Shown here piece after piece: positions 1 through 64,000 of a stretch of DNA of 64,000 bases. Each line of letters begins with the position of its first letter. Positions within the stretch are counted from its first letter, which is position 1. A program made the position numbers and the translations under genes. The DNA is from Thermoanaerobaculia bacterium. GTDB lineage: Bacteria > Acidobacteriota > Thermoanaerobaculia > Multivoradales > Multivoraceae. The notes under the pieces are model-generated. The model was not told the DNA's origin, made no database searches, and saw only the letters and a program-made list of their open reading frames with translations. Location: NCBI GenBank assembly GCA_963664405.1, contig OY761158.1:448001-512000 (forward strand). The letters are read 5' to 3'.

Positions 1-10
1 GGAGACACTG

Positions 11-925
11 ATGCCAAAGATGCTAATCGAAAAAGTCGTTATCGTGACCGGCGCGGGTCGCGGTATCGGACGGGATATCGCGCTACTCGCTGCCGCACAG
101 AACGCGCAGGTCGTGGTCAACGACCTCGGCGGTTCGGAGCGCGGAGACGGTTCGAACTCGGCACCGGCCGACGAGGTAGTCGAAGAGATCAAGCAGGCGG
201 GCGGACAAGCCGTCGCCAACTTCGACAATGTCGCCGACCCTGCGGGCGCACAGCGGATCGTCGAAGCGGCTATGGACAGCTTCGGCCAGCTCGACGGCGT
301 GGTCAACAATGCCGGAATCCTGCGCGACGTCATCTTCCACAAGATGACCGACGACGATTGGGACTCGGTGATGGCGGTGCACCTCAAAGGGAGCTTCAAT
401 GTGAGCCGCGCGGCGGCACCTCACTTCCGTAAGCAGATCGCCGGCGCCTTCGTCCACATGACCTCCACGTCAGGGCTCATCGGCAACTTCGGCCAGGCCA
501 ACTACGCTGCGGCAAAGCTGGGGATCGTCGGCCTGTCGAAATCGATCGCGCTCGACATGTCCCGTTTCGAAGTGCGCTCGAACTGCATAGCCCCCTTCGC
601 GTGGAGCCGTCTCATCGGCACTATCCCCACCGCCAATCCAGAGGACGAAGCGCGAGTGGAGAAGATCAAGCGCATGACGCCTGCCAAGATCGCTCCCCTC
701 GCCGTGTATCTTCTCTCGGACCAGGCCAACGAAGTCAGTGGACAAATCTTTGCGGTGCGTATGAATGAGATCTTCCTGATGAGCCAACCCCGACCGGTAC
801 GCTCTGTCCACCGCGCCGAGGGCTGGACGCCCGAGGCGATCGCCGAGCACGCCATACCCGCCATGCGCTCTCACTTCTATCCTCTCGAGCGTTCAGGAGA
901 CGTCTTCAGCTGGGACCCGGTCTAG
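11..925 (+). CDS. Short-chain dehydrogenase/reductase (3-hydroxyacyl-CoA dehydrogenase / MFE-2-like SDR)
   Basis: TGAGRGIG Rossmann motif, VVVNDLGG, NNAGILRD, catalytic YAAAK; 304 aa. Confidence 0.93.
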   Translation: MPKMLIEKVVIVTGAGRGIGRDIALLAAAQNAQVVVNDLGGSERGDGSNSAPADEVVEEIKQAGGQAVANFDNVADPAGAQRIVEAAMDSFGQLDGVVNNAGILRDVIFHKMTDDDWDSVMAVHLKGSFNVSRAAAPHFRKQIAGAFVHMTSTSGLIGNFGQANYAAAKLGIVGLSKSIALDMSRFEVRSNCIAPFAWSRLIGTIPTANPEDEARVEKIKRMTPAKIAPLAVYLLSDQANEVSGQIFAVRMNEIFLMSQPRPVRSVHRAEGWTPEAIAEHAIPAMRSHFYPLERSGDVFSWDPV

Positions 926-1668
926 GAAGGCACAGCGAGAAAGTCGAGGTTGAGCGAAGGTTTCTGAAGCTTTGAGCATCCCCTATACCAAGAGCCCTCC
1001 GCGGAAGACCGCTGGGCAAGTCGAATCAACGGAACTGGAGGTAGGGGATGAAGAACAGAACGTTTCGTACCGCGCTCGGTTGTCTGTCGGTCTGCGCTTT
1101 GCTGGCCTCGGCCGCAGCTCCCGCTCACGCCGGGCCCGGAGAGCGCCGGCTCGATCTCGAGCAGGGCCTCAAATCAGAATCGCTCACGCCGGTACCGCAG
1201 GCCGAAGAGGCGGGTGGTGAGAACAGCGAACCGAGCAAGGCCCTCCGAGTCGAGGAGTTTCGCCTCCATGAGGCCGCCGAGGCCTATTCGCGCTCAGAGG
1301 CGGGGGTGGTGTTGATGGCTGCGAGAAAGCGCATCCCGTTGGCTGCGAGCGCAGTTTCCGGGATGGAGTGAGCTGAGGGCTTCGCGACCGCGGGAAAGCT
1401 AGGCCTTCTTCAGGAAGGGCGGCATCATCCCGCCGGAACGGCGGTCCGGGTGCGTGGTCCCGGCGGCGTGTTTGCGGTCGGAAGAGATGCGTGAGTCGGT
1501 GTAGGGCTTTGCAGTGCGGGCTCTGCTCTGATAGAGCAGGCCGACCAGAGACGGCGAGAGCCCGGGAAAGCGAAGTAGAAAACGCCCCGGGCTCTGCCCC
1601 AAACCGCAGCATTAGCTGCGCTTGCAGTATGGCAGAGAGTCGGGGTCGTCGTCGAATGGGAGGCGACG

Positions 1669-2064
1669 ATGCGACCGGACTACCGACTCTTCGACTGTGC
1701 TCGATGCCGTCGGCGTATCTCGCTGTGCTCGCACTGTGACCGTGGCCAGCGTTACTGCCGGGCTTGTGCTCTGGTGGCTCGTCGGGAATCGACTCGGGCG
1801 GCCGGCCATCGGTACCAGCGAAGCCTCCGAGGTCGGCATTGTCATGCCGCCCGTCAGGCCCGCTACCGTCGGCGCCAGCGCGAGCGGGCAGAGAAAGTGA
1901 CGCATCAGGGTACCCCAGGCGGTACTTCGGGGAGGACACTGTGTCGGATCGAGACTCCGAGGCGCGAAGTGCGCTACGACCCGAGGAATCCGCGATGCAT
2001 GCAGTGTGGAGAGGCCTGCCGAGAGTTTGTGCGAACGAGCTTTCGTCGTTGCCGACGGAGATAG
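1669..2064 (+). CDS. Cys-rich, basic putative Zn-finger accessory protein of IS21 element 1
   Basis: CARC-x6-CSHC-DRGQRY-CRAC, Arg-rich helix, KVTHQG, C-terminal CMQC-x3-C. GGAGG RBS before ATG 1669. Clear homologue at the same position in element 2. Confidence 0.8.
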   Translation: MRPDYRLFDCARCRRRISLCSHCDRGQRYCRACALVARRESTRAAGHRYQRSLRGRHCHAARQARYRRRQRERAEKVTHQGTPGGTSGRTLCRIETPRREVRYDPRNPRCMQCGEACREFVRTSFRRCRRR

Positions 2065-2068
2065 GGGC

Positions 2069-3577
2069 GTGATCGACGCACAGCTGCGCGGGGAGATCCG
2101 TCGTCTGTTCCTGGTCGAGAAGTGGAAAGTCGGCACGATCGCTCGACAGCTACAGCTGCACCCCTCAACCGTGCGCCGGGCGCTGGAGAAGTCCGGCGTG
2201 CTACCCCAGCAGCGACGAGGGAGGATGATCGATCCTTACCTGCCGTTCATCGAGCAGGTGCTCGGGACCTACCCACGACTGCCGGCGAGCCGTCTCTACA
2301 CCATGGTGGTGGAGCGCGGCTATCCAGGAGGCCCGGATCAGTTTCGCCACCTGGTGGCCTCGATGCGACCGAAGCCCCAGCGCGAGGCGTTTCTCTCGCT
2401 GCGCATGCTGCCAGGAGAGCAGGCGCAGGTCGACTGGGGCCACTTCGGTCGGCTCCGCGTCGGCCGGGCACATCGTCGGCTCTATGCCTTCGTCTTCGTG
2501 CTGTCGTTCTCGCGCACGGTCTTCGTGCACTTCACCCTCGACACTCGTCTCGAAACCTTCTTGCACGCTCACCAGCTGGCCTTCCACTACGTCGACGGCG
2601 TCGTCAGGACCGTTCTGTACGACAACCTGCGAACCGCGGTGATCGAGCGGCAGGGAACCGCGGTGCGCTTCCATCCCGTGCTGCTCGATTTCGCCAGCCA
2701 CTACGGCTTCCTTCCCACCGTCGCCGCGGTGGCTCGGGGAAATGAGAAAGGCCGCGTCGAGCGCGCAATCCGCTTCCTGCGAAGCTCGTTCTTCGGCGCC
2801 CGAACGGTGAGCGATTTGGATCGTCTGAATCGGCAGGTCCTGGAATGGTGCCAGAGGTCGCAGCGCAGACCCTGGCCGCAGGACCGACAGCGAACCGTGA
2901 AAAGCGCCCTGGCCCAGGAACGACCTCGACTGCTTGAGCTTCCCGGAGACGACTTCGAAACCGACCTGCGACTGGAGATCAAGGTCAGAAAGACGCCGAT
3001 CGTGCGCTTCGACCTCAACGACTACTCGGTGCCGCACAGTCATGTGCAGAGGACCGTCACGCTCCTCGCCAGCGAGCATCGGGTGCGGATCCTCGATGGC
3101 CAGGAGCTCCTCGCCGAGCACCCTCGCTCGTACTCCCGGGGCGAGCAGATCCTCGATCCTCAACACCTCGAGGAGCTCCTCGCTCACAAACGCAGGGCCC
3201 GACGACACCGGGGCTTCCATCGGCTGTTTTCCGCTGTGCCTCGATGCGAAGAGCTGATGCAGCAGCTCGCCGAGCGAGGCGAGAACCTCGGAACGCAGAC
3301 CGCCGGCCTGCTCCGACTCCTGCGCCAGTACGGCCCCCAGCGACTCGACAAAGCCGTGCGCGAAGCGCTCCTGAACCACGCACCGCGATTCCAGTCCGTC
3401 CGGCTCCTACTCGAACGGCACCAGCGCGGCCTCGGTCAGCCCCCGGCTTTACCGGTGCCGCTCAGCCAGGAGCTCCAACAGCGAGATCTCTCCGTGAGAC
3501 CGCACAACCTCGAGGACTACGACCAACTTGGAGGCAACGACGATGGCCCGACCCAGGAAGAGTCCAACGATCCCTGA
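2069..3577 (+). CDS. istA: IS21-family DDE transposase IstA
   Basis: N-terminal HTH (IARQLQLHPSTVRR), QAQVDWG, LYDNL, KGRVER DDE motifs, C-terminal FDLNDYSVP. GTG 2069 chosen as start. Confidence 0.95.
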   Translation: MIDAQLRGEIRRLFLVEKWKVGTIARQLQLHPSTVRRALEKSGVLPQQRRGRMIDPYLPFIEQVLGTYPRLPASRLYTMVVERGYPGGPDQFRHLVASMRPKPQREAFLSLRMLPGEQAQVDWGHFGRLRVGRAHRRLYAFVFVLSFSRTVFVHFTLDTRLETFLHAHQLAFHYVDGVVRTVLYDNLRTAVIERQGTAVRFHPVLLDFASHYGFLPTVAAVARGNEKGRVERAIRFLRSSFFGARTVSDLDRLNRQVLEWCQRSQRRPWPQDRQRTVKSALAQERPRLLELPGDDFETDLRLEIKVRKTPIVRFDLNDYSVPHSHVQRTVTLLASEHRVRILDGQELLAEHPRSYSRGEQILDPQHLEELLAHKRRARRHRGFHRLFSAVPRCEELMQQLAERGENLGTQTAGLLRLLRQYGPQRLDKAVREALLNHAPRFQSVRLLLERHQRGLGQPPALPVPLSQELQQRDLSVRPHNLEDYDQLGGNDDGPTQEESNDP

Positions 3578-4337
3578 CGAACCACTACGAGAGCTCGCCC
3601 GATCCCTCGGCTTCTACGCCCTCGTCGACGACTGGGGCACCTACCGAGAACAGCCCTGGCTCGAACAGCTGCTGCGCAAAGAAGAGGCCGAGCGCAAACG
3701 GCGCAGCCTCGAACGGCGCATCCGCACCAGCCGCGTCGGGCTCTTCAAGAGCATCGCCGACTTCGACTTCTCCTGGCCCCAGCGCATCGACCGCGAGCAG
3801 ATCCAGGATCTGCTCACCCTCCAATTCCTCGACGACATCACCAACGTCATCCTCCTCGGACCCAACGGTGTCGGCAAGACCATGATTGCCAAGAACCTCC
3901 TCTACCAGGCGCTGCAACGAGGGGCCACCGCCAGCTTCGTCACCGCCTCCGACATGCTCAACGATCTCGCCGTCCAGGAAACCCCCTCGGCGCTCCAGAG
4001 AAGGCTCTCCAAATACACCCGACCCTCGCTTTTGGCAATCGATGAGCTCGGCTATCTCTCCTACGACCACCGCCACGCGGATCTCCTCTTCGAGGTCGTC
4101 TCCAGGAGATACGGCAACAAGCCCATTCTTCTCACCACCAACAAGCCCTTCGCCGAATGGGCCGAGGTCTTTCCCAACGCCTCCTGCGTCGTCACTCTCG
4201 TCGATCGACTCACCCACCACGCCGAGATCGTCAAGATCGAGGCTAACTCCTATCGCCGCAAGGAGGCCAAGGAGGCTGCTGAAAAAAAGGCCAAGGACCG
4301 CGCCAAAAGGCGGAGCGCAGCACGACGACGCTCATGA
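3543..4337 (+). CDS. istB: IS21 AAA+ helper ATPase IstB
   Basis: Walker A GPNGVGKT, Walker B LLAIDELGY, TTNK, DRLTHH; overlaps the end of istA. Confidence 0.95.
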   Translation: MARPRKSPTIPDEPLRELARSLGFYALVDDWGTYREQPWLEQLLRKEEAERKRRSLERRIRTSRVGLFKSIADFDFSWPQRIDREQIQDLLTLQFLDDITNVILLGPNGVGKTMIAKNLLYQALQRGATASFVTASDMLNDLAVQETPSALQRRLSKYTRPSLLAIDELGYLSYDHRHADLLFEVVSRRYGNKPILLTTNKPFAEWAEVFPNASCVVTLVDRLTHHAEIVKIEANSYRRKEAKEAAEKKAKDRAKRRSAARRRS

Positions 4338-4675
4338 CCCGAAGCCACTATCGGCGCCAGCTCCTCCGCCTCTATCGACTCCTTCCCGACACCCCGCACC
4401 GCTTCCACCACGGCGACCGCGTCATCGTCGACCAGCTCTTCGACCAAGACCTGCCTCTCACCGTCCTCCAGGCCGCCCTCCTCCTCGGCTCCGCCCGACG
4501 CGCATGCCGAGATCCGCGCCTACCAAAGCTCCAGCCCATCCGATCCCTCGCCTACTTTCTCCCCATCCTCCGAGAACTCCCCACGACGCCACCCCCCGAA
4601 GGGGTACCTCGACTATCTGCGCCACACCCTGAGTCACGCCTCGCGGGGACAAAAAACCGACTCGCAGCCAACTAA
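4334..4675 (+). CDS. Small accessory protein downstream of istB (DnaD-like motif; probable frameshift near 4601)
   Basis: ATGA overlap with the istB stop. Y-x5-LY..PDTP..D..IRSLAY pattern is shared with the equivalent ORF in element 2. Confidence 0.75.
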   Translation: MTRSHYRRQLLRLYRLLPDTPHRFHHGDRVIVDQLFDQDLPLTVLQAALLLGSARRACRDPRLPKLQPIRSLAYFLPILRELPTTPPPEGVPRLSAPHPESRLAGTKNRLAAN

Positions 4676-4850
4676 GTGCGCTTTCTCGTAGCCGGTAACA
4701 GGTGGCAGCCGCCGCGGCCGCCGAGGCCACTCCAAGGCGCCACGGCTTCGGACGGTGGCTCAAGAAGCACTGGTACGTTCCTGTGCTGGTAGGCGCCGCC
4801 ATCGGCTTTGCCGTCTCCGATGACAGCGACGATCCGAACGAGATAGACGA

Positions 4851-5016
4851 CTAGACCAGCGTTTTCAAAGTTCGGGTTGCATAGCTCGAGCTCATTCTGT
4901 TCGCTGGCAAGGCGCGCCGACGCAGGCATATTGGGCAATATGTCGAGGAGGCGCAACGCCGGCAGCGGGCAGAAGGGGCCGAGATATGTACGCGAACTTT
5001 GGAAACGCTGGTCTAG
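4851..5016. repeat. CTAG-bounded 166-bp palindromic element, family A copy 1
   Basis: Arms CTAGACCAGCGTTTTCAAAGTTCG / CGAACTTTGGAAACGCTGGTCTAG. Core is shared with the copies at 25775, 33085 and 45174. Confidence 0.92.
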
Positions 5017-5178
5017 ATCGGCCAGTTGATCGACGGCATTCCCCGCTCCGGCTCTCCCGTACCGGAGCGGGGGCTTCTTTGCCTGCGACGAGCTCCCCAG
5101 GATGAGCGGAATTCCTTCTCCTGCCCAGGCGGTTGGACAGAGCATGAGCCGGGAACGGCTCAAACAGGAGGGCCTGAA

Positions 5179-6291
5179 ATGACCGCAGTCAAAGTGAGTA
5201 AGCAGCCCACGTCCTCTCACCGCGCCCCGCTCAGTTACTCGACCGTTGCCACACTCATCATCGCCGCAGCAATAGCTGTTATCGCCTGCCGGCCCGCTCC
5301 CCCCCAGCAGCTCGAGAGCTCGAGCGGCAACGGACTCGACATAGAGAAGGTGAGACTTGAGGCTCAGCAAGCCCAAGCTGCAGCCGACCAGGAACGTGAT
5401 CGCGAGGCCTTGGCACGGCAAGCTCTCGCGGAGCGCGAACAGCGGCTCGCCGAGGAAGAACGCGCCCTCCAGACCGAAAAGCAGCAGCTTCTCGAGCGCC
5501 AGGCAATCGCCAAACAAGAAGAGGAGCTCGCTGCGCGCGAGGCCACGGTTCGGGAGCGCGAGCTGCGTCTCGAACGTGAGCAACGGCAGGCGGCCGTCGA
5601 AGCCGAACGGATCAGGCTGGAGGAGGAGCGCAGGATCGAGCTCGAGGCCTCGGAGGCGGCTGATCTGGAGGCGGAGCGTCGAGAGCAGCTAGCCGGCGAG
5701 AGCGCTACCATGTTTTCATCTGAAGCGCAGGATCCTCCCGAGCCGATCAACGTCGAAGTGACTCTCGACGTCGGCAGCGTGCTCGAGGTCGAGGTTCAAG
5801 AAACGCTGTCGAGCGCCTACGCCCGCGTCGGAGATACCTTCTCCACCCGCGCGGCCAGAGACCTCTACAACGAAGATGGCGTCCTGGCTATCCCAGCCGG
5901 CACCGCCATCCTCGGACAGGTCACCGAAGCCAGGCCACTGCGGCGGGTGGGGGGTCAAGCGGCGCTCGGATTCGAGCTCACCCACGTAATCTTGGCCAAT
6001 GGCGATCAAGTCGCGATCCGCGCGTCCTTCGTCGAGTTGGGCGACAACAACAAGAAGGACAAGAAAAAGATCGCGATCGCCGCCGCCGCGGGTGCCGTGC
6101 TCGGCGGCATCCTGGGACACGACGCAGGTGGCGCCGCGGTAGGCGCCGCGGCCGGTGCCGCAGTCGGGACCACAGTCGTCGCGACCTCAAAAAGCGAGGA
6201 TGTCGAAATCTCCCAGGGGCAGATCCTTGCCATTCGCCTGGAAGAAGTGGTGACAGTGACCACTCAGACCGGCGGTTTGGCCCCGCGCTGA
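5179..6291 (+). CDS. Membrane-anchored/lipoprotein with coiled coil, VirB10/TrbI-like beta domain and glycine zipper
   Basis: AGGAG RBS before ATG 5179; hydrophobic segment ending IAC; E/R/Q-rich coil; LSS..ARVGDTF, IPAGTAILGQV; GAVLGGILG..GAAVGAAAGAAVG. Confidence 0.75.
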   Translation: MTAVKVSKQPTSSHRAPLSYSTVATLIIAAAIAVIACRPAPPQQLESSSGNGLDIEKVRLEAQQAQAAADQERDREALARQALAEREQRLAEEERALQTEKQQLLERQAIAKQEEELAAREATVRERELRLEREQRQAAVEAERIRLEEERRIELEASEAADLEAERREQLAGESATMFSSEAQDPPEPINVEVTLDVGSVLEVEVQETLSSAYARVGDTFSTRAARDLYNEDGVLAIPAGTAILGQVTEARPLRRVGGQAALGFELTHVILANGDQVAIRASFVELGDNNKKDKKKIAIAAAAGAVLGGILGHDAGGAAVGAAAGAAVGTTVVATSKSEDVEISQGQILAIRLEEVVTVTTQTGGLAPR

Positions 6292-6313
6292 GGTGGCGTG
6301 CCCTCGGCCGGCC

Positions 6314-6790
6314 CTACGACATCAGGCCGATCAGTCTCGCCCAGATCGCCACGCCGCCCCAGATAGCCATCGAAAGCACCGCCACTGCCTTGGGCAAGAT
6401 GCTTCCATGCCTGCCTTTCTCGGCAAGCGCGACCCGACGGCGAATCGTAAAGGTGAAGACCACTCCCGCGGCCATCAACTGCATCTTCCACCAGAAAAAG
6501 GGGCTGTAGTACTGCTTGAGGGCGAGCGACATCATCATCGGGATGCCGGTCGCGAGCAGAACGAGAAAGCCCCCGATCATCCATTTCTCTGCTTCGCGGG
6601 CCAGCTCCGCCAGGGGGCGGCTGGTCAGCCCGCGGCCGAGCATTCGAACGTCGACGATCAGAATGGCGCCGGTGAAGATAACTATAGCCACCAGATGGAT
6701 GCACTGAACAATCGGCGACGCCCAGGTCCTCTCCAAAAAGAAACTGCTGATCCCGAGGTCCTGCATCCACTCGAAGAACGGTAGCAACAT
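6314..6790 (-). CDS. Four-TM membrane protein (DUF6644-like)
   Basis: P.VQCIHL, DVRMLG, TG..M, FWWKM and SMAIW..GRLI-type motifs; paralogue of the adjacent gene. Confidence 0.75.
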   Translation of the reverse strand: MLLPFFEWMQDLGISSFFLERTWASPIVQCIHLVAIVIFTGAILIVDVRMLGRGLTSRPLAELAREAEKWMIGGFLVLLATGIPMMMSLALKQYYSPFFWWKMQLMAAGVVFTFTIRRRVALAEKGRHGSILPKAVAVLSMAIWGGVAIWARLIGLMS

Positions 6791-6803
6791 TACGCTCGCT
6801 CCC

Positions 6804-7334
6804 CTATCCGCCCAGATTAAGGTCTTTCCACCATTGTGGAACGAGCCCGCTGTAAGCCATTAGCCGCCCGGTCACCACGACTCCAGCCCACAACACCAGG
6901 GAGAAGACTCCAGCCAGCTGCGCGCCGAGGGGCGGTTTAGCGGAAGTGTCCCAGGAGGCAACCGAGCGTTCAGTCGTGTAATGGAAGACCATCATATTGA
7001 TTCCGGCAAGAACGATCATGCTGCTCTTGAGCCAGAAGTAAAAATTCGTGTAATAGACCATCGGCTTGCTGTACAGCAGCAGGCCGCCGGTGATTAAGCT
7101 GATCGCGAAGCCGGTGAGCGCCCAGGGAAAGAGACCCTTCGGAATGTCAGAGACCGAAACGCGCTTCAGCGCCAGACCTACCAGTCGCAGATCCCAATAG
7201 GCGATCAGACCCGCAAACAGGCACATGCTGACCACATGAGCGGTCAGCAGCATGGGATAGGCATTGAGCGACTCCCGCAGCGCTATGCTCGAGGGAAGGG
7301 TATCCGCCCACTCGAACAACGGCCGCAGACTCAA
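6804..7334 (-). CDS. Four-TM membrane protein (DUF6644-like)
   Basis: LRES..YP..LTAHV, DLRLVG, ITGGLL, FWLK, SLVLWAGVVVTGRLMAY; probable TTG start at 7334. Confidence 0.75.
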   Translation of the reverse strand: MSLRPLFEWADTLPSSIALRESLNAYPMLLTAHVVSMCLFAGLIAYWDLRLVGLALKRVSVSDIPKGLFPWALTGFAISLITGGLLLYSKPMVYYTNFYFWLKSSMIVLAGINMMVFHYTTERSVASWDTSAKPPLGAQLAGVFSLVLWAGVVVTGRLMAYSGLVPQWWKDLNLGG

Positions 7335-7375
7335 ACCTTCATGCTCCAGGGAGTGATCAAGAACAGGCCCTAGCC

Positions 7376-7891
7376 TTACTGCGTGCAGCGATCCTGGTAT
7401 CGCCGATACTTGGTGTGGCAGTCCTCGCACGCCCCAGCCACCTGATTCGTCAAATCGCTGACGGTGTCCCGATCCTTCTTGCGCGCCGCTGCCAACACTT
7501 CCTTACCGGTGTCGGTGAGCTGTCGCGCCCACTGCTGGTAGTCCTCCTGAGCGGTCGGCACTGGTTTGCCGTTCTCACACAGACGTCCCTCGAGCATGAT
7601 CAACGACTCCACCTCGGCGAGAACGATCGCCGCCTGCTCGACCAATTGCCATCCCTTGTAGATGCCAGAAAAGGTCGAGGAGACGGAGTCACCTTCCTTC
7701 TTCTCTCCGATAGCTTCGGGGTCGTTGACTTGAACGTCGAAAAGGATATTGGAGTTCGGGAACAGAATTGCCCGCATGAACTCTGCCAGATTACCGACCG
7801 GCTGGGCGGTGCCGACGGCCGGCTCCTGTGCGCTGACTGAGGCGCTGGCGATCAGCAGCAGCAAGACGACGAACGTTTTCAGGCTACGCAT
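7376..7891 (-). CDS. Exported class II (c'-like) cytochrome c
   Basis: Signal peptide, helical composition, single C-terminal CEDCH heme motif. Confidence 0.8.
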   Translation of the reverse strand: MRSLKTFVVLLLLIASASVSAQEPAVGTAQPVGNLAEFMRAILFPNSNILFDVQVNDPEAIGEKKEGDSVSSTFSGIYKGWQLVEQAAIVLAEVESLIMLEGRLCENGKPVPTAQEDYQQWARQLTDTGKEVLAAARKKDRDTVSDLTNQVAGACEDCHTKYRRYQDRCTQ

Positions 7892-7999
7892 ACTTTACCT
7901 CCGCGGAAAACGGGCACAGCACTCTGCATCCGAAGGCACCACTACGGGAAAGAAAGTCTCCGGGAAGGGGCTGAACCTCCTCCTGTGGGAAGGTTTCTT

Positions 8000-8434
8000 C
8001 TACCTCTCTGTCTTATCGCGACCGTCTCGCGGCGCGCCTGTACCCGAAGAGCCCATGAAGAGCTTCCTTCCGTCCGGGAAAGTCACATCGCGCCCGTTGG
8101 CGCGGTTCGAGCGGTCCTTGCTCTGATAACCGTCAACGACAATCACCGTTCCCGGTAGGAGAGAGTTTCTGTCGATGCCCCGTCGCAGCAAGGTGTTGGG
8201 AGTGCCCCCTTCGACCATCCATGACTCGACGGTTCCATCTTCATTGGTCACGTCGAGATGAATCCAAGCGTGAGGGTTGACCCACTCCACCTTGGTGACA
8301 GGGCCCTTGAGAATCAGAGGCCGATTGGGGTCGAACTCGGCACCGAAGGCGTGATGCGCCACGACCGGTACAGCGGCGGCAAGCAGGAAGCCAAATGCGA
8401 CCAGGATGACGGCTCTTTTTGTGTTTCTTTGCAT
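8000..8434 (-). CDS. Exported DUF6152-like OB-fold protein
   Basis: Signal peptide followed by AHHAFGAEFD, G.VTKVEWVNPH.W, W.VEGG.P..L.R.G. Confidence 0.8.
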   Translation of the reverse strand: MQRNTKRAVILVAFGFLLAAAVPVVAHHAFGAEFDPNRPLILKGPVTKVEWVNPHAWIHLDVTNEDGTVESWMVEGGTPNTLLRRGIDRNSLLPGTVIVVDGYQSKDRSNRANGRDVTFPDGRKLFMGSSGTGAPRDGRDKTER

Positions 8435-8549
8435 TGAATTGTCCCTCTTGTCGTTGTGCCAGGACTTAACGTCCGATTTGCACCTAATCACGGCATCCAA
8501 TTTCCAATAGCCTAACATCTAAACGGCGGTATCCCTATGTGAGTACAGG

Positions 8550-9404
8550 TTACTCGACCTTGCAGCGAGGGAGTGGATTCCTTCGCCATTCGCCGTACAT
8601 CAGCTCTTCAACGAACTCCACACACTTGAAATCCAAAAGTTGTGCATTCTTCTCCATACGCCGATAGAGAGGCATGCTGATCTTCCACGGCCTTGTATAG
8701 ACCATCGGGTCTGTGAGGGTCGCTTCATACTGAAGATGATTGGGGCCCATCAAGGTATAGCGCTCTTCTACAACCAGCTTGTCACTGTGATGGTTACCCG
8801 AGCGGTCGAACCAGGTCGAGTCGTACTGGGAAGTGACCTCTACAACTAGAGTGTCTCCCTCCCAACGCCCGTGGGATTGCCCCATCCACGAATCGACCGG
8901 TGCCGGCCCCGGGTCCTTCATGTAAATGTCGCGAACCGCACCGGCGTAGGTGTAAGCGATGAAGGTGGAGTTCTCGCTCTGAAAGAGCTGGAAGGGATAA
9001 GGCATATAGGTCGCACGCGGAACGCCAGGCAGGAAGCACTTGATCTCAGGATCTCGATCCAGGTAGTTCTCCTGGTTCTCCATCTTCAGCTTCAGCGCCT
9101 CCGGCGTGTACGGGATCTTGCCCCCCTCTACCACTCCGAGGCCACCCGGAACCGATCCGACCGCGCCCAATGAGAGTATTTCCGCTGCAGGAATCGGTAC
9201 CACCGGCCCCTCTCTGAGCGCCAACGCTGGGCGCGCCATATGGATCTCGAGGTCATAGTTCGCCTCGTTCAGTGCCTGCCAAATCCCGTTGAGATCGGGG
9301 TGTCCATTAGCCAGGCGCGGGGGCTCGAAATCCGAACCCTGTGCGTACATCGGAACTGCCGCGAATGCGAGGGCGGCAAGCGCCGCCGTCAGGAATACCC
9401 TCAT
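8550..9404 (-). CDS. Exported hypothetical protein (PDLNGIW / GRWEGDTLVV family)
   Basis: Signal peptide; GHPDLNGIW, DP.IKC.LPGVPR, MGQSHGRWEGDTLVV, DP.VYTRPW. Confidence 0.8.
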   Translation of the reverse strand: MRVFLTAALAALAFAAVPMYAQGSDFEPPRLANGHPDLNGIWQALNEANYDLEIHMARPALALREGPVVPIPAAEILSLGAVGSVPGGLGVVEGGKIPYTPEALKLKMENQENYLDRDPEIKCFLPGVPRATYMPYPFQLFQSENSTFIAYTYAGAVRDIYMKDPGPAPVDSWMGQSHGRWEGDTLVVEVTSQYDSTWFDRSGNHHSDKLVVEERYTLMGPNHLQYEATLTDPMVYTRPWKISMPLYRRMEKNAQLLDFKCVEFVEELMYGEWRRNPLPRCKVE

Positions 9405-9637
9405 CGTGCCTCCAGATCTACTCTCTTCAAGATTGAATATCAGCAACTCGGACAAGGCCCGCGAGCATCTGAAGAGCAGTGCCTCGCGCGGGGCGACCCT
9501 AGAGAGCCCCCTTTTCGGCCCAATCAAAAACAATACCCCATACTACCTACAAGACGTTGCTACGGCTAGCCTTTGTTTCAAAGCTACCTCCGCCGCCCGC
9601 TCCGGCGCTCGAGCTCCTCGCCGGCGCTATCTCGTTA

Positions 9638-10231
9638 TCACTCGACTTCGATCAAGTTGCCTCGCGCATCCCTCAGCCTGCGCTGACCGCTGACGCGATC
9701 CCGAGACTCCTGCGCTGACAGGTAGAACCCCGCCGTCGTGATCCTGACCGTTAGCTCTTCCTCGCCCAAGTTCTCCCAGTACCACCCATGGATCCCGGAA
9801 AAGGGCGCGGTATAAGTGCCGTGTCCCTCGCTACTCTCCTGGCTGTCGAAGCTCTCCGCATAGCCCGGAGGCGCGCCATCGGGCTGACTGTGAAAGTTGT
9901 AGCTGACCGGGCTGGTGGCCTGCCACGAAAACAGCATGCTTCCGCCCTCGTCGAAGCGATAGATGTACTCAGCCCACTCCTCCGGCAGTAACTCGATCTC
10001 GATCGAATCGAGCTTGTACTCCTCGACCTCGCGAGCGATCGGGTTCTCCTGCGCCAACGCGAGCAGACCCAAGAGCTTGCCGGTCCCGAGCGGGTCGAAA
10101 CCGCGCTCCGCCGGCAGCACGACCGCGAAGAGACCTACCACCGCAACCAAGAGCGCGCCGAGGGTCGCTATCACGATCTTGGTGCGCGACGCGGTCTGCT
10201 TGGTTGCGTCGATGGTCTCTTCATCTGTCAT
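9638..10231 (-). CDS. Transmembrane-anchored protein partnered with the HupE/UreJ gene
   Basis: N-terminal TM, LPAERGFDPLGTG, FH, APFSGIHGWYW.N; ATGA overlap with the upstream gene. Confidence 0.7.
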   Translation of the reverse strand: MTDEETIDATKQTASRTKIVIATLGALLVAVVGLFAVVLPAERGFDPLGTGKLLGLLALAQENPIAREVEEYKLDSIEIELLPEEWAEYIYRFDEGGSMLFSWQATSPVSYNFHSQPDGAPPGYAESFDSQESSEGHGTYTAPFSGIHGWYWENLGEEELTVRITTAGFYLSAQESRDRVSGQRRLRDARGNLIEVE

Positions 10232-10920
10232 GCATACACCACATAGCCGAAGATCTGATAGCAGGCCAGGATAAAGCCTCCGGCCATCAACGCCGTATTG
10301 GTCGCAAAGGAGTACCTCAGAAAGCTGGGCCGCGTGCGCCAGTAGTTCAGTACTGCGAGCACGGCCGTCAGCGCCAAGATCTGGCCAAGCTCGACGCCAA
10401 CATTGAAGCTCAAGATATTCGCGACCAACCCGTTCCTAGACAGCGTGAACTCTTGCAGCTTGGTGGCCAGGCCAAAGCCATGGAAGAAACCGAAGATCAG
10501 CACCGCCACTCTGGCATTGGGACGAATGCTGAAGACGCGCTCGAAACCTCCAACATTCTCGAAGCCCTTGTAGGCGACCGAGAGCCCGATGATCGCATCG
10601 ACGATGTGGGCGTCGGCTCGAACCCCGCCGAGCACTCCGACGAGGAGTGTCACGCTGTGTCCGAGCGCGAAGAGGCTGACGTATTGGACGACATCCTTCA
10701 GCCGGTAGAGAAAAAAGATCACGCCGACCAGGAAGAGTAGATGGTCGTAACCCGTCACCATGTGCTTGGCGCCGAGATACAAGAACGGGCCGAGCGCGAG
10801 TCCATCGACGCCCTCCACGAAACCGGCGTTGCTCCCCTCCATCGGATGCGCCTCGACAGCGGGTCCGGGGAGGAGCATCACGAGGCAGGCGAAGGTGATG
10901 AAGATGATCAATCGTCGCAT
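10228..10920 (-). CDS. HupE/UreJ-family putative metal (Ni/Co) transporter
   Basis: LGAKHMVTGYDHLLF, F..GHS.TL, FGFFHGFG, FNVGVELGQ. Confidence 0.88.
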   Translation of the reverse strand: MRRLIIFITFACLVMLLPGPAVEAHPMEGSNAGFVEGVDGLALGPFLYLGAKHMVTGYDHLLFLVGVIFFLYRLKDVVQYVSLFALGHSVTLLVGVLGGVRADAHIVDAIIGLSVAYKGFENVGGFERVFSIRPNARVAVLIFGFFHGFGLATKLQEFTLSRNGLVANILSFNVGVELGQILALTAVLAVLNYWRTRPSFLRYSFATNTALMAGGFILACYQIFGYVVYA

Positions 10921-11048
10921 CACATAGCCTCGGGCGGCAATCATCTTACTCGACACAATGCGGCCGTCGTCCCTTGACCTTTGCTATGGTTCTCGTCGAC
11001 CTCGCTAAAACACGGAATCTCGCTTCAGGACCCAGCAGGAGGGGTGAA

Positions 11049-13178
11049 ATGCGCTCGATTGTTTTCACTGCAGTGGTGATCGGACTGGTAGTGGGTGGCT
11101 GCGGCACCGCTAACGAAGAGAGCTCTGGAGACGAAGAGCTCGGCGCTCAGGTCTCGATCGTCGGCGCGGAACGCCTGGTGGCGGCGGATCAAGAGCCGCA
11201 CAACTGGCTCACACACGGGCGCACCTACGACGAGCAGCGCTTCTCACCCCTGGACCAAATCAACGAAGGCAACGTCGGACAGCTCGGCCTGGCGTGGAGC
11301 TACGATACCGGCCAGCATCGCGGGCACGAAGCAACCCCGATTGTGGTCGACGGAGTGATCTACCTCACTGCCGCCTGGAGCATCGTCCACGCCATCGACG
11401 CCCGCAGCGGTGAGGCGATCTGGACCTACGATCCCAAAGTGCCGGGAGGCTACGCTCGCTGGGCTTGCTGCGATGTGGTCAACCGTGGAGTCGCAGTCTG
11501 GGAAGACAAGGTCTACGTCGGCGCTCTGGACGGACGCCTCATCGCCCTGAATGCCGCCAGCGGCGAGGAGATCTGGTCAGTACAGACCACCGATCCACAG
11601 CGGCACTACACCATCACCGGAGCGCCGCGAGTGGCCAAGGGCAAGGTGGTCATCGGCAATGGCGGAGCCGAATACGGCGTCAGAGGCTACATCACCGCCT
11701 ACGACGCCGACAGCGGTGAGGAGGCGTGGCGATTCTGGACCGTCCCTGGAGACCCGTCGCTACCCTTCGAGCACGAGGAGCTCGAGGCGGCGGCGGCGAC
11801 CTGGACCGGAGAGTGGTGGAAGGTCGGCGGCGGCGGCACCGCTTGGGATTCGATGGCCTACGACCCGGAGCTCGAGCTCATGTACGTCGGAACCGGCAAC
11901 GGCTCGCCGTGGACCCGCGTTCACCGCAGCCCCGACGGCGGCGACAATCTCTACCTGTCGTCGATCCTGGCGCTCGACATCGACAGCGGCAAGCTGGCCT
12001 GGCACTACCAGACCACGCCTGGCGACAACTGGGACTTCACCGCCGTACAGCCGATCACGCTGGCGGAGCTCGAGATCGACGGCACTCGTCGTAAAGTTCT
12101 CATGCAGGCGCCGAAGAACGGCTTCTTCTACATCCTCGATCGCGCCACCGGCGAGCTGCTCTCAGCCGAAAAATATGTTGAAACGACCTGGGCCTCGCAC
12201 GTCGACATGGAGACCGGCCGTCCCGTCGAGACTGCCGGTGGCGACTACCTAGACAAGCCCAAGGTGGTCTTACCCGGCCCCTTCGGAGGACACAATTGGC
12301 ATCCCCAGTCCTACAGCCCCGAGACCGGCCTGATGTATCTCCCGGCCCGCGAAGCCTCGTTCATCTACCCACTGAACAGAGAGTTCGAGTACAACGAGCC
12401 CGGCTGGAACCTCGGCCTCGACATGAGGGGGCTCCCCCGCCACCTGGTCGAAATGGAGCAGCCCGTCCCGACGGGTCATCTTCGCGCCTGGGACCCCGTC
12501 GCCAGCAAGGTGGTGTGGGATGTCGAAGTACCCGGCTCGGTCAACGGCGGAGCCCTCTCGACAGCCGGCAACCTCGTCTTCCACGGTACCTCGGAAGGAG
12601 AGTTCGCTGCCTTTGCCGCCGACTCGGGCAAGGAGCTTTGGGAGGTTCGACTCAACATCGGAGTAATCGCAGCGCCAGTCACCTACACAGTCGACGGCGA
12701 GCAGTACGTCGCGATTCTCGCCGGCTGGGGCGGCGGCGCCATCATCGGATTCGACGTCGCCATCACGGCGGCCTATTCCTTCGAGAACGTCGGCAGGCTC
12801 TTCGTCTTCAAGCTCGGCGGCACGACGCCGATCCCCCTGGTCAAGGAGCGCAATCTCGAGATCCCCGAGCAGCCGCCGCTGACAGCCTCGGCGGCGACGA
12901 TCGAGAACGGCCAGGGCCTCTTCCACGAATACTGCGCCTTCTGTCACGGACTTCTCGCCCACAGCACCGGGGTCATCGCCGATTTGAGGATGATGGATGA
13001 AGGGGCGCACGCCACCTTCGACGCCGTGGTGCTCGATGGACTGATGGAGTCGGAGGGGATGGCGAGCTTTGCCGACGTGCTCGACAAAGATCAAGCGGAC
13101 GCCGTCCATGCCTACATCGTCTCGCGCGCGCGGGAGGACCGCGAGCTCCAGGCCACCACCGATGCAGGTGGCCTGTGA
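11049..13178 (+). CDS. Type II quinohemoprotein PQQ-dependent alcohol dehydrogenase with C-terminal cytochrome c
   Basis: Vicinal CC in WACCDVVNRG, Trp-docking propeller repeats, GAEYGVRGY, DNWDFTA, C-terminal CAFCH; lipoprotein-type signal. Confidence 0.93.
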   Translation: MRSIVFTAVVIGLVVGGCGTANEESSGDEELGAQVSIVGAERLVAADQEPHNWLTHGRTYDEQRFSPLDQINEGNVGQLGLAWSYDTGQHRGHEATPIVVDGVIYLTAAWSIVHAIDARSGEAIWTYDPKVPGGYARWACCDVVNRGVAVWEDKVYVGALDGRLIALNAASGEEIWSVQTTDPQRHYTITGAPRVAKGKVVIGNGGAEYGVRGYITAYDADSGEEAWRFWTVPGDPSLPFEHEELEAAAATWTGEWWKVGGGGTAWDSMAYDPELELMYVGTGNGSPWTRVHRSPDGGDNLYLSSILALDIDSGKLAWHYQTTPGDNWDFTAVQPITLAELEIDGTRRKVLMQAPKNGFFYILDRATGELLSAEKYVETTWASHVDMETGRPVETAGGDYLDKPKVVLPGPFGGHNWHPQSYSPETGLMYLPAREASFIYPLNREFEYNEPGWNLGLDMRGLPRHLVEMEQPVPTGHLRAWDPVASKVVWDVEVPGSVNGGALSTAGNLVFHGTSEGEFAAFAADSGKELWEVRLNIGVIAAPVTYTVDGEQYVAILAGWGGGAIIGFDVAITAAYSFENVGRLFVFKLGGTTPIPLVKERNLEIPEQPPLTASAATIENGQGLFHEYCAFCHGLLAHSTGVIADLRMMDEGAHATFDAVVLDGLMESEGMASFADVLDKDQADAVHAYIVSRAREDRELQATTDAGGL

Positions 13179-13225
13179 GGGTTCTTCCCTTCCTTCGACG
13201 AGGCCGCTGAAACGAGACCCGAGTC

Positions 13226-14953
13226 ATGTCCGATCTTCGCTACGAGGTCCACGATCGACCGCCGCATCTGCTCTCGGCCGCTCTAGGCTTTCAGGTCGTC
13301 GTTCTCATCCTCGCCGGCATCGTCCTGGTCCCGGTGATCGTCCTCAAAGCGGCCGGAAGCGCCCCCCCCATCATCACCTGGGCCGTCTTCGCGGCGCTCT
13401 TGGTCAGCGGCCTGATCACGATCGTGCAGGCGAGGCCGATCGGACCTGTCGGCGCCGGCTACGTCCTCTTCATGGGCACCAGCGGCGCCTTCATCGCGGT
13501 TTCGACGGCGGCGGTGAAAGCCGGCGGCCTCGCTCTTCTTGCGACCCTGGTCGCTCTCTCGTCGCTCATCCAGTTCGCCTTCTCGGCACGCCTCGCACTC
13601 TTCCGCAAGGTCATTACGCCAACGGTCGGCGGCACGGTCATCATGTTGATCGCCGTCGACGTGTTTCCTATCTGCTTTGGCATGCTGACGACCGTCCCCG
13701 AGCATGTCGATCCGGCGTCCAACGCCGGTCCGCTCACCGCAGCAGCTACCTTTGCCGTCATTCTCTTCGTTTCTCTCTTAGGCACCGGAAAGGCCAGGCT
13801 CTGGGCACCTCTCATCGGCGTCATCGTCGGTTGCAGCGTCGGCTATGGAGTAGGCCTGTTCAACCTCGAGGCGGTGCGTAGCGCCCCTTGGATCGGCATC
13901 CCGTCCGCAGGGTGGCCGGGCCTCGATCTCTCTTTCGACGCGCGACTCTGGAGCCTGCTTCCCGCCTTTCTCATCGTCACCATCGTCGGCGCAATCGAGA
14001 CCTATGGCGACGGCATCGCCATCCAGAGGGTCTCGAAGGGTCGTCGCGAGCCGGTGGACTTCAAGGCTGTGCAGGGCGCCGTCAACGCTGACGGGGTCGG
14101 CAATCTACTCTCCGGGCTGGCCGGAACTCTTCCAAACACCACCTACTCCACCAGCATCTCGGTCGTCGAGCTCACCGGTGTCGCCGCGCGGCGTGTTGGC
14201 ATTTACGCCGGAGCGCTGATGGTGGCTTTCGCCTTCCTGCCCAAGGTCTCGGCCCTGCTCCAGTCGATTCCCGACGCAGCCGCGGGGGCCTACATCATGA
14301 TCCTCCTGGCCCTTCTCTTCGCCCAGGGTCTACGTCTGGTATCGGACGGCGGTCTCTCCTACGAGAACGGCCTCGTGGTCTGCCTTTCGTTCTGGATTGG
14401 GACCGGGTTCCAGGGCGGGCTGATCTTTCCCACCCAGATGCCCGAGTGGGCGCACACCCTCCTCGACAACGGCATGACCTCTGGCGGAGTCACCGCCATC
14501 CTTCTCACCCTGCTCTTGTCGATCAAGCATCGTTCCCACGACCGCCTCAAGCTCGAAGCGGCCCCTGCGGCAGTACCGGCGTTACACGATTTCCTCAAAT
14601 CGATCGCCAGCCGAGCCGGCTGGGATCAGACCGCGGTCGACCGACTCCAGCTCGCCGGTGAGGAAGCTCTACTCTTTCTCATCACCAAAGAGGAGGAAGC
14701 GGAGCGAGCCGGCGAGGCAGCAATCGGAGTTTCGGCTCGCGAGTCGGAAGGGGTTATCGAGCTCGAGTTCGCCAGTGGCCCGGGCGCCGCCAATATCGAG
14801 ATTCTGGTCCGCGACCTCGATGATGCGGATCGCGCCCCCTCCGATGACGCAGGACTCCGTATCCTCCGCCATCTGGCTAAAGAACTGCGTCACGAGCAGT
14901 TCCACGACCGCAACTATCTGATGGTCAGAGTGGAGAGCAAGCCGCTGGCCTAG
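13226..14953 (+). CDS. NCS2 (xanthine/uracil) permease with C-terminal RsbW/HATPase-like domain
   Basis: GTSGAF, TPTVGGTVIMLI, VGAIETYGD, ADGVGN..GTLPNTTYS, PK motifs; about 140-aa soluble tail with LAGEEAL and GLRILRHL. Confidence 0.85.
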   Translation: MSDLRYEVHDRPPHLLSAALGFQVVVLILAGIVLVPVIVLKAAGSAPPIITWAVFAALLVSGLITIVQARPIGPVGAGYVLFMGTSGAFIAVSTAAVKAGGLALLATLVALSSLIQFAFSARLALFRKVITPTVGGTVIMLIAVDVFPICFGMLTTVPEHVDPASNAGPLTAAATFAVILFVSLLGTGKARLWAPLIGVIVGCSVGYGVGLFNLEAVRSAPWIGIPSAGWPGLDLSFDARLWSLLPAFLIVTIVGAIETYGDGIAIQRVSKGRREPVDFKAVQGAVNADGVGNLLSGLAGTLPNTTYSTSISVVELTGVAARRVGIYAGALMVAFAFLPKVSALLQSIPDAAAGAYIMILLALLFAQGLRLVSDGGLSYENGLVVCLSFWIGTGFQGGLIFPTQMPEWAHTLLDNGMTSGGVTAILLTLLLSIKHRSHDRLKLEAAPAAVPALHDFLKSIASRAGWDQTAVDRLQLAGEEALLFLITKEEEAERAGEAAIGVSARESEGVIELEFASGPGAANIEILVRDLDDADRAPSDDAGLRILRHLAKELRHEQFHDRNYLMVRVESKPLA

Positions 14954-15045
14954 CCCCAGAAAACGCGCCTTCGGCCCGTTTTCCGGCCCATCCCCGCCTG
15001 AGAACTACTCGCCTGTCCGAATTCTCGGACACGTGTTATCGGCGG

Positions 15046-15399
15046 TCATAAAGTGCGGGATTCCGGCTGTGTAGTGGCGCTTTTGGTTTCATCCTCCTCG
15101 AGAAGGGACCGGTGCCGAAGGAGGATGTAGCGGACGTATTGAGGGTCGAGCTCGTCGTTGGTCAGGGCTCGATGTACGGAGCGGTAGTAGGCAAGTGAGT
15201 GAATCTGCGGCAGCGGATCGGTGCTGAGGCGCCGTCGCAAGGTGGCGAGTCGAATGGCATGGGCAAGCTCTTCGAGGGGGACGTTGGCTTGATAGAGCTT
15301 GTCGGCGATGGCCCAGTCTCGGCGCCGAGGTCTAGACGGGGTTTTAGGAGCGTCGAGGTAGAGGCGGATGAGCTCGGCGCGATACTCCTGTCGGATCAC
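15046..15399 (-). CDS. Small accessory protein downstream of istB (DnaD-like motif)
   Basis: GTGA overlap with the istB stop. YRAELIRLY..PKTP..D.AIA..LY...VP..L..AI.L...IHSLAYY is homologous to 4334-4675. Confidence 0.78.
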   Translation of the reverse strand: MIRQEYRAELIRLYLDAPKTPSRPRRRDWAIADKLYQANVPLEELAHAIRLATLRRRLSTDPLPQIHSLAYYRSVHRALTNDELDPQYVRYILLRHRSLLEEDETKSATTQPESRTL

Positions 15400-16169
15400 G
15401 AGGTCTTCGCACTGCGCCGTCGAGGGCGAGTGCCGCTTCGGCGGGCCGAAGCGCGCTTCTTGGCGTGCTCCTTGGACTCCTTGAGCCGATAGGAATCGCC
15501 CTCGATGTTGACGAGCTCGCAGCGATGGACGAGGCGATCGACGATGGTGACGACGGTAGTAGCGTTGGGGAAGACCTCTCCCCATTCTCCAAAGGACTTG
15601 TTTGTGGTGATGAGAAGGGACTTATTTTCGTACCTGCGGGAAACGACCTCGAAAAGTAGATCGGCGTGGCGCGTGTCGTAGGACAGATATCCGAGCTCGT
15701 CAATGCAGAGCAGGGATGGGCGCGCAAAGAGCGCGAGCTTGCGCTGAAGGCTGGTCGAGGAGTCTTGTTCGGCGAGGGTGTTGAGCAGCTCCGAGGCGGT
15801 GAGGAATCGGGCGGTGGCTCCACGTAGTACGGCTTGATGGGCGAGATTCTTGGCAATGAGCGTCTTGCCGATGCCGTTTGGCCCTATCAAGACAGCGTTG
15901 TGCCCTCGGGCGAGCCACTCGAGCCGAAAGAGATCTTCGATCTGCTCGCGGTCGATCTTCTTGGGCCAATTCCAGTCGAAGTCGGCCAGCGGCTTGAAGG
16001 TGCCGAGCCGGGCCCGACCCAGGCGTCGCTCCAGTCCGCGACGGGCTCGCTCCTGCTCTTCCCAGTCGAGCAGGTCGGGGAGCCAGGGTTGGTTGGCGAC
16101 CTCATCCCAGTGGGCTAGGAGGCCATGGAGTTTCAGGGCTGTGGCACGCTCTTGGTCGGTGTTGTTCAT
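15396..16169 (-). CDS. istB: IS21 AAA+ helper ATPase IstB
   Basis: GPNGIGKT, LLCIDELGY, TTNK, DRLVH. Confidence 0.95.
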   Translation of the reverse strand: MNNTDQERATALKLHGLLAHWDEVANQPWLPDLLDWEEQERARRGLERRLGRARLGTFKPLADFDWNWPKKIDREQIEDLFRLEWLARGHNAVLIGPNGIGKTLIAKNLAHQAVLRGATARFLTASELLNTLAEQDSSTSLQRKLALFARPSLLCIDELGYLSYDTRHADLLFEVVSRRYENKSLLITTNKSFGEWGEVFPNATTVVTIVDRLVHRCELVNIEGDSYRLKESKEHAKKRASARRSGTRPRRRSAKTS

Positions 16170-17665
16170 TCGTCGTCCTCCTCGTCGTTGGGGTTGTCGT
16201 AGTCGGCCAGTGCATGGGGAGTGACCGTGAGCTCCCGGATCCTGGGATCGTCGGGGAGCTGGACAGGCAGCGCGGGTAGGAGTCCCCGCTCGTGGCGCCG
16301 ACGATCGAGGATGAGTCGCACCGCTTCGGGATGCGGGGATCCTTTTTCGAGGGCCTCGTCGATCGCCACTGCAAGCTCCCTGGGTCCACTCTCGGCAAGG
16401 AGCTCGAGGAGTCTGGCGACGGCACTCGAGAGTCGTCTCTGCCGTCGGGCCAGCTCCCGCAGGAGCTCTTCGGCCTGGGGCACCGTACGCAGCAGGTAGT
16501 CCTGGCCGCGCTGTGTACGTGCCTCGCGTTTCTGTCGTTCCAGCTCTTCTAGGTGACGGGGGTCTTCGATGATCTGGCCCTTGTCCCAGGACCTTGTGTG
16601 CTCGGCGATGAGCTGCTCGCGATCGAAGATGCGCACACGCTCCGGGTCTGCGGCGATCTGTAGCGAGCGGGCGATGCGATCATGCGGGATCGAGTAGCGA
16701 TTCGCATCGAAGCTCAGGTAAGGAGTGCGCCGCGTGATCCGCTCGACCCATTCGTGGCAGGGGAAAGGCTGCGCCGGAAGGCTCACGAGATGAGAGCGCT
16801 CCTCGAGATAGGCCTGCTCGACGGTGCGACGCCGGTCCTGGGGCCACGGGCGCTTCATCGCTCGGTCGCGACACCACTCCAGAGCGTCCCGGTTCAGCGC
16901 TTCTCTGTCCCAGGTGCGACGCAGCGGAAAGAAGGAAGTTCTGACAAAACGAATGGCTCGTTCGACGCGACCTTTTTCATTTCCTCGTCTGGGAGCAACG
17001 GGCCTTGGATCAAAGCCGTAGAAGTCGGCGAGCTCGAGAAGCCGTGGATGAAAGCGAATGGCGCTGCGGCGCCGCTCGAGCACAGCGCTGCGCAGATTGT
17101 CGTAGAGGTGGATCTTGGCCAGACCCTCAAAGAAGGAGAAGGCGAGGACATGCCCGGTCAGGAAGCTCGGCAGACGAGCGTCGTAGAAGAAGTGCAGAAA
17201 GAGAGCTCGCGAGTAGCTCAGCACCATGACGAAGGCGTAGAGACGGCGCTCTCCGCCATCGACCTTTCGGGTGCCGAAGTGAGCCCAGTCCACCTGGGCC
17301 TGTTCGCCGGCAAGCGTACGGAGCACAAAGAAAGCCTCAGGCGCCTTGCGGGGGCGCAGGCCGAGCTCGGCAATGCAGTGGCGGAAGTGATCCTCCCCAC
17401 CGGGATAGTCACGCTTCTTGACCATCTCGTAGAGCACGCTCGCCGGCAGCTCCGGGTAGCGCTCAAAGACTTCCTGGATGAAGGGGACGAAGCGATCGAC
17501 CATGGACGCTCGTCGCGGCGATCGAGGCCGGCTCAGCCCTTCGCGTCGAAGGACTCGAGTGACCGTCGAGTGATGGATTCCCAGATGGCGGGCGATCGTG
17601 TTGCGCCGCCAGCCCTCCGACTCATAGAGACGGCGGATCTCGGCGGCGAGCTCGGGAGAGATCAT
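16166..17665 (-). CDS. istA: IS21-family DDE transposase IstA
   Basis: HTH (IARHLGIHHSTV), QAQVDWA, LYDNL, KGRVER; ATG at 17665. Confidence 0.95.
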   Translation of the reverse strand: MISPELAAEIRRLYESEGWRRNTIARHLGIHHSTVTRVLRREGLSRPRSPRRASMVDRFVPFIQEVFERYPELPASVLYEMVKKRDYPGGEDHFRHCIAELGLRPRKAPEAFFVLRTLAGEQAQVDWAHFGTRKVDGGERRLYAFVMVLSYSRALFLHFFYDARLPSFLTGHVLAFSFFEGLAKIHLYDNLRSAVLERRRSAIRFHPRLLELADFYGFDPRPVAPRRGNEKGRVERAIRFVRTSFFPLRRTWDREALNRDALEWCRDRAMKRPWPQDRRRTVEQAYLEERSHLVSLPAQPFPCHEWVERITRRTPYLSFDANRYSIPHDRIARSLQIAADPERVRIFDREQLIAEHTRSWDKGQIIEDPRHLEELERQKREARTQRGQDYLLRTVPQAEELLRELARRQRRLSSAVARLLELLAESGPRELAVAIDEALEKGSPHPEAVRLILDRRRHERGLLPALPVQLPDDPRIRELTVTPHALADYDNPNDEEDDE

Positions 17666-18146
17666 CCCGCGCCCGCCTGCGCACCGGGCGTACTCGGCGC
17701 GATCGCAAGAAGTCGTGGCGGACAATCGGCTCGCAAGGATGGCGGCACAGCCTGCAGAGAAGCTCCTCGTTCCGACCTCCAACGGACAAGCCTTGCAAAA
17801 ACAACGGAAGCGGCGCGGTGGGCCATGACGCCACCGTCGCAGGGCAGCCCCCGGTGCGGCAACTGTGATGCGTCACTTTCTTTGAGCCTTGCTGCTTGCG
17901 ATCTCGATAGGCCTGCTGACGACGAGCATGCAAGCGGCGCCCTCGCGGCGTCTGCTGATAGCGACGCCCGGCCCCGCGAAGGCTGTGGCGCCGAGCCTCA
18001 TCCCGGCACTCCGGCGTGCAATAACGATGGCCGCGATCGCACCAAGAGCAAATGTAGACAGCTTGCCGGCAACGATCGCAAACGAAACGGCGACAATCGG
18101 GACGGCGGCGCACGGCCCAGGCCTCCTTCGGCCTGGACTTCGCCAC
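17622..18146 (-). CDS. Cys-rich, basic putative Zn-finger accessory protein of IS21 element 2
   Basis: CDRC-x6-CSWC-DRGHRY-CTPEC, RGAGRRYQQTPRGR, KVTHH, CRLC-x3-C; homologue of 1669-2064. Start uncertain. Confidence 0.78.
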   Translation of the reverse strand: MAKSRPKEAWAVRRRPDCRRFVCDRCRQAVYICSWCDRGHRYCTPECRDEARRHSLRGAGRRYQQTPRGRRLHARRQQAYRDRKQQGSKKVTHHSCRTGGCPATVASWPTAPLPLFLQGLSVGGRNEELLCRLCRHPCEPIVRHDFLRSRRVRPVRRRARDDLSRARRRDPPSL

Positions 18147-18709
18147 CCGCAGGCGGAATACTCCCTCTTCTGGGGCGTCATACCCCAGGCCTTCCGGCGG
18201 TGGGCGGTCACCTTGCTTGGAGTCGCCCCCGCCGGTCTCCCCATACTCCCACCTGCCACGCTGCTCGCGCGCTCGCGCGCGACGATGATGCTGAAGAGAC
18301 TCTCAGCAGGAAACGCGGTCAGAAAGCCGGGATCGCGCGCTTCTTAAGCGCCGTTGACAACACGCTCCTAGCCTCCAGAAATGATTACTATCATTTCCTC
18401 CGGCTAGTTGCAGTTTGGCGCCGAGGACGGCGCACTCAGGCGTTGATTCCTATTCGCTTCGGAAACGCCGGGGCCGATTCTTCACCGACATCGTGACGAA
18501 TAGCCCTGCACTCTTGTCCTCTCTTGTCCGGATTCGGTCATTCATGATGCTCCTACTGCGGTGCCGCAGCACCTCGCTACGGACCTCATGAATACTCCAG
18601 GCTAAGCGGAATCCCCGGGCCCCCATCCTCGCCGTCTAGCGAGACCCCCTTAGCGAGGTGCTCATGGGAGCCCGGGAACCCACAGCCCGGGCTTGACTCC
18701 TGATCTTGA

Positions 18710-19414
18710 CTAGTCGATCCCGAACTCCGTCTCCGAGATGGTTTGGTTGCCGCTCTCCTCGATCGCCAAGACCTCCCACTTACACTCATCCGCCCCATCC
18801 AGGACCTCGGGTGCGACGGTCAGAGTCGTCACCATCGGCCCGACGTCAGCCTCGAGCTTTCGTAGGGCCGGCTCTTCGCACTCGACGACGACGTGATAGC
18901 TAACGATCTCGCTACCAGGCGGATCGGCCACCGGCGCCCACTCGAAGACGGCGTCCTCGGGGTCGACGTCCTCACCGTCCTTGGGAAAGACCTGAAGCGG
19001 TGCCGCAGGGAGCGCGTGCGTCAGCATTGCCTTGCCTTTGAGGCTGTGCCCGTCGGTGGTCATACCCTTGAAAACGTAAGTGCCCTCTGGAAACAAGGCG
19101 AGGAGATCGGCCAGCGGTTGCTCGTCGAAACTCGGCTCGGCGCTCTCGAAGAAAAGCTCGGTGATCCCTTGTATGCCGACGCTGCCCTTCCCTTTGAAGT
19201 TGAGGATGGTGTTTCCATCCGGGTCCTTGACTTTCATCTTGTCCCAGCCTTCGCCGTCCAAGAAAATCTGAATGCCTGCATCTCCGTCCGTGTCGTTGAT
19301 TTCAAACCATATCCCCACCTCGCTGAGTGGCCTCGCCTGCACCTGCGGCGCGCCCAACCCCAACAACAGTGCGACGATGGCCATCGTTGGTAACCAAACT
19401 GTTCTACCCGTCAT
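18710..19414 (-). CDS. Exported hypothetical protein with FN3/Ig-like C-terminus
   Basis: AGGAGG RBS before ATG 19414; signal peptide; EINDTDGDAG, FESAEP, W.PV..Y.V..KWEVLA..ESGN. Confidence 0.75.
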   Translation of the reverse strand: MTGRTVWLPTMAIVALLLGLGAPQVQARPLSEVGIWFEINDTDGDAGIQIFLDGEGWDKMKVKDPDGNTILNFKGKGSVGIQGITELFFESAEPSFDEQPLADLLALFPEGTYVFKGMTTDGHSLKGKAMLTHALPAAPLQVFPKDGEDVDPEDAVFEWAPVADPPGSEIVSYHVVVECEEPALRKLEADVGPMVTTLTVAPEVLDGADECKWEVLAIEESGNQTISETEFGID

Positions 19415-19826
19415 ATCTCTTCCTCCTAGAAGTGCGAGAGAGTTAATGCCTCGAGAAGCGTTCCCGCACGCCGCTCCTCTCTCAATGAAGATGCACGCAC
19501 GGCGGAATCCCCTCGATCTCTTTCGAGTTTCTTCAAAGACCAAAAAATCGGCGGACTCCACGGGACTCCCTCGACTCGCCGGAAGAGATGCTGAGCGAGT
19601 TGTACTGAGAGAGCCCCGGGAGCCCAACCCAGGAGCTCCGTCTCAGACCGGGCATGGTTTTGCCATCCTCCTCAGTCCGAGAGGTAATGGCCTCCTGGAG
19701 CGTTCTCCCACGCCGCTCCTAAATCAATAGGATACGCAGAAGGCGGGACCCCCTCGACATTCTTCCGAGCCCAGGATCTCAGAGCGGAGGCCGGTGCACC
19801 GGACTCGGCTCACCGAGAGCTCTCTT

Positions 19827-20159
19827 CTAGGCTTTGCCGAAGAAGGCATCGGCCACGAAGAACTTCACCCGTTCGCGCTCCTCATCGCCAAGCTCCTCGA
19901 AACGAAGAGCCATCCCAGCATTGGCCTCGGTCCAAACTACGGAGGCCTTACAGCGAATCGGGCTCTCTCCTGTCTCGCCTGGCAGAGCGAAGGTCAGAGT
20001 CACCGACTCGCCTGCCGGGAGAGGGGTGAGAGTCCCGGCGTACACGCCCGTTTCACTAATGTCTTCGATCCGAGCTTCGAAGGTCGCTCCGCGCGCTTCG
20101 ATCGCAGCCTCGATCGGACTGGATACTCGGACGGCTCGCCTCTCTACCTCAAAAGACAT
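19827..20159 (-). CDS. PilZ-domain (c-di-GMP-binding) protein
   Basis: RRAVR (RxxxR) and DISETG (D/NxSxxG) motifs, G.ALRF. Confidence 0.88.
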   Translation of the reverse strand: MSFEVERRAVRVSSPIEAAIEARGATFEARIEDISETGVYAGTLTPLPAGESVTLTFALPGETGESPIRCKASVVWTEANAGMALRFEELGDEERERVKFFVADAFFGKA

Positions 20160-20508
20160 GGCTTCGCACCCCTTCTGCCCCCGGCCTCCGCCGACCGATC
20201 AATTTCAGTCACCGCGACGGCAATAGATGTCTCCAATAGCTTACATTCGTGACGCATGAATCAAGTCTTTCTCAAAGCGAATTCGTGCCGGGCGTTCAGG
20301 GTGCCCCAGATCGCCGCAGCGCGAAGGATCTCGGCGACGTAGGCGTACTGAGGGGTACGTTGGCGGTGAGTGGGGTGCAGCTGAATGGCCGGAGGTTCGG
20401 GATGCGCCGTCCTCGGCGCCATGTTCCGCATCCGGAGGAAGTGATACCGATCACTTCCGTAGGATGCGACGAGCACGCGGTGAGGTGGGGTGCCCTGGAC
20501 GGCCGGCC

Positions 20509-20679
20509 TTAGCGGCCAACGCCCATCGCCCGGTGCAGTACAAAGCCGATCGAGCCGACCGCCGCCACCAGAGACGCGACCAGCCAGAAGCGCCATCCCT
20601 CGCTCCAAGCTATCCAAGCGAAATAGGCGAAGCCAAATCCTACGCATACGGCCATCGGGATGGCTTGGTTCGCCTTCAT
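20509..20679 (-). CDS. Small two-TM hypothetical protein
   Basis: GGAG before ATG 20679; two hydrophobic segments. Weak support. Confidence 0.35.
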   Translation of the reverse strand: MKANQAIPMAVCVGFGFAYFAWIAWSEGWRFWLVASLVAAVGSIGFVLHRAMGVGR

Positions 20680-20769
20680 TCTTGAGCTCCACTCCCGGTC
20701 TTGTTTCCGTGCCTGGCAAGCCGAGGCGCCGCGCCCGCCAATGATAGCCTCCTCGGCGGTAGGCACGAC

Positions 20770-22047
20770 ATGACCTCGACCACTGTCCACAACGAGACCG
20801 GTCACGAGATTCCCGGTTTCCGCCCGGTTCCCCGTACTGGCGTGATCTATGTCATGCATCGCGCACAAGAGCTCGGCTTCGCTTCCCATCGAGAGGAGTG
20901 GTCCAACCTTGGGCAAGGAGCCCCGGAGTGCGGTTTGATTCCGGGCGCACCTGCACGCAGAGAGCAGGTCCTGATCCCGCCGTCTCATCACGAGTACGCC
21001 CCCATCGGTGGCATCCGCGTTCTTCGAGAGAAAGTCGCCGACCTCTACAACCGCGCTTATCGAAAAGGTCGCTCTTCGCTCTACACCGCCGATAACGTCA
21101 GCATCGCACCCGGCGGCCGCGCCGCGATGACTCGACTCGTGGCGGCGATGGGCGAGGTGAACATGGGGCACTTCATCCCCGACTACACCGCCTACGAAGA
21201 GCTTCTCAGCACCTTCAAAGGCTTCGTCCCGATCCCCATCCTGCTCAGCCGACGAGCCGGCTACAGAATCGGTATCGAGGAACTGGAACGCGAGATCGTC
21301 GGCCGCGGTCTTTCCGCCCTCCTCTTCAGCAACCCCTGCAATCCCACCGGCCAGCTGGTCGAGGGTAGGGAGCTAGAGCAGTGGGTGGAGCTAGCGACGA
21401 GAGAGCGTTGCACGATGATTGTTGACGAGTTCTACAGCCACTACATCTACGGCAGCGCGGCCGCAGAGGCCCGAATGGTTTCCGCGGCTGAGTTCATCGA
21501 CGACGTCGAGCAAGACCCGGTAATCATGGTTGACGGCCTCACCAAGAACTGGCGCTACCCAGGCTGGAGGGTGAGCTGGATCGTCGGGCCCCGCGAGATC
21601 ATCGCTCAGGCGACCAGCGCCGGATCCTATCTGGACGGCGGAGCCAACCACCCCTTCCAGCGAGAAGCCGTGACTCTGCTCGATCCTGGGCTGGTGCACC
21701 AAGAGACCCAGGCCATCCAGCAAGAGTTCCAATCCAAACGACAGTACCTTCTCGCCCGGCTGCGCGATCTCGGCGTTGAAGTCGACGTAGATCCGCAGGG
21801 GGCCTTTTACGTTTGGGGCAATCTGCACCGCCTGCCTCCTCCCCTCGACGACGGAATGCACTTCTTCGAGGCGGGCTTGAAAGAGAAGGTCATCACCGTT
21901 CCCGGAACCTTCTTCGACGTCAACCCGGGCAGACGTCGTGCTCACGGGCGCTACCAAAGTTACTCCAGGTTCAGTTTCGGGCCCTCATTACCGGAGCTCG
22001 AGCGCGGCCTCGATTCCGTCGAGCGCATCGTTCGTTCCGCGAGCTGA
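20770..22047 (+). CDS. PLP-dependent aminotransferase class I/II
   Basis: SNPCNPTG, VDEFY, GLTKNWRYPGWR (PLP lysine). Confidence 0.9.
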   Translation: MTSTTVHNETGHEIPGFRPVPRTGVIYVMHRAQELGFASHREEWSNLGQGAPECGLIPGAPARREQVLIPPSHHEYAPIGGIRVLREKVADLYNRAYRKGRSSLYTADNVSIAPGGRAAMTRLVAAMGEVNMGHFIPDYTAYEELLSTFKGFVPIPILLSRRAGYRIGIEELEREIVGRGLSALLFSNPCNPTGQLVEGRELEQWVELATRERCTMIVDEFYSHYIYGSAAAEARMVSAAEFIDDVEQDPVIMVDGLTKNWRYPGWRVSWIVGPREIIAQATSAGSYLDGGANHPFQREAVTLLDPGLVHQETQAIQQEFQSKRQYLLARLRDLGVEVDVDPQGAFYVWGNLHRLPPPLDDGMHFFEAGLKEKVITVPGTFFDVNPGRRRAHGRYQSYSRFSFGPSLPELERGLDSVERIVRSAS

Positions 22048-23552
22048 TGCCCCCCAAGCCCGGGCTCCGATACCGGATCCCGGCGTTGCCGACGATCACT
22101 GCGATCGCACTCGCGAGCTTCACCGCGATCCTGCCCCTGTCCGCCCAGGAGCTACCGCCGCCCGGTGAGCGCTGGCGAGAAGTCCGCGGTGAAGGTTTGG
22201 TACTGCGGAGCGCCGCAGCCGAGAAGAGGACCGCCTCAGTGGCCCAGGATCTTGCAAGCTTCCGCAAGACCCTGCTGAAACAGCTGGAGACACCGGAGCA
22301 TCAGTCGCCCTACCCCACCGAGATCCTGCTTTTCCGTCGTAAGGACGATTTGGCCTCTTACCATCGACAGGCTGATGGATCCCCGCCGCCCGAGCCCGTG
22401 CTCAGTGTTTTCGACCGCCGCGGACGGCTGGTCGCGCTTGCGGCCGATGCACTCGAGCGAGACCTCCCTCAGATCCGCAGGTTACTCGCCCATGATTTGA
22501 TCAGCGAGCTTGGCCCGGTAGCGCCAGCTGGATCAGATACAGCCCTAGTCTCGCCGACTGCAAACACCGAGCCCGCCGTGCTTTCAACCCCACGCCAGCT
22601 CGATCGCGACGAGCTGCTCCTGGCTCTGGGTGACCTGATCGCCCGCAGCACATCCTGGAACACGGTCGGCGCCGAGCTTCACTACAGCGAGATCCAAGAG
22701 AGCAGCCGCCTCTACGCAGCAGCGCTGCGGGGAATCGCGACCCTTCGCGACATCGACGGCAGATCCGAAGACGCTACCGAGGTCTACCTGCAGAGCCTGG
22801 CCTTGGAGGCGAACGACGCACTCACACTCACACTGGCGGGATGGAGCCGCCTCGACGGCTTCCGCTACCGAGTGGGAACCCGGCGAGCACGGGAGGATCC
22901 TCTGCCCGAGACGGCCAAAGCCGCCTACGAGCTCTTTTCCCGCGCAGTCGAGAGCTCACCGCGATCCCCGTACCCCCTTCACGGCCTCGGCGCCAGCCTT
23001 CTCTACGGGACTCATCACCTCGACGAAGGCCTACTCGCGTTAAGGAGCGCCCACGAGCTTCTGCCCAATGACTACGAGATTCTTGGTGACCTCGTGATCT
23101 TCTACGCCCACTCGGGGCGAAACACCGAGGCCCACGAGCTCTTCGCCGAACGCCTCGAGGGTCGAGGTCCCGAGCCACTCCTAGATCTGGTCGACAGAAT
23201 GCTGGTCGAGGAAGACCTCGCTCAGGTCACGACCCTGGTCCAACAGGAGCATGCGGAAGAGGCGATTCTCGTTCTTCGAACATCACTCGAGCACGCCCGC
23301 AGCGAAGAGACCAGGGACCTCTTCGAGCAGGTTCTCGAGCAACTCGAGAAGATCCGCGAGGGCCAAGCACGAGACCGAGAGGTCGAGCGCTTCAACACCG
23401 AGGTCTATCCGAAACTAAAAGAGCTGATGGACCAAGGTAGACTCGAGGAGGCGCAAGATCGGCTTGAGGAGTTGCTGGCCCAGGACCTTCACCCAGACGT
23501 CAGGGCAAGAGCGGGAGAGCTACTTCTTACTCTCCAGAACCTCGGCCCCTAG
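22047..23552 (+). CDS. Exported TPR-repeat protein
   Basis: TGATG coupling to the aminotransferase; signal peptide; several TPR-like helical pairs. Confidence 0.7.
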   Translation: MPPKPGLRYRIPALPTITAIALASFTAILPLSAQELPPPGERWREVRGEGLVLRSAAAEKRTASVAQDLASFRKTLLKQLETPEHQSPYPTEILLFRRKDDLASYHRQADGSPPPEPVLSVFDRRGRLVALAADALERDLPQIRRLLAHDLISELGPVAPAGSDTALVSPTANTEPAVLSTPRQLDRDELLLALGDLIARSTSWNTVGAELHYSEIQESSRLYAAALRGIATLRDIDGRSEDATEVYLQSLALEANDALTLTLAGWSRLDGFRYRVGTRRAREDPLPETAKAAYELFSRAVESSPRSPYPLHGLGASLLYGTHHLDEGLLALRSAHELLPNDYEILGDLVIFYAHSGRNTEAHELFAERLEGRGPEPLLDLVDRMLVEEDLAQVTTLVQQEHAEEAILVLRTSLEHARSEETRDLFEQVLEQLEKIREGQARDREVERFNTEVYPKLKELMDQGRLEEAQDRLEELLAQDLHPDVRARAGELLLTLQNLGP

Positions 23553-23571
23553 ACTGGACCCGGAGTCGCCG

Positions 23572-24843
23572 TCACGCCAGACGACCCATCCAATCGACAA
23601 TCAACGAGGCAATCTCTTCACCGGCGTCTTCCTGGATGAAATGGCCCGCACCCGCAATGGCAACAGCCGCTGAGGAGTTTGGAAAGAGCCGTTCAACGTC
23701 CTTCACCCACGCCGCGGTAATCGGATCTTCTTCCGACCAGATCGGCAGCACCGGTATCCGTAGGTCACGGAGGGCCAAGCGGGCCATGCTGTTTTCGTAG
23801 GCACCAGGGTGGTCAGGGCGAGTCGGCACCAAACGCGGAAAGATCCGAGCGCCTGTCTGATACTCGCGGTCGGGGAAGGGTGCCCCATAGGCCTGCGCTT
23901 CAGCGGTCGAGAAGTCCGGCCGCCGAACCGCGCTCTGCATCATTCTCGGCACATCCATCTCCGGGACCGATTGCGAGAAGCGGCGCCAGGCCGTGAACGC
24001 CTCCGCCACTGGCCCGCTCCCATCGGGAAGACCGGTATTCATCGCCACCAATCGACGGAAGCGATGAGCCTCATCGGCAACCAAGCGAAGACCGAGAAGC
24101 CCGCCCCAGTCCTGGCACACCAATGTCAAATCACCAAGGTCCAGGGCCGCGACGAAGCGTCGCAGCCAGCGAAGGTGAGAGCGGTAGGTATAGGCGCTGC
24201 TGAGAGTCGGCTTGTCAGAGCGGCCGAAGCCGATCAAGTCCGGGGCAACGACTCGTCCGGCCTGCGCCAGCACGGGGATCATGAAACGGTATAGATAGCT
24301 CCACGTCGGTTCGCCGTGGAGCAATAGAAAGCACTCCTCGGCGTCTTCGCTTCCGGCCTCCACATAGGCCATGCTCAGGCCCTCGACTTCGACCTCTCGT
24401 CGCTCCCAATGGAAGCCGGGAAGGTTGCTGAAGCGCTCTTCAGGAGTCCGCAACACACTGCCCTCGGGCCAGCCACCCGGAGTACCGGCGTAGCTGAATA
24501 CCTGACTTACATCGTCGACATCCAAACTCTCGGCCACCTCTGCGACCCACAACCCGAGGTCGGCCAGGTCGGCATCGATCTCGTGCTCTGGAGGGCGTGG
24601 CTCGAAACGATGCCACCAACCGTACACCCTAGCCATACTCGGACGGCCGCGCCCGAGGTCGGCTAGCTCCAACGAGTACAGATGGTCATGCCCCGAACGC
24701 CAGAAACTCTCACCGCTGCGCTTTCCGAGCGCTCGCTCTAGATCGCCGGCGACATCGGGACGCACGTCCAACTCCTGCTCCCAAAGAAGAGGGTCGGAAC
24801 GCAAGAGCGAGAGCTCTTCAGCGGGAGGCTCTACCCACTTCAT
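23572..24843 (-). CDS. Haloalkane dehalogenase-family hydrolase with N-terminal extension
   Basis: LRTPEERF, LHGEPTWSYLYR, PDLIGFGRSDKP, QDWGG nucleophile, AGHFIQED. Confidence 0.9.
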   Translation of the reverse strand: MKWVEPPAEELSLLRSDPLLWEQELDVRPDVAGDLERALGKRSGESFWRSGHDHLYSLELADLGRGRPSMARVYGWWHRFEPRPPEHEIDADLADLGLWVAEVAESLDVDDVSQVFSYAGTPGGWPEGSVLRTPEERFSNLPGFHWERREVEVEGLSMAYVEAGSEDAEECFLLLHGEPTWSYLYRFMIPVLAQAGRVVAPDLIGFGRSDKPTLSSAYTYRSHLRWLRRFVAALDLGDLTLVCQDWGGLLGLRLVADEAHRFRRLVAMNTGLPDGSGPVAEAFTAWRRFSQSVPEMDVPRMMQSAVRRPDFSTAEAQAYGAPFPDREYQTGARIFPRLVPTRPDHPGAYENSMARLALRDLRIPVLPIWSEEDPITAAWVKDVERLFPNSSAAVAIAGAGHFIQEDAGEEIASLIVDWMGRLA

Positions 24844-25769
24844 GAGCGAGCTCGATTCAGGAATTCCACGAGAGCGCGTGCCAGATCAGGGCCTCTATCA
24901 TCCTGAAGGAAGTGGCGGGCGCGGTCGAAGCAGGTAGGTCCCTCCGCATGCGGCAAGAGCTCTTTGAGACGATTCGCGTACTCGATCGGAAAGACGTTGT
25001 CCTCAGGCGCCCAAAGCAAGGCGGTGGGTACCTCGCTCAGCTCAGCGAGCCGGCTCTCGACGGCCTGCATGTCGCTCCAACCCCTGTCTCCTTCTGTCAT
25101 CGGGATGTTTCGAGGCCAGGTGAGCACGACATGGTCGGAGTCGGGCTCGTCGAATACGTGGTGGTACGCGGCGCCCTCAGCCGCACTCATGCCGCGCTGC
25201 GTCAGCGCGGACGGGCCATGCTGGGAAAGCACTCTCACCCGCTTCATCAAGAGCTGCCCGATCAGGGGCGCATGCCATGTCGTCCAGGGGCGCGGTGACG
25301 AATGGAATTTGCCGACGTAGCCGGTAAAGAGCCAGGTGTTCATCAGCACCAGCGCTCGCAGCTTCTCGACCCGTTGCAGTGCCGCTCCGACACCCTGGGG
25401 ACCACCCCAGTCCTGGCCGACGACAACAAACTCGTGAAGATCCAACTGGTCGATCAGCGACACCAGGTCGGCGACATGGTGAGCCATGGTCAGACTCGCA
25501 TCCAGACGAGGGTGGTCAGAATAACCGGCGCCGACCCAGTCGGGCGCCAGTGCTCGATAACCCGCCTCGCGCAAGGGCTCGAAAAAATCCCGATAGAGGA
25601 AGCCCCAGGTCGGGTTTCCGGAGAGCAGCAAGACCGGCAGGCTCGCCGCATCGCCCTCGTCGACATAGGCCATCCGGCGACCGTTGACGATCAACGAGTG
25701 CTGTCGGTAAGGAAAGATGTCCCGCAGCCACCCGGGTTTGGGTCGGAGGCCACGCTCGCTTCCACTCAT
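24840..25769 (-). CDS. Alpha/beta hydrolase, haloalkane dehalogenase-like
   Basis: YVDEG, GNPTW.FLYR, QDWGG, HFLQDD; ATG 25769 lies just outside repeat A copy 3. Confidence 0.88.
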   Translation of the reverse strand: MSGSERGLRPKPGWLRDIFPYRQHSLIVNGRRMAYVDEGDAASLPVLLLSGNPTWGFLYRDFFEPLREAGYRALAPDWVGAGYSDHPRLDASLTMAHHVADLVSLIDQLDLHEFVVVGQDWGGPQGVGAALQRVEKLRALVLMNTWLFTGYVGKFHSSPRPWTTWHAPLIGQLLMKRVRVLSQHGPSALTQRGMSAAEGAAYHHVFDEPDSDHVVLTWPRNIPMTEGDRGWSDMQAVESRLAELSEVPTALLWAPEDNVFPIEYANRLKELLPHAEGPTCFDRARHFLQDDRGPDLARALVEFLNRARS

Positions 25770-25774
25770 CGAAG

Positions 25775-25940
25775 CTAGTGTCCTGTAACAGTGGTTCGTT
25801 GCATAAATCGCGCAGTCATTTTGTGGGCTGCCAAGGCGCGCCGACGAAGTCATATTGGGAATATTTCGAGGAGGTGCTACGACGGCAGGACGCAAAAGGG
25901 CCAGCGAGTTATGTGACGAGCCACTGGTACAGGACACTAG
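25775..25940. repeat. CTAG-bounded 166-bp palindromic element, family A copy 3
   Basis: Arms CTAGTGTCCTGTAACAGTGGTTCGT / ACGAGCCACTGGTACAGGACACTAG; core CAAGGCGCGCCGACG..CATATTGGGAATAT..GAGGAGG. Confidence 0.9.
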
Positions 25941-27592
25941 GCCTCTTTCTCGGGCGGCCGCGAGCGCGGCGACCTTCGGCGTCCTCCACGCCGACGACGC
26001 GACGGCCTTTTCGGGGTTGCGGGTTGCGAGCTCGACTCCGGTTGCGAGCCTGCTGGCGCCGCCGGTTGAGTCGCTTCCACCGATGGCTGCATCCGCGTCA
26101 CCGCCTCACGTTCCTCTTTGCTCAGCGAGGTCCACTGCACGTCTTCGTCTAGACGCTGAAGCACCGGTGAAGCCCTCACCTCGATACGAATGCCGTGCTC
26201 CTCCTCCATCCGGGCGAGCTCTCGACGACGGAGGTTCTGAAAAGCATCAGCGACCTCAGGATGAAGTCGGATCACGACTGCCTTCATCGCACCTGCCGCC
26301 GCCCGACCCTCGATCCTTCGAAGGAGCTGCAATGAAGCGAGCTCCGGCGACGGCACCAGACCGCGACCCCGACAACTCGGGCACTCGGAGAACGAGCGCC
26401 CGGTCAGCGACTGGCCGACGCGCTGACGATTGATCTCGAGCAGGCCATTGGAGCTGATGTGAGAGACGCGTGCGCGGGCCTTGTCGTCTTTGAGCGCGTC
26501 CTTCTGCGCACGCTCTACCTTGCGCCGCGCTTCGGGCTTGTCGAGATCAATGAAATCCACCACGACCAAACCCCCGATATCCCTGAGACGCAGCTGTCTT
26601 CCGACTTCCTTCGCCGCTTCTAGGTTGATCTTCAAGGCCATCTCGGCCTGACTCGACGCCTGGGTCGCGCTTCCCGAATTTACGTCGATGGCGGTGAGCG
26701 CCTCGGTGGGGTCGATGACGATGGAGCCACCACTGGGCAGGGGAACGTTGCGCTTGTAGATGCTTTCGATCTGCTGCTCGAGGTTGAAATGCGAAAAGAG
26801 TGGAACGCGGCCTTCGTAGTGCTGGGCCTCAACAGTGCTTCGGGGCATGAAAGCCTTCAGGTAGTGCTGCGCCCTCTCTTTCAGGTCCTCGTTGTCGACA
26901 AGGATCTCGTCGACACTCGAGTCGACGTGGTCTCGAAACACCTTCAATACCAAGTCCTGATCGCCGTATAGCTGACGAATGCCAGCGCCAGACTGGGCCT
27001 CTTCGTAAATCCTGCGCCACAGACGCAGCAGGGCGGCGAGGTCGCGAGAGAGCTCGCGCTGACTCTGATCCCTGGCGTTGGTGCGTACCACCAGACCGCA
27101 TCCGTCAGGAAGGTTGAGATTAGCTGCGACTTTCTTCAATGCGCTGCGACTCTCGTCGTCTTCGACCTTGCGCGACACACCGCGAGTGCTGTCGAAGGGC
27201 GTCAGCACCAGATACCGCCCGGGCAGCGAAAGATTGGTCGTCAGTACCGCCCCCTTGCGGCCCTCTGCGTCCCGGGTCACCTGCACCACGATCGGTTGCC
27301 CTTTCTCGAGCAGATCGGTAATGCGTGGGATGCCCCCTCCTTTGGGATTCTTGTAGCGCGCCTCCTTCACCACATCGCGACAAGTCAGAAAGCCGTGCCG
27401 TGACGCCCCGTACTCGATGAAGGCCGCGTTCAGGGACCCCTCCAACGAAGCGATGACTCCAAGATAGATGTTCCCTCGGGTGAGACCTGCGTCCGCCACC
27501 TCGAAGTGATAAGCCTCGAGAGTCGAGTCACGCTCGATGGCAATGCGTAGTTCGTCGGGGGAGTGTCCGCTAATCAGTAAACGTCGTGTCAT
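25937..27592 (-). CDS. Ribonuclease E/G (Rne/Rng family)
   Basis: GNIYLG S1 domain, KGAVLTT, TEALTAIDVNSG, LRDIGGLVVVDFID, Zn-link CPSC.G.G, Arg-rich tail. Confidence 0.95.
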   Translation of the reverse strand: MTRRLLISGHSPDELRIAIERDSTLEAYHFEVADAGLTRGNIYLGVIASLEGSLNAAFIEYGASRHGFLTCRDVVKEARYKNPKGGGIPRITDLLEKGQPIVVQVTRDAEGRKGAVLTTNLSLPGRYLVLTPFDSTRGVSRKVEDDESRSALKKVAANLNLPDGCGLVVRTNARDQSQRELSRDLAALLRLWRRIYEEAQSGAGIRQLYGDQDLVLKVFRDHVDSSVDEILVDNEDLKERAQHYLKAFMPRSTVEAQHYEGRVPLFSHFNLEQQIESIYKRNVPLPSGGSIVIDPTEALTAIDVNSGSATQASSQAEMALKINLEAAKEVGRQLRLRDIGGLVVVDFIDLDKPEARRKVERAQKDALKDDKARARVSHISSNGLLEINRQRVGQSLTGRSFSECPSCRGRGLVPSPELASLQLLRRIEGRAAAGAMKAVVIRLHPEVADAFQNLRRRELARMEEEHGIRIEVRASPVLQRLDEDVQWTSLSKEEREAVTRMQPSVEATQPAAPAGSQPESSSQPATPKRPSRRRRGGRRRSPRSRPPEKEA

Positions 27593-27669
27593 TTGTATGG
27601 TTGTCCTTGAGCTCCTTCATTCGCCGGCGTAGCTTACACGCGAAAACCCCGTCTCCGAGGAGATCGAAG

Positions 27670-28611
27670 CTAGTTGGCCCAGCCACTCTTCGATTGCTCC
27701 CACGCTTCCTCAGCCGCCCAGGCCTCCATCAGCTCCCGCGCCCGGCGGCGGCGGCGCTGCGCGGCTACGACGGCAAGTATCGTGATCCCGAGCCACAGAG
27801 TGCTCGAGCCGGTCAGCAACGGGAGCCAACGCGACACCCAGATGCGGCGCCGGCGCCATTGAGCTTCGGCATCGAGCAACGATAAACCGGTCACCTCTTT
27901 CCAGGCTTGCGAGAAACTCGCTTCAGGTAGTTGAGCGAGAATGGAGGGAATGAGCTGCGCCCCGTTGCGTCGAACGCCCCAGGCGACAAAGTCGAAAGAA
28001 GCGGCGTAGGCGAGGCGCGCACTGCCGCGAGAGTGGCCAAAGGCCCGGTCGAGAGAGTCCAGGGAGGGAAGATCCCTAGCCAGAAGAGACGAAGAGAGTA
28101 CGACGGCATCACGCCACGCCCATCGACGCTCCACCCAGGAAGCGACTCCTTCGTCAAACCAGCGCGGCAACTTCCCCGCCGAAGCATCGTGCAGAGCCAT
28201 GTGAGCCGACTCATGGACCAACACCGAAAGCAGCCCCTGATACGGATAAGTCTCGACCAAGGCCAGTCGGATCCCTCCTACACGGCTTCGAGGCACTAAG
28301 AAGCCCGAAGCCCAAGGCGGCGCGAAAGCGTCGAGCCGCGCAAGTTCGCTGTCTCGCATCGTTCCGCGGGGGATAAGGAAAATGCGATAGGGCGCTCTCG
28401 GGCTCACGCCAAGCTCTCGATAGAGCTCGGGAAGGGCCACGCGGGCATCTTCCGCCAGGGCCTCGAGCACGCCCTCGAGCTCCGCCGGCGCCTCGAGAAC
28501 GCAGCTGCCCACCGCGATGTGGACGCGCGCGGCCTCGAGCGCGCCGCAGCAGCACAGCCAGGCCGCCGAGAGGAGTACAGCTCTTTGCCACCGCTTCGGC
28601 AACAGGCTCAA
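27670..28611 (-). CDS. Peptidase MA-like metalloprotease, membrane-anchored
   Basis: HESAH (HEXXH) followed by PRWFDEG; signal peptide and C-terminal TM. Confidence 0.8.
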   Translation of the reverse strand: MSLLPKRWQRAVLLSAAWLCCCGALEAARVHIAVGSCVLEAPAELEGVLEALAEDARVALPELYRELGVSPRAPYRIFLIPRGTMRDSELARLDAFAPPWASGFLVPRSRVGGIRLALVETYPYQGLLSVLVHESAHMALHDASAGKLPRWFDEGVASWVERRWAWRDAVVLSSSLLARDLPSLDSLDRAFGHSRGSARLAYAASFDFVAWGVRRNGAQLIPSILAQLPEASFSQAWKEVTGLSLLDAEAQWRRRRIWVSRWLPLLTGSSTLWLGITILAVVAAQRRRRRARELMEAWAAEEAWEQSKSGWAN

Positions 28612-29624
28612 AGCGCAGAGGTGAAGCCGACCCTCTGCTTCACCAGTTCGATCTTGGGCTCGGCTATGGCCCGCGCCGCTTCGGCGCCTACCGCCAACAG
28701 GCGATCGAGCTCCCGCTCATCCTTCATCAATTCCTCAAAACGAGCGCGAATAGGACGCACCTCCGCCACCACCGCCTCCGCGACGCTCTGCTTGAGATCG
28801 CCGTAGCCACGAGCATTGGCGAAGTCCGCTTCGACGTCCTCCTTCGATTTGGAGGTGAGTACCTGGTAGATCGTGAGTAGGTTCTTCACGCCGGCCCTCT
28901 CCGGGTCCTCGGAAAATAGAATCTGCCGTCCGGAGTCGGTGACCGCCCTGCGAAGACTTCGCTCGATCTCGTCGTCCGAGTCGGTGAGGAGGATCGCATG
29001 GCCACGCACATCGGTGCTCTTGGACATCTTCTGCGCTGGATCGTCCAGCCCCATGATGCGTGCGCCGAGCCGAGGGATCACCCCCTCCGGCAGGACGAAG
29101 GTGTCGCCGTAAAGTTGGTTGAAGCGCTGCGCAATGTCGCGACACAGCTCGATATGCTGCTTCTGGTCCTCGCCGACTGGGACCTCGTCCGCGTCGTAGA
29201 GGAGAATATCGGAGCTCTGCAGGACCGGATAAGTGAGCAGCCCGGTCGACACACTCTTCTGCTGCGCGGACTTCGCCTTGTACTGAGTCATCCGCTCCAA
29301 CCAGCCAAGCGGCGTAACGCAGCCGAGAATCCAAGCGCACTCCGCATGGGCGCACACGTGGCTCTGCACGAAAAGCGTCGTGCGCTGCGGATCAATCCCG
29401 CAAGCAAAGAGCTGCGCCGCTAGCTCGCGCGTGCGCTCAGCCAGAGCCCGCGGATCCGGCGAAGAGCTGATGGCGTGCATGTCGACGATACAGATGAAGT
29501 TCTCTTTCTCACCCTGTCCGGCGACCCATTGGCGAATCGCCCCAATGTAGTTGCCGAGGTGTAGGGCCCCCGAAGGTTGGATGCCTGAGAACACGCGTTT
29601 CTTTTTGGCAGCCTCGAGCGTCAT
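28608..29624 (-). CDS. trpS: Tryptophan--tRNA ligase
   Basis: FSGIQPSG..HLGNY, VPVGEDQKQH, KMSKS. Confidence 0.97.
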   Translation of the reverse strand: MTLEAAKKKRVFSGIQPSGALHLGNYIGAIRQWVAGQGEKENFICIVDMHAISSSPDPRALAERTRELAAQLFACGIDPQRTTLFVQSHVCAHAECAWILGCVTPLGWLERMTQYKAKSAQQKSVSTGLLTYPVLQSSDILLYDADEVPVGEDQKQHIELCRDIAQRFNQLYGDTFVLPEGVIPRLGARIMGLDDPAQKMSKSTDVRGHAILLTDSDDEIERSLRRAVTDSGRQILFSEDPERAGVKNLLTIYQVLTSKSKEDVEADFANARGYGDLKQSVAEAVVAEVRPIRARFEELMKDERELDRLLAVGAEAARAIAEPKIELVKQRVGFTSAL

Positions 29625-29627
29625 GCG

Positions 29628-31145
29628 TCAACCTCGCGCAGCGATTTCTCCGGCCTCTTGCGACGCCGGTCCGAACAGGCCCCCTACGATACACACCGAG
29701 TAGTTGAGCGCAAGACCCCATAGCCCGGCGCTGAACCCGAGCGGCGCCCTTTCCTCCCAGATACCGAACATCGCACCACCCCAGATGAGGAGAGTCAGCA
29801 GAGTGCCCAGGAGCATACCGGCGAAAACCGCGCCTTCTTGCAGCCGTCGCCAAAACAGGCCCAGCAAGAACACCGGAGAGAGCTGCACCAAGAATTCGAG
29901 TTTGAGCCGGATCAGCAGCCATAGCGAGCTTTCCGTCTTGAGCGACACCCACGCCATCAGAATCAACACCGCCATCACCACCCAGCCAAACACCTTGCCG
30001 ACCAAGAGCAACTGACGAGAGTCGGCGCTCGGTCGCACATGGACCTTGTAGATGTCCTTGGTGAACATCGAGCCCATGCTGAGTAGGGCCGAGTCCGCTG
30101 TCGACATGATCGCCGCTACCAGAGCAGCGAAGACCACTACGACCAACCAGTAGGTGAACACGCTCTCTCCGATGATGTCCGAAAGTACGAAGACGGTTAC
30201 TTTGTCGCTCTCCAGCTGGCTCAGGCCAGGGAAGCGACTCAGCGCCATGAACCCGATCAGAAAGGCGAGAAAGGTCGTCGCGAAAGGCATGAACGACATT
30301 CCCGCCAAGGACCTCCGCAGGGTCGTCAAGGAACGAGCGGCGAAGATGCGCTGGATCGCATGAGGATAGATCGAAGCGCCCAGACCTAGCAGGATCAAGT
30401 TGGAGATCCACACTCGAACGCCATGGCTACCCGGTACCTGAAGCTTCTCGGGCTCGGCCTCGACGATGACCGCAGTCGCTGCGGGGATCCCACCCTGCGA
30501 GGTGAGGAGGATGTAGAGGATGCAGCTGCAACCGACGAGCAGAAGGCCGCCTTGCACAACATCGGTCCAGGCGACGGACCTCATTCCGCCAAGAGACTCG
30601 TAGACCAACATCACCACCGCCAGAGTCAGAACTCCGGCCATGAAGCCGACCTTCCCGCTCGAGATCCCCTCGATCGCATGCCCCATCGCCACCAGCTGTT
30701 CCAAGATGTAATTCGCCAGCCCCCAACACAACAAGATCACGCTGAGAATCCGCAAGCGATGGGAGCCGAAGCGATGAAATATGTAGTCCGAGGGCGTGAT
30801 GTAGCCGAAGCGGCGAGCAAGACGGAAAAGTCTGGGTGCGTAGATCATCATCGAGGTGATGATCAGAATCATGAAAGTAATACTCGCAATGTATGTGCCC
30901 CCCTGCTGGTAGGCACGACCGGCAAATCCGAGCAGAGTGTTGCCACTGTACTGAGTGGCGAACAGGGTCAGAAAAAGAACAGCGAGACCAAAGCTCGAGC
31001 CGCCGAGGTAGAAGTCTCTGAGTGACTCCTCCTTGCGACTGGCACGCCCCGCCCAGCCGAGAAGAAGGACCACCACCAGGTAGATTCCGACAATGACCAG
31101 CGCTCCGTTGCCCAGTTCGAGGGTATCGGGACCGGTCACGCCCAT
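29628..31145 (-). CDS. Sodium:solute symporter (PanF/PutP-like)
   Basis: Multi-TM; ATQYSGNT, GGMRSVAWTDVVQG, AAIMSTADS. Confidence 0.92.
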   Translation of the reverse strand: MGVTGPDTLELGNGALVIVGIYLVVVLLLGWAGRASRKEESLRDFYLGGSSFGLAVLFLTLFATQYSGNTLLGFAGRAYQQGGTYIASITFMILIITSMMIYAPRLFRLARRFGYITPSDYIFHRFGSHRLRILSVILLCWGLANYILEQLVAMGHAIEGISSGKVGFMAGVLTLAVVMLVYESLGGMRSVAWTDVVQGGLLLVGCSCILYILLTSQGGIPAATAVIVEAEPEKLQVPGSHGVRVWISNLILLGLGASIYPHAIQRIFAARSLTTLRRSLAGMSFMPFATTFLAFLIGFMALSRFPGLSQLESDKVTVFVLSDIIGESVFTYWLVVVVFAALVAAIMSTADSALLSMGSMFTKDIYKVHVRPSADSRQLLLVGKVFGWVVMAVLILMAWVSLKTESSLWLLIRLKLEFLVQLSPVFLLGLFWRRLQEGAVFAGMLLGTLLTLLIWGGAMFGIWEERAPLGFSAGLWGLALNYSVCIVGGLFGPASQEAGEIAARG

Positions 31146-31185
31146 GGCTCCCGGAGGAAAGCGCGAAACAGAACGACTGCGCTCA

Positions 31186-31422
31186 CTACTGGTCGTCCTC
31201 CCAGCAGAACAGGCATACGAACGCAGTCACCGCGGAGATTCCGAGCGAAGAAGCCAACGCAGTCCACATCCAGATCGGCAAGCCACCCACCAGTCGGCCC
31301 ATCGTTCCCGTAGGGAGATACCAGGGCACGCTGACCGCGATCAACAAGAGAATCAGAGGCAAGAAGAAGCGCCGCTGCATCGGCTCCCGCTGCGGCTTGA
31401 TCTCCTGCCAGAAACGCTCCAT
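31186..31422 (-). CDS. Small two-TM SSS partner protein (DUF3311/DUF997-like)
   Basis: VPWY...GLP.W pattern directly upstream of the SSS gene; start uncertain. Confidence 0.6.
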   Translation of the reverse strand: MERFWQEIKPQREPMQRRFFLPLILLLIAVSVPWYLPTGTMGRLVGGLPIWMWTALASSLGISAVTAFVCLFCWEDDQ

Positions 31423-31585
31423 GTCGCGCTCACCGGCGTACTCGGCTACGCGCGACTCCGCCGGAACCTTCGTCATCTGCACCCTCCCATCCTTGCCTCC
31501 ACCGCCAGCCTGCGAGATTCGGCGATTCGCGCCATGATACCCGAGTGCGCGAGGTACACTTCGTTGCGCAAGACGGGAGCTCTCG

Positions 31586-33088
31586 ATGCAAAAAGACACA
31601 CCCCTCCACCGCTTTCCCGTGCTCTGGGGCGAGATCGCCGACTTGCGCGCGTGCGAAGAGAATCTGCACTGGGATCAAGAGACGATGATGCCGCCCGGGG
31701 GGCAGCTCGCCAGAGCCGAGCTGCTCGCAACCGTTGCAGGACTCAGACACCGCGCGCTGACTTCTGAGGAGCTCGCCGACACCATTGCCGCCAATCTCGG
31801 CAGCGACCGAATCGACGAGGTCGAGCGCCATCAGCTCCTCGAAGCGCAGCACGAGCGTGAGCGAGCGACCCAAGTTCCTGAACGACTCGTCCAAGCGCTG
31901 GCGATCGCCGGGAGCGAGGGCATTGCCCGTTGGCGAGAAGCGAGAGATCAGAGCGACTTCTCCATCTTCGCCCCGGCCTTGAAGCGCATAGTCGAACTGC
32001 TAAGAGAAGAGGCGCAGACTCGTACCGTAGGCGACCACCTCTATGACGGACTGCTGGAAGAGTATGAGCCACGAGCCCGCACTGCCGACCTGTTGCCACT
32101 CTTCGACACACTGGGCCGCGAGCTCTCGCGGATCGTCGCGCAGGTGGTCGATAGCGGCAGAGTCGTAGACGAGAGCGTCGCCCGCGGCGAGTTCCCCGAA
32201 TCGGCGCAACTCGAATTCGGCAAGTGGGTCGCGTCCACCATCGGATTCGACTTCGATCGCGGTCGAATCGATGCCTCGGCTCACCCCTTCTGCAGCGGCC
32301 TCGCTCCCGGCGATGTCCGAATTACCTGGCGATCTGACCCCGAAGACTTTCGGCCGGGACTCTTCGGCATCCTCCACGAAGCCGGCCACGGGATCTACGA
32401 ACAGGGCCTCCCGCCCGAGTGGCAGCGAACTCCCCTAGGCAAGGCGCGCTCGATGGGCGTCCACGAGTCCCAATCCAGGCTCTGGGAGAATCATGTAGGG
32501 CGACACGCTGGATTCTGGCGTTATGTCCTTCCCCGATTTCGCGAGGCGTTCCCCGCCTGGCGCCCAGCCACGGTCGAGGAGCTGTGGCCCGCTCTGCATA
32601 GGATCGCGCCATCACTGATCCGCGTCGAAGCCGACGAGGTGACCTACAATCTGCACGTTCTGGCTCGCTTTCGCCTCGAGCTGGCAATGGTCTCGGACGA
32701 TCTCCAGGTCGACGATCTCCCGACAGCTTGGAACGACACCTACAACGAGTTGTTGGGGGTATGCCCTCAAAACGACGTCGAGGGTGTTCTACAGGACATT
32801 CACTGGGCCTCAGGCCTTTTTGGCTACTTTCCCACCTACACCCTGGGGAGCCTGCTCAGCGCGCAGCTCTTCGCGGCCGCCGAAGCCGACCTCGGCGATC
32901 TGGAGAACAGCTTCGCCGGCGGCGACTTCAGCGGCCTCAAGCAGTGGCTCGCCTGTCACATTCACCAGCACGGTAGTCGCTACACAGCGGCAGAGCTTAT
33001 CGAGAGCGCTACGCAGGAACCGCTGTCCTCGGCAGCCTTTCTCGCCTACGTCGGCACCAAAGCGGAGCGCCTCTATGGAGTGGCCTAG
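31586..33088 (+). CDS. Carboxypeptidase M32 (Taq-like)
   Basis: WDQET.MP, HPF, HEAGH, HESQSR, IRVEADE, QDIHW, GYFPTY. Confidence 0.95.
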   Translation: MQKDTPLHRFPVLWGEIADLRACEENLHWDQETMMPPGGQLARAELLATVAGLRHRALTSEELADTIAANLGSDRIDEVERHQLLEAQHERERATQVPERLVQALAIAGSEGIARWREARDQSDFSIFAPALKRIVELLREEAQTRTVGDHLYDGLLEEYEPRARTADLLPLFDTLGRELSRIVAQVVDSGRVVDESVARGEFPESAQLEFGKWVASTIGFDFDRGRIDASAHPFCSGLAPGDVRITWRSDPEDFRPGLFGILHEAGHGIYEQGLPPEWQRTPLGKARSMGVHESQSRLWENHVGRHAGFWRYVLPRFREAFPAWRPATVEELWPALHRIAPSLIRVEADEVTYNLHVLARFRLELAMVSDDLQVDDLPTAWNDTYNELLGVCPQNDVEGVLQDIHWASGLFGYFPTYTLGSLLSAQLFAAAEADLGDLENSFAGGDFSGLKQWLACHIHQHGSRYTAAELIESATQEPLSSAAFLAYVGTKAERLYGVA

Positions 33089-33341
33089 ACCAGCGTTTCC
33101 AAAGTTCGTGCTGCATAGCTCGAGCTCATTCTGTTCGCTGGCTAGGAGCCTGCGAGGCAGGCGAGTAGTTCTCAGGCGGGGATGGGCCGGAGAACGGGCC
33201 GCAGGTCCGTTTTCTGGGGCTAGGCACGCCGACGCAGGCATATTGGGCAATATGTCGAGGAGCGCGGGGGCGCCTAGCCAACGCCGGCAGCGGGCAGAAG
33301 GGGCCGAGATATGTGCGCGAACTTTGGTAACGCTGGTCTAG
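33085..33341. repeat. Family A element copy 2 (257 bp) carrying a nested family B element
   Basis: Near-identical to 4851-5016 except for a CTAG-flanked insert at 33142-33223 and about 13 extra nt near 33263. Confidence 0.92.
33142..33223. repeat. CTAG-bounded family B element (82 bp) nested in A copy 2
   Basis: CTAG at both ends; reverse-complement match to 14950-15033 plus 18365-18371. Confidence 0.88.
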
Positions 33342-33392
33342 AATAAAGTCTGAGACCACGTTGTTCACCTGGCAGAGAGCAGGGACCGAATC

Positions 33393-34292
33393 GTGAACCA
33401 TCGATCTATTTCGCACACCGCAAGGCCCAAACAAGGGGTGGCAGGGCATCTCCTCCTCGCCTTGGCGATCCTCCTCTTGCCTCTTACGCAGTTCCCATTA
33501 CAGGCCCAGGCCGACCAGACTCCTCGTTTCGAGCCTCTCGGCCTCTTCCTCTTCGAGCTCGACGGCAAGGTGCTACCCGACGCGGAGATCTATTACTCGG
33601 GCCAAGTCGGCGCGGTTTTGGTGCTGACCCCTGAGCTGCCGTACCCAATCGCTGTGGTCCAGCGAAATCAAACACTTCAGCGACTGGTTTCCAGCGAGCT
33701 CATCAAAGACCCCGCTGGCTTCATCGCCTGGTCGCTACCGGCAACCAAGACTGCCATCGGCGAGATCCGTCTCCTCGAAGACAACCTGCCCGCCTTCAGC
33801 GTGGAGGGCAAAGAGGCCCGTTTCCGGACCAAGCCACCCCTACTCGGTCCAGCTACGCTGGAAGACATCGTGCGTTACGACCCATCCTACGCATATCGGG
33901 CTAGGCCTTTCCAGCCCGAGCCGGGCTATATGAGCGCCCTGGAGCAAGTCGACACTGACACCTTGGTGAAGATCTATTTTTCCACCGACTGTGATGTCTG
34001 CCGTGAGCTCCTGCCCAATATCATCAAGGTAGCCCAGGAGCTCGACAACCCAAATCTACGTATCGAATTCTTTGGGCTGCCTCTGAAAGCCAGCGAGCAT
34101 CCGGTGGGTCGAGAAATGAACATCACGACCTTCCCGACCGGTATCGTTTACTCCGACGGCGTAGAGGTGGGCCGCGCCCACGGACACGGCTGGAGATTCC
34201 CGTCGATGGCGATTCATCATGGCATCAGCGGGATCAAGGTGGACGTCGAAAAGTTACTCGAGCGACAATCGGCGCCGCCGCCGCCCAAGTAG
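33393..34292 (+). CDS. Exported thioredoxin-domain protein
   Basis: Signal peptide; C-terminal CDVC with cis-Pro ITTFPT and G.EVGR. Confidence 0.75.
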   Translation: MNHRSISHTARPKQGVAGHLLLALAILLLPLTQFPLQAQADQTPRFEPLGLFLFELDGKVLPDAEIYYSGQVGAVLVLTPELPYPIAVVQRNQTLQRLVSSELIKDPAGFIAWSLPATKTAIGEIRLLEDNLPAFSVEGKEARFRTKPPLLGPATLEDIVRYDPSYAYRARPFQPEPGYMSALEQVDTDTLVKIYFSTDCDVCRELLPNIIKVAQELDNPNLRIEFFGLPLKASEHPVGREMNITTFPTGIVYSDGVEVGRAHGHGWRFPSMAIHHGISGIKVDVEKLLERQSAPPPPK

Positions 34293-34310
34293 CCTCCGGC
34301 CCGTCCGAAG

Positions 34311-35519
34311 ATGCACCTTCTCCGGGCGCTGCTGCTGGTCGTCGTTCTCCCTGCCGCGCACGCAGCAGAGCCGGCGCCGCTGCTGTTGATCTCGATCGAC
34401 GGTTTCCGCTGGGACTACCTCGAGATCCACCAGGCTCCGCATCTCGAGCGGCTTGCGCGCGAGGGGGCACAGGCGCGAAGCTTGATTCCCGTCTTCCCGA
34501 CCAAGACCTTTCCCAACCACTACACCATTGTTACCGGCCTCTATCCCGAGCACCATGGGATCGTCGCCAATACGATGAAGGATCCCGAGCTCGGCTCCTT
34601 CAGTCTGAGCAACAGAAGAGCTGTGGAAGATGGAAGATGGTGGGGCGGAGAACCGTTATGGTCAACGGCCGAAAAGCAGGGAGTGCGCGCCGCAACATGC
34701 TTCTGGCCTGGTTCTGAGGCCGAAATCGGAGGCATCCGCCCAAGCTACTGGCGGCGCTACGACAAGTCCTTTGCCGCGGAGTCCAGAGTCGAGCTCGTAC
34801 TGCAATGGCTCGACCTGCCCGCTGAGGAGCGCCCCGGACTCGTCACTCTCTACTTCAGTGACGTCGACACTGCAGGGCACGAGCACGGACCTGAATCGAA
34901 GGAAACGGCTACCGCGGTCGCCAAGGTTGATCAAATGATCGGACGTTTGCTGCAGGGCCTCGAAGAAAGAGGTCTGCTCGAGTCCATGCACCTTCTCGTG
35001 GTCTCGGATCACGGCATGGCAGTGACCCCTCGCGAGCAGGTCGTCTACCTCGGAGATCATGTGGATCTGCGCGGCATCGAGGTGAGCGGCGGCAGCCCTG
35101 CTCTCCTCCTCCGGCCACCACCTGGAGAAGAAGGGGACGTCCTAGCCGCTCTTCAGAAGGGCCACCCCCGGCTCCATGCGCTGCAACTACGAGACGCACC
35201 ACCAGAGTGGCACTACCTCGAGCACAGGCGGATTCCTCCTCTCTTGGCCATTGTCGACGAGGGCTGGAATCTGCGCACGAAGAGGAGCGGTCTCCCACCC
35301 CCTCGCGGTATGCACGGCTACGATCCACGGTTGCCTTCCATGCACGGCATCCTTCTGGGACGCGGCCCGGGTCTGGCTAGAGGAGCTCGGATCGAAGCGG
35401 TCGAGAACGTACATCTCTACGCACTCATGTGCCACCTCCTCGGCCTCGAACCGGCAGCCAATGACGGCAACCTCGAAGCGGTGCGAGGAATGCTCGGCTC
35501 CGCAAACCGGGAAAATTGA
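34311..35519 (+). CDS. Ectonucleotide pyrophosphatase/phosphodiesterase (alkaline phosphatase superfamily)
   Basis: ISIDGFR, PTKTFPNHYTIVTGLYPEHHGI, D..GH, SDHGM, GMHGYD. Confidence 0.93.
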   Translation: MHLLRALLLVVVLPAAHAAEPAPLLLISIDGFRWDYLEIHQAPHLERLAREGAQARSLIPVFPTKTFPNHYTIVTGLYPEHHGIVANTMKDPELGSFSLSNRRAVEDGRWWGGEPLWSTAEKQGVRAATCFWPGSEAEIGGIRPSYWRRYDKSFAAESRVELVLQWLDLPAEERPGLVTLYFSDVDTAGHEHGPESKETATAVAKVDQMIGRLLQGLEERGLLESMHLLVVSDHGMAVTPREQVVYLGDHVDLRGIEVSGGSPALLLRPPPGEEGDVLAALQKGHPRLHALQLRDAPPEWHYLEHRRIPPLLAIVDEGWNLRTKRSGLPPPRGMHGYDPRLPSMHGILLGRGPGLARGARIEAVENVHLYALMCHLLGLEPAANDGNLEAVRGMLGSANREN

Positions 35520-35553
35520 CCGTTCAAAATAGGCAGCGGCCTTTTGCAACGGC

Positions 35554-35581
35554 TTGACTTACGCTTTATTTACGCCATACT
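35554..35581 (+). promoter_or_regulatory. Putative sigma70 promoter of imuAB with overlapping TTACGC direct repeat (candidate SOS operator)
   Basis: TTGACT (35554) and CATACT (35576); TTACGC at 35559 and 35570, an 11-bp period. Confidence 0.5.
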
Positions 35582-35627
35582 TGTCTACTCCGGCGCAAGC
35601 GACTGCCGGCATTGGGTCTTTGGCGTC

Positions 35628-36401
35628 ATGTCTCCCCCCGCTCTCCCACATTCTCTCCATCGCCAACTGCATACGGCTCGCGATCTGCTCGAGCGGCGAT
35701 CTACCCAGGAGGGAGAGGAAGCCCTTCCCGTTAACCTCCCCGCACTAGAGAAGCTTTTCCCTCACGGCCTGCTCCGCAGTGAGCTACTGGAGCTCGTGGG
35801 CACCTGTAGCAGCGGACGATTCTCGCTGGTGATGTCCCTGTTGGGAGCCGCAACCTCAGTGGGTGAAGCGGTAACGCTGGTCGATCTGGGCGACCAATTC
35901 GACCCTCAGTCGGCGGCAAGCGCAGATGTTCTCCTCGAGCGTCTTCTCTGGCTGCGTCCTACCGATCTGAGAGCAGCTCTCGCGGCTACGGAGACGGCGA
36001 TCACCGGTGGCCTCTCTCTTGTCGTCCTCGACCTCGGTACACCCCCGATCCCGGGGGGGAGAGGCGCTCAAAGCTCTTGGCAGCGCCTCCTACAGAAGGC
36101 TCGGACTCATCGAGTCACGCTACTTGTATCGAGTCCCTATCGGGTGTGTGGAGCAGCAGCCACCATCGTTGTCGAAACAGTGAGACAGAGAGCGAAATGG
36201 CAGGGCCGCAACGCATCTAATCTCTTACTGCGAGCCGTGCGCTCTCGAATGACCCTCGGCAAAGTTCGAGGAGCGATGTCAGGAGCCAATGTCGAGCTCA
36301 CTCTTCGCTACGACCAGGGCGCGGTACAAGAGGATCTCGCGATCTCCGACGAAGCTGTGAGCAGCAGTGACACAACCACCAGGGCGATCGATGCAGCTTG
36401 A
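35628..36401 (+). CDS. imuA: ImuA (RecA-like mutasome protein)
   Basis: Degenerate Walker A G..SSGRFSL, VD..DQFDP.SA, LERLLW.RP, LVVLDLG; directly upstream of imuB. Confidence 0.85.
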   Translation: MSPPALPHSLHRQLHTARDLLERRSTQEGEEALPVNLPALEKLFPHGLLRSELLELVGTCSSGRFSLVMSLLGAATSVGEAVTLVDLGDQFDPQSAASADVLLERLLWLRPTDLRAALAATETAITGGLSLVVLDLGTPPIPGGRGAQSSWQRLLQKARTHRVTLLVSSPYRVCGAAATIVVETVRQRAKWQGRNASNLLLRAVRSRMTLGKVRGAMSGANVELTLRYDQGAVQEDLAISDEAVSSSDTTTRAIDAA

Positions 36402-37941
36402 CCGCCTGCTCGCCAAGCCCAGGCTTGCCTGTATCTGCTGCCCGCTATTCCCTCTCGCAGCCCGCCTTCGCAGCGAGCCTGAGCTACTCCACGAGGCACT
36501 CGCGATCTTCGAAGGCAACGGCCACAACGCTCGTGTCATCGCTGCGACTCGTGCTGCGCGCCAGGCAGGCGTCCGCCCAGGCCTCAGTTTGCCTCAGGCA
36601 CGCGCTCTAGTACCCAAGCTCGTCGCTCGAGCTCGCGACGAAGAGTGCGAGCACACCGCTCAGGAAGCTCTCCTCGAAATCGTCGAGTCCTTCTCGCCGC
36701 GCGTCGAGGTCGGGTCTGAAGGGATTGCCTACCTCGACATCCGAGGACTCGGCCGCCGCTTTCGTGGCCCCACTCCTGAAGTAGAGCTGGGAAAAACGCT
36801 GATTCACGCTCTCGACCGAGAGGGATTACCGACGCGTGTCGGAATTGCTTCAAACAAGCTCGGGGCGCTCGTCGCCGCGGGGCTGTATCCAACACCTACC
36901 CTGGTACCGATTGGAGACGAGGAGGCGTTTCTTTCCCCTCTCCCACTTGAAAGACTCTCACCGCAACTAGGGATAGCCGCCACCTTGAAGCGCTGGGGGA
37001 TCGGCTCCATCGGAGAGTTCGCACGCATTCCAGCGGCTGAGATCTCGAGCCGGCTCGGAGACGCGGGGCGAGATCTCCATGCCAGCGCTCGCGGACTAGA
37101 CCTCCACCCTCTGGTTCCTAGGGCGGCTCCTGCCGGCTTTCGAGAAGGCATGAACCTCGAATGGCCTCTGGTGACTCTGGAGCCCTTCCTCTTTCTCGCA
37201 AGCACAGCTCTCGAGCGACTGTGCCGGCGTCTAGACAACCGAGGGCTGGGTTGCGCGAAGCTCGAGCTTTCTTTGCGCCTCGAGCCCGACGGCTTCCACG
37301 AGCGCAGCATCACCTTGCCCAGCCCTACCCACGACGCAAGAACCCTTCTCACCTTGGTACGCCTCGATCTCGAAGAGCACAGCCCAGGAGCGCCGGTCAC
37401 CGGATTCACCCTGGTCGCCATTCCCGATCGGCCACGATCCGCCCAGCTCTCTCTTCTCGGGCCAGCGGCGCTCTCTCCGGAAAAACTGGCGACCACCTTA
37501 GCCCGTCTGTTTGCCCTTCTGGGTCCAGGGCGGGTTGGCTCTCCACGCAAAGCGGAAGGCCACCGCCCTGAGCGCTTCACCATGACCGAGTTCCAGCCTC
37601 CCCCTCCTCCGGACATTCGCTCGCGACCGGCCCGAGCTCGCGGCCTCTTGGCGGTGCGTGTGCTGCGCCCTGCCATCGAGCTCGAAGTGGAGACTCCAAA
37701 GCAAGACGGCACCAACAACGAGCCTACCTCTCTGCGACCTCTCGAGCCGCAGAAGCTCGGCAAGAGGGCCGGTGGAGCGGTCCGCGTCGCTGCCGGGCCC
37801 TGGGAGCTCGAAGAAGGCTGGTGGACCGAGGCCCCTGTTCGCCGGGAGTATTGGGATATCGAGATGAGGAGCGGCGACCTGTATCGGATCTACCGTGACC
37901 GCAGCAGCCACCGCTGGTTCATCGACGGCATCTACGATTGA
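36367..37941 (+). CDS. imuB: ImuB (catalytically inactive Y-family polymerase)
   Basis: AR.AGV.PG..L.QARA, FSPRVE..EG.AYLD (no catalytic DE), clamp-binding QLSLL, C-terminal GPW...GWW..REYW..G.YD. Confidence 0.9.
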   Translation: MTQPPGRSMQLDRLLAKPRLACICCPLFPLAARLRSEPELLHEALAIFEGNGHNARVIAATRAARQAGVRPGLSLPQARALVPKLVARARDEECEHTAQEALLEIVESFSPRVEVGSEGIAYLDIRGLGRRFRGPTPEVELGKTLIHALDREGLPTRVGIASNKLGALVAAGLYPTPTLVPIGDEEAFLSPLPLERLSPQLGIAATLKRWGIGSIGEFARIPAAEISSRLGDAGRDLHASARGLDLHPLVPRAAPAGFREGMNLEWPLVTLEPFLFLASTALERLCRRLDNRGLGCAKLELSLRLEPDGFHERSITLPSPTHDARTLLTLVRLDLEEHSPGAPVTGFTLVAIPDRPRSAQLSLLGPAALSPEKLATTLARLFALLGPGRVGSPRKAEGHRPERFTMTEFQPPPPPDIRSRPARARGLLAVRVLRPAIELEVETPKQDGTNNEPTSLRPLEPQKLGKRAGGAVRVAAGPWELEEGWWTEAPVRREYWDIEMRSGDLYRIYRDRSSHRWFIDGIYD

Positions 37942-38018
37942 TGCCGAGCAAGGCGCCATGCGCCGCAGTGCCAGCATCGGTCTCGGTGAGGTCGAGCATC
38001 GCAATGTCCGCGTGCGAT

Positions 38019-40022
38019 CTACTCGGGCCTCGACATGATGTAGTCCCACTGGGCTCGAGCCCGCGAGAGCACCCCGCTCAGATCCTCATCCAGTAGATAG
38101 CCGCCATCGATCAGATCCATCGCCGCTTGAGCTACGAGGCCCAGATACTCCTCACGGCTCTTGTAGCGCTCCTCCGCCGAGAGACGCGGATCGCCGTTGG
38201 CTTCGCGCTCTGCACGAGTACGAGCGAAAGGGATGTAGAGGCCGGCGCCCGATAGGGGATTCGAGGGCACCCATCCGGTGTAGGTCGCCAGAGGCACCGA
38301 TATTTCGGGAGATCTCAGACCGCCCACTTCATTACCGTCCTCGTCCACCCTCGGAACCAGGAAGGGGTAGGCCCCGCCGACCTTGGGTGGCTCGAGGGTG
38401 ATGACTCCTTTGGATCTGAACTGCGGCCCGTGATCTAGAGCGTAAGCTCGGCCCAATTCAGCCGGCGCACGCACTCCGGGCAGCGGCGGGAACGAAAATT
38501 CCTCAGCCTCAACAAGCGTGCCCTCTTCGAGACTTGCTACACGGCTCGGCGGAGGCGGCGTATCGTCTCTGATCCAAGCGTCCATCGCGACCACCAGGGC
38601 TCTCAGGAACCAACCGTAGTCGTTCGGGTTGGCCAGCGCCGCCCCGCCCCGTGGCGGAAACGGTGCGGGTCCGTGTTGGGTTCCGGCGAAGTGGTATGTG
38701 CGCACGTCGCCCGGAAGCCTCAAGTCTGCGGTGCCGTCCACTGTCGTATGGGTGAGAGCACTCACTGATCTCCAGTACTCAGCGGAAGAGTTGGTATAGA
38801 ACACCTTCGGCATGAAGTAGCTGCCCAAGGACAACAAGAGCCCGTCCCGCGCTCCGGTGGCAGGGTCGACTTGCATCCCATCCGCGAAAGGAAAGATTCT
38901 GTTGGCATACTCGAAAGAGGCGCCCGGCGATCTCGAGGGTTGCGCGAAGCGGTGATTGAAGCTGCCACGTGCACCACCGGCGATGTGGGGAATCACTCCG
39001 TCCAGGACCTTGTTGCCGCGCTCGTCTTCGTTGAAACCGTCGTAGAGAAAGGTGCGGAGCAGACGGCCGCTCTGCGAGGATCCAAAGGCAATGGCTCGAT
39101 CGATAGCGCCCGAGGGAATACCCAGCGCATCCATGGCTCCGTCTTTCAGTCCTGAGACCGAGTCACGGATCGCTGCCAGCCCAAGTCCCGCGACCGGTGG
39201 GGCCTGCGCTACGTAGACCACCTCATAGATGCGACCGGGCTCGAAGCCGGTCTCCAGATAGACCATCGTCGGGTCCGGCACGGCGTGCCCGTCTTCGTAG
39301 CGGGCGAATTGCCACTTCTCGCGGGGAATGATCTGCCGCTCCCCCATCGGCCCACGGCGAACGGTCAGGACGCTTCGTGGATCCCGCGGGGCCACCACCG
39401 GATATGCGACATGCCCCCGATCCCCCAGCGAATTGGAGAGAACCTTCTCGCTGACGAAAAAGTCGCTCCGAACCAAGCCCTCGATGGGCCTGCCGCTATC
39501 GGTCGCAATTGGCGGTCTGAATCGGAGGAGGTCCCCCTTCGGCGCCACATCGAGCTGCCAGCCGACCCACAAGACAGAAAAGCCTCTCCTTAGCAGAAAC
39601 GCATCACCGATCTCCGGCTCGGAGTCCTTCTCGCTCGATCCGGCCGCTCGATGGAGCCTTCTCAGAGCTACCCTGTGACCTCGGTTGGGTACGTCGAAAA
39701 GGACCGCCCCATTGCCCGCCTCGATCTGCTTCGGCTTGAGCAGATGAAAGTCGGCTGAGAATTCCACCAGCCCGGCCTCGTTGGTCGGCGCATAGCCGAT
39801 ATCCCGAACCATCCGATTGACACGACTCTCGGGATCCACCGCGAAGTGGATCCGCCCTGAGATCCTCTCGTAGGCACCGGCAAGTCCGTAGGACCTTCCT
39901 TCAGCAACCTCGCTCCTCTCCCGTACGTCGATTCGCACCGCCTCCGCACTCACAACGGAGGTGGACAGCAGGAAGGTCAGAACTATCAAATGTCTATTGT
40001 TCAAGCGACCTCCGATCGGCAT
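38019..40022 (-). CDS. Exported alpha/beta-hydrolase-domain protein (Abhydrolase_10-like)
   Basis: DVPNRG, GWQ, GSSQSGR, FN.RFAQP, EYW, AGTQH, VDEDGNE. Confidence 0.82.
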   Translation of the reverse strand: MPIGGRLNNRHLIVLTFLLSTSVVSAEAVRIDVRERSEVAEGRSYGLAGAYERISGRIHFAVDPESRVNRMVRDIGYAPTNEAGLVEFSADFHLLKPKQIEAGNGAVLFDVPNRGHRVALRRLHRAAGSSEKDSEPEIGDAFLLRRGFSVLWVGWQLDVAPKGDLLRFRPPIATDSGRPIEGLVRSDFFVSEKVLSNSLGDRGHVAYPVVAPRDPRSVLTVRRGPMGERQIIPREKWQFARYEDGHAVPDPTMVYLETGFEPGRIYEVVYVAQAPPVAGLGLAAIRDSVSGLKDGAMDALGIPSGAIDRAIAFGSSQSGRLLRTFLYDGFNEDERGNKVLDGVIPHIAGGARGSFNHRFAQPSRSPGASFEYANRIFPFADGMQVDPATGARDGLLLSLGSYFMPKVFYTNSSAEYWRSVSALTHTTVDGTADLRLPGDVRTYHFAGTQHGPAPFPPRGGAALANPNDYGWFLRALVVAMDAWIRDDTPPPPSRVASLEEGTLVEAEEFSFPPLPGVRAPAELGRAYALDHGPQFRSKGVITLEPPKVGGAYPFLVPRVDEDGNEVGGLRSPEISVPLATYTGWVPSNPLSGAGLYIPFARTRAEREANGDPRLSAEERYKSREEYLGLVAQAAMDLIDGGYLLDEDLSGVLSRARAQWDYIMSRPE

Positions 40023-40271
40023 CTGCTCTCCTAACAGGATTCTCTTAGCTTAGATCTCGCCGCGCATCTCGTCCAGTAAATCGATTCGCTACCTCGTTTC
40101 TTGGCGGCGGCCGCATGATCGCTGAACGCACTCGCAGGAGCGGCCGCCGTTCCCGCCGAGCCGCACCGCGCCCGCCCCCGGCGCCTTCGCTGCCACCGTC
40201 TCTTCGCGACGCCGAAGAGTCGAGGCCTTATACTCGGCGCTCGGCTTTCGACAGTAGCGAAGGAGAGAAGA

Positions 40272-40847
40272 ATGCGCCTAAGCGAGCCCCGCATCCGACC
40301 GCTCGAAGACTCTGAATGGACCGGCAAGGCGGCCGAAATGCTCCCTCGCTTTCGGCGTGGAGAGACGAGCGACGGCCCCGTGCACAACATCTTCAGGACC
40401 CTCGCTCGCCATCCGGACCTGCTCAGGCGGTGGACGGTTTTCGGCAACCACGTGCTCTCGAAATCGACTCTACCTTCGAGAGACCGAGAGATCCTGATCC
40501 TTCGCATCGGCTGGCTCTGCCAGTCCGAATACGAGTTCGGGCAGCACACTCGCATCGGGCGCGAGGTCGGCATCACCGACGAAGAGATCCTCCGCATCAC
40601 GGTCGGCCCCGACGCGAGCGAGTGGGACCCCTTCGAGGCAAGCTTGCTCAGGGCAGCAGACGAGCTGCACGACGACGCGATGGTCTCCAACGAGACTTGG
40701 CAGCGACTCTCCGAGCGCTATGACAACCAACAGATGCTCGACGTGCTGTTTACCGTTGGGCAATACAACATGGTTTCCATGGTGCTCAACAGCGCCGGTG
40801 TCCAGCTCGATGAGGGTGTTCCCCACTTTCCGACGCGTAACCCTTGA
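40272..40847 (+). CDS. Carboxymuconolactone decarboxylase/AhpD-family protein
   Basis: NIFRTLARHP, REILILR..W...EYEFGQH, RAADELH. Confidence 0.85.
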   Translation: MRLSEPRIRPLEDSEWTGKAAEMLPRFRRGETSDGPVHNIFRTLARHPDLLRRWTVFGNHVLSKSTLPSRDREILILRIGWLCQSEYEFGQHTRIGREVGITDEEILRITVGPDASEWDPFEASLLRAADELHDDAMVSNETWQRLSERYDNQQMLDVLFTVGQYNMVSMVLNSAGVQLDEGVPHFPTRNP

Positions 40848-40857
40848 TGGAGAGGAG

Positions 40858-41158
40858 ATGAGACTATGCGCTCACCCACTCGATAGCGACCGGCAACGCG
40901 CGCTACGGCATCCGTGCCAACGCCATAATGCCGGGCCTCATGAACACACCGATGGCCATCGAGGGTATCTCGCAAGCAAGAGGCCTCGACAAGCTCGAGC
41001 TGATTCAAGAGCGTAACGCCCGTGTCCCTCTCCGCGGCAAGATGGGCACCGCCTGGGACGTCGCCAACGCCGCCCTCTTCCTCGCCTCCGACGAGTCGCG
41101 CTTCATCACCGGCATCAACCTCCCTGTAGATGGCGGCCAGAGCGCTCGCATCGGCTAG
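40858..41158 (+). pseudogene. SDR remnant with large internal deletion
   Basis: GAGGAG RBS and ATG AGA CTA, joined out of frame to the SDR C-terminus ALTHSIATGNARYGIRANAIMPG...LFLASDESRFITG.NLPVDGG. Rossmann and YxxxK regions are absent. Confidence 0.85.
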
Positions 41159-41247
41159 CGCCGACCCCACGCGCCGACTTCGTCGGGCCTACACCTCCGC
41201 CCCGTCACAGAGTAAGCTCGCCGCTCAAATCAAAAAGGAGATACCGA

Positions 41248-42519
41248 TTGAACTTCGATATTGATGCCGACCTTGCTGCATACATTGAGGAGATTGACGA
41301 GTTCATCGAGAAGGTGATCAAGCCGCTCGAAGAGACCGACGACAACATCCGCTTCTTCGATCACCGCCGGGAAGACGCTCGCACCGACTGGGACCGTGGT
41401 GGCCTACCCAACGAAGAGTGGGAGGCCCTCCTTGGAAAAGCCCGCGCTCTGGCTGACGAGGCAGGGCACTATCGCTACCAGCTCCCCAAGGAGGTCGGCG
41501 GCAAGGACGGCACGAATCTCGGCATGGCGATCATCCGCGAGCACCTCGCCGCCAAGGGACTGGGCCTGCACAACGACCTCCAAACCGAACACTCGATCGT
41601 CGGCAACGCGGTTGGCGTTCTGCTCATGCTCGCCCACGGCACCGAGGGGCAGAAAGAGAAGTTCCTCGAACCGCTACTCACTGGCACCACTGGATTCGCC
41701 ATGGGCATTACCGAGCCTCAGCACGGTTCGGACGCCACCCATATGGAGACCACGGCCGTCCGAGATGGCGACGATTGGTGCATCAATGGCGAGAAGACCT
41801 GGAATACCGGCATCCACAAAGCACCCTACGACCTGATCTTCGCGCGCACCGACGGCAATGCCGGCGACGGCGAGGGCATCACCTGTTTCCTGGTCCCCAC
41901 CGATAGCGCGGGATTCAAGGTGGAGGAGATGCTATGGACTTTCAACATGCCGACCGACCACGGCCGCATCTCACTCAAAGATGTGGTCGTGCCCAACGAC
42001 ACAATCTTCGGCGGCGAAGGTCGGGGTCTGCATGTGGTGCAGCACTTCTTCAATGAAAACCGCATCCGCCAGGCCGCAGGCAGTCTCGGCGCAGCACAGT
42101 TCTGCATCGATGAATCGGTCAGCTACGCCCAGGAGAGGAAACCCTTCGGCAAGCCCCTGTCCGTCAATCAGGGGATCCAATTTCCACTCGTCGAGCTGCA
42201 GACGCAATGCGAGATGTTACGCGCGTTCATCCACAAGACTGCCTGGATGATGGATACCTACGGCGCTTTCACGGTCTCCGACAAGGTCTCGATGTGTAAC
42301 TACTGGTCGAATCGCCTCTGCTGCGAAGCGGCCGACCGCGCGATGCAAGTGCACGGGGGCCTCGGCTACTCCAGACACAAGCCCTTTGAGCACATTTACC
42401 GTCACCACCGCCGCTACCGCATCACCGAGGGCTCGGAGGAGATCCAGATGCGTCGCGTCGCCGGCTACATGTTCGGATTCATGAAGCAACAAGCGCCTAA
42501 AGGCGTTCGAGAGGACTGA
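41248..42519 (+). CDS. Acyl-CoA dehydrogenase
   Basis: ITEPQHGSDA, INGEKTW, RKPFGKPL..NQGIQF, QVHGGLG, RITEGSEEIQ. Confidence 0.95.
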   Translation: MNFDIDADLAAYIEEIDEFIEKVIKPLEETDDNIRFFDHRREDARTDWDRGGLPNEEWEALLGKARALADEAGHYRYQLPKEVGGKDGTNLGMAIIREHLAAKGLGLHNDLQTEHSIVGNAVGVLLMLAHGTEGQKEKFLEPLLTGTTGFAMGITEPQHGSDATHMETTAVRDGDDWCINGEKTWNTGIHKAPYDLIFARTDGNAGDGEGITCFLVPTDSAGFKVEEMLWTFNMPTDHGRISLKDVVVPNDTIFGGEGRGLHVVQHFFNENRIRQAAGSLGAAQFCIDESVSYAQERKPFGKPLSVNQGIQFPLVELQTQCEMLRAFIHKTAWMMDTYGAFTVSDKVSMCNYWSNRLCCEAADRAMQVHGGLGYSRHKPFEHIYRHHRRYRITEGSEEIQMRRVAGYMFGFMKQQAPKGVRED

Positions 42520-42559
42520 GAGGAGAAGCGACCCGCAAGGAGAGCAGCGGCGGCGGGCT

Positions 42560-43246
42560 CTACACCGAGCGCAGCGATTCGACTCCTCCAGCTTTGAGGT
42601 AGAGGGTGCAGCCTGGTTCTGTCGAAGGCTGAAACACCGCACCAGGGGGAAGCCGAAGCCACCAACCGCTCCCATAGCGGCCCTCATCATCGGTCAGCTC
42701 ACCTTCGAGGATGAAGATCTCCGCCCCGCCGGGAAAGCGACGGAGGGCAGAAGCGACCCCTGCCGCCCACCGCTCTAGACAAGAGGAATCCGCGAATCGC
42801 GAATCCTGATAAAGCACTTTCTTTTCGATTCCAACCTCGGCAGTGGCAATCCAGTCCAAGTCTTCAGTGTTGATCTGCAGTCGCTCCCGTGCCTCACCGA
42901 CGTACTGCCGTAGCTTCACCCACAAGAGGCAGCCCTCGTGAGAGAAGGGTTGGTGGGAACTACCGTGGGGATTCAGTAGGTACGATCCCGGGCCCCAGTC
43001 CCCTGCTTGATCCGAAAAGGTGCCCTCTAGAACAAGGATCTCCTCACCCTCAGGATGCTCGTGCTCCGAGAAGGTCGCATCCGGCGCAAAGCGCACGAGA
43101 GACGTCACTTCTCCCGCTTCCACCGGTCCCACTCGGTGAAGTCGCTTACGAAACACAGAGCCGCTGGGACTTCCCTCCCACGGCATCGACCCGGTATCGA
43201 CCGCGACTCGCCTCGACATATCGCCGTTTACCGGGGCAGCAGTCAA
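42560..43246 (-). CDS. ChrR-like double cupin protein
   Basis: HEHPEGEEILVLEG.FSD, G.Y..NP.GS.H.P, second cupin GGAEIFILEG. Confidence 0.85.
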   Translation of the reverse strand: MTAAPVNGDMSRRVAVDTGSMPWEGSPSGSVFRKRLHRVGPVEAGEVTSLVRFAPDATFSEHEHPEGEEILVLEGTFSDQAGDWGPGSYLLNPHGSSHQPFSHEGCLLWVKLRQYVGEARERLQINTEDLDWIATAEVGIEKKVLYQDSRFADSSCLERWAAGVASALRRFPGGAEIFILEGELTDDEGRYGSGWWLRLPPGAVFQPSTEPGCTLYLKAGGVESLRSV

Positions 43247-43269
43247 ATGACCCTCTCCTCCAGAAAGGC

Positions 43270-43608
43270 CTAGGTGAACGATGCGAGAGCTTCGGCCTCG
43301 GCCTCGAAGATCTCGAAGACGCCGATCAGCCGGGTGCTCTTGAGCACATCTCCGACTCGCAGCTGAAGGTTGAGCAACTTGATCACCGAGCCACGGTTGA
43401 TGGCCGAGGTGTAGGCCGCGACCAACTCACCTACGCCCGAAGAGTCGACTACCGGTACACCCTTCATGTCGAGGAGAATCTTTTTTTCGCCAGCGGACAC
43501 CGCGGCACGAATCGCGTCCCCGACGTCTGAGTCTCCCTGACCTATCGTCAATCGTCCGGAGAGCTCCACCACCAAGACATCTCCCTCTTTTCGCTGTTTG
43601 ATCTCCAT
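43270..43608 (-). CDS. STAS-domain anti-sigma factor antagonist
   Basis: LSGRL, LLDM.GV..VDSSGVG.L; 112 aa. Confidence 0.9.
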   Translation of the reverse strand: MEIKQRKEGDVLVVELSGRLTIGQGDSDVGDAIRAAVSAGEKKILLDMKGVPVVDSSGVGELVAAYTSAINRGSVIKLLNLQLRVGDVLKSTRLIGVFEIFEAEAEALASFT

Positions 43609-43708
43609 CGCTTCCAGCTCCTTTTCCGACTGCCAAAGCACTGCTTGGCATGCCTGTCTTCAATATCGGGAGGCGTGATCGTATCAGTGAGTCGACAGCC
43701 GAGCTCCC

Positions 43709-45145
43709 CTAGGCGGTCGCTGCAGCCGCTTGGATGCGACTCCATGCAGAGACGACGTGGCGACGCTCGGTATGAGTCTGTCCTACGCAAAGGCGGAGGC
43801 TGAGGCGGTCGTGAATGCGGGTCGTGCTCAGATACAGGGCACCGCTGCGATTGAGCTCATCAACTAGACGTTGATTGATCTCGTCAGCGCCGCACAGCCG
43901 AAAGCAAACCAGGTTGAGAGGTGTCGGAGCTGTGAGCTCGAAGCGCTCGTCCTCTTCGATCCAAGCTCGTAGCTCCTGGGCCCAGGTAATGTGCTGACGA
44001 AGGTGATGACGCAGCCCTTCGATCCCGTAGTGACGTATAACGAGCCACAACTTCAGGGCCCGAAAACGACGGCCGAGAGGAACCTGCCAATCACGGTAGT
44101 CCAAAACACCCCCAGCTTCGCTCGCCTGATTGCGAAGAAACTCCGGCATGATGCTCAGGGCGCCTATCAGCGCCGCGCGATCAGCCACCCAGAAACAGCT
44201 ACAGTCGAAGTTGGTGAACAGCCACTTATGCGGATTGAAGCAATAGCTGTCCGCCAACTCGAGCCCCTCGAAGAGGAGTCGATGCTCGGGGCACACCGCT
44301 GCCGACCCCGCCATTGCAGCGTCAACGTGCAGCCAAACCTCTTGACGCTTACAGACTTCGCCGATCTCCAGCAGGGGATCCATGGCGTGGGACGAGGTTG
44401 TACCCACGGTCGCGCAAACAAAGAAGGGCGTGTATCCAGCGGCACGATCGGCCTCGATCTGGTCCTCGAGCAAGTCTGGACGCATCGCCATGGTGTCGTC
44501 GACCGCGACCGTGCGTAACTGCTGCGAACCGATACCAGCGATGCGGATGCCCTTCTCCACCGATGAGTGCGACTCGCTCGAAACGTAGGCGGTGAGCCGC
44601 CCGTCGCAGCCCTTCGCGTTGCTCGCCCCCGCCGTCGCTCTCTCTCGAGCAGCAAGGATGGCGCACAGGATCGCACTCGAAGCCGTATCTTGAATCACCC
44701 CACCTCCGGACGACCCGGACAAGAACGCATCCGGCAACCCCATCATTTCGACCAGCCAGTCCAACACATGGGTCTCCAGCTCCGTACAGGCCGGGCTGGT
44801 TACCCACAGCATCCCCTGGACCCCTAACCCCGCAGAGAGCAGCTCGCCGAGGACCGAAGGGCCCGAGGTGTTGGCGGGAAAGTAGGCGAAGAAGTTCGGC
44901 GATTGCCAATGAGTGATCCCAGGGAGCACGACTCGCTCGAGCTCCTCGATCAATTGGCCCAGGGACTCTCCCTGCTGCGGAGGCGATGGGGAGAGAAGGC
45001 GACGAATATCTCCAGGCGCGACGCCGGAGAGAACCGGAAGGTCCTCCACCCGCCCCTGGTAGTCCGCGATCCAGTCGACAACCTTGTGCCCGAGCTCCCG
45101 AAACTCGTCGCGGCTCATATGAAAGGCCTTCTCCTCAGACATCAC
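43709..45145 (-). CDS. Aromatic-L-amino-acid (DOPA/tyrosine-type) decarboxylase, PLP group II
   Basis: PGITHWQSPNFFAYFP, SPACTELE, HSSVEKG, HVDAA, FNPHKW, PLGRRFRALK. Confidence 0.93.
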   Translation of the reverse strand: MMSEEKAFHMSRDEFRELGHKVVDWIADYQGRVEDLPVLSGVAPGDIRRLLSPSPPQQGESLGQLIEELERVVLPGITHWQSPNFFAYFPANTSGPSVLGELLSAGLGVQGMLWVTSPACTELETHVLDWLVEMMGLPDAFLSGSSGGGVIQDTASSAILCAILAARERATAGASNAKGCDGRLTAYVSSESHSSVEKGIRIAGIGSQQLRTVAVDDTMAMRPDLLEDQIEADRAAGYTPFFVCATVGTTSSHAMDPLLEIGEVCKRQEVWLHVDAAMAGSAAVCPEHRLLFEGLELADSYCFNPHKWLFTNFDCSCFWVADRAALIGALSIMPEFLRNQASEAGGVLDYRDWQVPLGRRFRALKLWLVIRHYGIEGLRHHLRQHITWAQELRAWIEEDERFELTAPTPLNLVCFRLCGADEINQRLVDELNRSGALYLSTTRIHDRLSLRLCVGQTHTERRHVVSAWSRIQAAAATA

Positions 45146-45173
45146 GCTCCTCCGGCCAGGGGCTACAGCCTAC

Positions 45174-45339
45174 CTAGTGCCGTGTCTCCGACATGGCTTA
45201 CCAATATCTCGGCCCCTTTTGCCCGCTGCCGTCGTCGCGACTCGTCGACATATTCCCAATATGCCTGCCTCGTCGCTCCTTGACAGCAAATAAAATGACC
45301 TCGAGCTCTTGGCAAGCCATGTCGGAGACACAACACTAG
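45174..45339. repeat. CTAG-bounded 166-bp palindromic element, family A copy 4 (reverse orientation)
   Basis: Arms CTAGTGCCGTGTCTCCGACATGGCTT / AAGCCATGTCGGAGACACAACACTAG; reverse-complement core CAAGG..GCAGGCATATTGGGAATATGTCGA. Confidence 0.9.
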
Positions 45340-45386
45340 CGGCAACTGCAAAGTAGATAGGGGGACGGCACTCACCATCCCCGAAT

Positions 45387-46055
45387 CTACCCTAGCTGGA
45401 AGCGGAGCGTCACCGGTCTGCCGTCCTCGGGAAGGACGCCAGGACGGACCCTAAAACGAGTCGTACCCCTGACGAAGTCGCGGACCGTATAGCGTGCGTT
45501 TCCAGTCTTCCCGCCGGGACAGGAGTAGAGACAGGTAACGCAGCCCGATCGCCACTTGGGAATGTTGGCCCGATGTCCGCCGAAACGCATTTCGAATCCA
45601 GCTCCTCCCTCATCTTCGAGAATCTCCGAGAGCGACAGCAGCTCGCCGGCGGCGGAGGGACGCACAAAGATCTCTAGCGGCGGGCCCTCAACCACCCGGT
45701 CCGGCTCTCTCGAAGAATCGTCATTGCGTTGCTCCCAGGTATCGATATCGAGGGCGTCCCCCGCCACAGCTCCCAATGCCTCGAGGGCGTCCAGAATATC
45801 GCTGTCCGAAGCGGCTACCTGGAACAGCGCGGCCTCAGCCGCCGCTCCGCCTTTCCACACGATGAGGTGATAGCCCGCCATCTCTCCCCGCGAAAAGCCG
45901 GCCGCATTGACCACCGCCGACACCTCCAACGCCCGGTCGGCATCGAGGACGATGACCTCCGCGGAGAGACGTGGACGGCAACCGGCGCTAGAAACAAGCG
46001 CCACCAGGAGGAGCCTCCCGCCTACCCTCTTCGCAGCGGTCGAGCGCAGCATCAA
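45387..46055 (-). CDS. Putative lipoprotein, YdjY-like domain with CxxCxxxC motif
   Basis: Lipobox SAGC; RFGG...SGCVTCLYSCPGG. Confidence 0.65.
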   Translation of the reverse strand: MMLRSTAAKRVGGRLLLVALVSSAGCRPRLSAEVIVLDADRALEVSAVVNAAGFSRGEMAGYHLIVWKGGAAAEAALFQVAASDSDILDALEALGAVAGDALDIDTWEQRNDDSSREPDRVVEGPPLEIFVRPSAAGELLSLSEILEDEGGAGFEMRFGGHRANIPKWRSGCVTCLYSCPGGKTGNARYTVRDFVRGTTRFRVRPGVLPEDGRPVTLRFQLG

Positions 46056-46975
46056 TCTGCTCTCCCCGCCTCCAAGAACGAGTGTAGGTCGGCCTCGCCG
46101 ACAACGGGCTCACCCACGGCGACGTTGCCGAGCCGACCCTCGAGCATCCACTCCTCCAGGCGATCCACCTCGAAGTAGAGATGCTCGAAAGACTCGACGA
46201 CGAAGAGAAGGGGTTGCACGCGGTCAATAGCAAAGCCCTGATTGATCACCCACTCCAGGCGGAAAGGGTGACGTTGCACTGCCGGCGACTCGATACTCGT
46301 CGCGATCTCTTCGTAGGAGCTCAGTAGCCCGCTGCCGTAAGCCTCGAAGCGCCCTTCGTCGCCTCGCATCAGACCAAATTCGACGGTGAACCAGAAGAAG
46401 CGGGCCAAGGCTCGAATGATGCCCTCGAGCTCCCGCAGGCTACCGGAATCTTGCCCCCGACCGGAACTGAGGCGAGCCGCGGTATGGGCCACCTCCCCGA
46501 AGCGCACCAAGACATCAGAGAAGAGACGGTCCGTGTGCATCGGAACATGACCGGCAAGATCATGAAAGATATCGGGCTCGGGAAGATAGTCGAGGCACGA
46601 GAAGTCGCGAATCGTTATCGTGGTCGGAAACTCCCGGCGCCGGAGACAATCGAAGAACAGGTAAGCCGGCACGTAGCCGCTCACGGGCTTCGCCACGAAG
46701 CCGCTCAGCGGCGAAAGAAAGCGGTTTACGTCCTCGAATCTGGGGACGTGATCCGGATCGAGCGCGAGCCGATCCACGCCCTCCAGAAACTTCTTGTTGG
46801 CGTAGCGCTTCCATCGCGGCAAAAGGCGGCGATGCAGCTCCGCCCAGGTCCGATGGTTTGTCGAGCTGTAGAGCTCGTAAGGCTGGTGCACGAAGAGCTC
46901 CCCACTAGCTCTCGCCTCGTCGATGAAGGGCGCTCTTGCGGTCGTCAGGCCGGGGGCATTAATGGCAGTTTGCAA
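46052..46975 (-). CDS. phhA: Phenylalanine 4-monooxygenase (pterin-dependent aromatic amino-acid hydroxylase)
   Basis: DYLPEPDIFHDLAGHVP (two Fe His ligands), WFTVEFGL (Fe Glu), YGSGLLSS; probable TTG start 46975. Confidence 0.9.
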   Translation of the reverse strand: MQTAINAPGLTTARAPFIDEARASGELFVHQPYELYSSTNHRTWAELHRRLLPRWKRYANKKFLEGVDRLALDPDHVPRFEDVNRFLSPLSGFVAKPVSGYVPAYLFFDCLRRREFPTTITIRDFSCLDYLPEPDIFHDLAGHVPMHTDRLFSDVLVRFGEVAHTAARLSSGRGQDSGSLRELEGIIRALARFFWFTVEFGLMRGDEGRFEAYGSGLLSSYEEIATSIESPAVQRHPFRLEWVINQGFAIDRVQPLLFVVESFEHLYFEVDRLEEWMLEGRLGNVAVGEPVVGEADLHSFLEAGRAD

Positions 46976-47013
46976 AGCGTTCGGGCTCCAGAGTTGCTCA
47001 CTTCGAAGGTGGC

Positions 47014-47532
47014 TTAGGGGGCCACTCGCTCCAGCGGCAGCGACGTCGAGTGCTTGATCTCTCGCAGCACGATGCTGGTCCGAATACGGTCGACTCCAGG
47101 GGCTGGAGTGAGGTCTTCGAAGAGAAATCTCTCGAGATGTTTGTGGTTGCGCGCCGCCACCTTCAAAAGGTAGTCGTACTCGCCGGTTAGGTGATGGCAC
47201 TCGAGCACCTCCGGAAGATTACGGATTTCCGCGCGAAAGAGCGCGCGGATCCCGGGCTGGTGCCGAGCAAGGGTCACTTGGACAAAGCAGAGGATGTCCA
47301 GGCCCACAGCCTCTCGATCGAGAAGCGCGACATAGCGCTGAATAACCCCCTTCTCTTCCAAGCGTCGGAGCCTCTTCTGCAGCCCTGGCGGAGAAAGCTC
47401 CACGGCTTCGGCAAGCGACCGATTCGTGGCGCGACCGTTCTCCTGAAGCGCACGGAGGATCTGCCAGTCAGTGTGGTCGAGGCTGACGCCTTCAGAGGTC
47501 TCGGATTGGGGTTGGACTGAAGTCTTTGCCAT
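47014..47532 (-). CDS. Lrp/AsnC-family transcriptional regulator
   Basis: LD..D..IL..LQ.NGR..N..LA..V.LS, LECHHLTGEYDYLLKV. Confidence 0.95.
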   Translation of the reverse strand: MAKTSVQPQSETSEGVSLDHTDWQILRALQENGRATNRSLAEAVELSPPGLQKRLRRLEEKGVIQRYVALLDREAVGLDILCFVQVTLARHQPGIRALFRAEIRNLPEVLECHHLTGEYDYLLKVAARNHKHLERFLFEDLTPAPGVDRIRTSIVLREIKHSTSLPLERVAP

Positions 47533-47620
47533 CGCTTCTTCCCTCGAGAACCGGAAACCCTCTTAGTTTCGCGCCAACCCTACCATGAAATTCATTTAGT
47601 TATCCTAAGCTGTCGTATTT

Positions 47621-47665
47621 GTTAATATACATTAACTTGAAAGAGAATACTGGAAACTATATAAT
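47621..47665 (+). promoter_or_regulatory. Sigma70 promoter for aminotransferase-hppD-hmgA with adjacent palindrome
   Basis: TTGAAA (47637-47642), 17-bp spacer, TATAAT (47660-47665); GTTAAT-N4-ATTAAC at 47621-47636 in an AT-rich divergent intergenic region next to the Lrp gene. Confidence 0.7.
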
Positions 47666-47711
47666 ACTCATTCAACGGAATTGAGACACTAAGAACACAA
47701 GAAAAGGCATC

Positions 47712-48926
47712 ATGCTCTTCACTCCCCTCTGCGCGCCGACCGAAGAGAAGAACCCGGTCGGCGAAAGACCCCGCCTGGCTACCTGGCTGCGACATCGCAA
47801 GCGGTCGCTATTGCGCCAGATGGTCACAGGAATTCCGCCAGACGTCCTCTCCTTTGCCGGCGGGCTACCGGCTCCCGACCTCTTTCCAAGCAAGGACTTC
47901 TCGTTCGCCCTCGAGGAAACTCTACGCAACGACACGAAGAGCCTCCAGTACGACTCCGAGTACGGCGATCTAAAGGCACAGATCGTCGCCCTGATGGCTC
48001 GCCGTGGAGTGCACTGCCACAGCGACAATGTGGTCCTTACGGCAGGCGCACAGCAGGGTCTTTCTGTCCTCTCGCATCTGCTTCTGGACCGCGGCAAGAC
48101 GGTGCTTCTGGAGAAGGTTACCTACACTGGAATTCAACAGGCAATTGCCTTCTCGGACCCGCAGGTTCGTGAGCTCCCCACTTCTCTGCACGACGGTATC
48201 GAGCTCCCCGAGCTCACCAAGCTCCTGAGCGCGCTCCAGGACCCCGCATTCCTCTATCTCGTCCCCGATTTCGCCAATCCGACAGGAAGCAGTATTCCAC
48301 TCGTGCGACGCCGAGAACTGGTCGAGCTCGCCCGGCTCCATCGCCTCCCGATAATCGAGGACGACCCTTACGGCTTCCTTGCCTACGACGGTCAGGCCCC
48401 GCCACCCCTGCGAGCCTGCGATGAAGAATGGATTTTCTATGTCGGTTCGTTCTCCAAGATCATCGCGCCGGCGCTGCGACTCGGGTGGATGGTTCTTCCT
48501 CGGGAGCTTGCCGAAAAGGCCTCGATCATCAAGGAGGCCGCCGACCTGGAGTGCTCCGCGCTACTGCAACGCGCAACCTCCCGCTTCCTGGCCCGTCTCG
48601 ACCTATCCGACCATCTCGACCGGCTTCGAAAGGTCTACGGTGAGCGACGGGACGCGATGCTCGAGGCTCTCGATCGCTATCTACCGGCCGGCGTCAGCTT
48701 CAGCCGGCCTGCCGGCGGAATGTTCGTCTGGCTGGAGTTAGCGAAGGGCCTGAACAGCCAGGCGCTACTCGCCAGGGCTATCGACGAACAAGGTATCGCA
48801 TTCGTGCCGGGAACAGCCTTCACCAATAGTGGCCACGGAGCGGAGAACTGCCTCCGCCTGAGCTTCTCCCAGGCCACACCCAATCAAATCGAAGACGGCA
48901 TTCGCCGTCTTGCCAAACTCTTTTAA
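47712..48926 (+). CDS. PLP-dependent aminotransferase (LysN/ARO8-like, probably aromatic)
   Basis: SFAGGLP, FANPTG, IEDDPYG, GSFSKI.APALRLGW, GGMF.W, RLSFS. Confidence 0.9.
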   Translation: MLFTPLCAPTEEKNPVGERPRLATWLRHRKRSLLRQMVTGIPPDVLSFAGGLPAPDLFPSKDFSFALEETLRNDTKSLQYDSEYGDLKAQIVALMARRGVHCHSDNVVLTAGAQQGLSVLSHLLLDRGKTVLLEKVTYTGIQQAIAFSDPQVRELPTSLHDGIELPELTKLLSALQDPAFLYLVPDFANPTGSSIPLVRRRELVELARLHRLPIIEDDPYGFLAYDGQAPPPLRACDEEWIFYVGSFSKIIAPALRLGWMVLPRELAEKASIIKEAADLECSALLQRATSRFLARLDLSDHLDRLRKVYGERRDAMLEALDRYLPAGVSFSRPAGGMFVWLELAKGLNSQALLARAIDEQGIAFVPGTAFTNSGHGAENCLRLSFSQATPNQIEDGIRRLAKLF

Positions 48927-48939
48927 CGGAGATCCAACC

Positions 48940-50034
48940 ATGACCGATTACTGCCCGATCGAGGGTTTTGACCATCTTGAGCTCTACGTCGGTAACGCTC
49001 GCCAAGCTGCCCAGTTCTACAACCGCTGCTTCGGCTTCAGCATCGTCGGCTATCGCGGCCTCGAGACCGGGGATCGCGACTTGGCATCCTACGTACTCGA
49101 CCAGGGGTCGATCCGGCTGGTGCTGACTACGGCGCTCACCTCCGAGCACCCGGTGGCAAAGCACGTCCTTCGTCACGGCGATAGCGTCGGAGCGCTGGCG
49201 CTGGCCGTCCCAAGTGCTCGAAAGGCTTACGAAGCGACTCTCGCGCGCGGGGCTCGAGGCGCCGCCGACCCCCGCGAAGAGTCCGACGACATGGGCGTGG
49301 TGCGCACCGCGGCAATTCACATCTACGGCGACACGGTGCTCCGGTTCATCGAGCGTGGAGACTATGGCGGCAAGTTCGGGCCAGGCTTCGAAAGCCGCGG
49401 CAACGGCGACGCGAACGGATACCGAGCCGGACTGGAGCAGGTGGACCACGTCGTTGGCAATGTCGCGCTTGGCGCAATGAACGAGTGGGTCACGTTCTTC
49501 AGCAACACGATGGGCTTCTCGCAGCTCGCTCACTTCGACGACGAAGCCATCTCGACCGAGTACTCCGCCCTGATGTCGAAGGTAATGCAGGACGGTTCGG
49601 GCAAGATCAAGTTCCCGATCAACGAGCCGGCCGAAGGCAAACGAAAGTCGCAGATCCAGGAGTTTCTCGACTACCACGGCGGGCCCGGCGTACAGCACAT
49701 CGCCTGCACCACGAGCGACATCATCGCCACCGTCGAGGCATTGGAGTCCAATGGCATTGACTTCCTTCGCGTGCCTGGCACCTACTACGAGGATCTCGAG
49801 GCGCGCGTCGGCAAGATCGACGAGCCGATAGACCGGCTCGCCGAGCTCGGAATCCTCGTCGACCGCGACGAGGACGGCTATCTTCTCCAGATCTTCACTC
49901 AACCTGTGGAGGATCGCCCCACCCTCTTCTTCGAGGTGATCGAGAGACACGGCGCACGAGGCTTCGGCGAAGGCAACTTCAAGTCTCTGTTCGAGGCCAT
50001 CGAGCGCGAGCAGGGAGCCCGGGGGAATCTGTGA
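48940..50034 (+). CDS. hppD: 4-hydroxyphenylpyruvate dioxygenase
   Basis: DHVVGNV, PINEP, SQIQEFL...GPGVQHIA, LLQIFT, FEVIER..GFGEGNF. Confidence 0.97.
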   Translation: MTDYCPIEGFDHLELYVGNARQAAQFYNRCFGFSIVGYRGLETGDRDLASYVLDQGSIRLVLTTALTSEHPVAKHVLRHGDSVGALALAVPSARKAYEATLARGARGAADPREESDDMGVVRTAAIHIYGDTVLRFIERGDYGGKFGPGFESRGNGDANGYRAGLEQVDHVVGNVALGAMNEWVTFFSNTMGFSQLAHFDDEAISTEYSALMSKVMQDGSGKIKFPINEPAEGKRKSQIQEFLDYHGGPGVQHIACTTSDIIATVEALESNGIDFLRVPGTYYEDLEARVGKIDEPIDRLAELGILVDRDEDGYLLQIFTQPVEDRPTLFFEVIERHGARGFGEGNFKSLFEAIEREQGARGNL

Positions 50035-51188
50035 GTTACTACTACCGACTCGGCAGCATCCCTCACAAACGGCACACCCAGTTTCGAGGAGACGATGGAT
50101 CCCTTCACCACGAAGAGGTGATGGGTGTTCACGGCTTTGCGGGAGCGCAATCGACTCTCTACCACCTCCGTCCACCCACTCGAGTGCGTCGGATCGAGAA
50201 TCTGACGCTAGCTGAGACGAAGATCGAAGAGCCTGGCCCTCTGCGCCACCGACATCTCCGATCCGCAGCTCTCGAGGGAGCGGGCGATGCCGTCTCCGGC
50301 CGAGTCCAACTGATGGCGAACGGCGACCTCAGTCTCTCCGTGGCTCGCCCGGTCAAGGAGATGAGTTATTGGTATCGCTTCGCTCACGGTGACGAGATCA
50401 TCTTCATTCATGAAGGCAGCGGCTCCCTCCACACACAGTTCGGCGACCTTCGATACCGGTCCGGCGACTACGTCGTCATACCCACGGGCGTGCTCTGGCG
50501 TCTCGTTCCGGATACCGGCGTCGAGCAGCGAATGCTGGTCGTCGAGGCCTACGGCCATGTCGGGCCACCCCGGCGTTACATCAACGACTTCGGTCAGTTC
50601 CTGGAACACTCTCCCTACTGCGAAAGGGATCTACGACCACCGGATGATCTCGTCACCCACGATGAAGAGGGTGAGTTCGAAGTACGCATCAAAGCGCGCG
50701 ACCGAATCACTCGCTATTTCTTCGACCATCATCCTCTCGACGTCGTCGGCTGGGACGGTCATCTGTGGCCCTACGCCTTCAACATCGAGGATTTCGAGCC
50801 GATCACAGGCAGCGTGCATCAACCGCCCCCGGTCCATCAGACCTTCGAGGGCCCTGGCTTCGTGCTCTGCTCCTTCGTGCCCCGGCTCTTCGACTACCAC
50901 CCCGAAGCCATCCCAGCTCCCTACAATCACTCCAACGTCGACTCCGACGAGGTCATCTACTACGTCGACGGCGCCTTCATGTCACGAAAAGGCATCGAGA
51001 GCGCGTCGATCACAGTACACCCCAACGGCATCCCTCACGGCCCCCACCCGGGAACTTACGAGGGGTCGATCGGAAAGAAGCGCACCGAAGAGCTTGCGGT
51101 GATGGTCGACACCTTTCGCCCCCTGGAGCTCACTCGTAGAGCCACTGAGTTGGAAGACCCGGACTACGCCTACAGCTGGCTCGACTGA
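50031..51188 (+). CDS. hmgA: Homogentisate 1,2-dioxygenase
   Basis: HPLDVVGWDG, HQPPPVH.TF, PYNHSNVDSDE, HP.GIPHGP, AVMVDTF; directly downstream of hppD. Confidence 0.93.
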   Translation: MSYYYRLGSIPHKRHTQFRGDDGSLHHEEVMGVHGFAGAQSTLYHLRPPTRVRRIENLTLAETKIEEPGPLRHRHLRSAALEGAGDAVSGRVQLMANGDLSLSVARPVKEMSYWYRFAHGDEIIFIHEGSGSLHTQFGDLRYRSGDYVVIPTGVLWRLVPDTGVEQRMLVVEAYGHVGPPRRYINDFGQFLEHSPYCERDLRPPDDLVTHDEEGEFEVRIKARDRITRYFFDHHPLDVVGWDGHLWPYAFNIEDFEPITGSVHQPPPVHQTFEGPGFVLCSFVPRLFDYHPEAIPAPYNHSNVDSDEVIYYVDGAFMSRKGIESASITVHPNGIPHGPHPGTYEGSIGKKRTEELAVMVDTFRPLELTRRATELEDPDYAYSWLD

Positions 51189-51242
51189 CACGTCCCTAAC
51201 TAGAACTATCGAGGGCGCGACGCGAACCTCGGGAACACGGGT

Positions 51243-51641
51243 CTAGCAGCAGGCTCTCTTTCGTGCCTCGGCGCCGCAAGCGTCCAGATCCGGGCAAGAG
51301 CAGTCCTGCAGAAAGTCGAGCAGCTCGAGCATCCCACGCAGCTCCTCGACCTTCTTCGTAAGCTCACACCGCTTCTCAGCGACGAAGCTCTGCCAACGCG
51401 TTGCCGCCGTTGCTCCGCGAGGAAAGCCCCGGAAGAGCGTGCGAATCTCGGCGATCGAAAAGCCGGCCCGCTGAGCGAGACGGATCACCGCGAGCCGATC
51501 GCATACGGACTCTTCATAGACCCGCCGACCCGACCTCCTCGCAGTCGGGTCGAGGAGGCGCTCGCTCTCGTAGAAGCGAATTGCGGACGGTTTCAGATCC
51601 ATTCTCCGCGCCACTTCTCCGATACTCAGTTCATCACTCAT
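51243..51641 (-). CDS. MerR-family (SoxR-like) regulator
   Basis: SIGEVA..SAIRFYE, R.SGRR.Y, AGFSIAEI, C-terminal CSC-x5-C plus terminal CC. Confidence 0.9.
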   Translation of the reverse strand: MSDELSIGEVARRMDLKPSAIRFYESERLLDPTARRSGRRVYEESVCDRLAVIRLAQRAGFSIAEIRTLFRGFPRGATAATRWQSFVAEKRCELTKKVEELRGMLELLDFLQDCSCPDLDACGAEARKRACC

Positions 51642-51650
51642 TGAAAGTCC

Positions 51651-51681
51651 TTGACTTCAAGTTAACTTGAGCTACTACGGT
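51651..51681 (+). promoter_or_regulatory. MerR/SoxR-type promoter with SoxR-box palindrome
   Basis: TTGACT (51651), 19-bp spacer containing TCAAGTTAACTTGA, TACGGT (51676); divergent from the MerR gene. Confidence 0.9.
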
Positions 51682-51727
51682 ACAGGTCCAAGGCCTTGCC
51701 GTACAACTTCCCGTCAGGAGCGAAACA

Positions 51728-52167
51728 TGAATGTCCTATCGAGTCCCCCCATCGAAACCATCCTTTCCCTGGCCCTCGCAATCGTCGCGATCGCACCGGT
51801 CACCGCCTTGGCGCTAGCTTCGAGCGAAGAACGCGGCACCCAAGAGAGCAAGGGCACACCGGCAATCGCCTGTTCGCTCACCTCTCCCGAGCTTCGCGAG
51901 CGCACCATCAAAATCAGACGCGACCTACTACCTCATGTCATCAAGACAATAGAGCTCCCCAACGGCATAGCCTTCCTGGTACCCAATGAAGACGGACAGA
52001 TCCAACGACTCGCCGAATTCGTCGAGCTGGAGAGCAAGTGCTGCGCCTTTCTCGACTTCGAGATTCGCGTCGACGCGGGCTCGGCATCCATCTCGCTACG
52101 ACTGACAGGCCCCGAGGAAGCGAAAGCCGTTCTCGAGGCAATGGCCGAGAGCTTCCAAAACCTATAA
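51728..52167 (+). CDS. Small exported Cys-containing protein (ACSL...CC), target of the MerR regulator
   Basis: AGGAG RBS before ATG 51728; hydrophobic N-terminus; IACSLT and ESKCCAFLDF. Confidence 0.75.
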
Positions 52168-52248
52168 CGCTCCAGTGTCCGCTCGGTGCTGCTCTGACAC
52201 CGAAGGCGAACAGCAGGCGCCGTGACCAGCCTCGGAACAGAGCCTGGG

Positions 52249-55200
52249 CTATCGATACTCGTGGTACAGCAACCAGCCGGCCGCCTCCGCGTCACCCAGA
52301 TCCGCTAGAAGTATCTTCCACGCCGCCGCCTCATCCGCATCTCTTCCAATGCCGTAGAGAGCCTGATCGTAGAGCCTGCCGAGACCTGCTATAGCCCACC
52401 AATTCCCAGCCTCGGCCGAACGGCGGAGCCAGAGCAGGCCATTTTCCAGGTCCCGCTCGAGCTCCTCGCCCTTGAGCAACTCGTTGCCATAAAACATCAT
52501 GCAGAAGCTGTCTTTGGCACCAGCACAACGCTGCTGCCAAAGAAGAGCTTGGTCTGTATCAAGCTCAACGCCCTCGCCCCGCCTGTATGCGCCGCTGAGC
52601 ACTCGCATCGCCATCGCTTCTCCCGCATCGGCGGCCCGGTGAGCGAGCACGGCGCTGCGCTCGAGATCCACTTCCCCACCTAGTCCGATCGACAACAGGC
52701 GCGCGAGGAGCGCCGTCGCGGCAGCGTCTCCCCTCTCGGTCAACGCTTCGAGTCGCCGCACGCCTTCTACCAGGAGCTCCTCGTATGCGTCGGAGATTCG
52801 CCCCTCGTTGCCGAGGCGCGGAAATCCGTCTGAGCCGAGGCGCGCGGCCTCGGCCATGAGATCACGCGCGACCTCTACATCCCTCGTCCCCACAACTCCG
52901 GTAGCTGCCAGAAACGCCAGCGTTTCTACGGCCAGCGCGTCGGGCTGGCTTGCTACTTGCTCGAGCAGCCTCAGGCCGCGAAGCGTGCTCGCCTCACTCT
53001 CGCCGGCAAGAATCAGCGCCATACCCAAGTCGTAGGTCGCCCCTCGCTGGTGGGTCTCAGCGCCCGCCTCCAGCCACTCCAAAGACCCTGCCGCATCTCT
53101 CCGGACACACTCTCCGCGCCCGTAGACCAGCACCTTGCCAAGGAAGGCCGCCGCGACCGCGTTGCCAGCACGCGCACCGCGCTCGAGCCACCGCAATCCC
53201 TCTTCACATGCGGGCCCCGTCGGGTAGACGTTGAGGAGCATTCGAGAGGCTGCGACCATCGACTGAGTGTTACCGGCTTCGGCAGCCCGGCGATACGAGT
53301 CGAGGGCGGCGACCGGGTCCGAGGCCCCGAGACCTCTGCCGGTCTCGTTCATCCAGCCCAGGTTGTGCCAAGCCCAGCTCTGACCCTGCTCCGCGGCCGG
53401 CTCCAACCATCGACGGGCGCTCAGGAAATCTACCTCGACCCCTAGACCAATCAGGGCCGCGGTACCCATGAGGTACTGAGCATAGGAGTCTCCCTCGAGG
53501 GCCAAGACCTCGACCGCATCCACCGAAGAGGCAAACAGATCCTCCGCCGCCGGGGCACCTGTCAACACACTCGAAGGGGCAAGCCTCTGCACCAGGGCGA
53601 GCCGGAACATCGCCAGGGGATCGCCCATTGTTGCCGCCCGTGCGTAGAGGTCCGACGCGGCCAGCGGATCGTACCTCCCCCCTTCACCGGACTGGAAGCC
53701 GTCCGCTCTGAGGCGCAGCTCGCTGGCCGGGCCTGCGGTGTTCGGCTCGGATCCGCCGAACGCCGGAAGCGGTGTAGGCCCGGCAGAAGAAGGAGCGACC
53801 CTCGCCTGCGGCCCCAGGGCACGATACGCCTGCCCCAGCTCGTGATCGATCCAGCTCCGACTCCACTCTCCTCCCTTGCTGTCAGGCAGAACTCGCCGCG
53901 CATCGAGAAGGACCGCGATCGCTTTCCGCGGCTGATCCGCAGCAGTGAGGGCTCGTCCCGTGGCGCGGTAGAGATAGCTTGGCGGTGGGGAGAAACTGTC
54001 GCGAGAGTCATCGAGCAGCTCCTCCAGCTCCTCGACCCGACCCTCCTTCTCGAGAAAGACACCGAAGCCCACCCAGGCGTTTTCGCTTCGTGGGTCGAGC
54101 TCCAGAATCCGCCGCAACGCGCGTTCTGCGACCTCCGCCTGGCCGGCACTCTGTGCAGTGGAAGCCAACTTCCGCAGCGACTCCAGATCCTCGGGAAGGT
54201 CGGCTGCCTGAGACGCGAGAAAAACCGCGGCGCTCTGGTCGCTTCCGACCTCTGTCAGGAGCTCTGCCGCGCACTGCGGGACCTTGGCGGCCTCCTTTAC
54301 CAGATTCGTTTCCTCGCAGAGCCGGCGCGCCATTCCTTCCAGTGCCGTCGAGTCCCCCTCCCATGCAGCGGTGGCGAGCAATTCGACGGCAACGTCGCGG
54401 CGAGGGTTCTCGCCTTGAAGTGCCTCCCAGTAATGACGCTCCGCCGCGCCGATCTCCTCACGAATCAGGGCAGATCGAGCCGCCAGCGTGTGACCGCCCC
54501 TCACTCGCCATCGGTCCGAGGCGCCGAGGAGACTCTCGGCGAAGAGCTCGGCCTGCTCTTCCCCCGCAGCCTCGAGATAGAGCTCCCAGAGTGTCTCGGC
54601 GACGACAAACTCGAAACGCGCTTCGAGCTGCCCTTCCAGTAGCTCGACCGCTGCCGCCGGGTCTCCCCTTTCGAATAGCTCCCAGGCAAGATCAACGGCT
54701 TGGTCGCTGCGGAAGGACAGTGGTGCCCGCTGGTACCAGCGACGCAGAAGAGCGTAGTGGCGATCGTCGGGGTCTGCTAGCCGATAAACGACGTCGAGCG
54801 CCTTGAACAGGCCTTCCGCCGCCGGCTGGTTTTGCAATCGCCGTTCGAGAGCGTCGGCAGTGCCCGTCGGTAGCTGGCCGCGGTATACGCCATTCACTTT
54901 GAATACCCAGCCGCCGATGACCTGCGCCACTTCATCGGCAGGGGCAGTCTCGAGGAGCGCCATATAGAGCATGTGGGCATCCGGCAACTCCGAGCAGCTC
55001 CGCAATGCCGAGGCGACAGCCTGGTAACCGTTGTCGCCATCGACGACGACTTCAGCGGCAGCCGACAGAAGCTCGATCACTTCGCCGCAGCGCTCGGGGG
55101 TCTCCAGGCCTCGTGCTGCCGTGATCAAAGCGCGGACAGCGGCCGCAGGATCGAGGCTATCGAGAGCGTTGAGGAGGGCAGACCAGTCGCCGTCGGTGGC

Positions 55201-56133
55201 GGCAATCGCAGCCATCGACGATGTCGCGCGGGTAGAGACTTGCGACGGCTCGTCGGGGTCGCCGGCGATACGTGCCACGCAAGCGCGTGCCGGCTCCGTG
55301 AACTCAGGGCCTCCCTTACTCAGTGCCGCGAGACAGGAGCTCAGCCCGGTATTGCCACTTGGCGGAGTTTCGAAGAGATCGGCCAGCACGCGACGCGTGG
55401 ACTCCGGCTCTTGCTCGGGCATACTCGATGCCATCCAGCGCTCGACCATGGCCGGATCACCGGGAGCGGCACTAGCCCATCGCTGCAGTACCTCAGCCAG
55501 CTGGGTCTGATTGGCTCCCACTGTCTGCGCAAGCATCCGGTAGCCCATCGGGTGCTCGGGATTGCGAGCCAGGAAGGTCTCGACGGCGTCGCTAGCGCGC
55601 GCGACCTCGCCGCTCTGGCGCAGCGTATTCGTGGCTTGCCACACCACCAGTGGATCGTCCGGATAGCGGCCGAGAAGGGCGACGATGGCATCGCTCTTCC
55701 GGACTTGGTCCTGGATCTGAAAGGTGCGGAACAGCTCGGGGCCGCCGGCATCCGGCCGCAATTCCTGCCACCGGGAGAGGACTCGCTCACTCGTCGCCTC
55801 GCCGGCGCCGGGCTCGATCTCCGTTCCCTCGGCCATACTCCGAGCCCGGTCGAGCATGGTCGCGGACATGAGCACCGTTCCCCACGCCTGGAGGACGAAC
55901 ATCGGGTCACCCGTGTCCGACATTGCGAGCGCGGCTTCGAAGGTCTCTTCGTACTGCGCCTCTCGCGTGGCCAGGTCGGGCTCCGCCGAGGCCCGCTGCC
56001 GCGCCCTAGCGACGGAAAGCGAGCTCGCGCCCAGGAGCAGGGCTGAAACCAGAACGGAGACCTCCCGTCGTCGCCACCATCGCTGCGGGAGCGCGAGGCC
56101 GATGGAGTCGGACCATCTTCGTCGCATAGACAA
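52249..56133 (-). CDS. Large exported TPR plus Sel1-like repeat protein
   Basis: Signal-like N-terminus, TPR helices, many SLR motifs (AQYLMG..GLGV, AWHNLGWMNETGRG, AAEAGN). Confidence 0.85.
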   Translation of the reverse strand: MSMRRRWSDSIGLALPQRWWRRREVSVLVSALLLGASSLSVARARQRASAEPDLATREAQYEETFEAALAMSDTGDPMFVLQAWGTVLMSATMLDRARSMAEGTEIEPGAGEATSERVLSRWQELRPDAGGPELFRTFQIQDQVRKSDAIVALLGRYPDDPLVVWQATNTLRQSGEVARASDAVETFLARNPEHPMGYRMLAQTVGANQTQLAEVLQRWASAAPGDPAMVERWMASSMPEQEPESTRRVLADLFETPPSGNTGLSSCLAALSKGGPEFTEPARACVARIAGDPDEPSQVSTRATSSMAAIAATDGDWSALLNALDSLDPAAAVRALITAARGLETPERCGEVIELLSAAAEVVVDGDNGYQAVASALRSCSELPDAHMLYMALLETAPADEVAQVIGGWVFKVNGVYRGQLPTGTADALERRLQNQPAAEGLFKALDVVYRLADPDDRHYALLRRWYQRAPLSFRSDQAVDLAWELFERGDPAAAVELLEGQLEARFEFVVAETLWELYLEAAGEEQAELFAESLLGASDRWRVRGGHTLAARSALIREEIGAAERHYWEALQGENPRRDVAVELLATAAWEGDSTALEGMARRLCEETNLVKEAAKVPQCAAELLTEVGSDQSAAVFLASQAADLPEDLESLRKLASTAQSAGQAEVAERALRRILELDPRSENAWVGFGVFLEKEGRVEELEELLDDSRDSFSPPPSYLYRATGRALTAADQPRKAIAVLLDARRVLPDSKGGEWSRSWIDHELGQAYRALGPQARVAPSSAGPTPLPAFGGSEPNTAGPASELRLRADGFQSGEGGRYDPLAASDLYARAATMGDPLAMFRLALVQRLAPSSVLTGAPAAEDLFASSVDAVEVLALEGDSYAQYLMGTAALIGLGVEVDFLSARRWLEPAAEQGQSWAWHNLGWMNETGRGLGASDPVAALDSYRRAAEAGNTQSMVAASRMLLNVYPTGPACEEGLRWLERGARAGNAVAAAFLGKVLVYGRGECVRRDAAGSLEWLEAGAETHQRGATYDLGMALILAGESEASTLRGLRLLEQVASQPDALAVETLAFLAATGVVGTRDVEVARDLMAEAARLGSDGFPRLGNEGRISDAYEELLVEGVRRLEALTERGDAAATALLARLLSIGLGGEVDLERSAVLAHRAADAGEAMAMRVLSGAYRRGEGVELDTDQALLWQQRCAGAKDSFCMMFYGNELLKGEELERDLENGLLWLRRSAEAGNWWAIAGLGRLYDQALYGIGRDADEAAAWKILLADLGDAEAAGWLLYHEYR

Positions 56134-56194
56134 TATTCTATACGCGCGTTTGAACCTCGAGGCGGAGGTGGACCCTTGGACATCTATCGACTTA

Positions 56195-58199
56195 GGGTCG
56201 GCGCGGAAATAACTTCACATTATCGCCGGAGCGTGTGAGGCCGAGGCGCCACAGGGCGGTCGCTGCATTGGAGGTGGTGGTGAGCTGAGCCCAGGCTGTG
56301 GGGCAAGCTCTTCCTGCTCGGTTCGCGGTCTCGGCGAGAGGGTGTAGTTCCACTTTCCTAGGAAGTCGCTCCTGGCCACCGCGAGCTGCAGCATTTCCTT
56401 GTCCGATACCCTGACTCCTTTCTGGTATTGGCGTTGATCACGGCACGGCTCGACGCGCAGTCCGGTGGATGTCGTCGTGTTGCGGACGAGGTTGACGAGG
56501 ATCTCGAAACTCTCGAGAGGAACTCCGGCCCAGTTCTTGCTGATCTCGCTGAACATCCTGTGCTCGATGGGATTCCATTTACTGGTGCCAGTTGGATAGT
56601 GGGCGACGGTGATGATGAGGCCGCACTTGTCTACGAGCTTCTCCTGGAGGTACTTCTTCCAGGCTCGAAGCCGTGCGCCGTTGCTTGCGCCGCTGTCGGC
56701 AAGAATGAGGAGACGCTGAGACGCCGGATAGTGAGATCGACCGTATTTGAGCCACCAGGTCGCGATGCTGTTGACAGCGAACTCCGGCGTGTCCGACGAC
56801 TGTCCGAGGACGAGAACGCCGAAGTTCCTCTGAAGATCGTAGATCCCATAGGGGGAGGCGATGGCGAGAGCTTCGGACCGGAAGTCGTGATCCTTGACCC
56901 GCTTGGCCTCGCGGCACCATGTCTGTCCCTGGTTCTTGAACCGACCGATCAGCTCCTTCTTCTTCGTATCGACGCTGATGATCGGGTCGCCAGCGCTTGT
57001 GAAATCCTCGCGCAGTCGCTTGATGGCCTTGAACTGTGCATCACGATCTGGGGAGTTCCCCGAAGACAGACATTTCCTATTGCTCTTGAGGGAATAGTTC
57101 AGGTCTGCGAGCAATCGACGCACCACCGTAGCCGATACGATGATGTCAAGGCGTTCGGCAAGGCATTGGGCCACCTTTGCAGCGGTCTCGTGCGTCCATC
57201 TTTTTGATGACATGGGATCACCAGCTATATCGGCCTCGAGTATGGAATGGATTCCATCGACTATCTCGGGCGTTTTTTTTCCACTCGTTGGTTGCCACCG
57301 CCTGCTCTTCGAACTCTTCCGCGCTCCACGGAGCCGCCGAAGAGCTCGCGACGTCCTTTTGCGACTGTATGAGGGTCCAGGTCCAGAAGATCGGCGATCT
57401 TCCGGTCGCCGCCATGCCCGAGCTTGGTCGCTTCCAGGCCAGCGAAGAGCCGCCGCTGGCGTTCGTCTAGCAGGCTGAAGAATAAAACGATGGCAGCCCT
57501 GAGCTCCTCGGGGAGCACTTCTGGAACGAGGCTGGCAGCTACATCCTGGAGAGCCTGCCGTTCGTTGCGCATCAGCTTCTGCTGACGACGGCGCCCTGTT
57601 TCCGAGCACAAGTATACGAACCTCTTCCCAACTCTGGATCGTACGATTCTCTTGCGACGAACGAGGTGCAACATCGCGTGCTTGACCTCGACCTGCAGCA
57701 GGAGCTCGAGTTCAGAAGCCGTATAGCCGGCAGCGGACCGGTCCACGGCAGCCACCGCAGTTTCGAGGAGGCTGCCATGCCGACTGAACCTCGCCGAACC
57801 GCACGACCACAAACCCAGATCGTCGAAATCGGGAATCTCGTTCAAGGTATAGAACCGCCCTCGATCCGAGTAGCTGGCCAAATAGCCCAATCGAGACAGC
57901 GAACGGTAGACCGTCATGGTGGCTCGGGTTCCCATGGCGTCCTTGAGCTCATCCATGGTGGCCATCTGTTCGCTCATCAAGAGCTCGCGCACTGTTGCAT
58001 CACGATCTTCGGCTCGTACCATTTGGTATAGTTCCCCTTCCAAAAGAGGTGACAGGGGAAACTATACCAAATGCGGGCAGGGCTATGCTAGCTCTAAACC
58101 TTGCAAACAAGGCGCGTACCGGAGGATTATGCGGTGGCTGAAGAAGGGGGCAGTGGTATGGTCACCCCAGATACTGGAAACTTATTTCCGCGCCGACCC
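56195..58199 (-). mobile_element. ISAzo13-family insertion sequence
   Basis: Perfect IR GGGTCGGCGCGGAAATAA (56195-56212 / 58182-58199), flanked by TTA on both sides. CTTAG as a 5-bp duplication with a 1-nt shorter IR fits equally well. Confidence 0.92.
56215..58022 (-). CDS. ISAzo13-family DDE transposase split by a -1 frameshift at A8 (57273-57280)
   Basis: ORF A ends ...RVRRAGGGNQRVEKKRPR*; the second frame continues KKTPEI..GDPMS..ISVDTKKKELIG, DHDF, ADSG.SNG, SKWNPIEHRMFS. Confidence 0.9.
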
Positions 58200-58212
58200 T
58201 TAGGATTGGCGG

Positions 58213-58715
58213 GTGAAGCCTAGATTGCACAGCCAGAACCAGGGTTTCCGGTGGGAGACCCCGCTAGGTCCCTTCCGTCGTCTCACCACCGACCAAGCTA
58301 GACAGTGGAGCGAGCAGGGTTTCTTCGTCCTCGAGGACGCCATCGACCGCCCAACTCTCGAGCGCCTGATCTCCGAGATCGACCCTTGGGAGGCGAAGGC
58401 CGAAGCCTGGCTACGAAAGCAACCTCAGGGACGGAGCTCCGTCGCCCGCGCGGGCGAGATCACCTTCACGGTCCACCTGGTGAAGCGGTCGGCCTTCCTA
58501 CGTAGCTTCTGCGCTGGAGGGCTCTTTCGCGACCTCGCCTGGGACCTGGTAGGTCCCGACGTTCGGCTCTACTGGGATCAGGCTGTGTACAAGATGCCCA
58601 GCGTGGCGGCGCCCTGCGCATGGAGCCCAAAGAGAGCGGCGGCTATCGCTCCATCCGCCAGGATGACCCCGAGCGCCAGTTTCCGATCCGGAGCGCTGGA
58701 CGTCCGCTGGCCTGA
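58213..58715 (+). pseudogene. Phytanoyl-CoA dioxygenase-family (PhyH) remnant with internal deletion
   Basis: N-terminus up to LYWDQAVYK, then an out-of-frame C-terminal-like ...GALRMEP..QDDPERQFPI* ; no HxD or distal His. Confidence 0.75.
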
Positions 58716-58740
58716 GATCGGCGATCGACGGACCCGAGCT

Positions 58741-58771
58741 CAAAAAGAAAAGCGCCTCCCGCAGGAGGCGC
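58741..58771 (-). terminator. Rho-independent terminator of the 58798-60048 gene
   Basis: GCGCCTCC-N4-GGAGGCGC hairpin followed by TTTTCTTTTT on the minus strand. Confidence 0.8.
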
Positions 58772-58797
58772 CCTTCGACTTCGAAACGGCTTCCTGC

Positions 58798-60048
58798 TCA
58801 GTTACCGCTGGACGGATCGCCGACCCAGCCGGTCTTTCCCGAGGCGTTCTCGTCGGGGTTCGTATAAGTGAGAAATCCGAAGAGCATCTCTTCGTGAGTC
58901 GCTTCGCCCCAAGTGATCGTTTGGCTCGGATCGGGGTTCCAGGGATTGTCAGCTGAATTGTCCCAGACTCCGGTGAAGCTCACTTTCGTCCCCTTGGGCA
59001 CCAGCTTCGGCTCCTTGAAGCGATATGCGGTCTGCCAGTTGTAGTCGTACTTCGGCACGTCGAGAAGGATCTCCTCAGTGCCATCCGGGTACTGAAGCGT
59101 GTACTTCGCCGAAATCCCGCGCAGATGCATATGCGGCATCATCGCGTTGATCAAGGCGTCCGTCTCGAATTCCATCTCGGCCGTAGCCGCGTAGTTCGCC
59201 TCTCCCGGGGGGATGGAGAAATCGAAGGTCCCGAGCGGGTTGTTCAGCAGAACGTGCTCCGGGGTGTATCCCTCGGGATAGAAAACGATGCCTACCGCCG
59301 ACTGGTCCCAGACACCGGTCCCGGGCCCTGGCTCCTTGTGGTAGTGCACGTTCCATCTCATCTCCTCGCCGGCTTTGAGCTTAGCCGCATAGCCGTCGCG
59401 ATAGACATTCGGCTTGTTGCCGGGAGCGATCCCGCCGACCGGGCGCAGGATGATGTGATGCACGGCCGGAGAGCCCGGGCGAAACTCGACCGCTTTGATC
59501 CAGCGATCCGTGGGCAGTTCTTCTTCCGTCAACTTGATGGGAAAGTAGAAAGTGTCGTCGAGGAGCTCGTCGGGAACGAAGAACGCCTCTCTGAACTCGA
59601 GTACCAGGTCCGGTTCGCCGATGCTCCAGCCATCGCTGCTGGCGAAGTCCCGGGGTGCCGGCGCATCCGCCTCATTCCCTGCCGCCGCGCCACTACGTGC
59701 CCAGGCTACGACTGTCTCGATCTCGGCTTCGGTGAGAGTTCGCTCGTCCTCGAAGACTCCGGAGTGAATCGAAGAGGCATCCCAGGGTGGCATATCCCTA
59801 TTAGCGACCGCCTTGCCGATCGCCCGCGCCCAGGGCCGAGCCTCCTGGTAAGTGGTGAACGCCATTGGCGCCACCATGCCGCCCATGTTGGTGCCACCCT
59901 CTCGGTGACAATCCTGGCAATTCTGCTGAAGGATAGGCAGCACGTCTTTGTAAAACGTGACGTCCGCGACCGTTGCGTCGTTGGCGGCTGCCAGAACAGG
60001 CGCCATGGAAATCAACAGAGCCACAACGCCAGAGATCAAAATACGCAT
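58798..60048 (-). CDS. Exported cytochrome c plus copper type II (PHM/DBH-like) monooxygenase-domain protein
   Basis: Signal peptide; CQDCH, MPPW; VHHI, PHMHLRG, YDYNWQ, EEM copper-ligand pattern. Confidence 0.8.
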   Translation of the reverse strand: MRILISGVVALLISMAPVLAAANDATVADVTFYKDVLPILQQNCQDCHREGGTNMGGMVAPMAFTTYQEARPWARAIGKAVANRDMPPWDASSIHSGVFEDERTLTEAEIETVVAWARSGAAAGNEADAPAPRDFASSDGWSIGEPDLVLEFREAFFVPDELLDDTFYFPIKLTEEELPTDRWIKAVEFRPGSPAVHHIILRPVGGIAPGNKPNVYRDGYAAKLKAGEEMRWNVHYHKEPGPGTGVWDQSAVGIVFYPEGYTPEHVLLNNPLGTFDFSIPPGEANYAATAEMEFETDALINAMMPHMHLRGISAKYTLQYPDGTEEILLDVPKYDYNWQTAYRFKEPKLVPKGTKVSFTGVWDNSADNPWNPDPSQTITWGEATHEEMLFGFLTYTNPDENASGKTGWVGDPSSGN

Positions 60049-60187
60049 CTTCACTACCTTTCCTTCAGATCCAGGATGGAGCGGCTGAACCGACACACAC
60101 ATCTCGGTACGAGATTTACGGGACAAAGATATCAAATGTGCCTTATTTCGAAAGGCATCGCGCCGATCTGCTCGACCGGAAAGATCC

Positions 60188-61011
60188 CTAGCGGTCGCGA
60201 ATCGAATACAAATGCGAGCGGGTCCGGATCAAGAGACGCTCACCAACGAGGGCCGGCGAAGCCAGCACCATTTCGTCCAAAGCACTCTCATGCAGCTGCT
60301 CGAACTTTCCACCTGCCTCGAATACGAAGGTGCTGCCGTCCTCGTCGATGGCAAAGATCTTCCCCCGGTAGGCCCAAGGCGATGCGGTGAAAGCGCCTGC
60401 CGAGCCCGCGATTCGGGCACGGAACACGCGCTGCCCGTCAGCAGCCTGGTCACCGGCGTCTCCGAGGTGAACGAGTTCTTGCGATGGCGGCCGCCGGGAG
60501 GGCGGCCCTTGAACAGGCTTCGACGCCAGAGCTCCGACCCCGTCTCCAGCTCGTAGGCGATCAAGAGATACTCGAGCTCGATCTCGCTCGGAAACTCCAT
60601 GTCGCGTTCGTTGAGCTTACGGAGCACCTCTTCCTCGCTCAATCCCTGCTTCGTCAGCTCGGCGAGGTATTCGTTGCTGAAGTCAGTCCCGATCTGCGGC
60701 GGTTTCATCACGGTCGAGCTGGTGGCGGTAGTCACCAAGACCGTGTCACCGGCTTCGATCGGCGAGGACCACCCCATACCTGGGACTTCGGCCCCCCACT
60801 CGACGTTTTCGGTCGTCGACCAACGAAGAGGCAGTTTCTCGTTTTCCGAGACCGCCATGGCGCGGGGTCCGCGAAATCCTGGCCAGCTCGCGTCCGAGGC
60901 CGTGGCGGCGCCGCGCAGGGTCGATGGCGGCGCCAGAATCAACGCCATCCAGACACAGCAGAGGAGTCTCAGAGGTAGCCCCACGGTGCAGATTTTGGAA
61001 ATACCAATCAT
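60188..61011 (-). pseudogene. PQQ-like beta-propeller protein remnant with internal deletion and frameshift
   Basis: WPGFRGP..PG.GWSSP..KNSFTSETPVT jumps near 60448 to the out-of-frame C-terminus QAADGQRVFRAR..FTASP..LASPA..LLIRT..HLY.I. Confidence 0.8.
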
Positions 61012-61284
61012 GCTCACTTCGGCGTCCCTCACCGGCGAGATCGACTCAGACCGGGTAGCCGTATCGGTCCATAGGGAGCCCCAACTCGTCACGGAACCAA
61101 CGATTGCTCGGGCGACTGAGCTCTCGGACTCGCGGGAACATAGTGTGAAGAGAAGAGCGCGGCTACCGTGCGATCCTCTCCACTGACCTCCGCCGGTCGC
61201 TCGGAGAAGACGCCCGAGGTAAGATCCCCGACCGGCGGACCTCAGGCGCGGGACAGCATTCACTGCTCGATTTGACGCAACCCA

Positions 61285-62925
61285 ATGACCCGTCCCGGTA
61301 AGCGGTGCCTGCGCCCCTCCCTCTCCGTCCTAGAGGTAGCTCTCTTTAGCTGGCTGCTCGTCTTGGCCGCTTGTGGGCCGGAGAGCACTGACAGCCATCG
61401 GGCCGGGGGCAGCGACTCAGCCGCATTCGAAGCGATAGGAACCGGCGAGCCGCGGCGCGGCGGTCACCTCCGCGTGGGCTACGCCCTCGAGCCCACCTCT
61501 CTGGACGCGGTGCTCGGCCGCTCGGGCGGCGACGCCTACTATTGGCACCAGATATACGACCAACTCGTCGATGCCGATCCCGACCTCTTCCCTCGACCGT
61601 CCACCTCACTGGCCCAGTCATGGGAGATCTCTACCGAGCCCGACGCCATCACCTTCTACCTGCGTGAGGGCGTGACCTTCCACGATGGCACCAAGTTCAA
61701 CGCGGATGCGGTCAAGTTCAATGTCGAGCGGATTCTCGAGCCAAAGACGATGGCTACACCGCGCGCCGCGATGACGGTCATCGAATCGGTCGACGTCCTC
61801 GACGAATTCACCGTGAGGTTCAACCTCAGTCGACCCTGGGGAGCAGGCCTCAACATGCTGGCCGATCGAGGCGGAGTGATGAACTCGCCTGCGGCGGTTC
61901 GCGCGCTGGGCAAGGACTACGGCTGGAACCCGTCGGGCACCGGACCGTTCAAGATCGACAAGGTCATCACCGGCACTCTGGTCCACTTGGTTCGCAACGA
62001 GAATTACTGGGGCACCGACGAGAGCGGCAACCCCTTGCCCTACGTCGACGAGGTCACAATCCGAGTGATTCGAGACCAAACGGTGCTGTCTTCGGCGTTG
62101 CGCACGGGTGAGATCGACATCGCCTACCTGCCCTATAAAGACGTGTCGGCGTTCCAGCGTGACGATCGATTCCAGATCGAGACCATGCCCGGTGGCGCGA
62201 TCGCACTGTTGATGGCCTTCAACCTGGCTGCCCCCCCTTTGGACGACATCAATCTCCGCCTCGCCGTCGCTCACGCGGTCGATCCGGAGATCCTCAATAA
62301 AGCCATCTTCTTCGACCAGGTGATCGTCGCCGACGCGGGAATGTGGCCGATCGGCGCCTGGGTATACGACAACAGCCTGCCGCGCCCCTACTACGACCCA
62401 GACAAGGCGCGCGAGTACCTCGTTGCCGGCGGGCGGCCTGACGGCTTCGAATTCACTGCTGTGACCTACAACAGCCCTATTTTCGTACCGGCTGCCGAGG
62501 TTGTCCGAGCGATGCTCAAGAAAGTGGGCATCACGATGAAAATAGACGTGCTGAGTAACGCCGCGGCGACGGAGAGATTCTTCTTCGGGGGCGACTACCC
62601 CATGTATCTGACCGGATGGAGCCGCTACCCGGAGCCGGACTGGCTCGCCTCACTGGCCTACAAGAGCGACGGCTACTACAACGCGGGCAATCTCGAGCGC
62701 CCGGAGATCGACAGACTGGTCGAGAAGGGTGCGTCGCTCTATGACATCGAGGCTCGCAAAGAGGTCTACAACGAGATCAACCGCACCGTGCTGAGCGAGG
62801 CCTGGTTCACGCCGCTGCTCTACGCAGTAAACTACGCCGCGGCGCCGAGGAAGGTGCGTAATCTCGATCGGCTGATGGGATGGGACGGCAAGATGGATCT
62901 GCGAGAGATCTGGCTCGACCCTTAG
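61285..62925 (+). CDS. ABC transporter substrate-binding protein, family 5 (peptide/nickel)
   Basis: Lipobox LAAC, EPTSLD, LREGVTFHDGT.FNADAVKF, GTGPFK, RNENYW. Confidence 0.93.
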   Translation: MTRPGKRCLRPSLSVLEVALFSWLLVLAACGPESTDSHRAGGSDSAAFEAIGTGEPRRGGHLRVGYALEPTSLDAVLGRSGGDAYYWHQIYDQLVDADPDLFPRPSTSLAQSWEISTEPDAITFYLREGVTFHDGTKFNADAVKFNVERILEPKTMATPRAAMTVIESVDVLDEFTVRFNLSRPWGAGLNMLADRGGVMNSPAAVRALGKDYGWNPSGTGPFKIDKVITGTLVHLVRNENYWGTDESGNPLPYVDEVTIRVIRDQTVLSSALRTGEIDIAYLPYKDVSAFQRDDRFQIETMPGGAIALLMAFNLAAPPLDDINLRLAVAHAVDPEILNKAIFFDQVIVADAGMWPIGAWVYDNSLPRPYYDPDKAREYLVAGGRPDGFEFTAVTYNSPIFVPAAEVVRAMLKKVGITMKIDVLSNAAATERFFFGGDYPMYLTGWSRYPEPDWLASLAYKSDGYYNAGNLERPEIDRLVEKGASLYDIEARKEVYNEINRTVLSEAWFTPLLYAVNYAAAPRKVRNLDRLMGWDGKMDLREIWLDP

Positions 62926-62937
62926 ACCTGACGTTCG

Positions 62938-63891
62938 ATGCCGCAGTACGTGCTCCGACGCCTCCTGCAGGCGCTCCCCGTCCTCCTGATCGCCACCTTT
63001 CTGGTATTCGCCCTGATGCTGGCGATTCCGGGCGACCCTGTGCGTGCCTTGATCGGCCCGGGCGAGGCCCTCGACGAAGAACAGATCCAGATCCTCCGCG
63101 AGGAGAATCATCTCGACGAGCCGGTACTCGTCCAATACGCGCTCTGGCTGGGGAAGGCTCTCAAGGGTGACCTCGGGCGCTCAACCCAGAACCAACGGCC
63201 GGTCGCCGCGGAGCTCCGCACTCGTGCCCTGACCACCTTCCAGTTCGGACTCGCCGCCTGGATCTTGGCGGTCCTGATCGGCGTTCCGGCCGGGATCGTC
63301 TCCGCCGTCTACAGAGGCAAGCCGGTGGATTACATCGCCACCGTCGTCTCGATCGGCGGCGTCGCTATCCCCAACTTCTGGCTCGGCATCATGGCGATCC
63401 TGCTCTTCGGAGTCACCCTCGGTTGGCTGCCGACACAAGGCTACGTCAACATTTTCGAAGATCCCGTGCAGGGTCTACGGCACATGATCCTGCCGGCGTT
63501 CGCCCTGGGCATCACCAGCTGTGCGCTGATCATGCGTCAAAGCCGCTCGGCGATGCTGGAAGTCCTCGCACAGGACTACATGCGCACGGCAAGGGCCAAG
63601 GGCCTGCGCGAGCGCACCGTGGTTTGGGTTCATGCCCTACGCAACGCGCTCTTACCGGTCATCACCGTGCTCGGCCTCCAGACCGGCCGGATCTTCGCCG
63701 GCGCGATCGTGATCGAGACTCTCTTCGGCATTCCCGGCACCGGTCAGTTCATGGTGCAGGCGATTTTTGCTCGCGACTTCAAAGTGGTTCAGGGAGCGGT
63801 CCTGCTGATGGCGTTGGCGGTCTTGACCGCCAATCTGCTCACCGACATCGTCTACGCCTGGCTCGACCCGAGAATCAAATACGATGGCTAG
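62938..63891 (+). CDS. ABC transporter permease (DppB/OppB-like)
   Basis: PGDP, GDLGRS, IPNFW, DYMRTARAKGL EAA loop, HALRNA, LDPRI. Confidence 0.95.
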   Translation: MPQYVLRRLLQALPVLLIATFLVFALMLAIPGDPVRALIGPGEALDEEQIQILREENHLDEPVLVQYALWLGKALKGDLGRSTQNQRPVAAELRTRALTTFQFGLAAWILAVLIGVPAGIVSAVYRGKPVDYIATVVSIGGVAIPNFWLGIMAILLFGVTLGWLPTQGYVNIFEDPVQGLRHMILPAFALGITSCALIMRQSRSAMLEVLAQDYMRTARAKGLRERTVVWVHALRNALLPVITVLGLQTGRIFAGAIVIETLFGIPGTGQFMVQAIFARDFKVVQGAVLLMALAVLTANLLTDIVYAWLDPRIKYDG

Positions 63892-64000
63892 CGTCCCTGA
63901 GAGAGCCGCGTCGACACCGGTGCCTGAGAGCCGCCTGCGTCGCCACCCCGCCCTGCGGGTGCTGCCCAAGCTGGCCTCGATCCCCCAGGCGATCTTCGGC
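63884..64000 (+). CDS. Probable second ABC permease (DppC-like), truncated by the window end
   Basis: ATG 63884 overlaps the end of the previous permease; frame is open to the window edge. Call rests on position only. Confidence 0.55.
   Translation, partial: MASVPERAASTPVPESRLRRHPALRVLPKLASIPQAIFG

What the first reader, a model, noticed from the sequence alone, without database searches (positions are those of the whole stretch)
1310..18359. Two diverged IS21 elements share a four-gene architecture: Zn-finger ORF, istA, istB, small ORF
Seen: both elements have terminal IRs and 5-bp duplications (GGTGG; ACACG), so both extra ORFs lie inside the mobile unit. The two elements differ in IR sequence and throughout their proteins, yet both keep a homologous Cys-rich ORF before istA and a homologous ~115-aa ORF coupled to istB by a 4-nt overlap (ATGA/GTGA). 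Established: canonical IS21 elements encode only IstA and IstB. Inference: conservation across diverged elements suggests these are machinery or regulatory components of an under-described IS21 subgroup, not passenger genes. This is the best candidate for an undescribed system in the window.
Basis: partly seen in the sequence, partly recalled or inferred. Interest (0 to 1): 0.85.

Follow-up and report, generated by a model that had tools for sequence, protein, structure and literature searches.

The report
IS21 elements with two extra genes
Two active IS21-type jumping genes in this window each carry, besides the usual transposase and helper ATPase, a conserved zinc-ribbon gene in front and a small DnaD-like gene behind, and this unnamed four-gene layout turns out to be widespread in bacteria.

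Summary
E1 (1310-4700, +) and E2 (15034-18359, -) are complete IS21-family elements with imperfect terminal repeats and 5-bp target duplications. Both are multicopy in the host genome. Each has four coupled genes: a Cys-rich ORF (CYS), istA, istB and a small ORF (SM). CYS and SM are real genes. They are about 40% identical between E1 and E2, have dN/dS about 0.36 only in the annotated frames, have invariant Cys and Tyr columns, and fold confidently. Neither matches Pfam or NCBIfam.

In 80 loci from species-representative genomes, CYS lies directly upstream of istA in 65 of the 73 with enough contig after CYS to judge. IstA proteins of CYS-bearing elements form one supported clade. The two extra genes are separable modules. 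SM also follows istB in distant IS21 lineages, often as a long wHTH+SM form, and follows an unrelated ATPase in a third element. In Proteobacteria a different 70-aa ORF takes its place. CYS also occurs beside ArdC and an IS256-type transposase, and fused to a tyrosine recombinase.

SM is remotely DnaD-like, which is notable because IstB is DnaC-like. Function is inferred, not shown. My literature searches found no description, and ISfinder could not be consulted.

The parts
1305..1309 (.). E1 target-site duplication GGTGG, left copy
   Evidence: the same 5 nt lie at 4701-4705
1310..1349 (+). E1 left terminal inverted repeat. It starts TGT and holds two copies of a GGCTGCGAG-like site.
   Evidence: I3; 32/40 identity to the right end
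1669..2064 (+). E1 CYS gene, 131 aa: 3x CxxC zinc ribbon, basic helical hairpin and C-terminal CxxC
   Evidence: GGAGG lies 6 nt upstream of the ATG
2006..3577 (+). E1 istA, shown as the longest ORF. The likely start is the GTG at 2069, 5 nt after the CYS stop.
   Evidence: (NF033546, 244.8 bits, cut-off 160)
3528..4337 (+). E1 istB (AAA+ helper ATPase)
   Evidence: NF038214, 210.6 bits, cut-off 200
4334..4675 (+). E1 SM gene, ATGA overlap with istB. This copy carries a +1 A near 4599 that changes the tail (113 aa). The majority allele encodes 118 aa and ends 9 nt before the element end.
4661..4700 (-). E1 right terminal inverted repeat
4701..4705 (.). E1 target-site duplication GGTGG, right copy
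15029..15033 (.). E2 target-site duplication ACACG
   Evidence: the same 5 nt lie at 18360-18364
15034..15073 (+). E2 terminal inverted repeat at the istB/SM end
   Evidence: 28/40
15046..15399 (-). E2 SM gene, 117 aa, GTGA overlap with istB. It ends 12 nt from the element end.
15396..16169 (-). E2 istB
   Evidence: NF038214, 218.3 bits
16166..17665 (-). E2 istA, from the start that aligns with relatives (MISPEL...). The frame stays open up to 17782. It overlaps the CYS gene by 44 nt.
17622..18146 (-). E2 CYS gene, 174 aa
18320..18359 (-). E2 terminal inverted repeat at the CYS end
18360..18364 (.). E2 target-site duplication ACACG

Best explanation
E1 and E2 are active members of a distinct, widespread clade of the IS21 family. 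Its mobile unit is a four-gene operon: CYS, istA, istB and a small fourth gene. Both extra genes encode real, selected proteins that travel with the transposition genes. SHOWN: the boundaries, recent transposition, coding status, tight coupling to istA and istB, one IstA clade, and the modular distribution. INFERRED, part 1: CYS is a zinc-ribbon plus basic-helix nucleic-acid-binding subunit or regulator of the recombinase it precedes. It would play the kind of role that small DNA-binding first-ORF proteins play in other IS families. The basis is that it is coupled to istA, also precedes an IS256-type transposase, and is fused to a tyrosine recombinase. INFERRED, part 2: SM is a DnaD-like helical domain that works with the element's AAA+ ATPase at target DNA. 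The ATPase is IstB here, a DnaC/DnaI-like loader, and an ExeA/TniB-like ATPase in the third element E3. SM would act either as an adaptor or regulator of the ATPase or as a link to host replication or repair proteins. The stated confidence is for the shown parts plus 'accessory transposition or regulatory factors, not cargo'. Each specific mechanism alone deserves about 0.3.
For: Mobility. There are 21 uninterrupted full-length E1 copies and 7 full E2 copies in the 6.78-Mb genome. 19 of 21 E1 copies and 7 of 7 E2 copies carry 5-6-bp duplications of varied sequence.

Coding status. E2 was compared with a 94.9% identical copy. There are no indels in either extra ORF. dN/dS is 0.37 for CYS and 0.38 for SM, against 0.11 and 0.15 for istA and istB. 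Only the annotated frames show excess synonymous change (p 5e-4 and 4e-3). The other five frames give w 0.5-1.9. Six Cys columns are invariant in 36 CYS sequences. Seven columns are invariant in 45 SM sequences. AlphaFold2 gives pLDDT 89.6 for SM and 80.7 for CYS.

Linkage of CYS. istA lies directly downstream in 65 of 80 loci from species-representative genomes. Seven of the other 15 have under 200 nt of contig left after CYS. In the phylum sample it is 12 of 20 loci. In 15 elements the CYS stop overlaps or abuts the istA start.

Linkage of SM. SM lies directly after istB in 15 of 17 strong-hit loci. It also follows the ATPase of the non-IS21 element E3.

Clade. 16 IstA rows that include every CYS-adjacent element group with SH-aLRT 99.

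CYS and recombinases. CYS lies upstream of a Mutator/IS256-type transposase and is fused to a Phage_integrase domain.

SM and DnaD. The SM profile matches a chromosomal protein family at hhalign probability 95.5%, E 1.3e-8. That protein matches PHROG 7498 'DnaD-like helicase loader' at E 1.4e-11 over the same region. One long-form third ORF has an N-terminal wHTH that matches PHROG 186 'DnaD-like helicase loader' at E 7.7e-5. Three long forms match HTH_36 below the cut-off. VIA-align gives Z 6.1 (rmsd 3.0, 71 aligned) and Z 5.9 (rmsd 2.4, 66 aligned) to DnaD-domain structures 2zc2 and 2i5u.
Against: No functional data exist. Neither extra gene is universal even inside the clade. Four CYS-bearing rows lack a detected SM (one of them ends at a contig end), and L068 and L069 show no conserved ORF after istB. 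33 of 48 loci with a detected istB carry an unrelated 70-aa ORF instead of SM. So neither protein can be essential for IS21-type chemistry.

CYS also lies beside ArdC and a TraG-like ATPase in what look like conjugative elements. That fits a general mobile-element function, such as regulation or anti-defence, as well as a recombinase cofactor.

The frameshifted SM allele of the window copy occurs at two sites with different duplications. The tail is therefore dispensable in cis, or is supplied in trans by the other copies.

The DnaD link is transitive. No SM member matches Pfam DnaB_2 or any DnaD PHROG directly. The structural Z values are below the level the tool calls meaningful for helical bundles and tie with AAA+ lid domains at Z 7.1. 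CYS has no structural or sequence relative of known function.
Confidence: 0.6

Rival explanations
1. The extra ORFs are element-borne cargo that helps the element or its host without acting in transposition. Examples would be a small regulator or an anti-defence or stress factor shared among mobile elements. They persist because they sit inside successful IS elements.
For: CYS relatives lie beside ArdC (ArdcN 114.6 bits plus zincin peptidase) and a TraG-like ATPase. The fourth-gene slot is filled by unrelated families or is empty. Canonical IS21 needs only IstA and IstB (recalled, and as described in the abstracts listed).
Against: The genes overlap istA and istB by 4 to 44 nt or abut them in 15 elements. 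The association survives IstA divergence down to 23-27% identity for SM. SM follows the ATPase gene in two unrelated transposase systems. CYS is fused to a recombinase. No match in PADLOC.
Confidence: 0.2
2. SM is a negative regulator or immunity factor. It caps or titrates the AAA+ ATPase, for example as a free-standing lid-like helical domain, and so limits copy number rather than promoting transposition.
For: The best structural rows are AAA+ lid domains (Z 7.1, rmsd 3.2-3.3, 76-80 aligned). SM is translationally coupled to the ATPase gene in both IS21 and E3.
Against: Z 7.1 is within the range the tool reports for unrelated helical bundles. The host carries 21 or more E1 copies with an intact SM, so any inhibition is weak. 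The long forms carry a wHTH, which suggests DNA binding.
Confidence: 0.12
3. The ORFs are not genes. They are chance open frames in G+C-rich DNA, conserved only because the DNA carries transposase-binding or regulatory sites.
For: The window has many long spurious ORFs in all frames. The 3' end of SM runs into the terminal repeat. RefSeq does not annotate CYS on three named plasmids.
Against: Synonymous excess is specific to the annotated frames. The Cys pattern is invariant across phyla at 34% mean column identity. Hundreds to more than a thousand diverged relatives exist. The folds are confident. No frame-breaking indels occur between E2 and E2b.
Confidence: 0.02

Closest known systems
IS21 family insertion sequences (IS21, IS5376: IstA DDE transposase plus IstB AAA+ helper)
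   Same: istA and istB pass the curated family models. The gene order and overlap, the TGT...ACA ends with repeated sub-terminal sites, and the 5-bp duplications also match.
   Different: There are four genes instead of two, and the length is 3.3-3.4 kb. CYS is coupled to istA and a small ORF is coupled to istB. The structural papers on IS21 seen here (abstracts, passages) describe only IstA and IstB.
DnaD / DnaB_2 (DDBH2) domain proteins and phage 'DnaD-like helicase loader' proteins, which work with DnaC/DnaI-type AAA+ loaders
   Same: SM is a ~90-residue helical domain. Its profile links to a chromosomal family that matches a DnaD-like PHROG. One long form has a wHTH matching a DnaD-like PHROG, and three match HTH_36 weakly. 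SM sits next to a DnaC-like ATPase gene. Structural similarity is weak.
   Different: No direct Pfam or PHROG match for any SM member. SM is encoded inside a transposon, and the short form lacks the N-terminal domain. A role in helicase loading is untested.
Small DNA-binding first-ORF proteins of other IS families, such as IS1 InsA (recalled)
   Same: CYS is a small, basic, Cys-rich protein encoded just upstream of the transposase gene and overlapping it.
   Different: No sequence or fold match to any known family. Of 15 elements, istA lies in the +1 frame relative to CYS in 12 and in the same frame in 3, so I see no consistent frameshift arrangement. CYS also occurs outside IS elements.
TniQ/TnsD-type zinc-finger target selectors that work with TniB/TnsC ATPases in Tn7-like and Tn5053-like transposons (recalled)
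   Same: A zinc-binding accessory protein sits in an operon with a DDE transposase and an AAA+ ATPase.
   Different: No Pfam TniQ or TnsD match for CYS. E1 and E2 insertions show no common target sequence. The gene order differs.

Membership tests
IS21 family | IstA transposase with an rve-type DDE core that matches the family model | tested here: met
   NF033546 scores 244.8 and 233.1 bits (cut-off 160). Mu-transpos_C_2 and rve also match in Pfam.
IS21 family | IstB AAA+ helper ATPase encoded directly downstream of istA | tested here: met
   NF038214 scores 210.6 and 218.3 bits (cut-off 200). PF01695 scores 211 and 204 bits. istA and istB overlap.
IS21 family | Imperfect terminal inverted repeats and short target duplications | tested here: met
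   32/40 and 28/40 identity, against a random maximum of 24/40. Duplications of 5-6 bp occur at 19/21 and 7/7 copies.
IS21 family | Only two ORFs, istA and istB (the canonical description, recalled) | tested here: not met
   There are four coupled ORFs inside the repeats. The extra two are conserved and selected.
DnaD / DnaB_2 domain (PF07261) | Match to the Pfam model | tested here: not met
   No match at E up to 10 for four SM members or the chromosomal relative. PF07261 finds nothing in the own genome but does find the Bacillus and Lactococcus controls.
DnaD / DnaB_2 domain (PF07261) | Remote homology or shared fold with DnaD C-terminal domains | tested here: inconclusive
   The link is transitive: hhalign 95.5% to family A6, and A6 matches PHROG 7498 at E 1.4e-11. 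VIA gives Z 6.1 and 5.9 to 2zc2 and 2i5u, tied with AAA+ lids. No SM member matches a DnaD PHROG directly.
TniQ / TnsD target selectors | Match to the Pfam TniQ or TnsD models | tested here: not met
   CYS has no Pfam family at E up to 0.1. The only TnsD row is a weak HTH match in IstA of E2.
Known anti-phage defence proteins (PADLOC) | Match to any PADLOC model | tested here: not met
   No family at E up to 0.01 for CYS, SM, E3 ORF1 or the long form.

The most novel reading that the evidence does not exclude
IS21-type and related two-component transposons carry their own DnaD-like adaptor next to their DnaC-like ATPase. This would be a miniature primosome-style pair (DnaD-like protein plus DnaC/DnaI-like AAA+). 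It would connect the target-bound ATPase or the strand-transfer product to the host replication or restart machinery. It would also point to a shared origin of IstB-type helpers and phage or plasmid helicase-loading modules. In parallel, CYS would be a new zinc-ribbon domain that different recombinase classes (IS21 DDE, IS256 DDE, tyrosine recombinase) have each recruited as a DNA-targeting or regulatory subunit.
Probability: 0.15. Interest if true: 0.85.

Novelty: new variant of a known kind. Interest (0 to 1): 0.62.

Why it matters
IS21 is a structural model for how a AAA+ ATPase controls a transposase, and that model has two proteins. Here a large, phylogenetically coherent branch of the family keeps one or two further proteins under selection. 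It spans Acidobacteriota, Beta-, Gamma- and Alphaproteobacteria, Myxococcota and other groups. There are 481 or more loci in species-representative genomes and 1,468 SM cluster representatives. One of the extra genes is left unannotated in RefSeq records of well-known strains.

If these proteins act in transposition, the two-protein model is incomplete for much of the family. They would also give new handles on regulation, target choice or coupling to replication. The DnaD-like signal next to a DnaC-like ATPase offers a testable link between transposon helpers and helicase-loading systems.

On the practical side, two unnamed protein families could be given names and profile models, and IS annotation pipelines could be corrected.

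Tried and rejected
1. Complex prediction of IstB (A7) with SM (A4) gave no answer. It says nothing either way.

2. RNA evidence. One metatranscriptome held 6% of the words of E1. Laid on E1, the only identical piece is a 247-nt contig inside istB. The other pieces are diverged relatives, and nothing covers CYS or SM. This is no evidence on expression.

3. Foldseek against the PDB found nothing at E <= 0.001 for either model. VIA-wide for CYS gave a best Z of 2.9. PDB sequence profiles found nothing meaningful.

4. Both Atlas searches returned only unnamed 'hypothetical' clusters.

5. SM was not found in the plasmid collection. The long form was not found in phages.

6. CYS shows no detectable homology to the other Cys-containing first ORFs: E3 ORF1 and the L081 158-aa ORF give hhalign probability under 1%.

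7. The 70-aa proteobacterial fourth ORF is not detectably related to SM.

8. A programmed CYS-IstA frameshift was considered. istA is in the +1 frame in 12 of 15 elements and in the same frame in 3, so there is no consistent signal. I dropped the idea.

9. A target-site motif was considered. The duplications and flanks of 28 copies show no shared sequence by eye.

10. The search for related loci with the SM alignment failed for lack of a conserved 7-10-column stretch.

11. The search for longer SM-containing proteins gave only two hits. One is a truncated IstA-SM fusion.

12. Earlier findings of this scan returned nothing.

13. One search was a mistaken alignment of no use.
Full report
**1. 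What is in the window**

E1 spans 1310-4700 on the + strand. Its 40-nt terminal inverted repeats match at 32/40 positions. GGTGG flanks it on both sides.

E2 spans 15034-18359 on the - strand. Its ends match at 28/40 positions, and ACACG flanks it on both sides. Among 20,000 random 40-mer pairs from the window, the best match was 24/40.

Both elements start TGT and end ACA. E1's ends each hold two copies of a GGCTGCGAG-like site, read directly.

In each element, istA and istB pass NCBIfam's curated cut-offs. NF033546 scores 244.8 and 233.1 bits against a cut-off of 160. NF038214 scores 210.6 and 218.3 bits against a cut-off of 200.

Upstream of istA lies a Cys-rich ORF, here called CYS: 1669-2064 (+) and 17622-18146 (-). 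Overlapping the istB stop by 4 nt lies a small ORF, here called SM: 4334-4675 (+) and 15046-15399 (-).

Identities between E1 and E2 are 40% for CYS, 39% for SM, 50% for IstA and 60% for IstB. Neither CYS nor SM matches Pfam or NCBIfam at E up to 0.1.

**2. Both elements are active and multicopy**

The window lies in a single 6.78-Mb contig. That genome holds 21 uninterrupted full-length E1 copies at 99.9% identity or more, plus one end-truncated copy, one interrupted copy and fragments.

It holds 7 full E2 copies, one of them only 94.9% identical (E2b), plus one E2 copy split by an E1 insertion.

19 of 21 E1 copies and 7 of 7 E2 copies carry a 5-bp direct duplication (one is 6 bp). The duplicated sequences differ and show no obvious common target.

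The window's E1 copy carries one extra A near 4599. This shifts the SM frame after about residue 90. Only 2 of the 21 full copies have it. The other 19 encode a 118-aa protein whose tail (YLDYL) aligns with YVRYI in E2 and YLRYL in a third element. The two frameshifted copies have different duplications. So this allele has moved, or it was helped in trans by the other copies.

**3. The extra ORFs are genes**

E2 and E2b differ at 174 positions. All indels lie in the non-coding leader or are a 3-nt indel in the istB tail.

Nei-Gojobori dN/dS is 0.37 for CYS (27 synonymous, 32 non-synonymous changes) and 0.38 for SM (18 and 21). It is 0.11 for istA and 0.15 for istB.

As a control I applied the same statistic to all six frames of the two regions. 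Only the annotated frames show a clear synonymous excess (p 5e-4 and 4e-3). The mirror antisense frames give w 0.5-0.6 but contain 8-9 stops. The remaining frames give w 0.9-1.9.

Across 36 diverse CYS proteins, six cysteines (CxxC-x6-CxxC-x6-CxxC) and 17 other columns are invariant, and a C-terminal CxxC is nearly so. Across 45 SM proteins, seven columns are invariant.

AlphaFold2 on these alignments gives:
- A five-helix SM domain, pLDDT 89.6, pTM 0.80.
- A CYS model, pLDDT 80.7, with two beta-hairpins followed by a long basic helical hairpin.

**4. How widespread, and in what company**

The word-indexed protein database returned 369 CYS and 472 SM relatives at E <= 0.001. An exhaustive profile search found 1,468 SM cluster representatives at 50% identity, 720 of them at E <= 1e-10.

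*Phylum sample.* I searched 400 other genomes of the host's phylum. CYS occurs in 24 and SM in 28. Both tallies include one unpublished genome, G049; without it the counts are 23 and 27. The CYS profile found nothing in the 9 genomes of the host's own family. Both families are multicopy in several distant genomes. This is the pattern expected of a mobile element.

*Species-representative genomes.* In this collection, 481 of 580 pattern matches encode a CYS relative. I examined the best 80.
- 65 have istA directly downstream on the same strand.
- 7 of the other 15 have under 200 nt of contig after CYS.
- 8 have room but no istA.
- The hosts include Acidobacteriota, Burkholderiales, Rhodocyclales, Methylococcales, Hyphomicrobiales, Myxococcota and others (record titles).
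- Many loci are whole contigs of 3.0-4.7 kb, about the length of one element.

*IstA tree.* A quick maximum-likelihood tree of 29 IstA sequences places all 15 elements with an adjacent CYS in one clade of 16 rows (SH-aLRT 99). The clade also holds one element with only a CYS remnant. The careful tree search did not finish, and no canonical IS21 reference sequence was included.

**5. The two extra genes are separable modules**

*SM.* SM follows istB in 15 of 17 strong-hit loci of the phylum sample. One of the other two ends at a contig end. The other is a 2.7-kb contig with no detectable istB.

Ten of these 15 have no detected CYS (one of them keeps a CYS remnant), and nine of the ten have an IstA only 23-27% identical to E1's. 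In five of them (L077, L078, L079, L085, L091) the third ORF is a long form of 222-312 aa. It has an N-terminal winged-helix region plus a C-terminal SM domain.

The host genome also holds a third element, E3. It has 5 copies and is 3,559 bp long with 25-nt inverted repeats. Its genes are:
- A 212-aa Cys/HTH ORF.
- An rve transposase closest to the IS481 model, at 123 bits and below the cut-off.
- An AAA_22 (ExeA/TniB-like) ATPase.
- An SM homologue that overlaps the ATPase gene.

*CYS without SM.* Inside the CYS clade, four rows lack a detected SM, one of them at a contig end. In L068 and L069, reading the region after istB showed no conserved ORF. Of the 48 loci with a detected istB, 33 carry a different ~70-aa ORF after istB and 3 carry SM. 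12 have none detected, and 7 of those are near contig ends.

That 70-aa ORF is annotated 'hypothetical protein' in Aromatoleum aromaticum EbN1, Burkholderia thailandensis and B. cepacia ATCC 25416 plasmids. It overlaps the istB stop by 4 nt and is not detectably related to SM. In those three records the CYS ORF is intact but has no annotated feature. The plasmid gene table used here is incomplete, so this should be checked in the original records.

*CYS outside IS21.* Of 20 phylum loci, 12 have istA directly downstream. One has a ParB-like gene between CYS and istA. Seven are elsewhere. Pfam scans of the neighbours show:
- ArdC (ArdcN plus zincin peptidase).
- A TraG-like ATPase.
- A Mutator/IS256-type transposase directly downstream.
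- One ORF in which the CYS domain is fused to a Phage_integrase domain.

A sister IS21 lineage has five genes: a Cys-rich ORF, a ParB-like gene, istA, istB, and (in L081) SM.

**6. What the proteins resemble**

*SM.* The SM profile weakly matches a single-copy chromosomal protein of 226-272 aa in 6 of 9 genomes of the host's family and in one genome of its order. In the two loci I read (L076, L089), a gene resembling a biotin-protein ligase gene (my reading, not scanned) lies directly upstream of it. Profile-profile comparison gives probability 95.5%, E 1.3e-8, over 81 columns.

That chromosomal protein matches PHROG 7498, 'DnaD-like helicase loader', at E 1.4e-11 over the same region. The N-terminal region of one long form matches PHROG 186, also 'DnaD-like helicase loader', at E 7.7e-5. 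Three long forms match Pfam HTH_36 below the cut-off, at E 0.001-0.007.

VIA-align places two DnaD-domain structures at Z 6.1 (rmsd 3.0, 71 aligned of 75) and Z 5.9 (rmsd 2.4, 66 of 77). AAA+ lid domains rank above them at Z 7.1, and all of these values are in the range the tool warns is common for helical bundles.

No SM member matches Pfam DnaB_2 or a DnaD PHROG directly. I therefore treat 'DnaD-like' as a supported lead, not as family membership. IstB belongs with the DnaC/DnaI loaders; weak sub-threshold NCBIfam rows for DnaC and DnaI appear. DnaD-type proteins work with such loaders in Firmicutes and phages (recalled). That is why the pairing is interesting.

*CYS.* CYS has no relative of known function by any search used here.

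**7. Most likely mechanism**

*Shown.* CYS, istA, istB and SM form one tightly coupled gene string inside the repeats. In 15 elements CYS ends within, or 3-5 nt before, the start of istA. SM overlaps the stop of the ATPase gene.

*Inferred for CYS.* CYS is a zinc-dependent nucleic-acid-binding subunit or regulator of the recombinase it precedes. The basis is its basic helical hairpin, its position, its recurrence with three recombinase classes, and the fusion to a tyrosine recombinase.

*Inferred for SM.* SM acts with the AAA+ ATPase at target DNA. It would modulate ATPase assembly or link the complex to host replication or repair factors. The basis is that it follows the ATPase gene in two unrelated transposase systems, its DnaD-like signal, and the DNA-binding wHTH of its long forms.

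Neither protein can be required for IS21 chemistry as such, because relatives lack one or the other.

**8. Novelty**

Six full-text searches returned nothing on extra ORFs in IS21 elements: search listings, and passages. ISfinder and TnPedia are not in that library and could not be consulted.

I rate this a new variant of a known kind. It is a large IS21 clade with conserved, unnamed accessory genes, one of which links a DnaD-like domain to a DnaC-like transposition ATPase.

Noticed in passing
own genome G000:C1:537661-541219 (L025:361-3919), not in the window: A third mobile element, E3, is present in 5 copies at 99.2-100% identity, with 25-nt inverted repeats. Its genes are a 212-aa Cys/HTH ORF, an IS481-like rve transposase (below the cut-off), an AAA_22 ATPase and an SM homologue. 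This four-gene layout parallels E1 and E2 but is built on different enzymes.
   Followed up: partly
L058, L093, L099 (G164:C5; the record title reads MAG Acidobacteriota bacterium): A genome placed in a different family of the same phylum carries E1 (three copies of its CYS ORF matched) and, directly next to one copy, a partial E3, with protein matches 100% identical to the window's genome. This means very recent transfer, a much closer relative than the family label suggests, or mis-binning.
   Followed up: no
own genome G000:C1:2641757-2650333: Nested insertion: an E1 copy with duplication CCAGG sits inside the leader of an E2 copy, upstream of its CYS gene. That E2 copy is further broken, with about 1.85 kb of other DNA between its pieces. 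A second E1 copy (6339246-6345987) is interrupted by 3.35 kb that matches none of E1, E2 or E3.
   Followed up: partly
L059 (G010) and L081 (G062): A sister IS21 lineage has a ParB-like gene (HTH_ParB above the Pfam cut-off) between a Cys-rich first ORF and istA. L081 also has SM after istB, which gives five genes.
   Followed up: partly
L072:4952-5980 (G318): An ORF fuses the N-terminal CYS domain to a Phage_integrase (tyrosine recombinase) domain.
   Followed up: partly
L076, L089, L090 (genomes of the host's family and order): A single-copy chromosomal gene of 226-272 aa has an SM-like N-terminal domain that matches a 'DnaD-like helicase loader' PHROG. In L076 and L089 a gene that looks like a biotin-ligase gene lies directly upstream (my reading, not scanned). 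It may be an unrecognised DnaD-type replication protein in this Gram-negative phylum.
   Followed up: partly
window 11390-11721: Three direct repeats spaced 153 nt apart lie inside the 734-aa ORF 10974-13178. This suggests a protein with tandem ~51-residue repeats.
   Followed up: no
window 4851-5016: A 27-nt inverted repeat, 93% complementary with a 112-nt spacer, lies just outside the right end of E1.
   Followed up: no
L096-L098 (NC_006823, NZ_CP013412, NZ_CP007745): On three named plasmids, the gene table shows no feature over an intact CYS ORF upstream of istA. In the B. cepacia record, istA itself is also missing from the table.
   Followed up: partly
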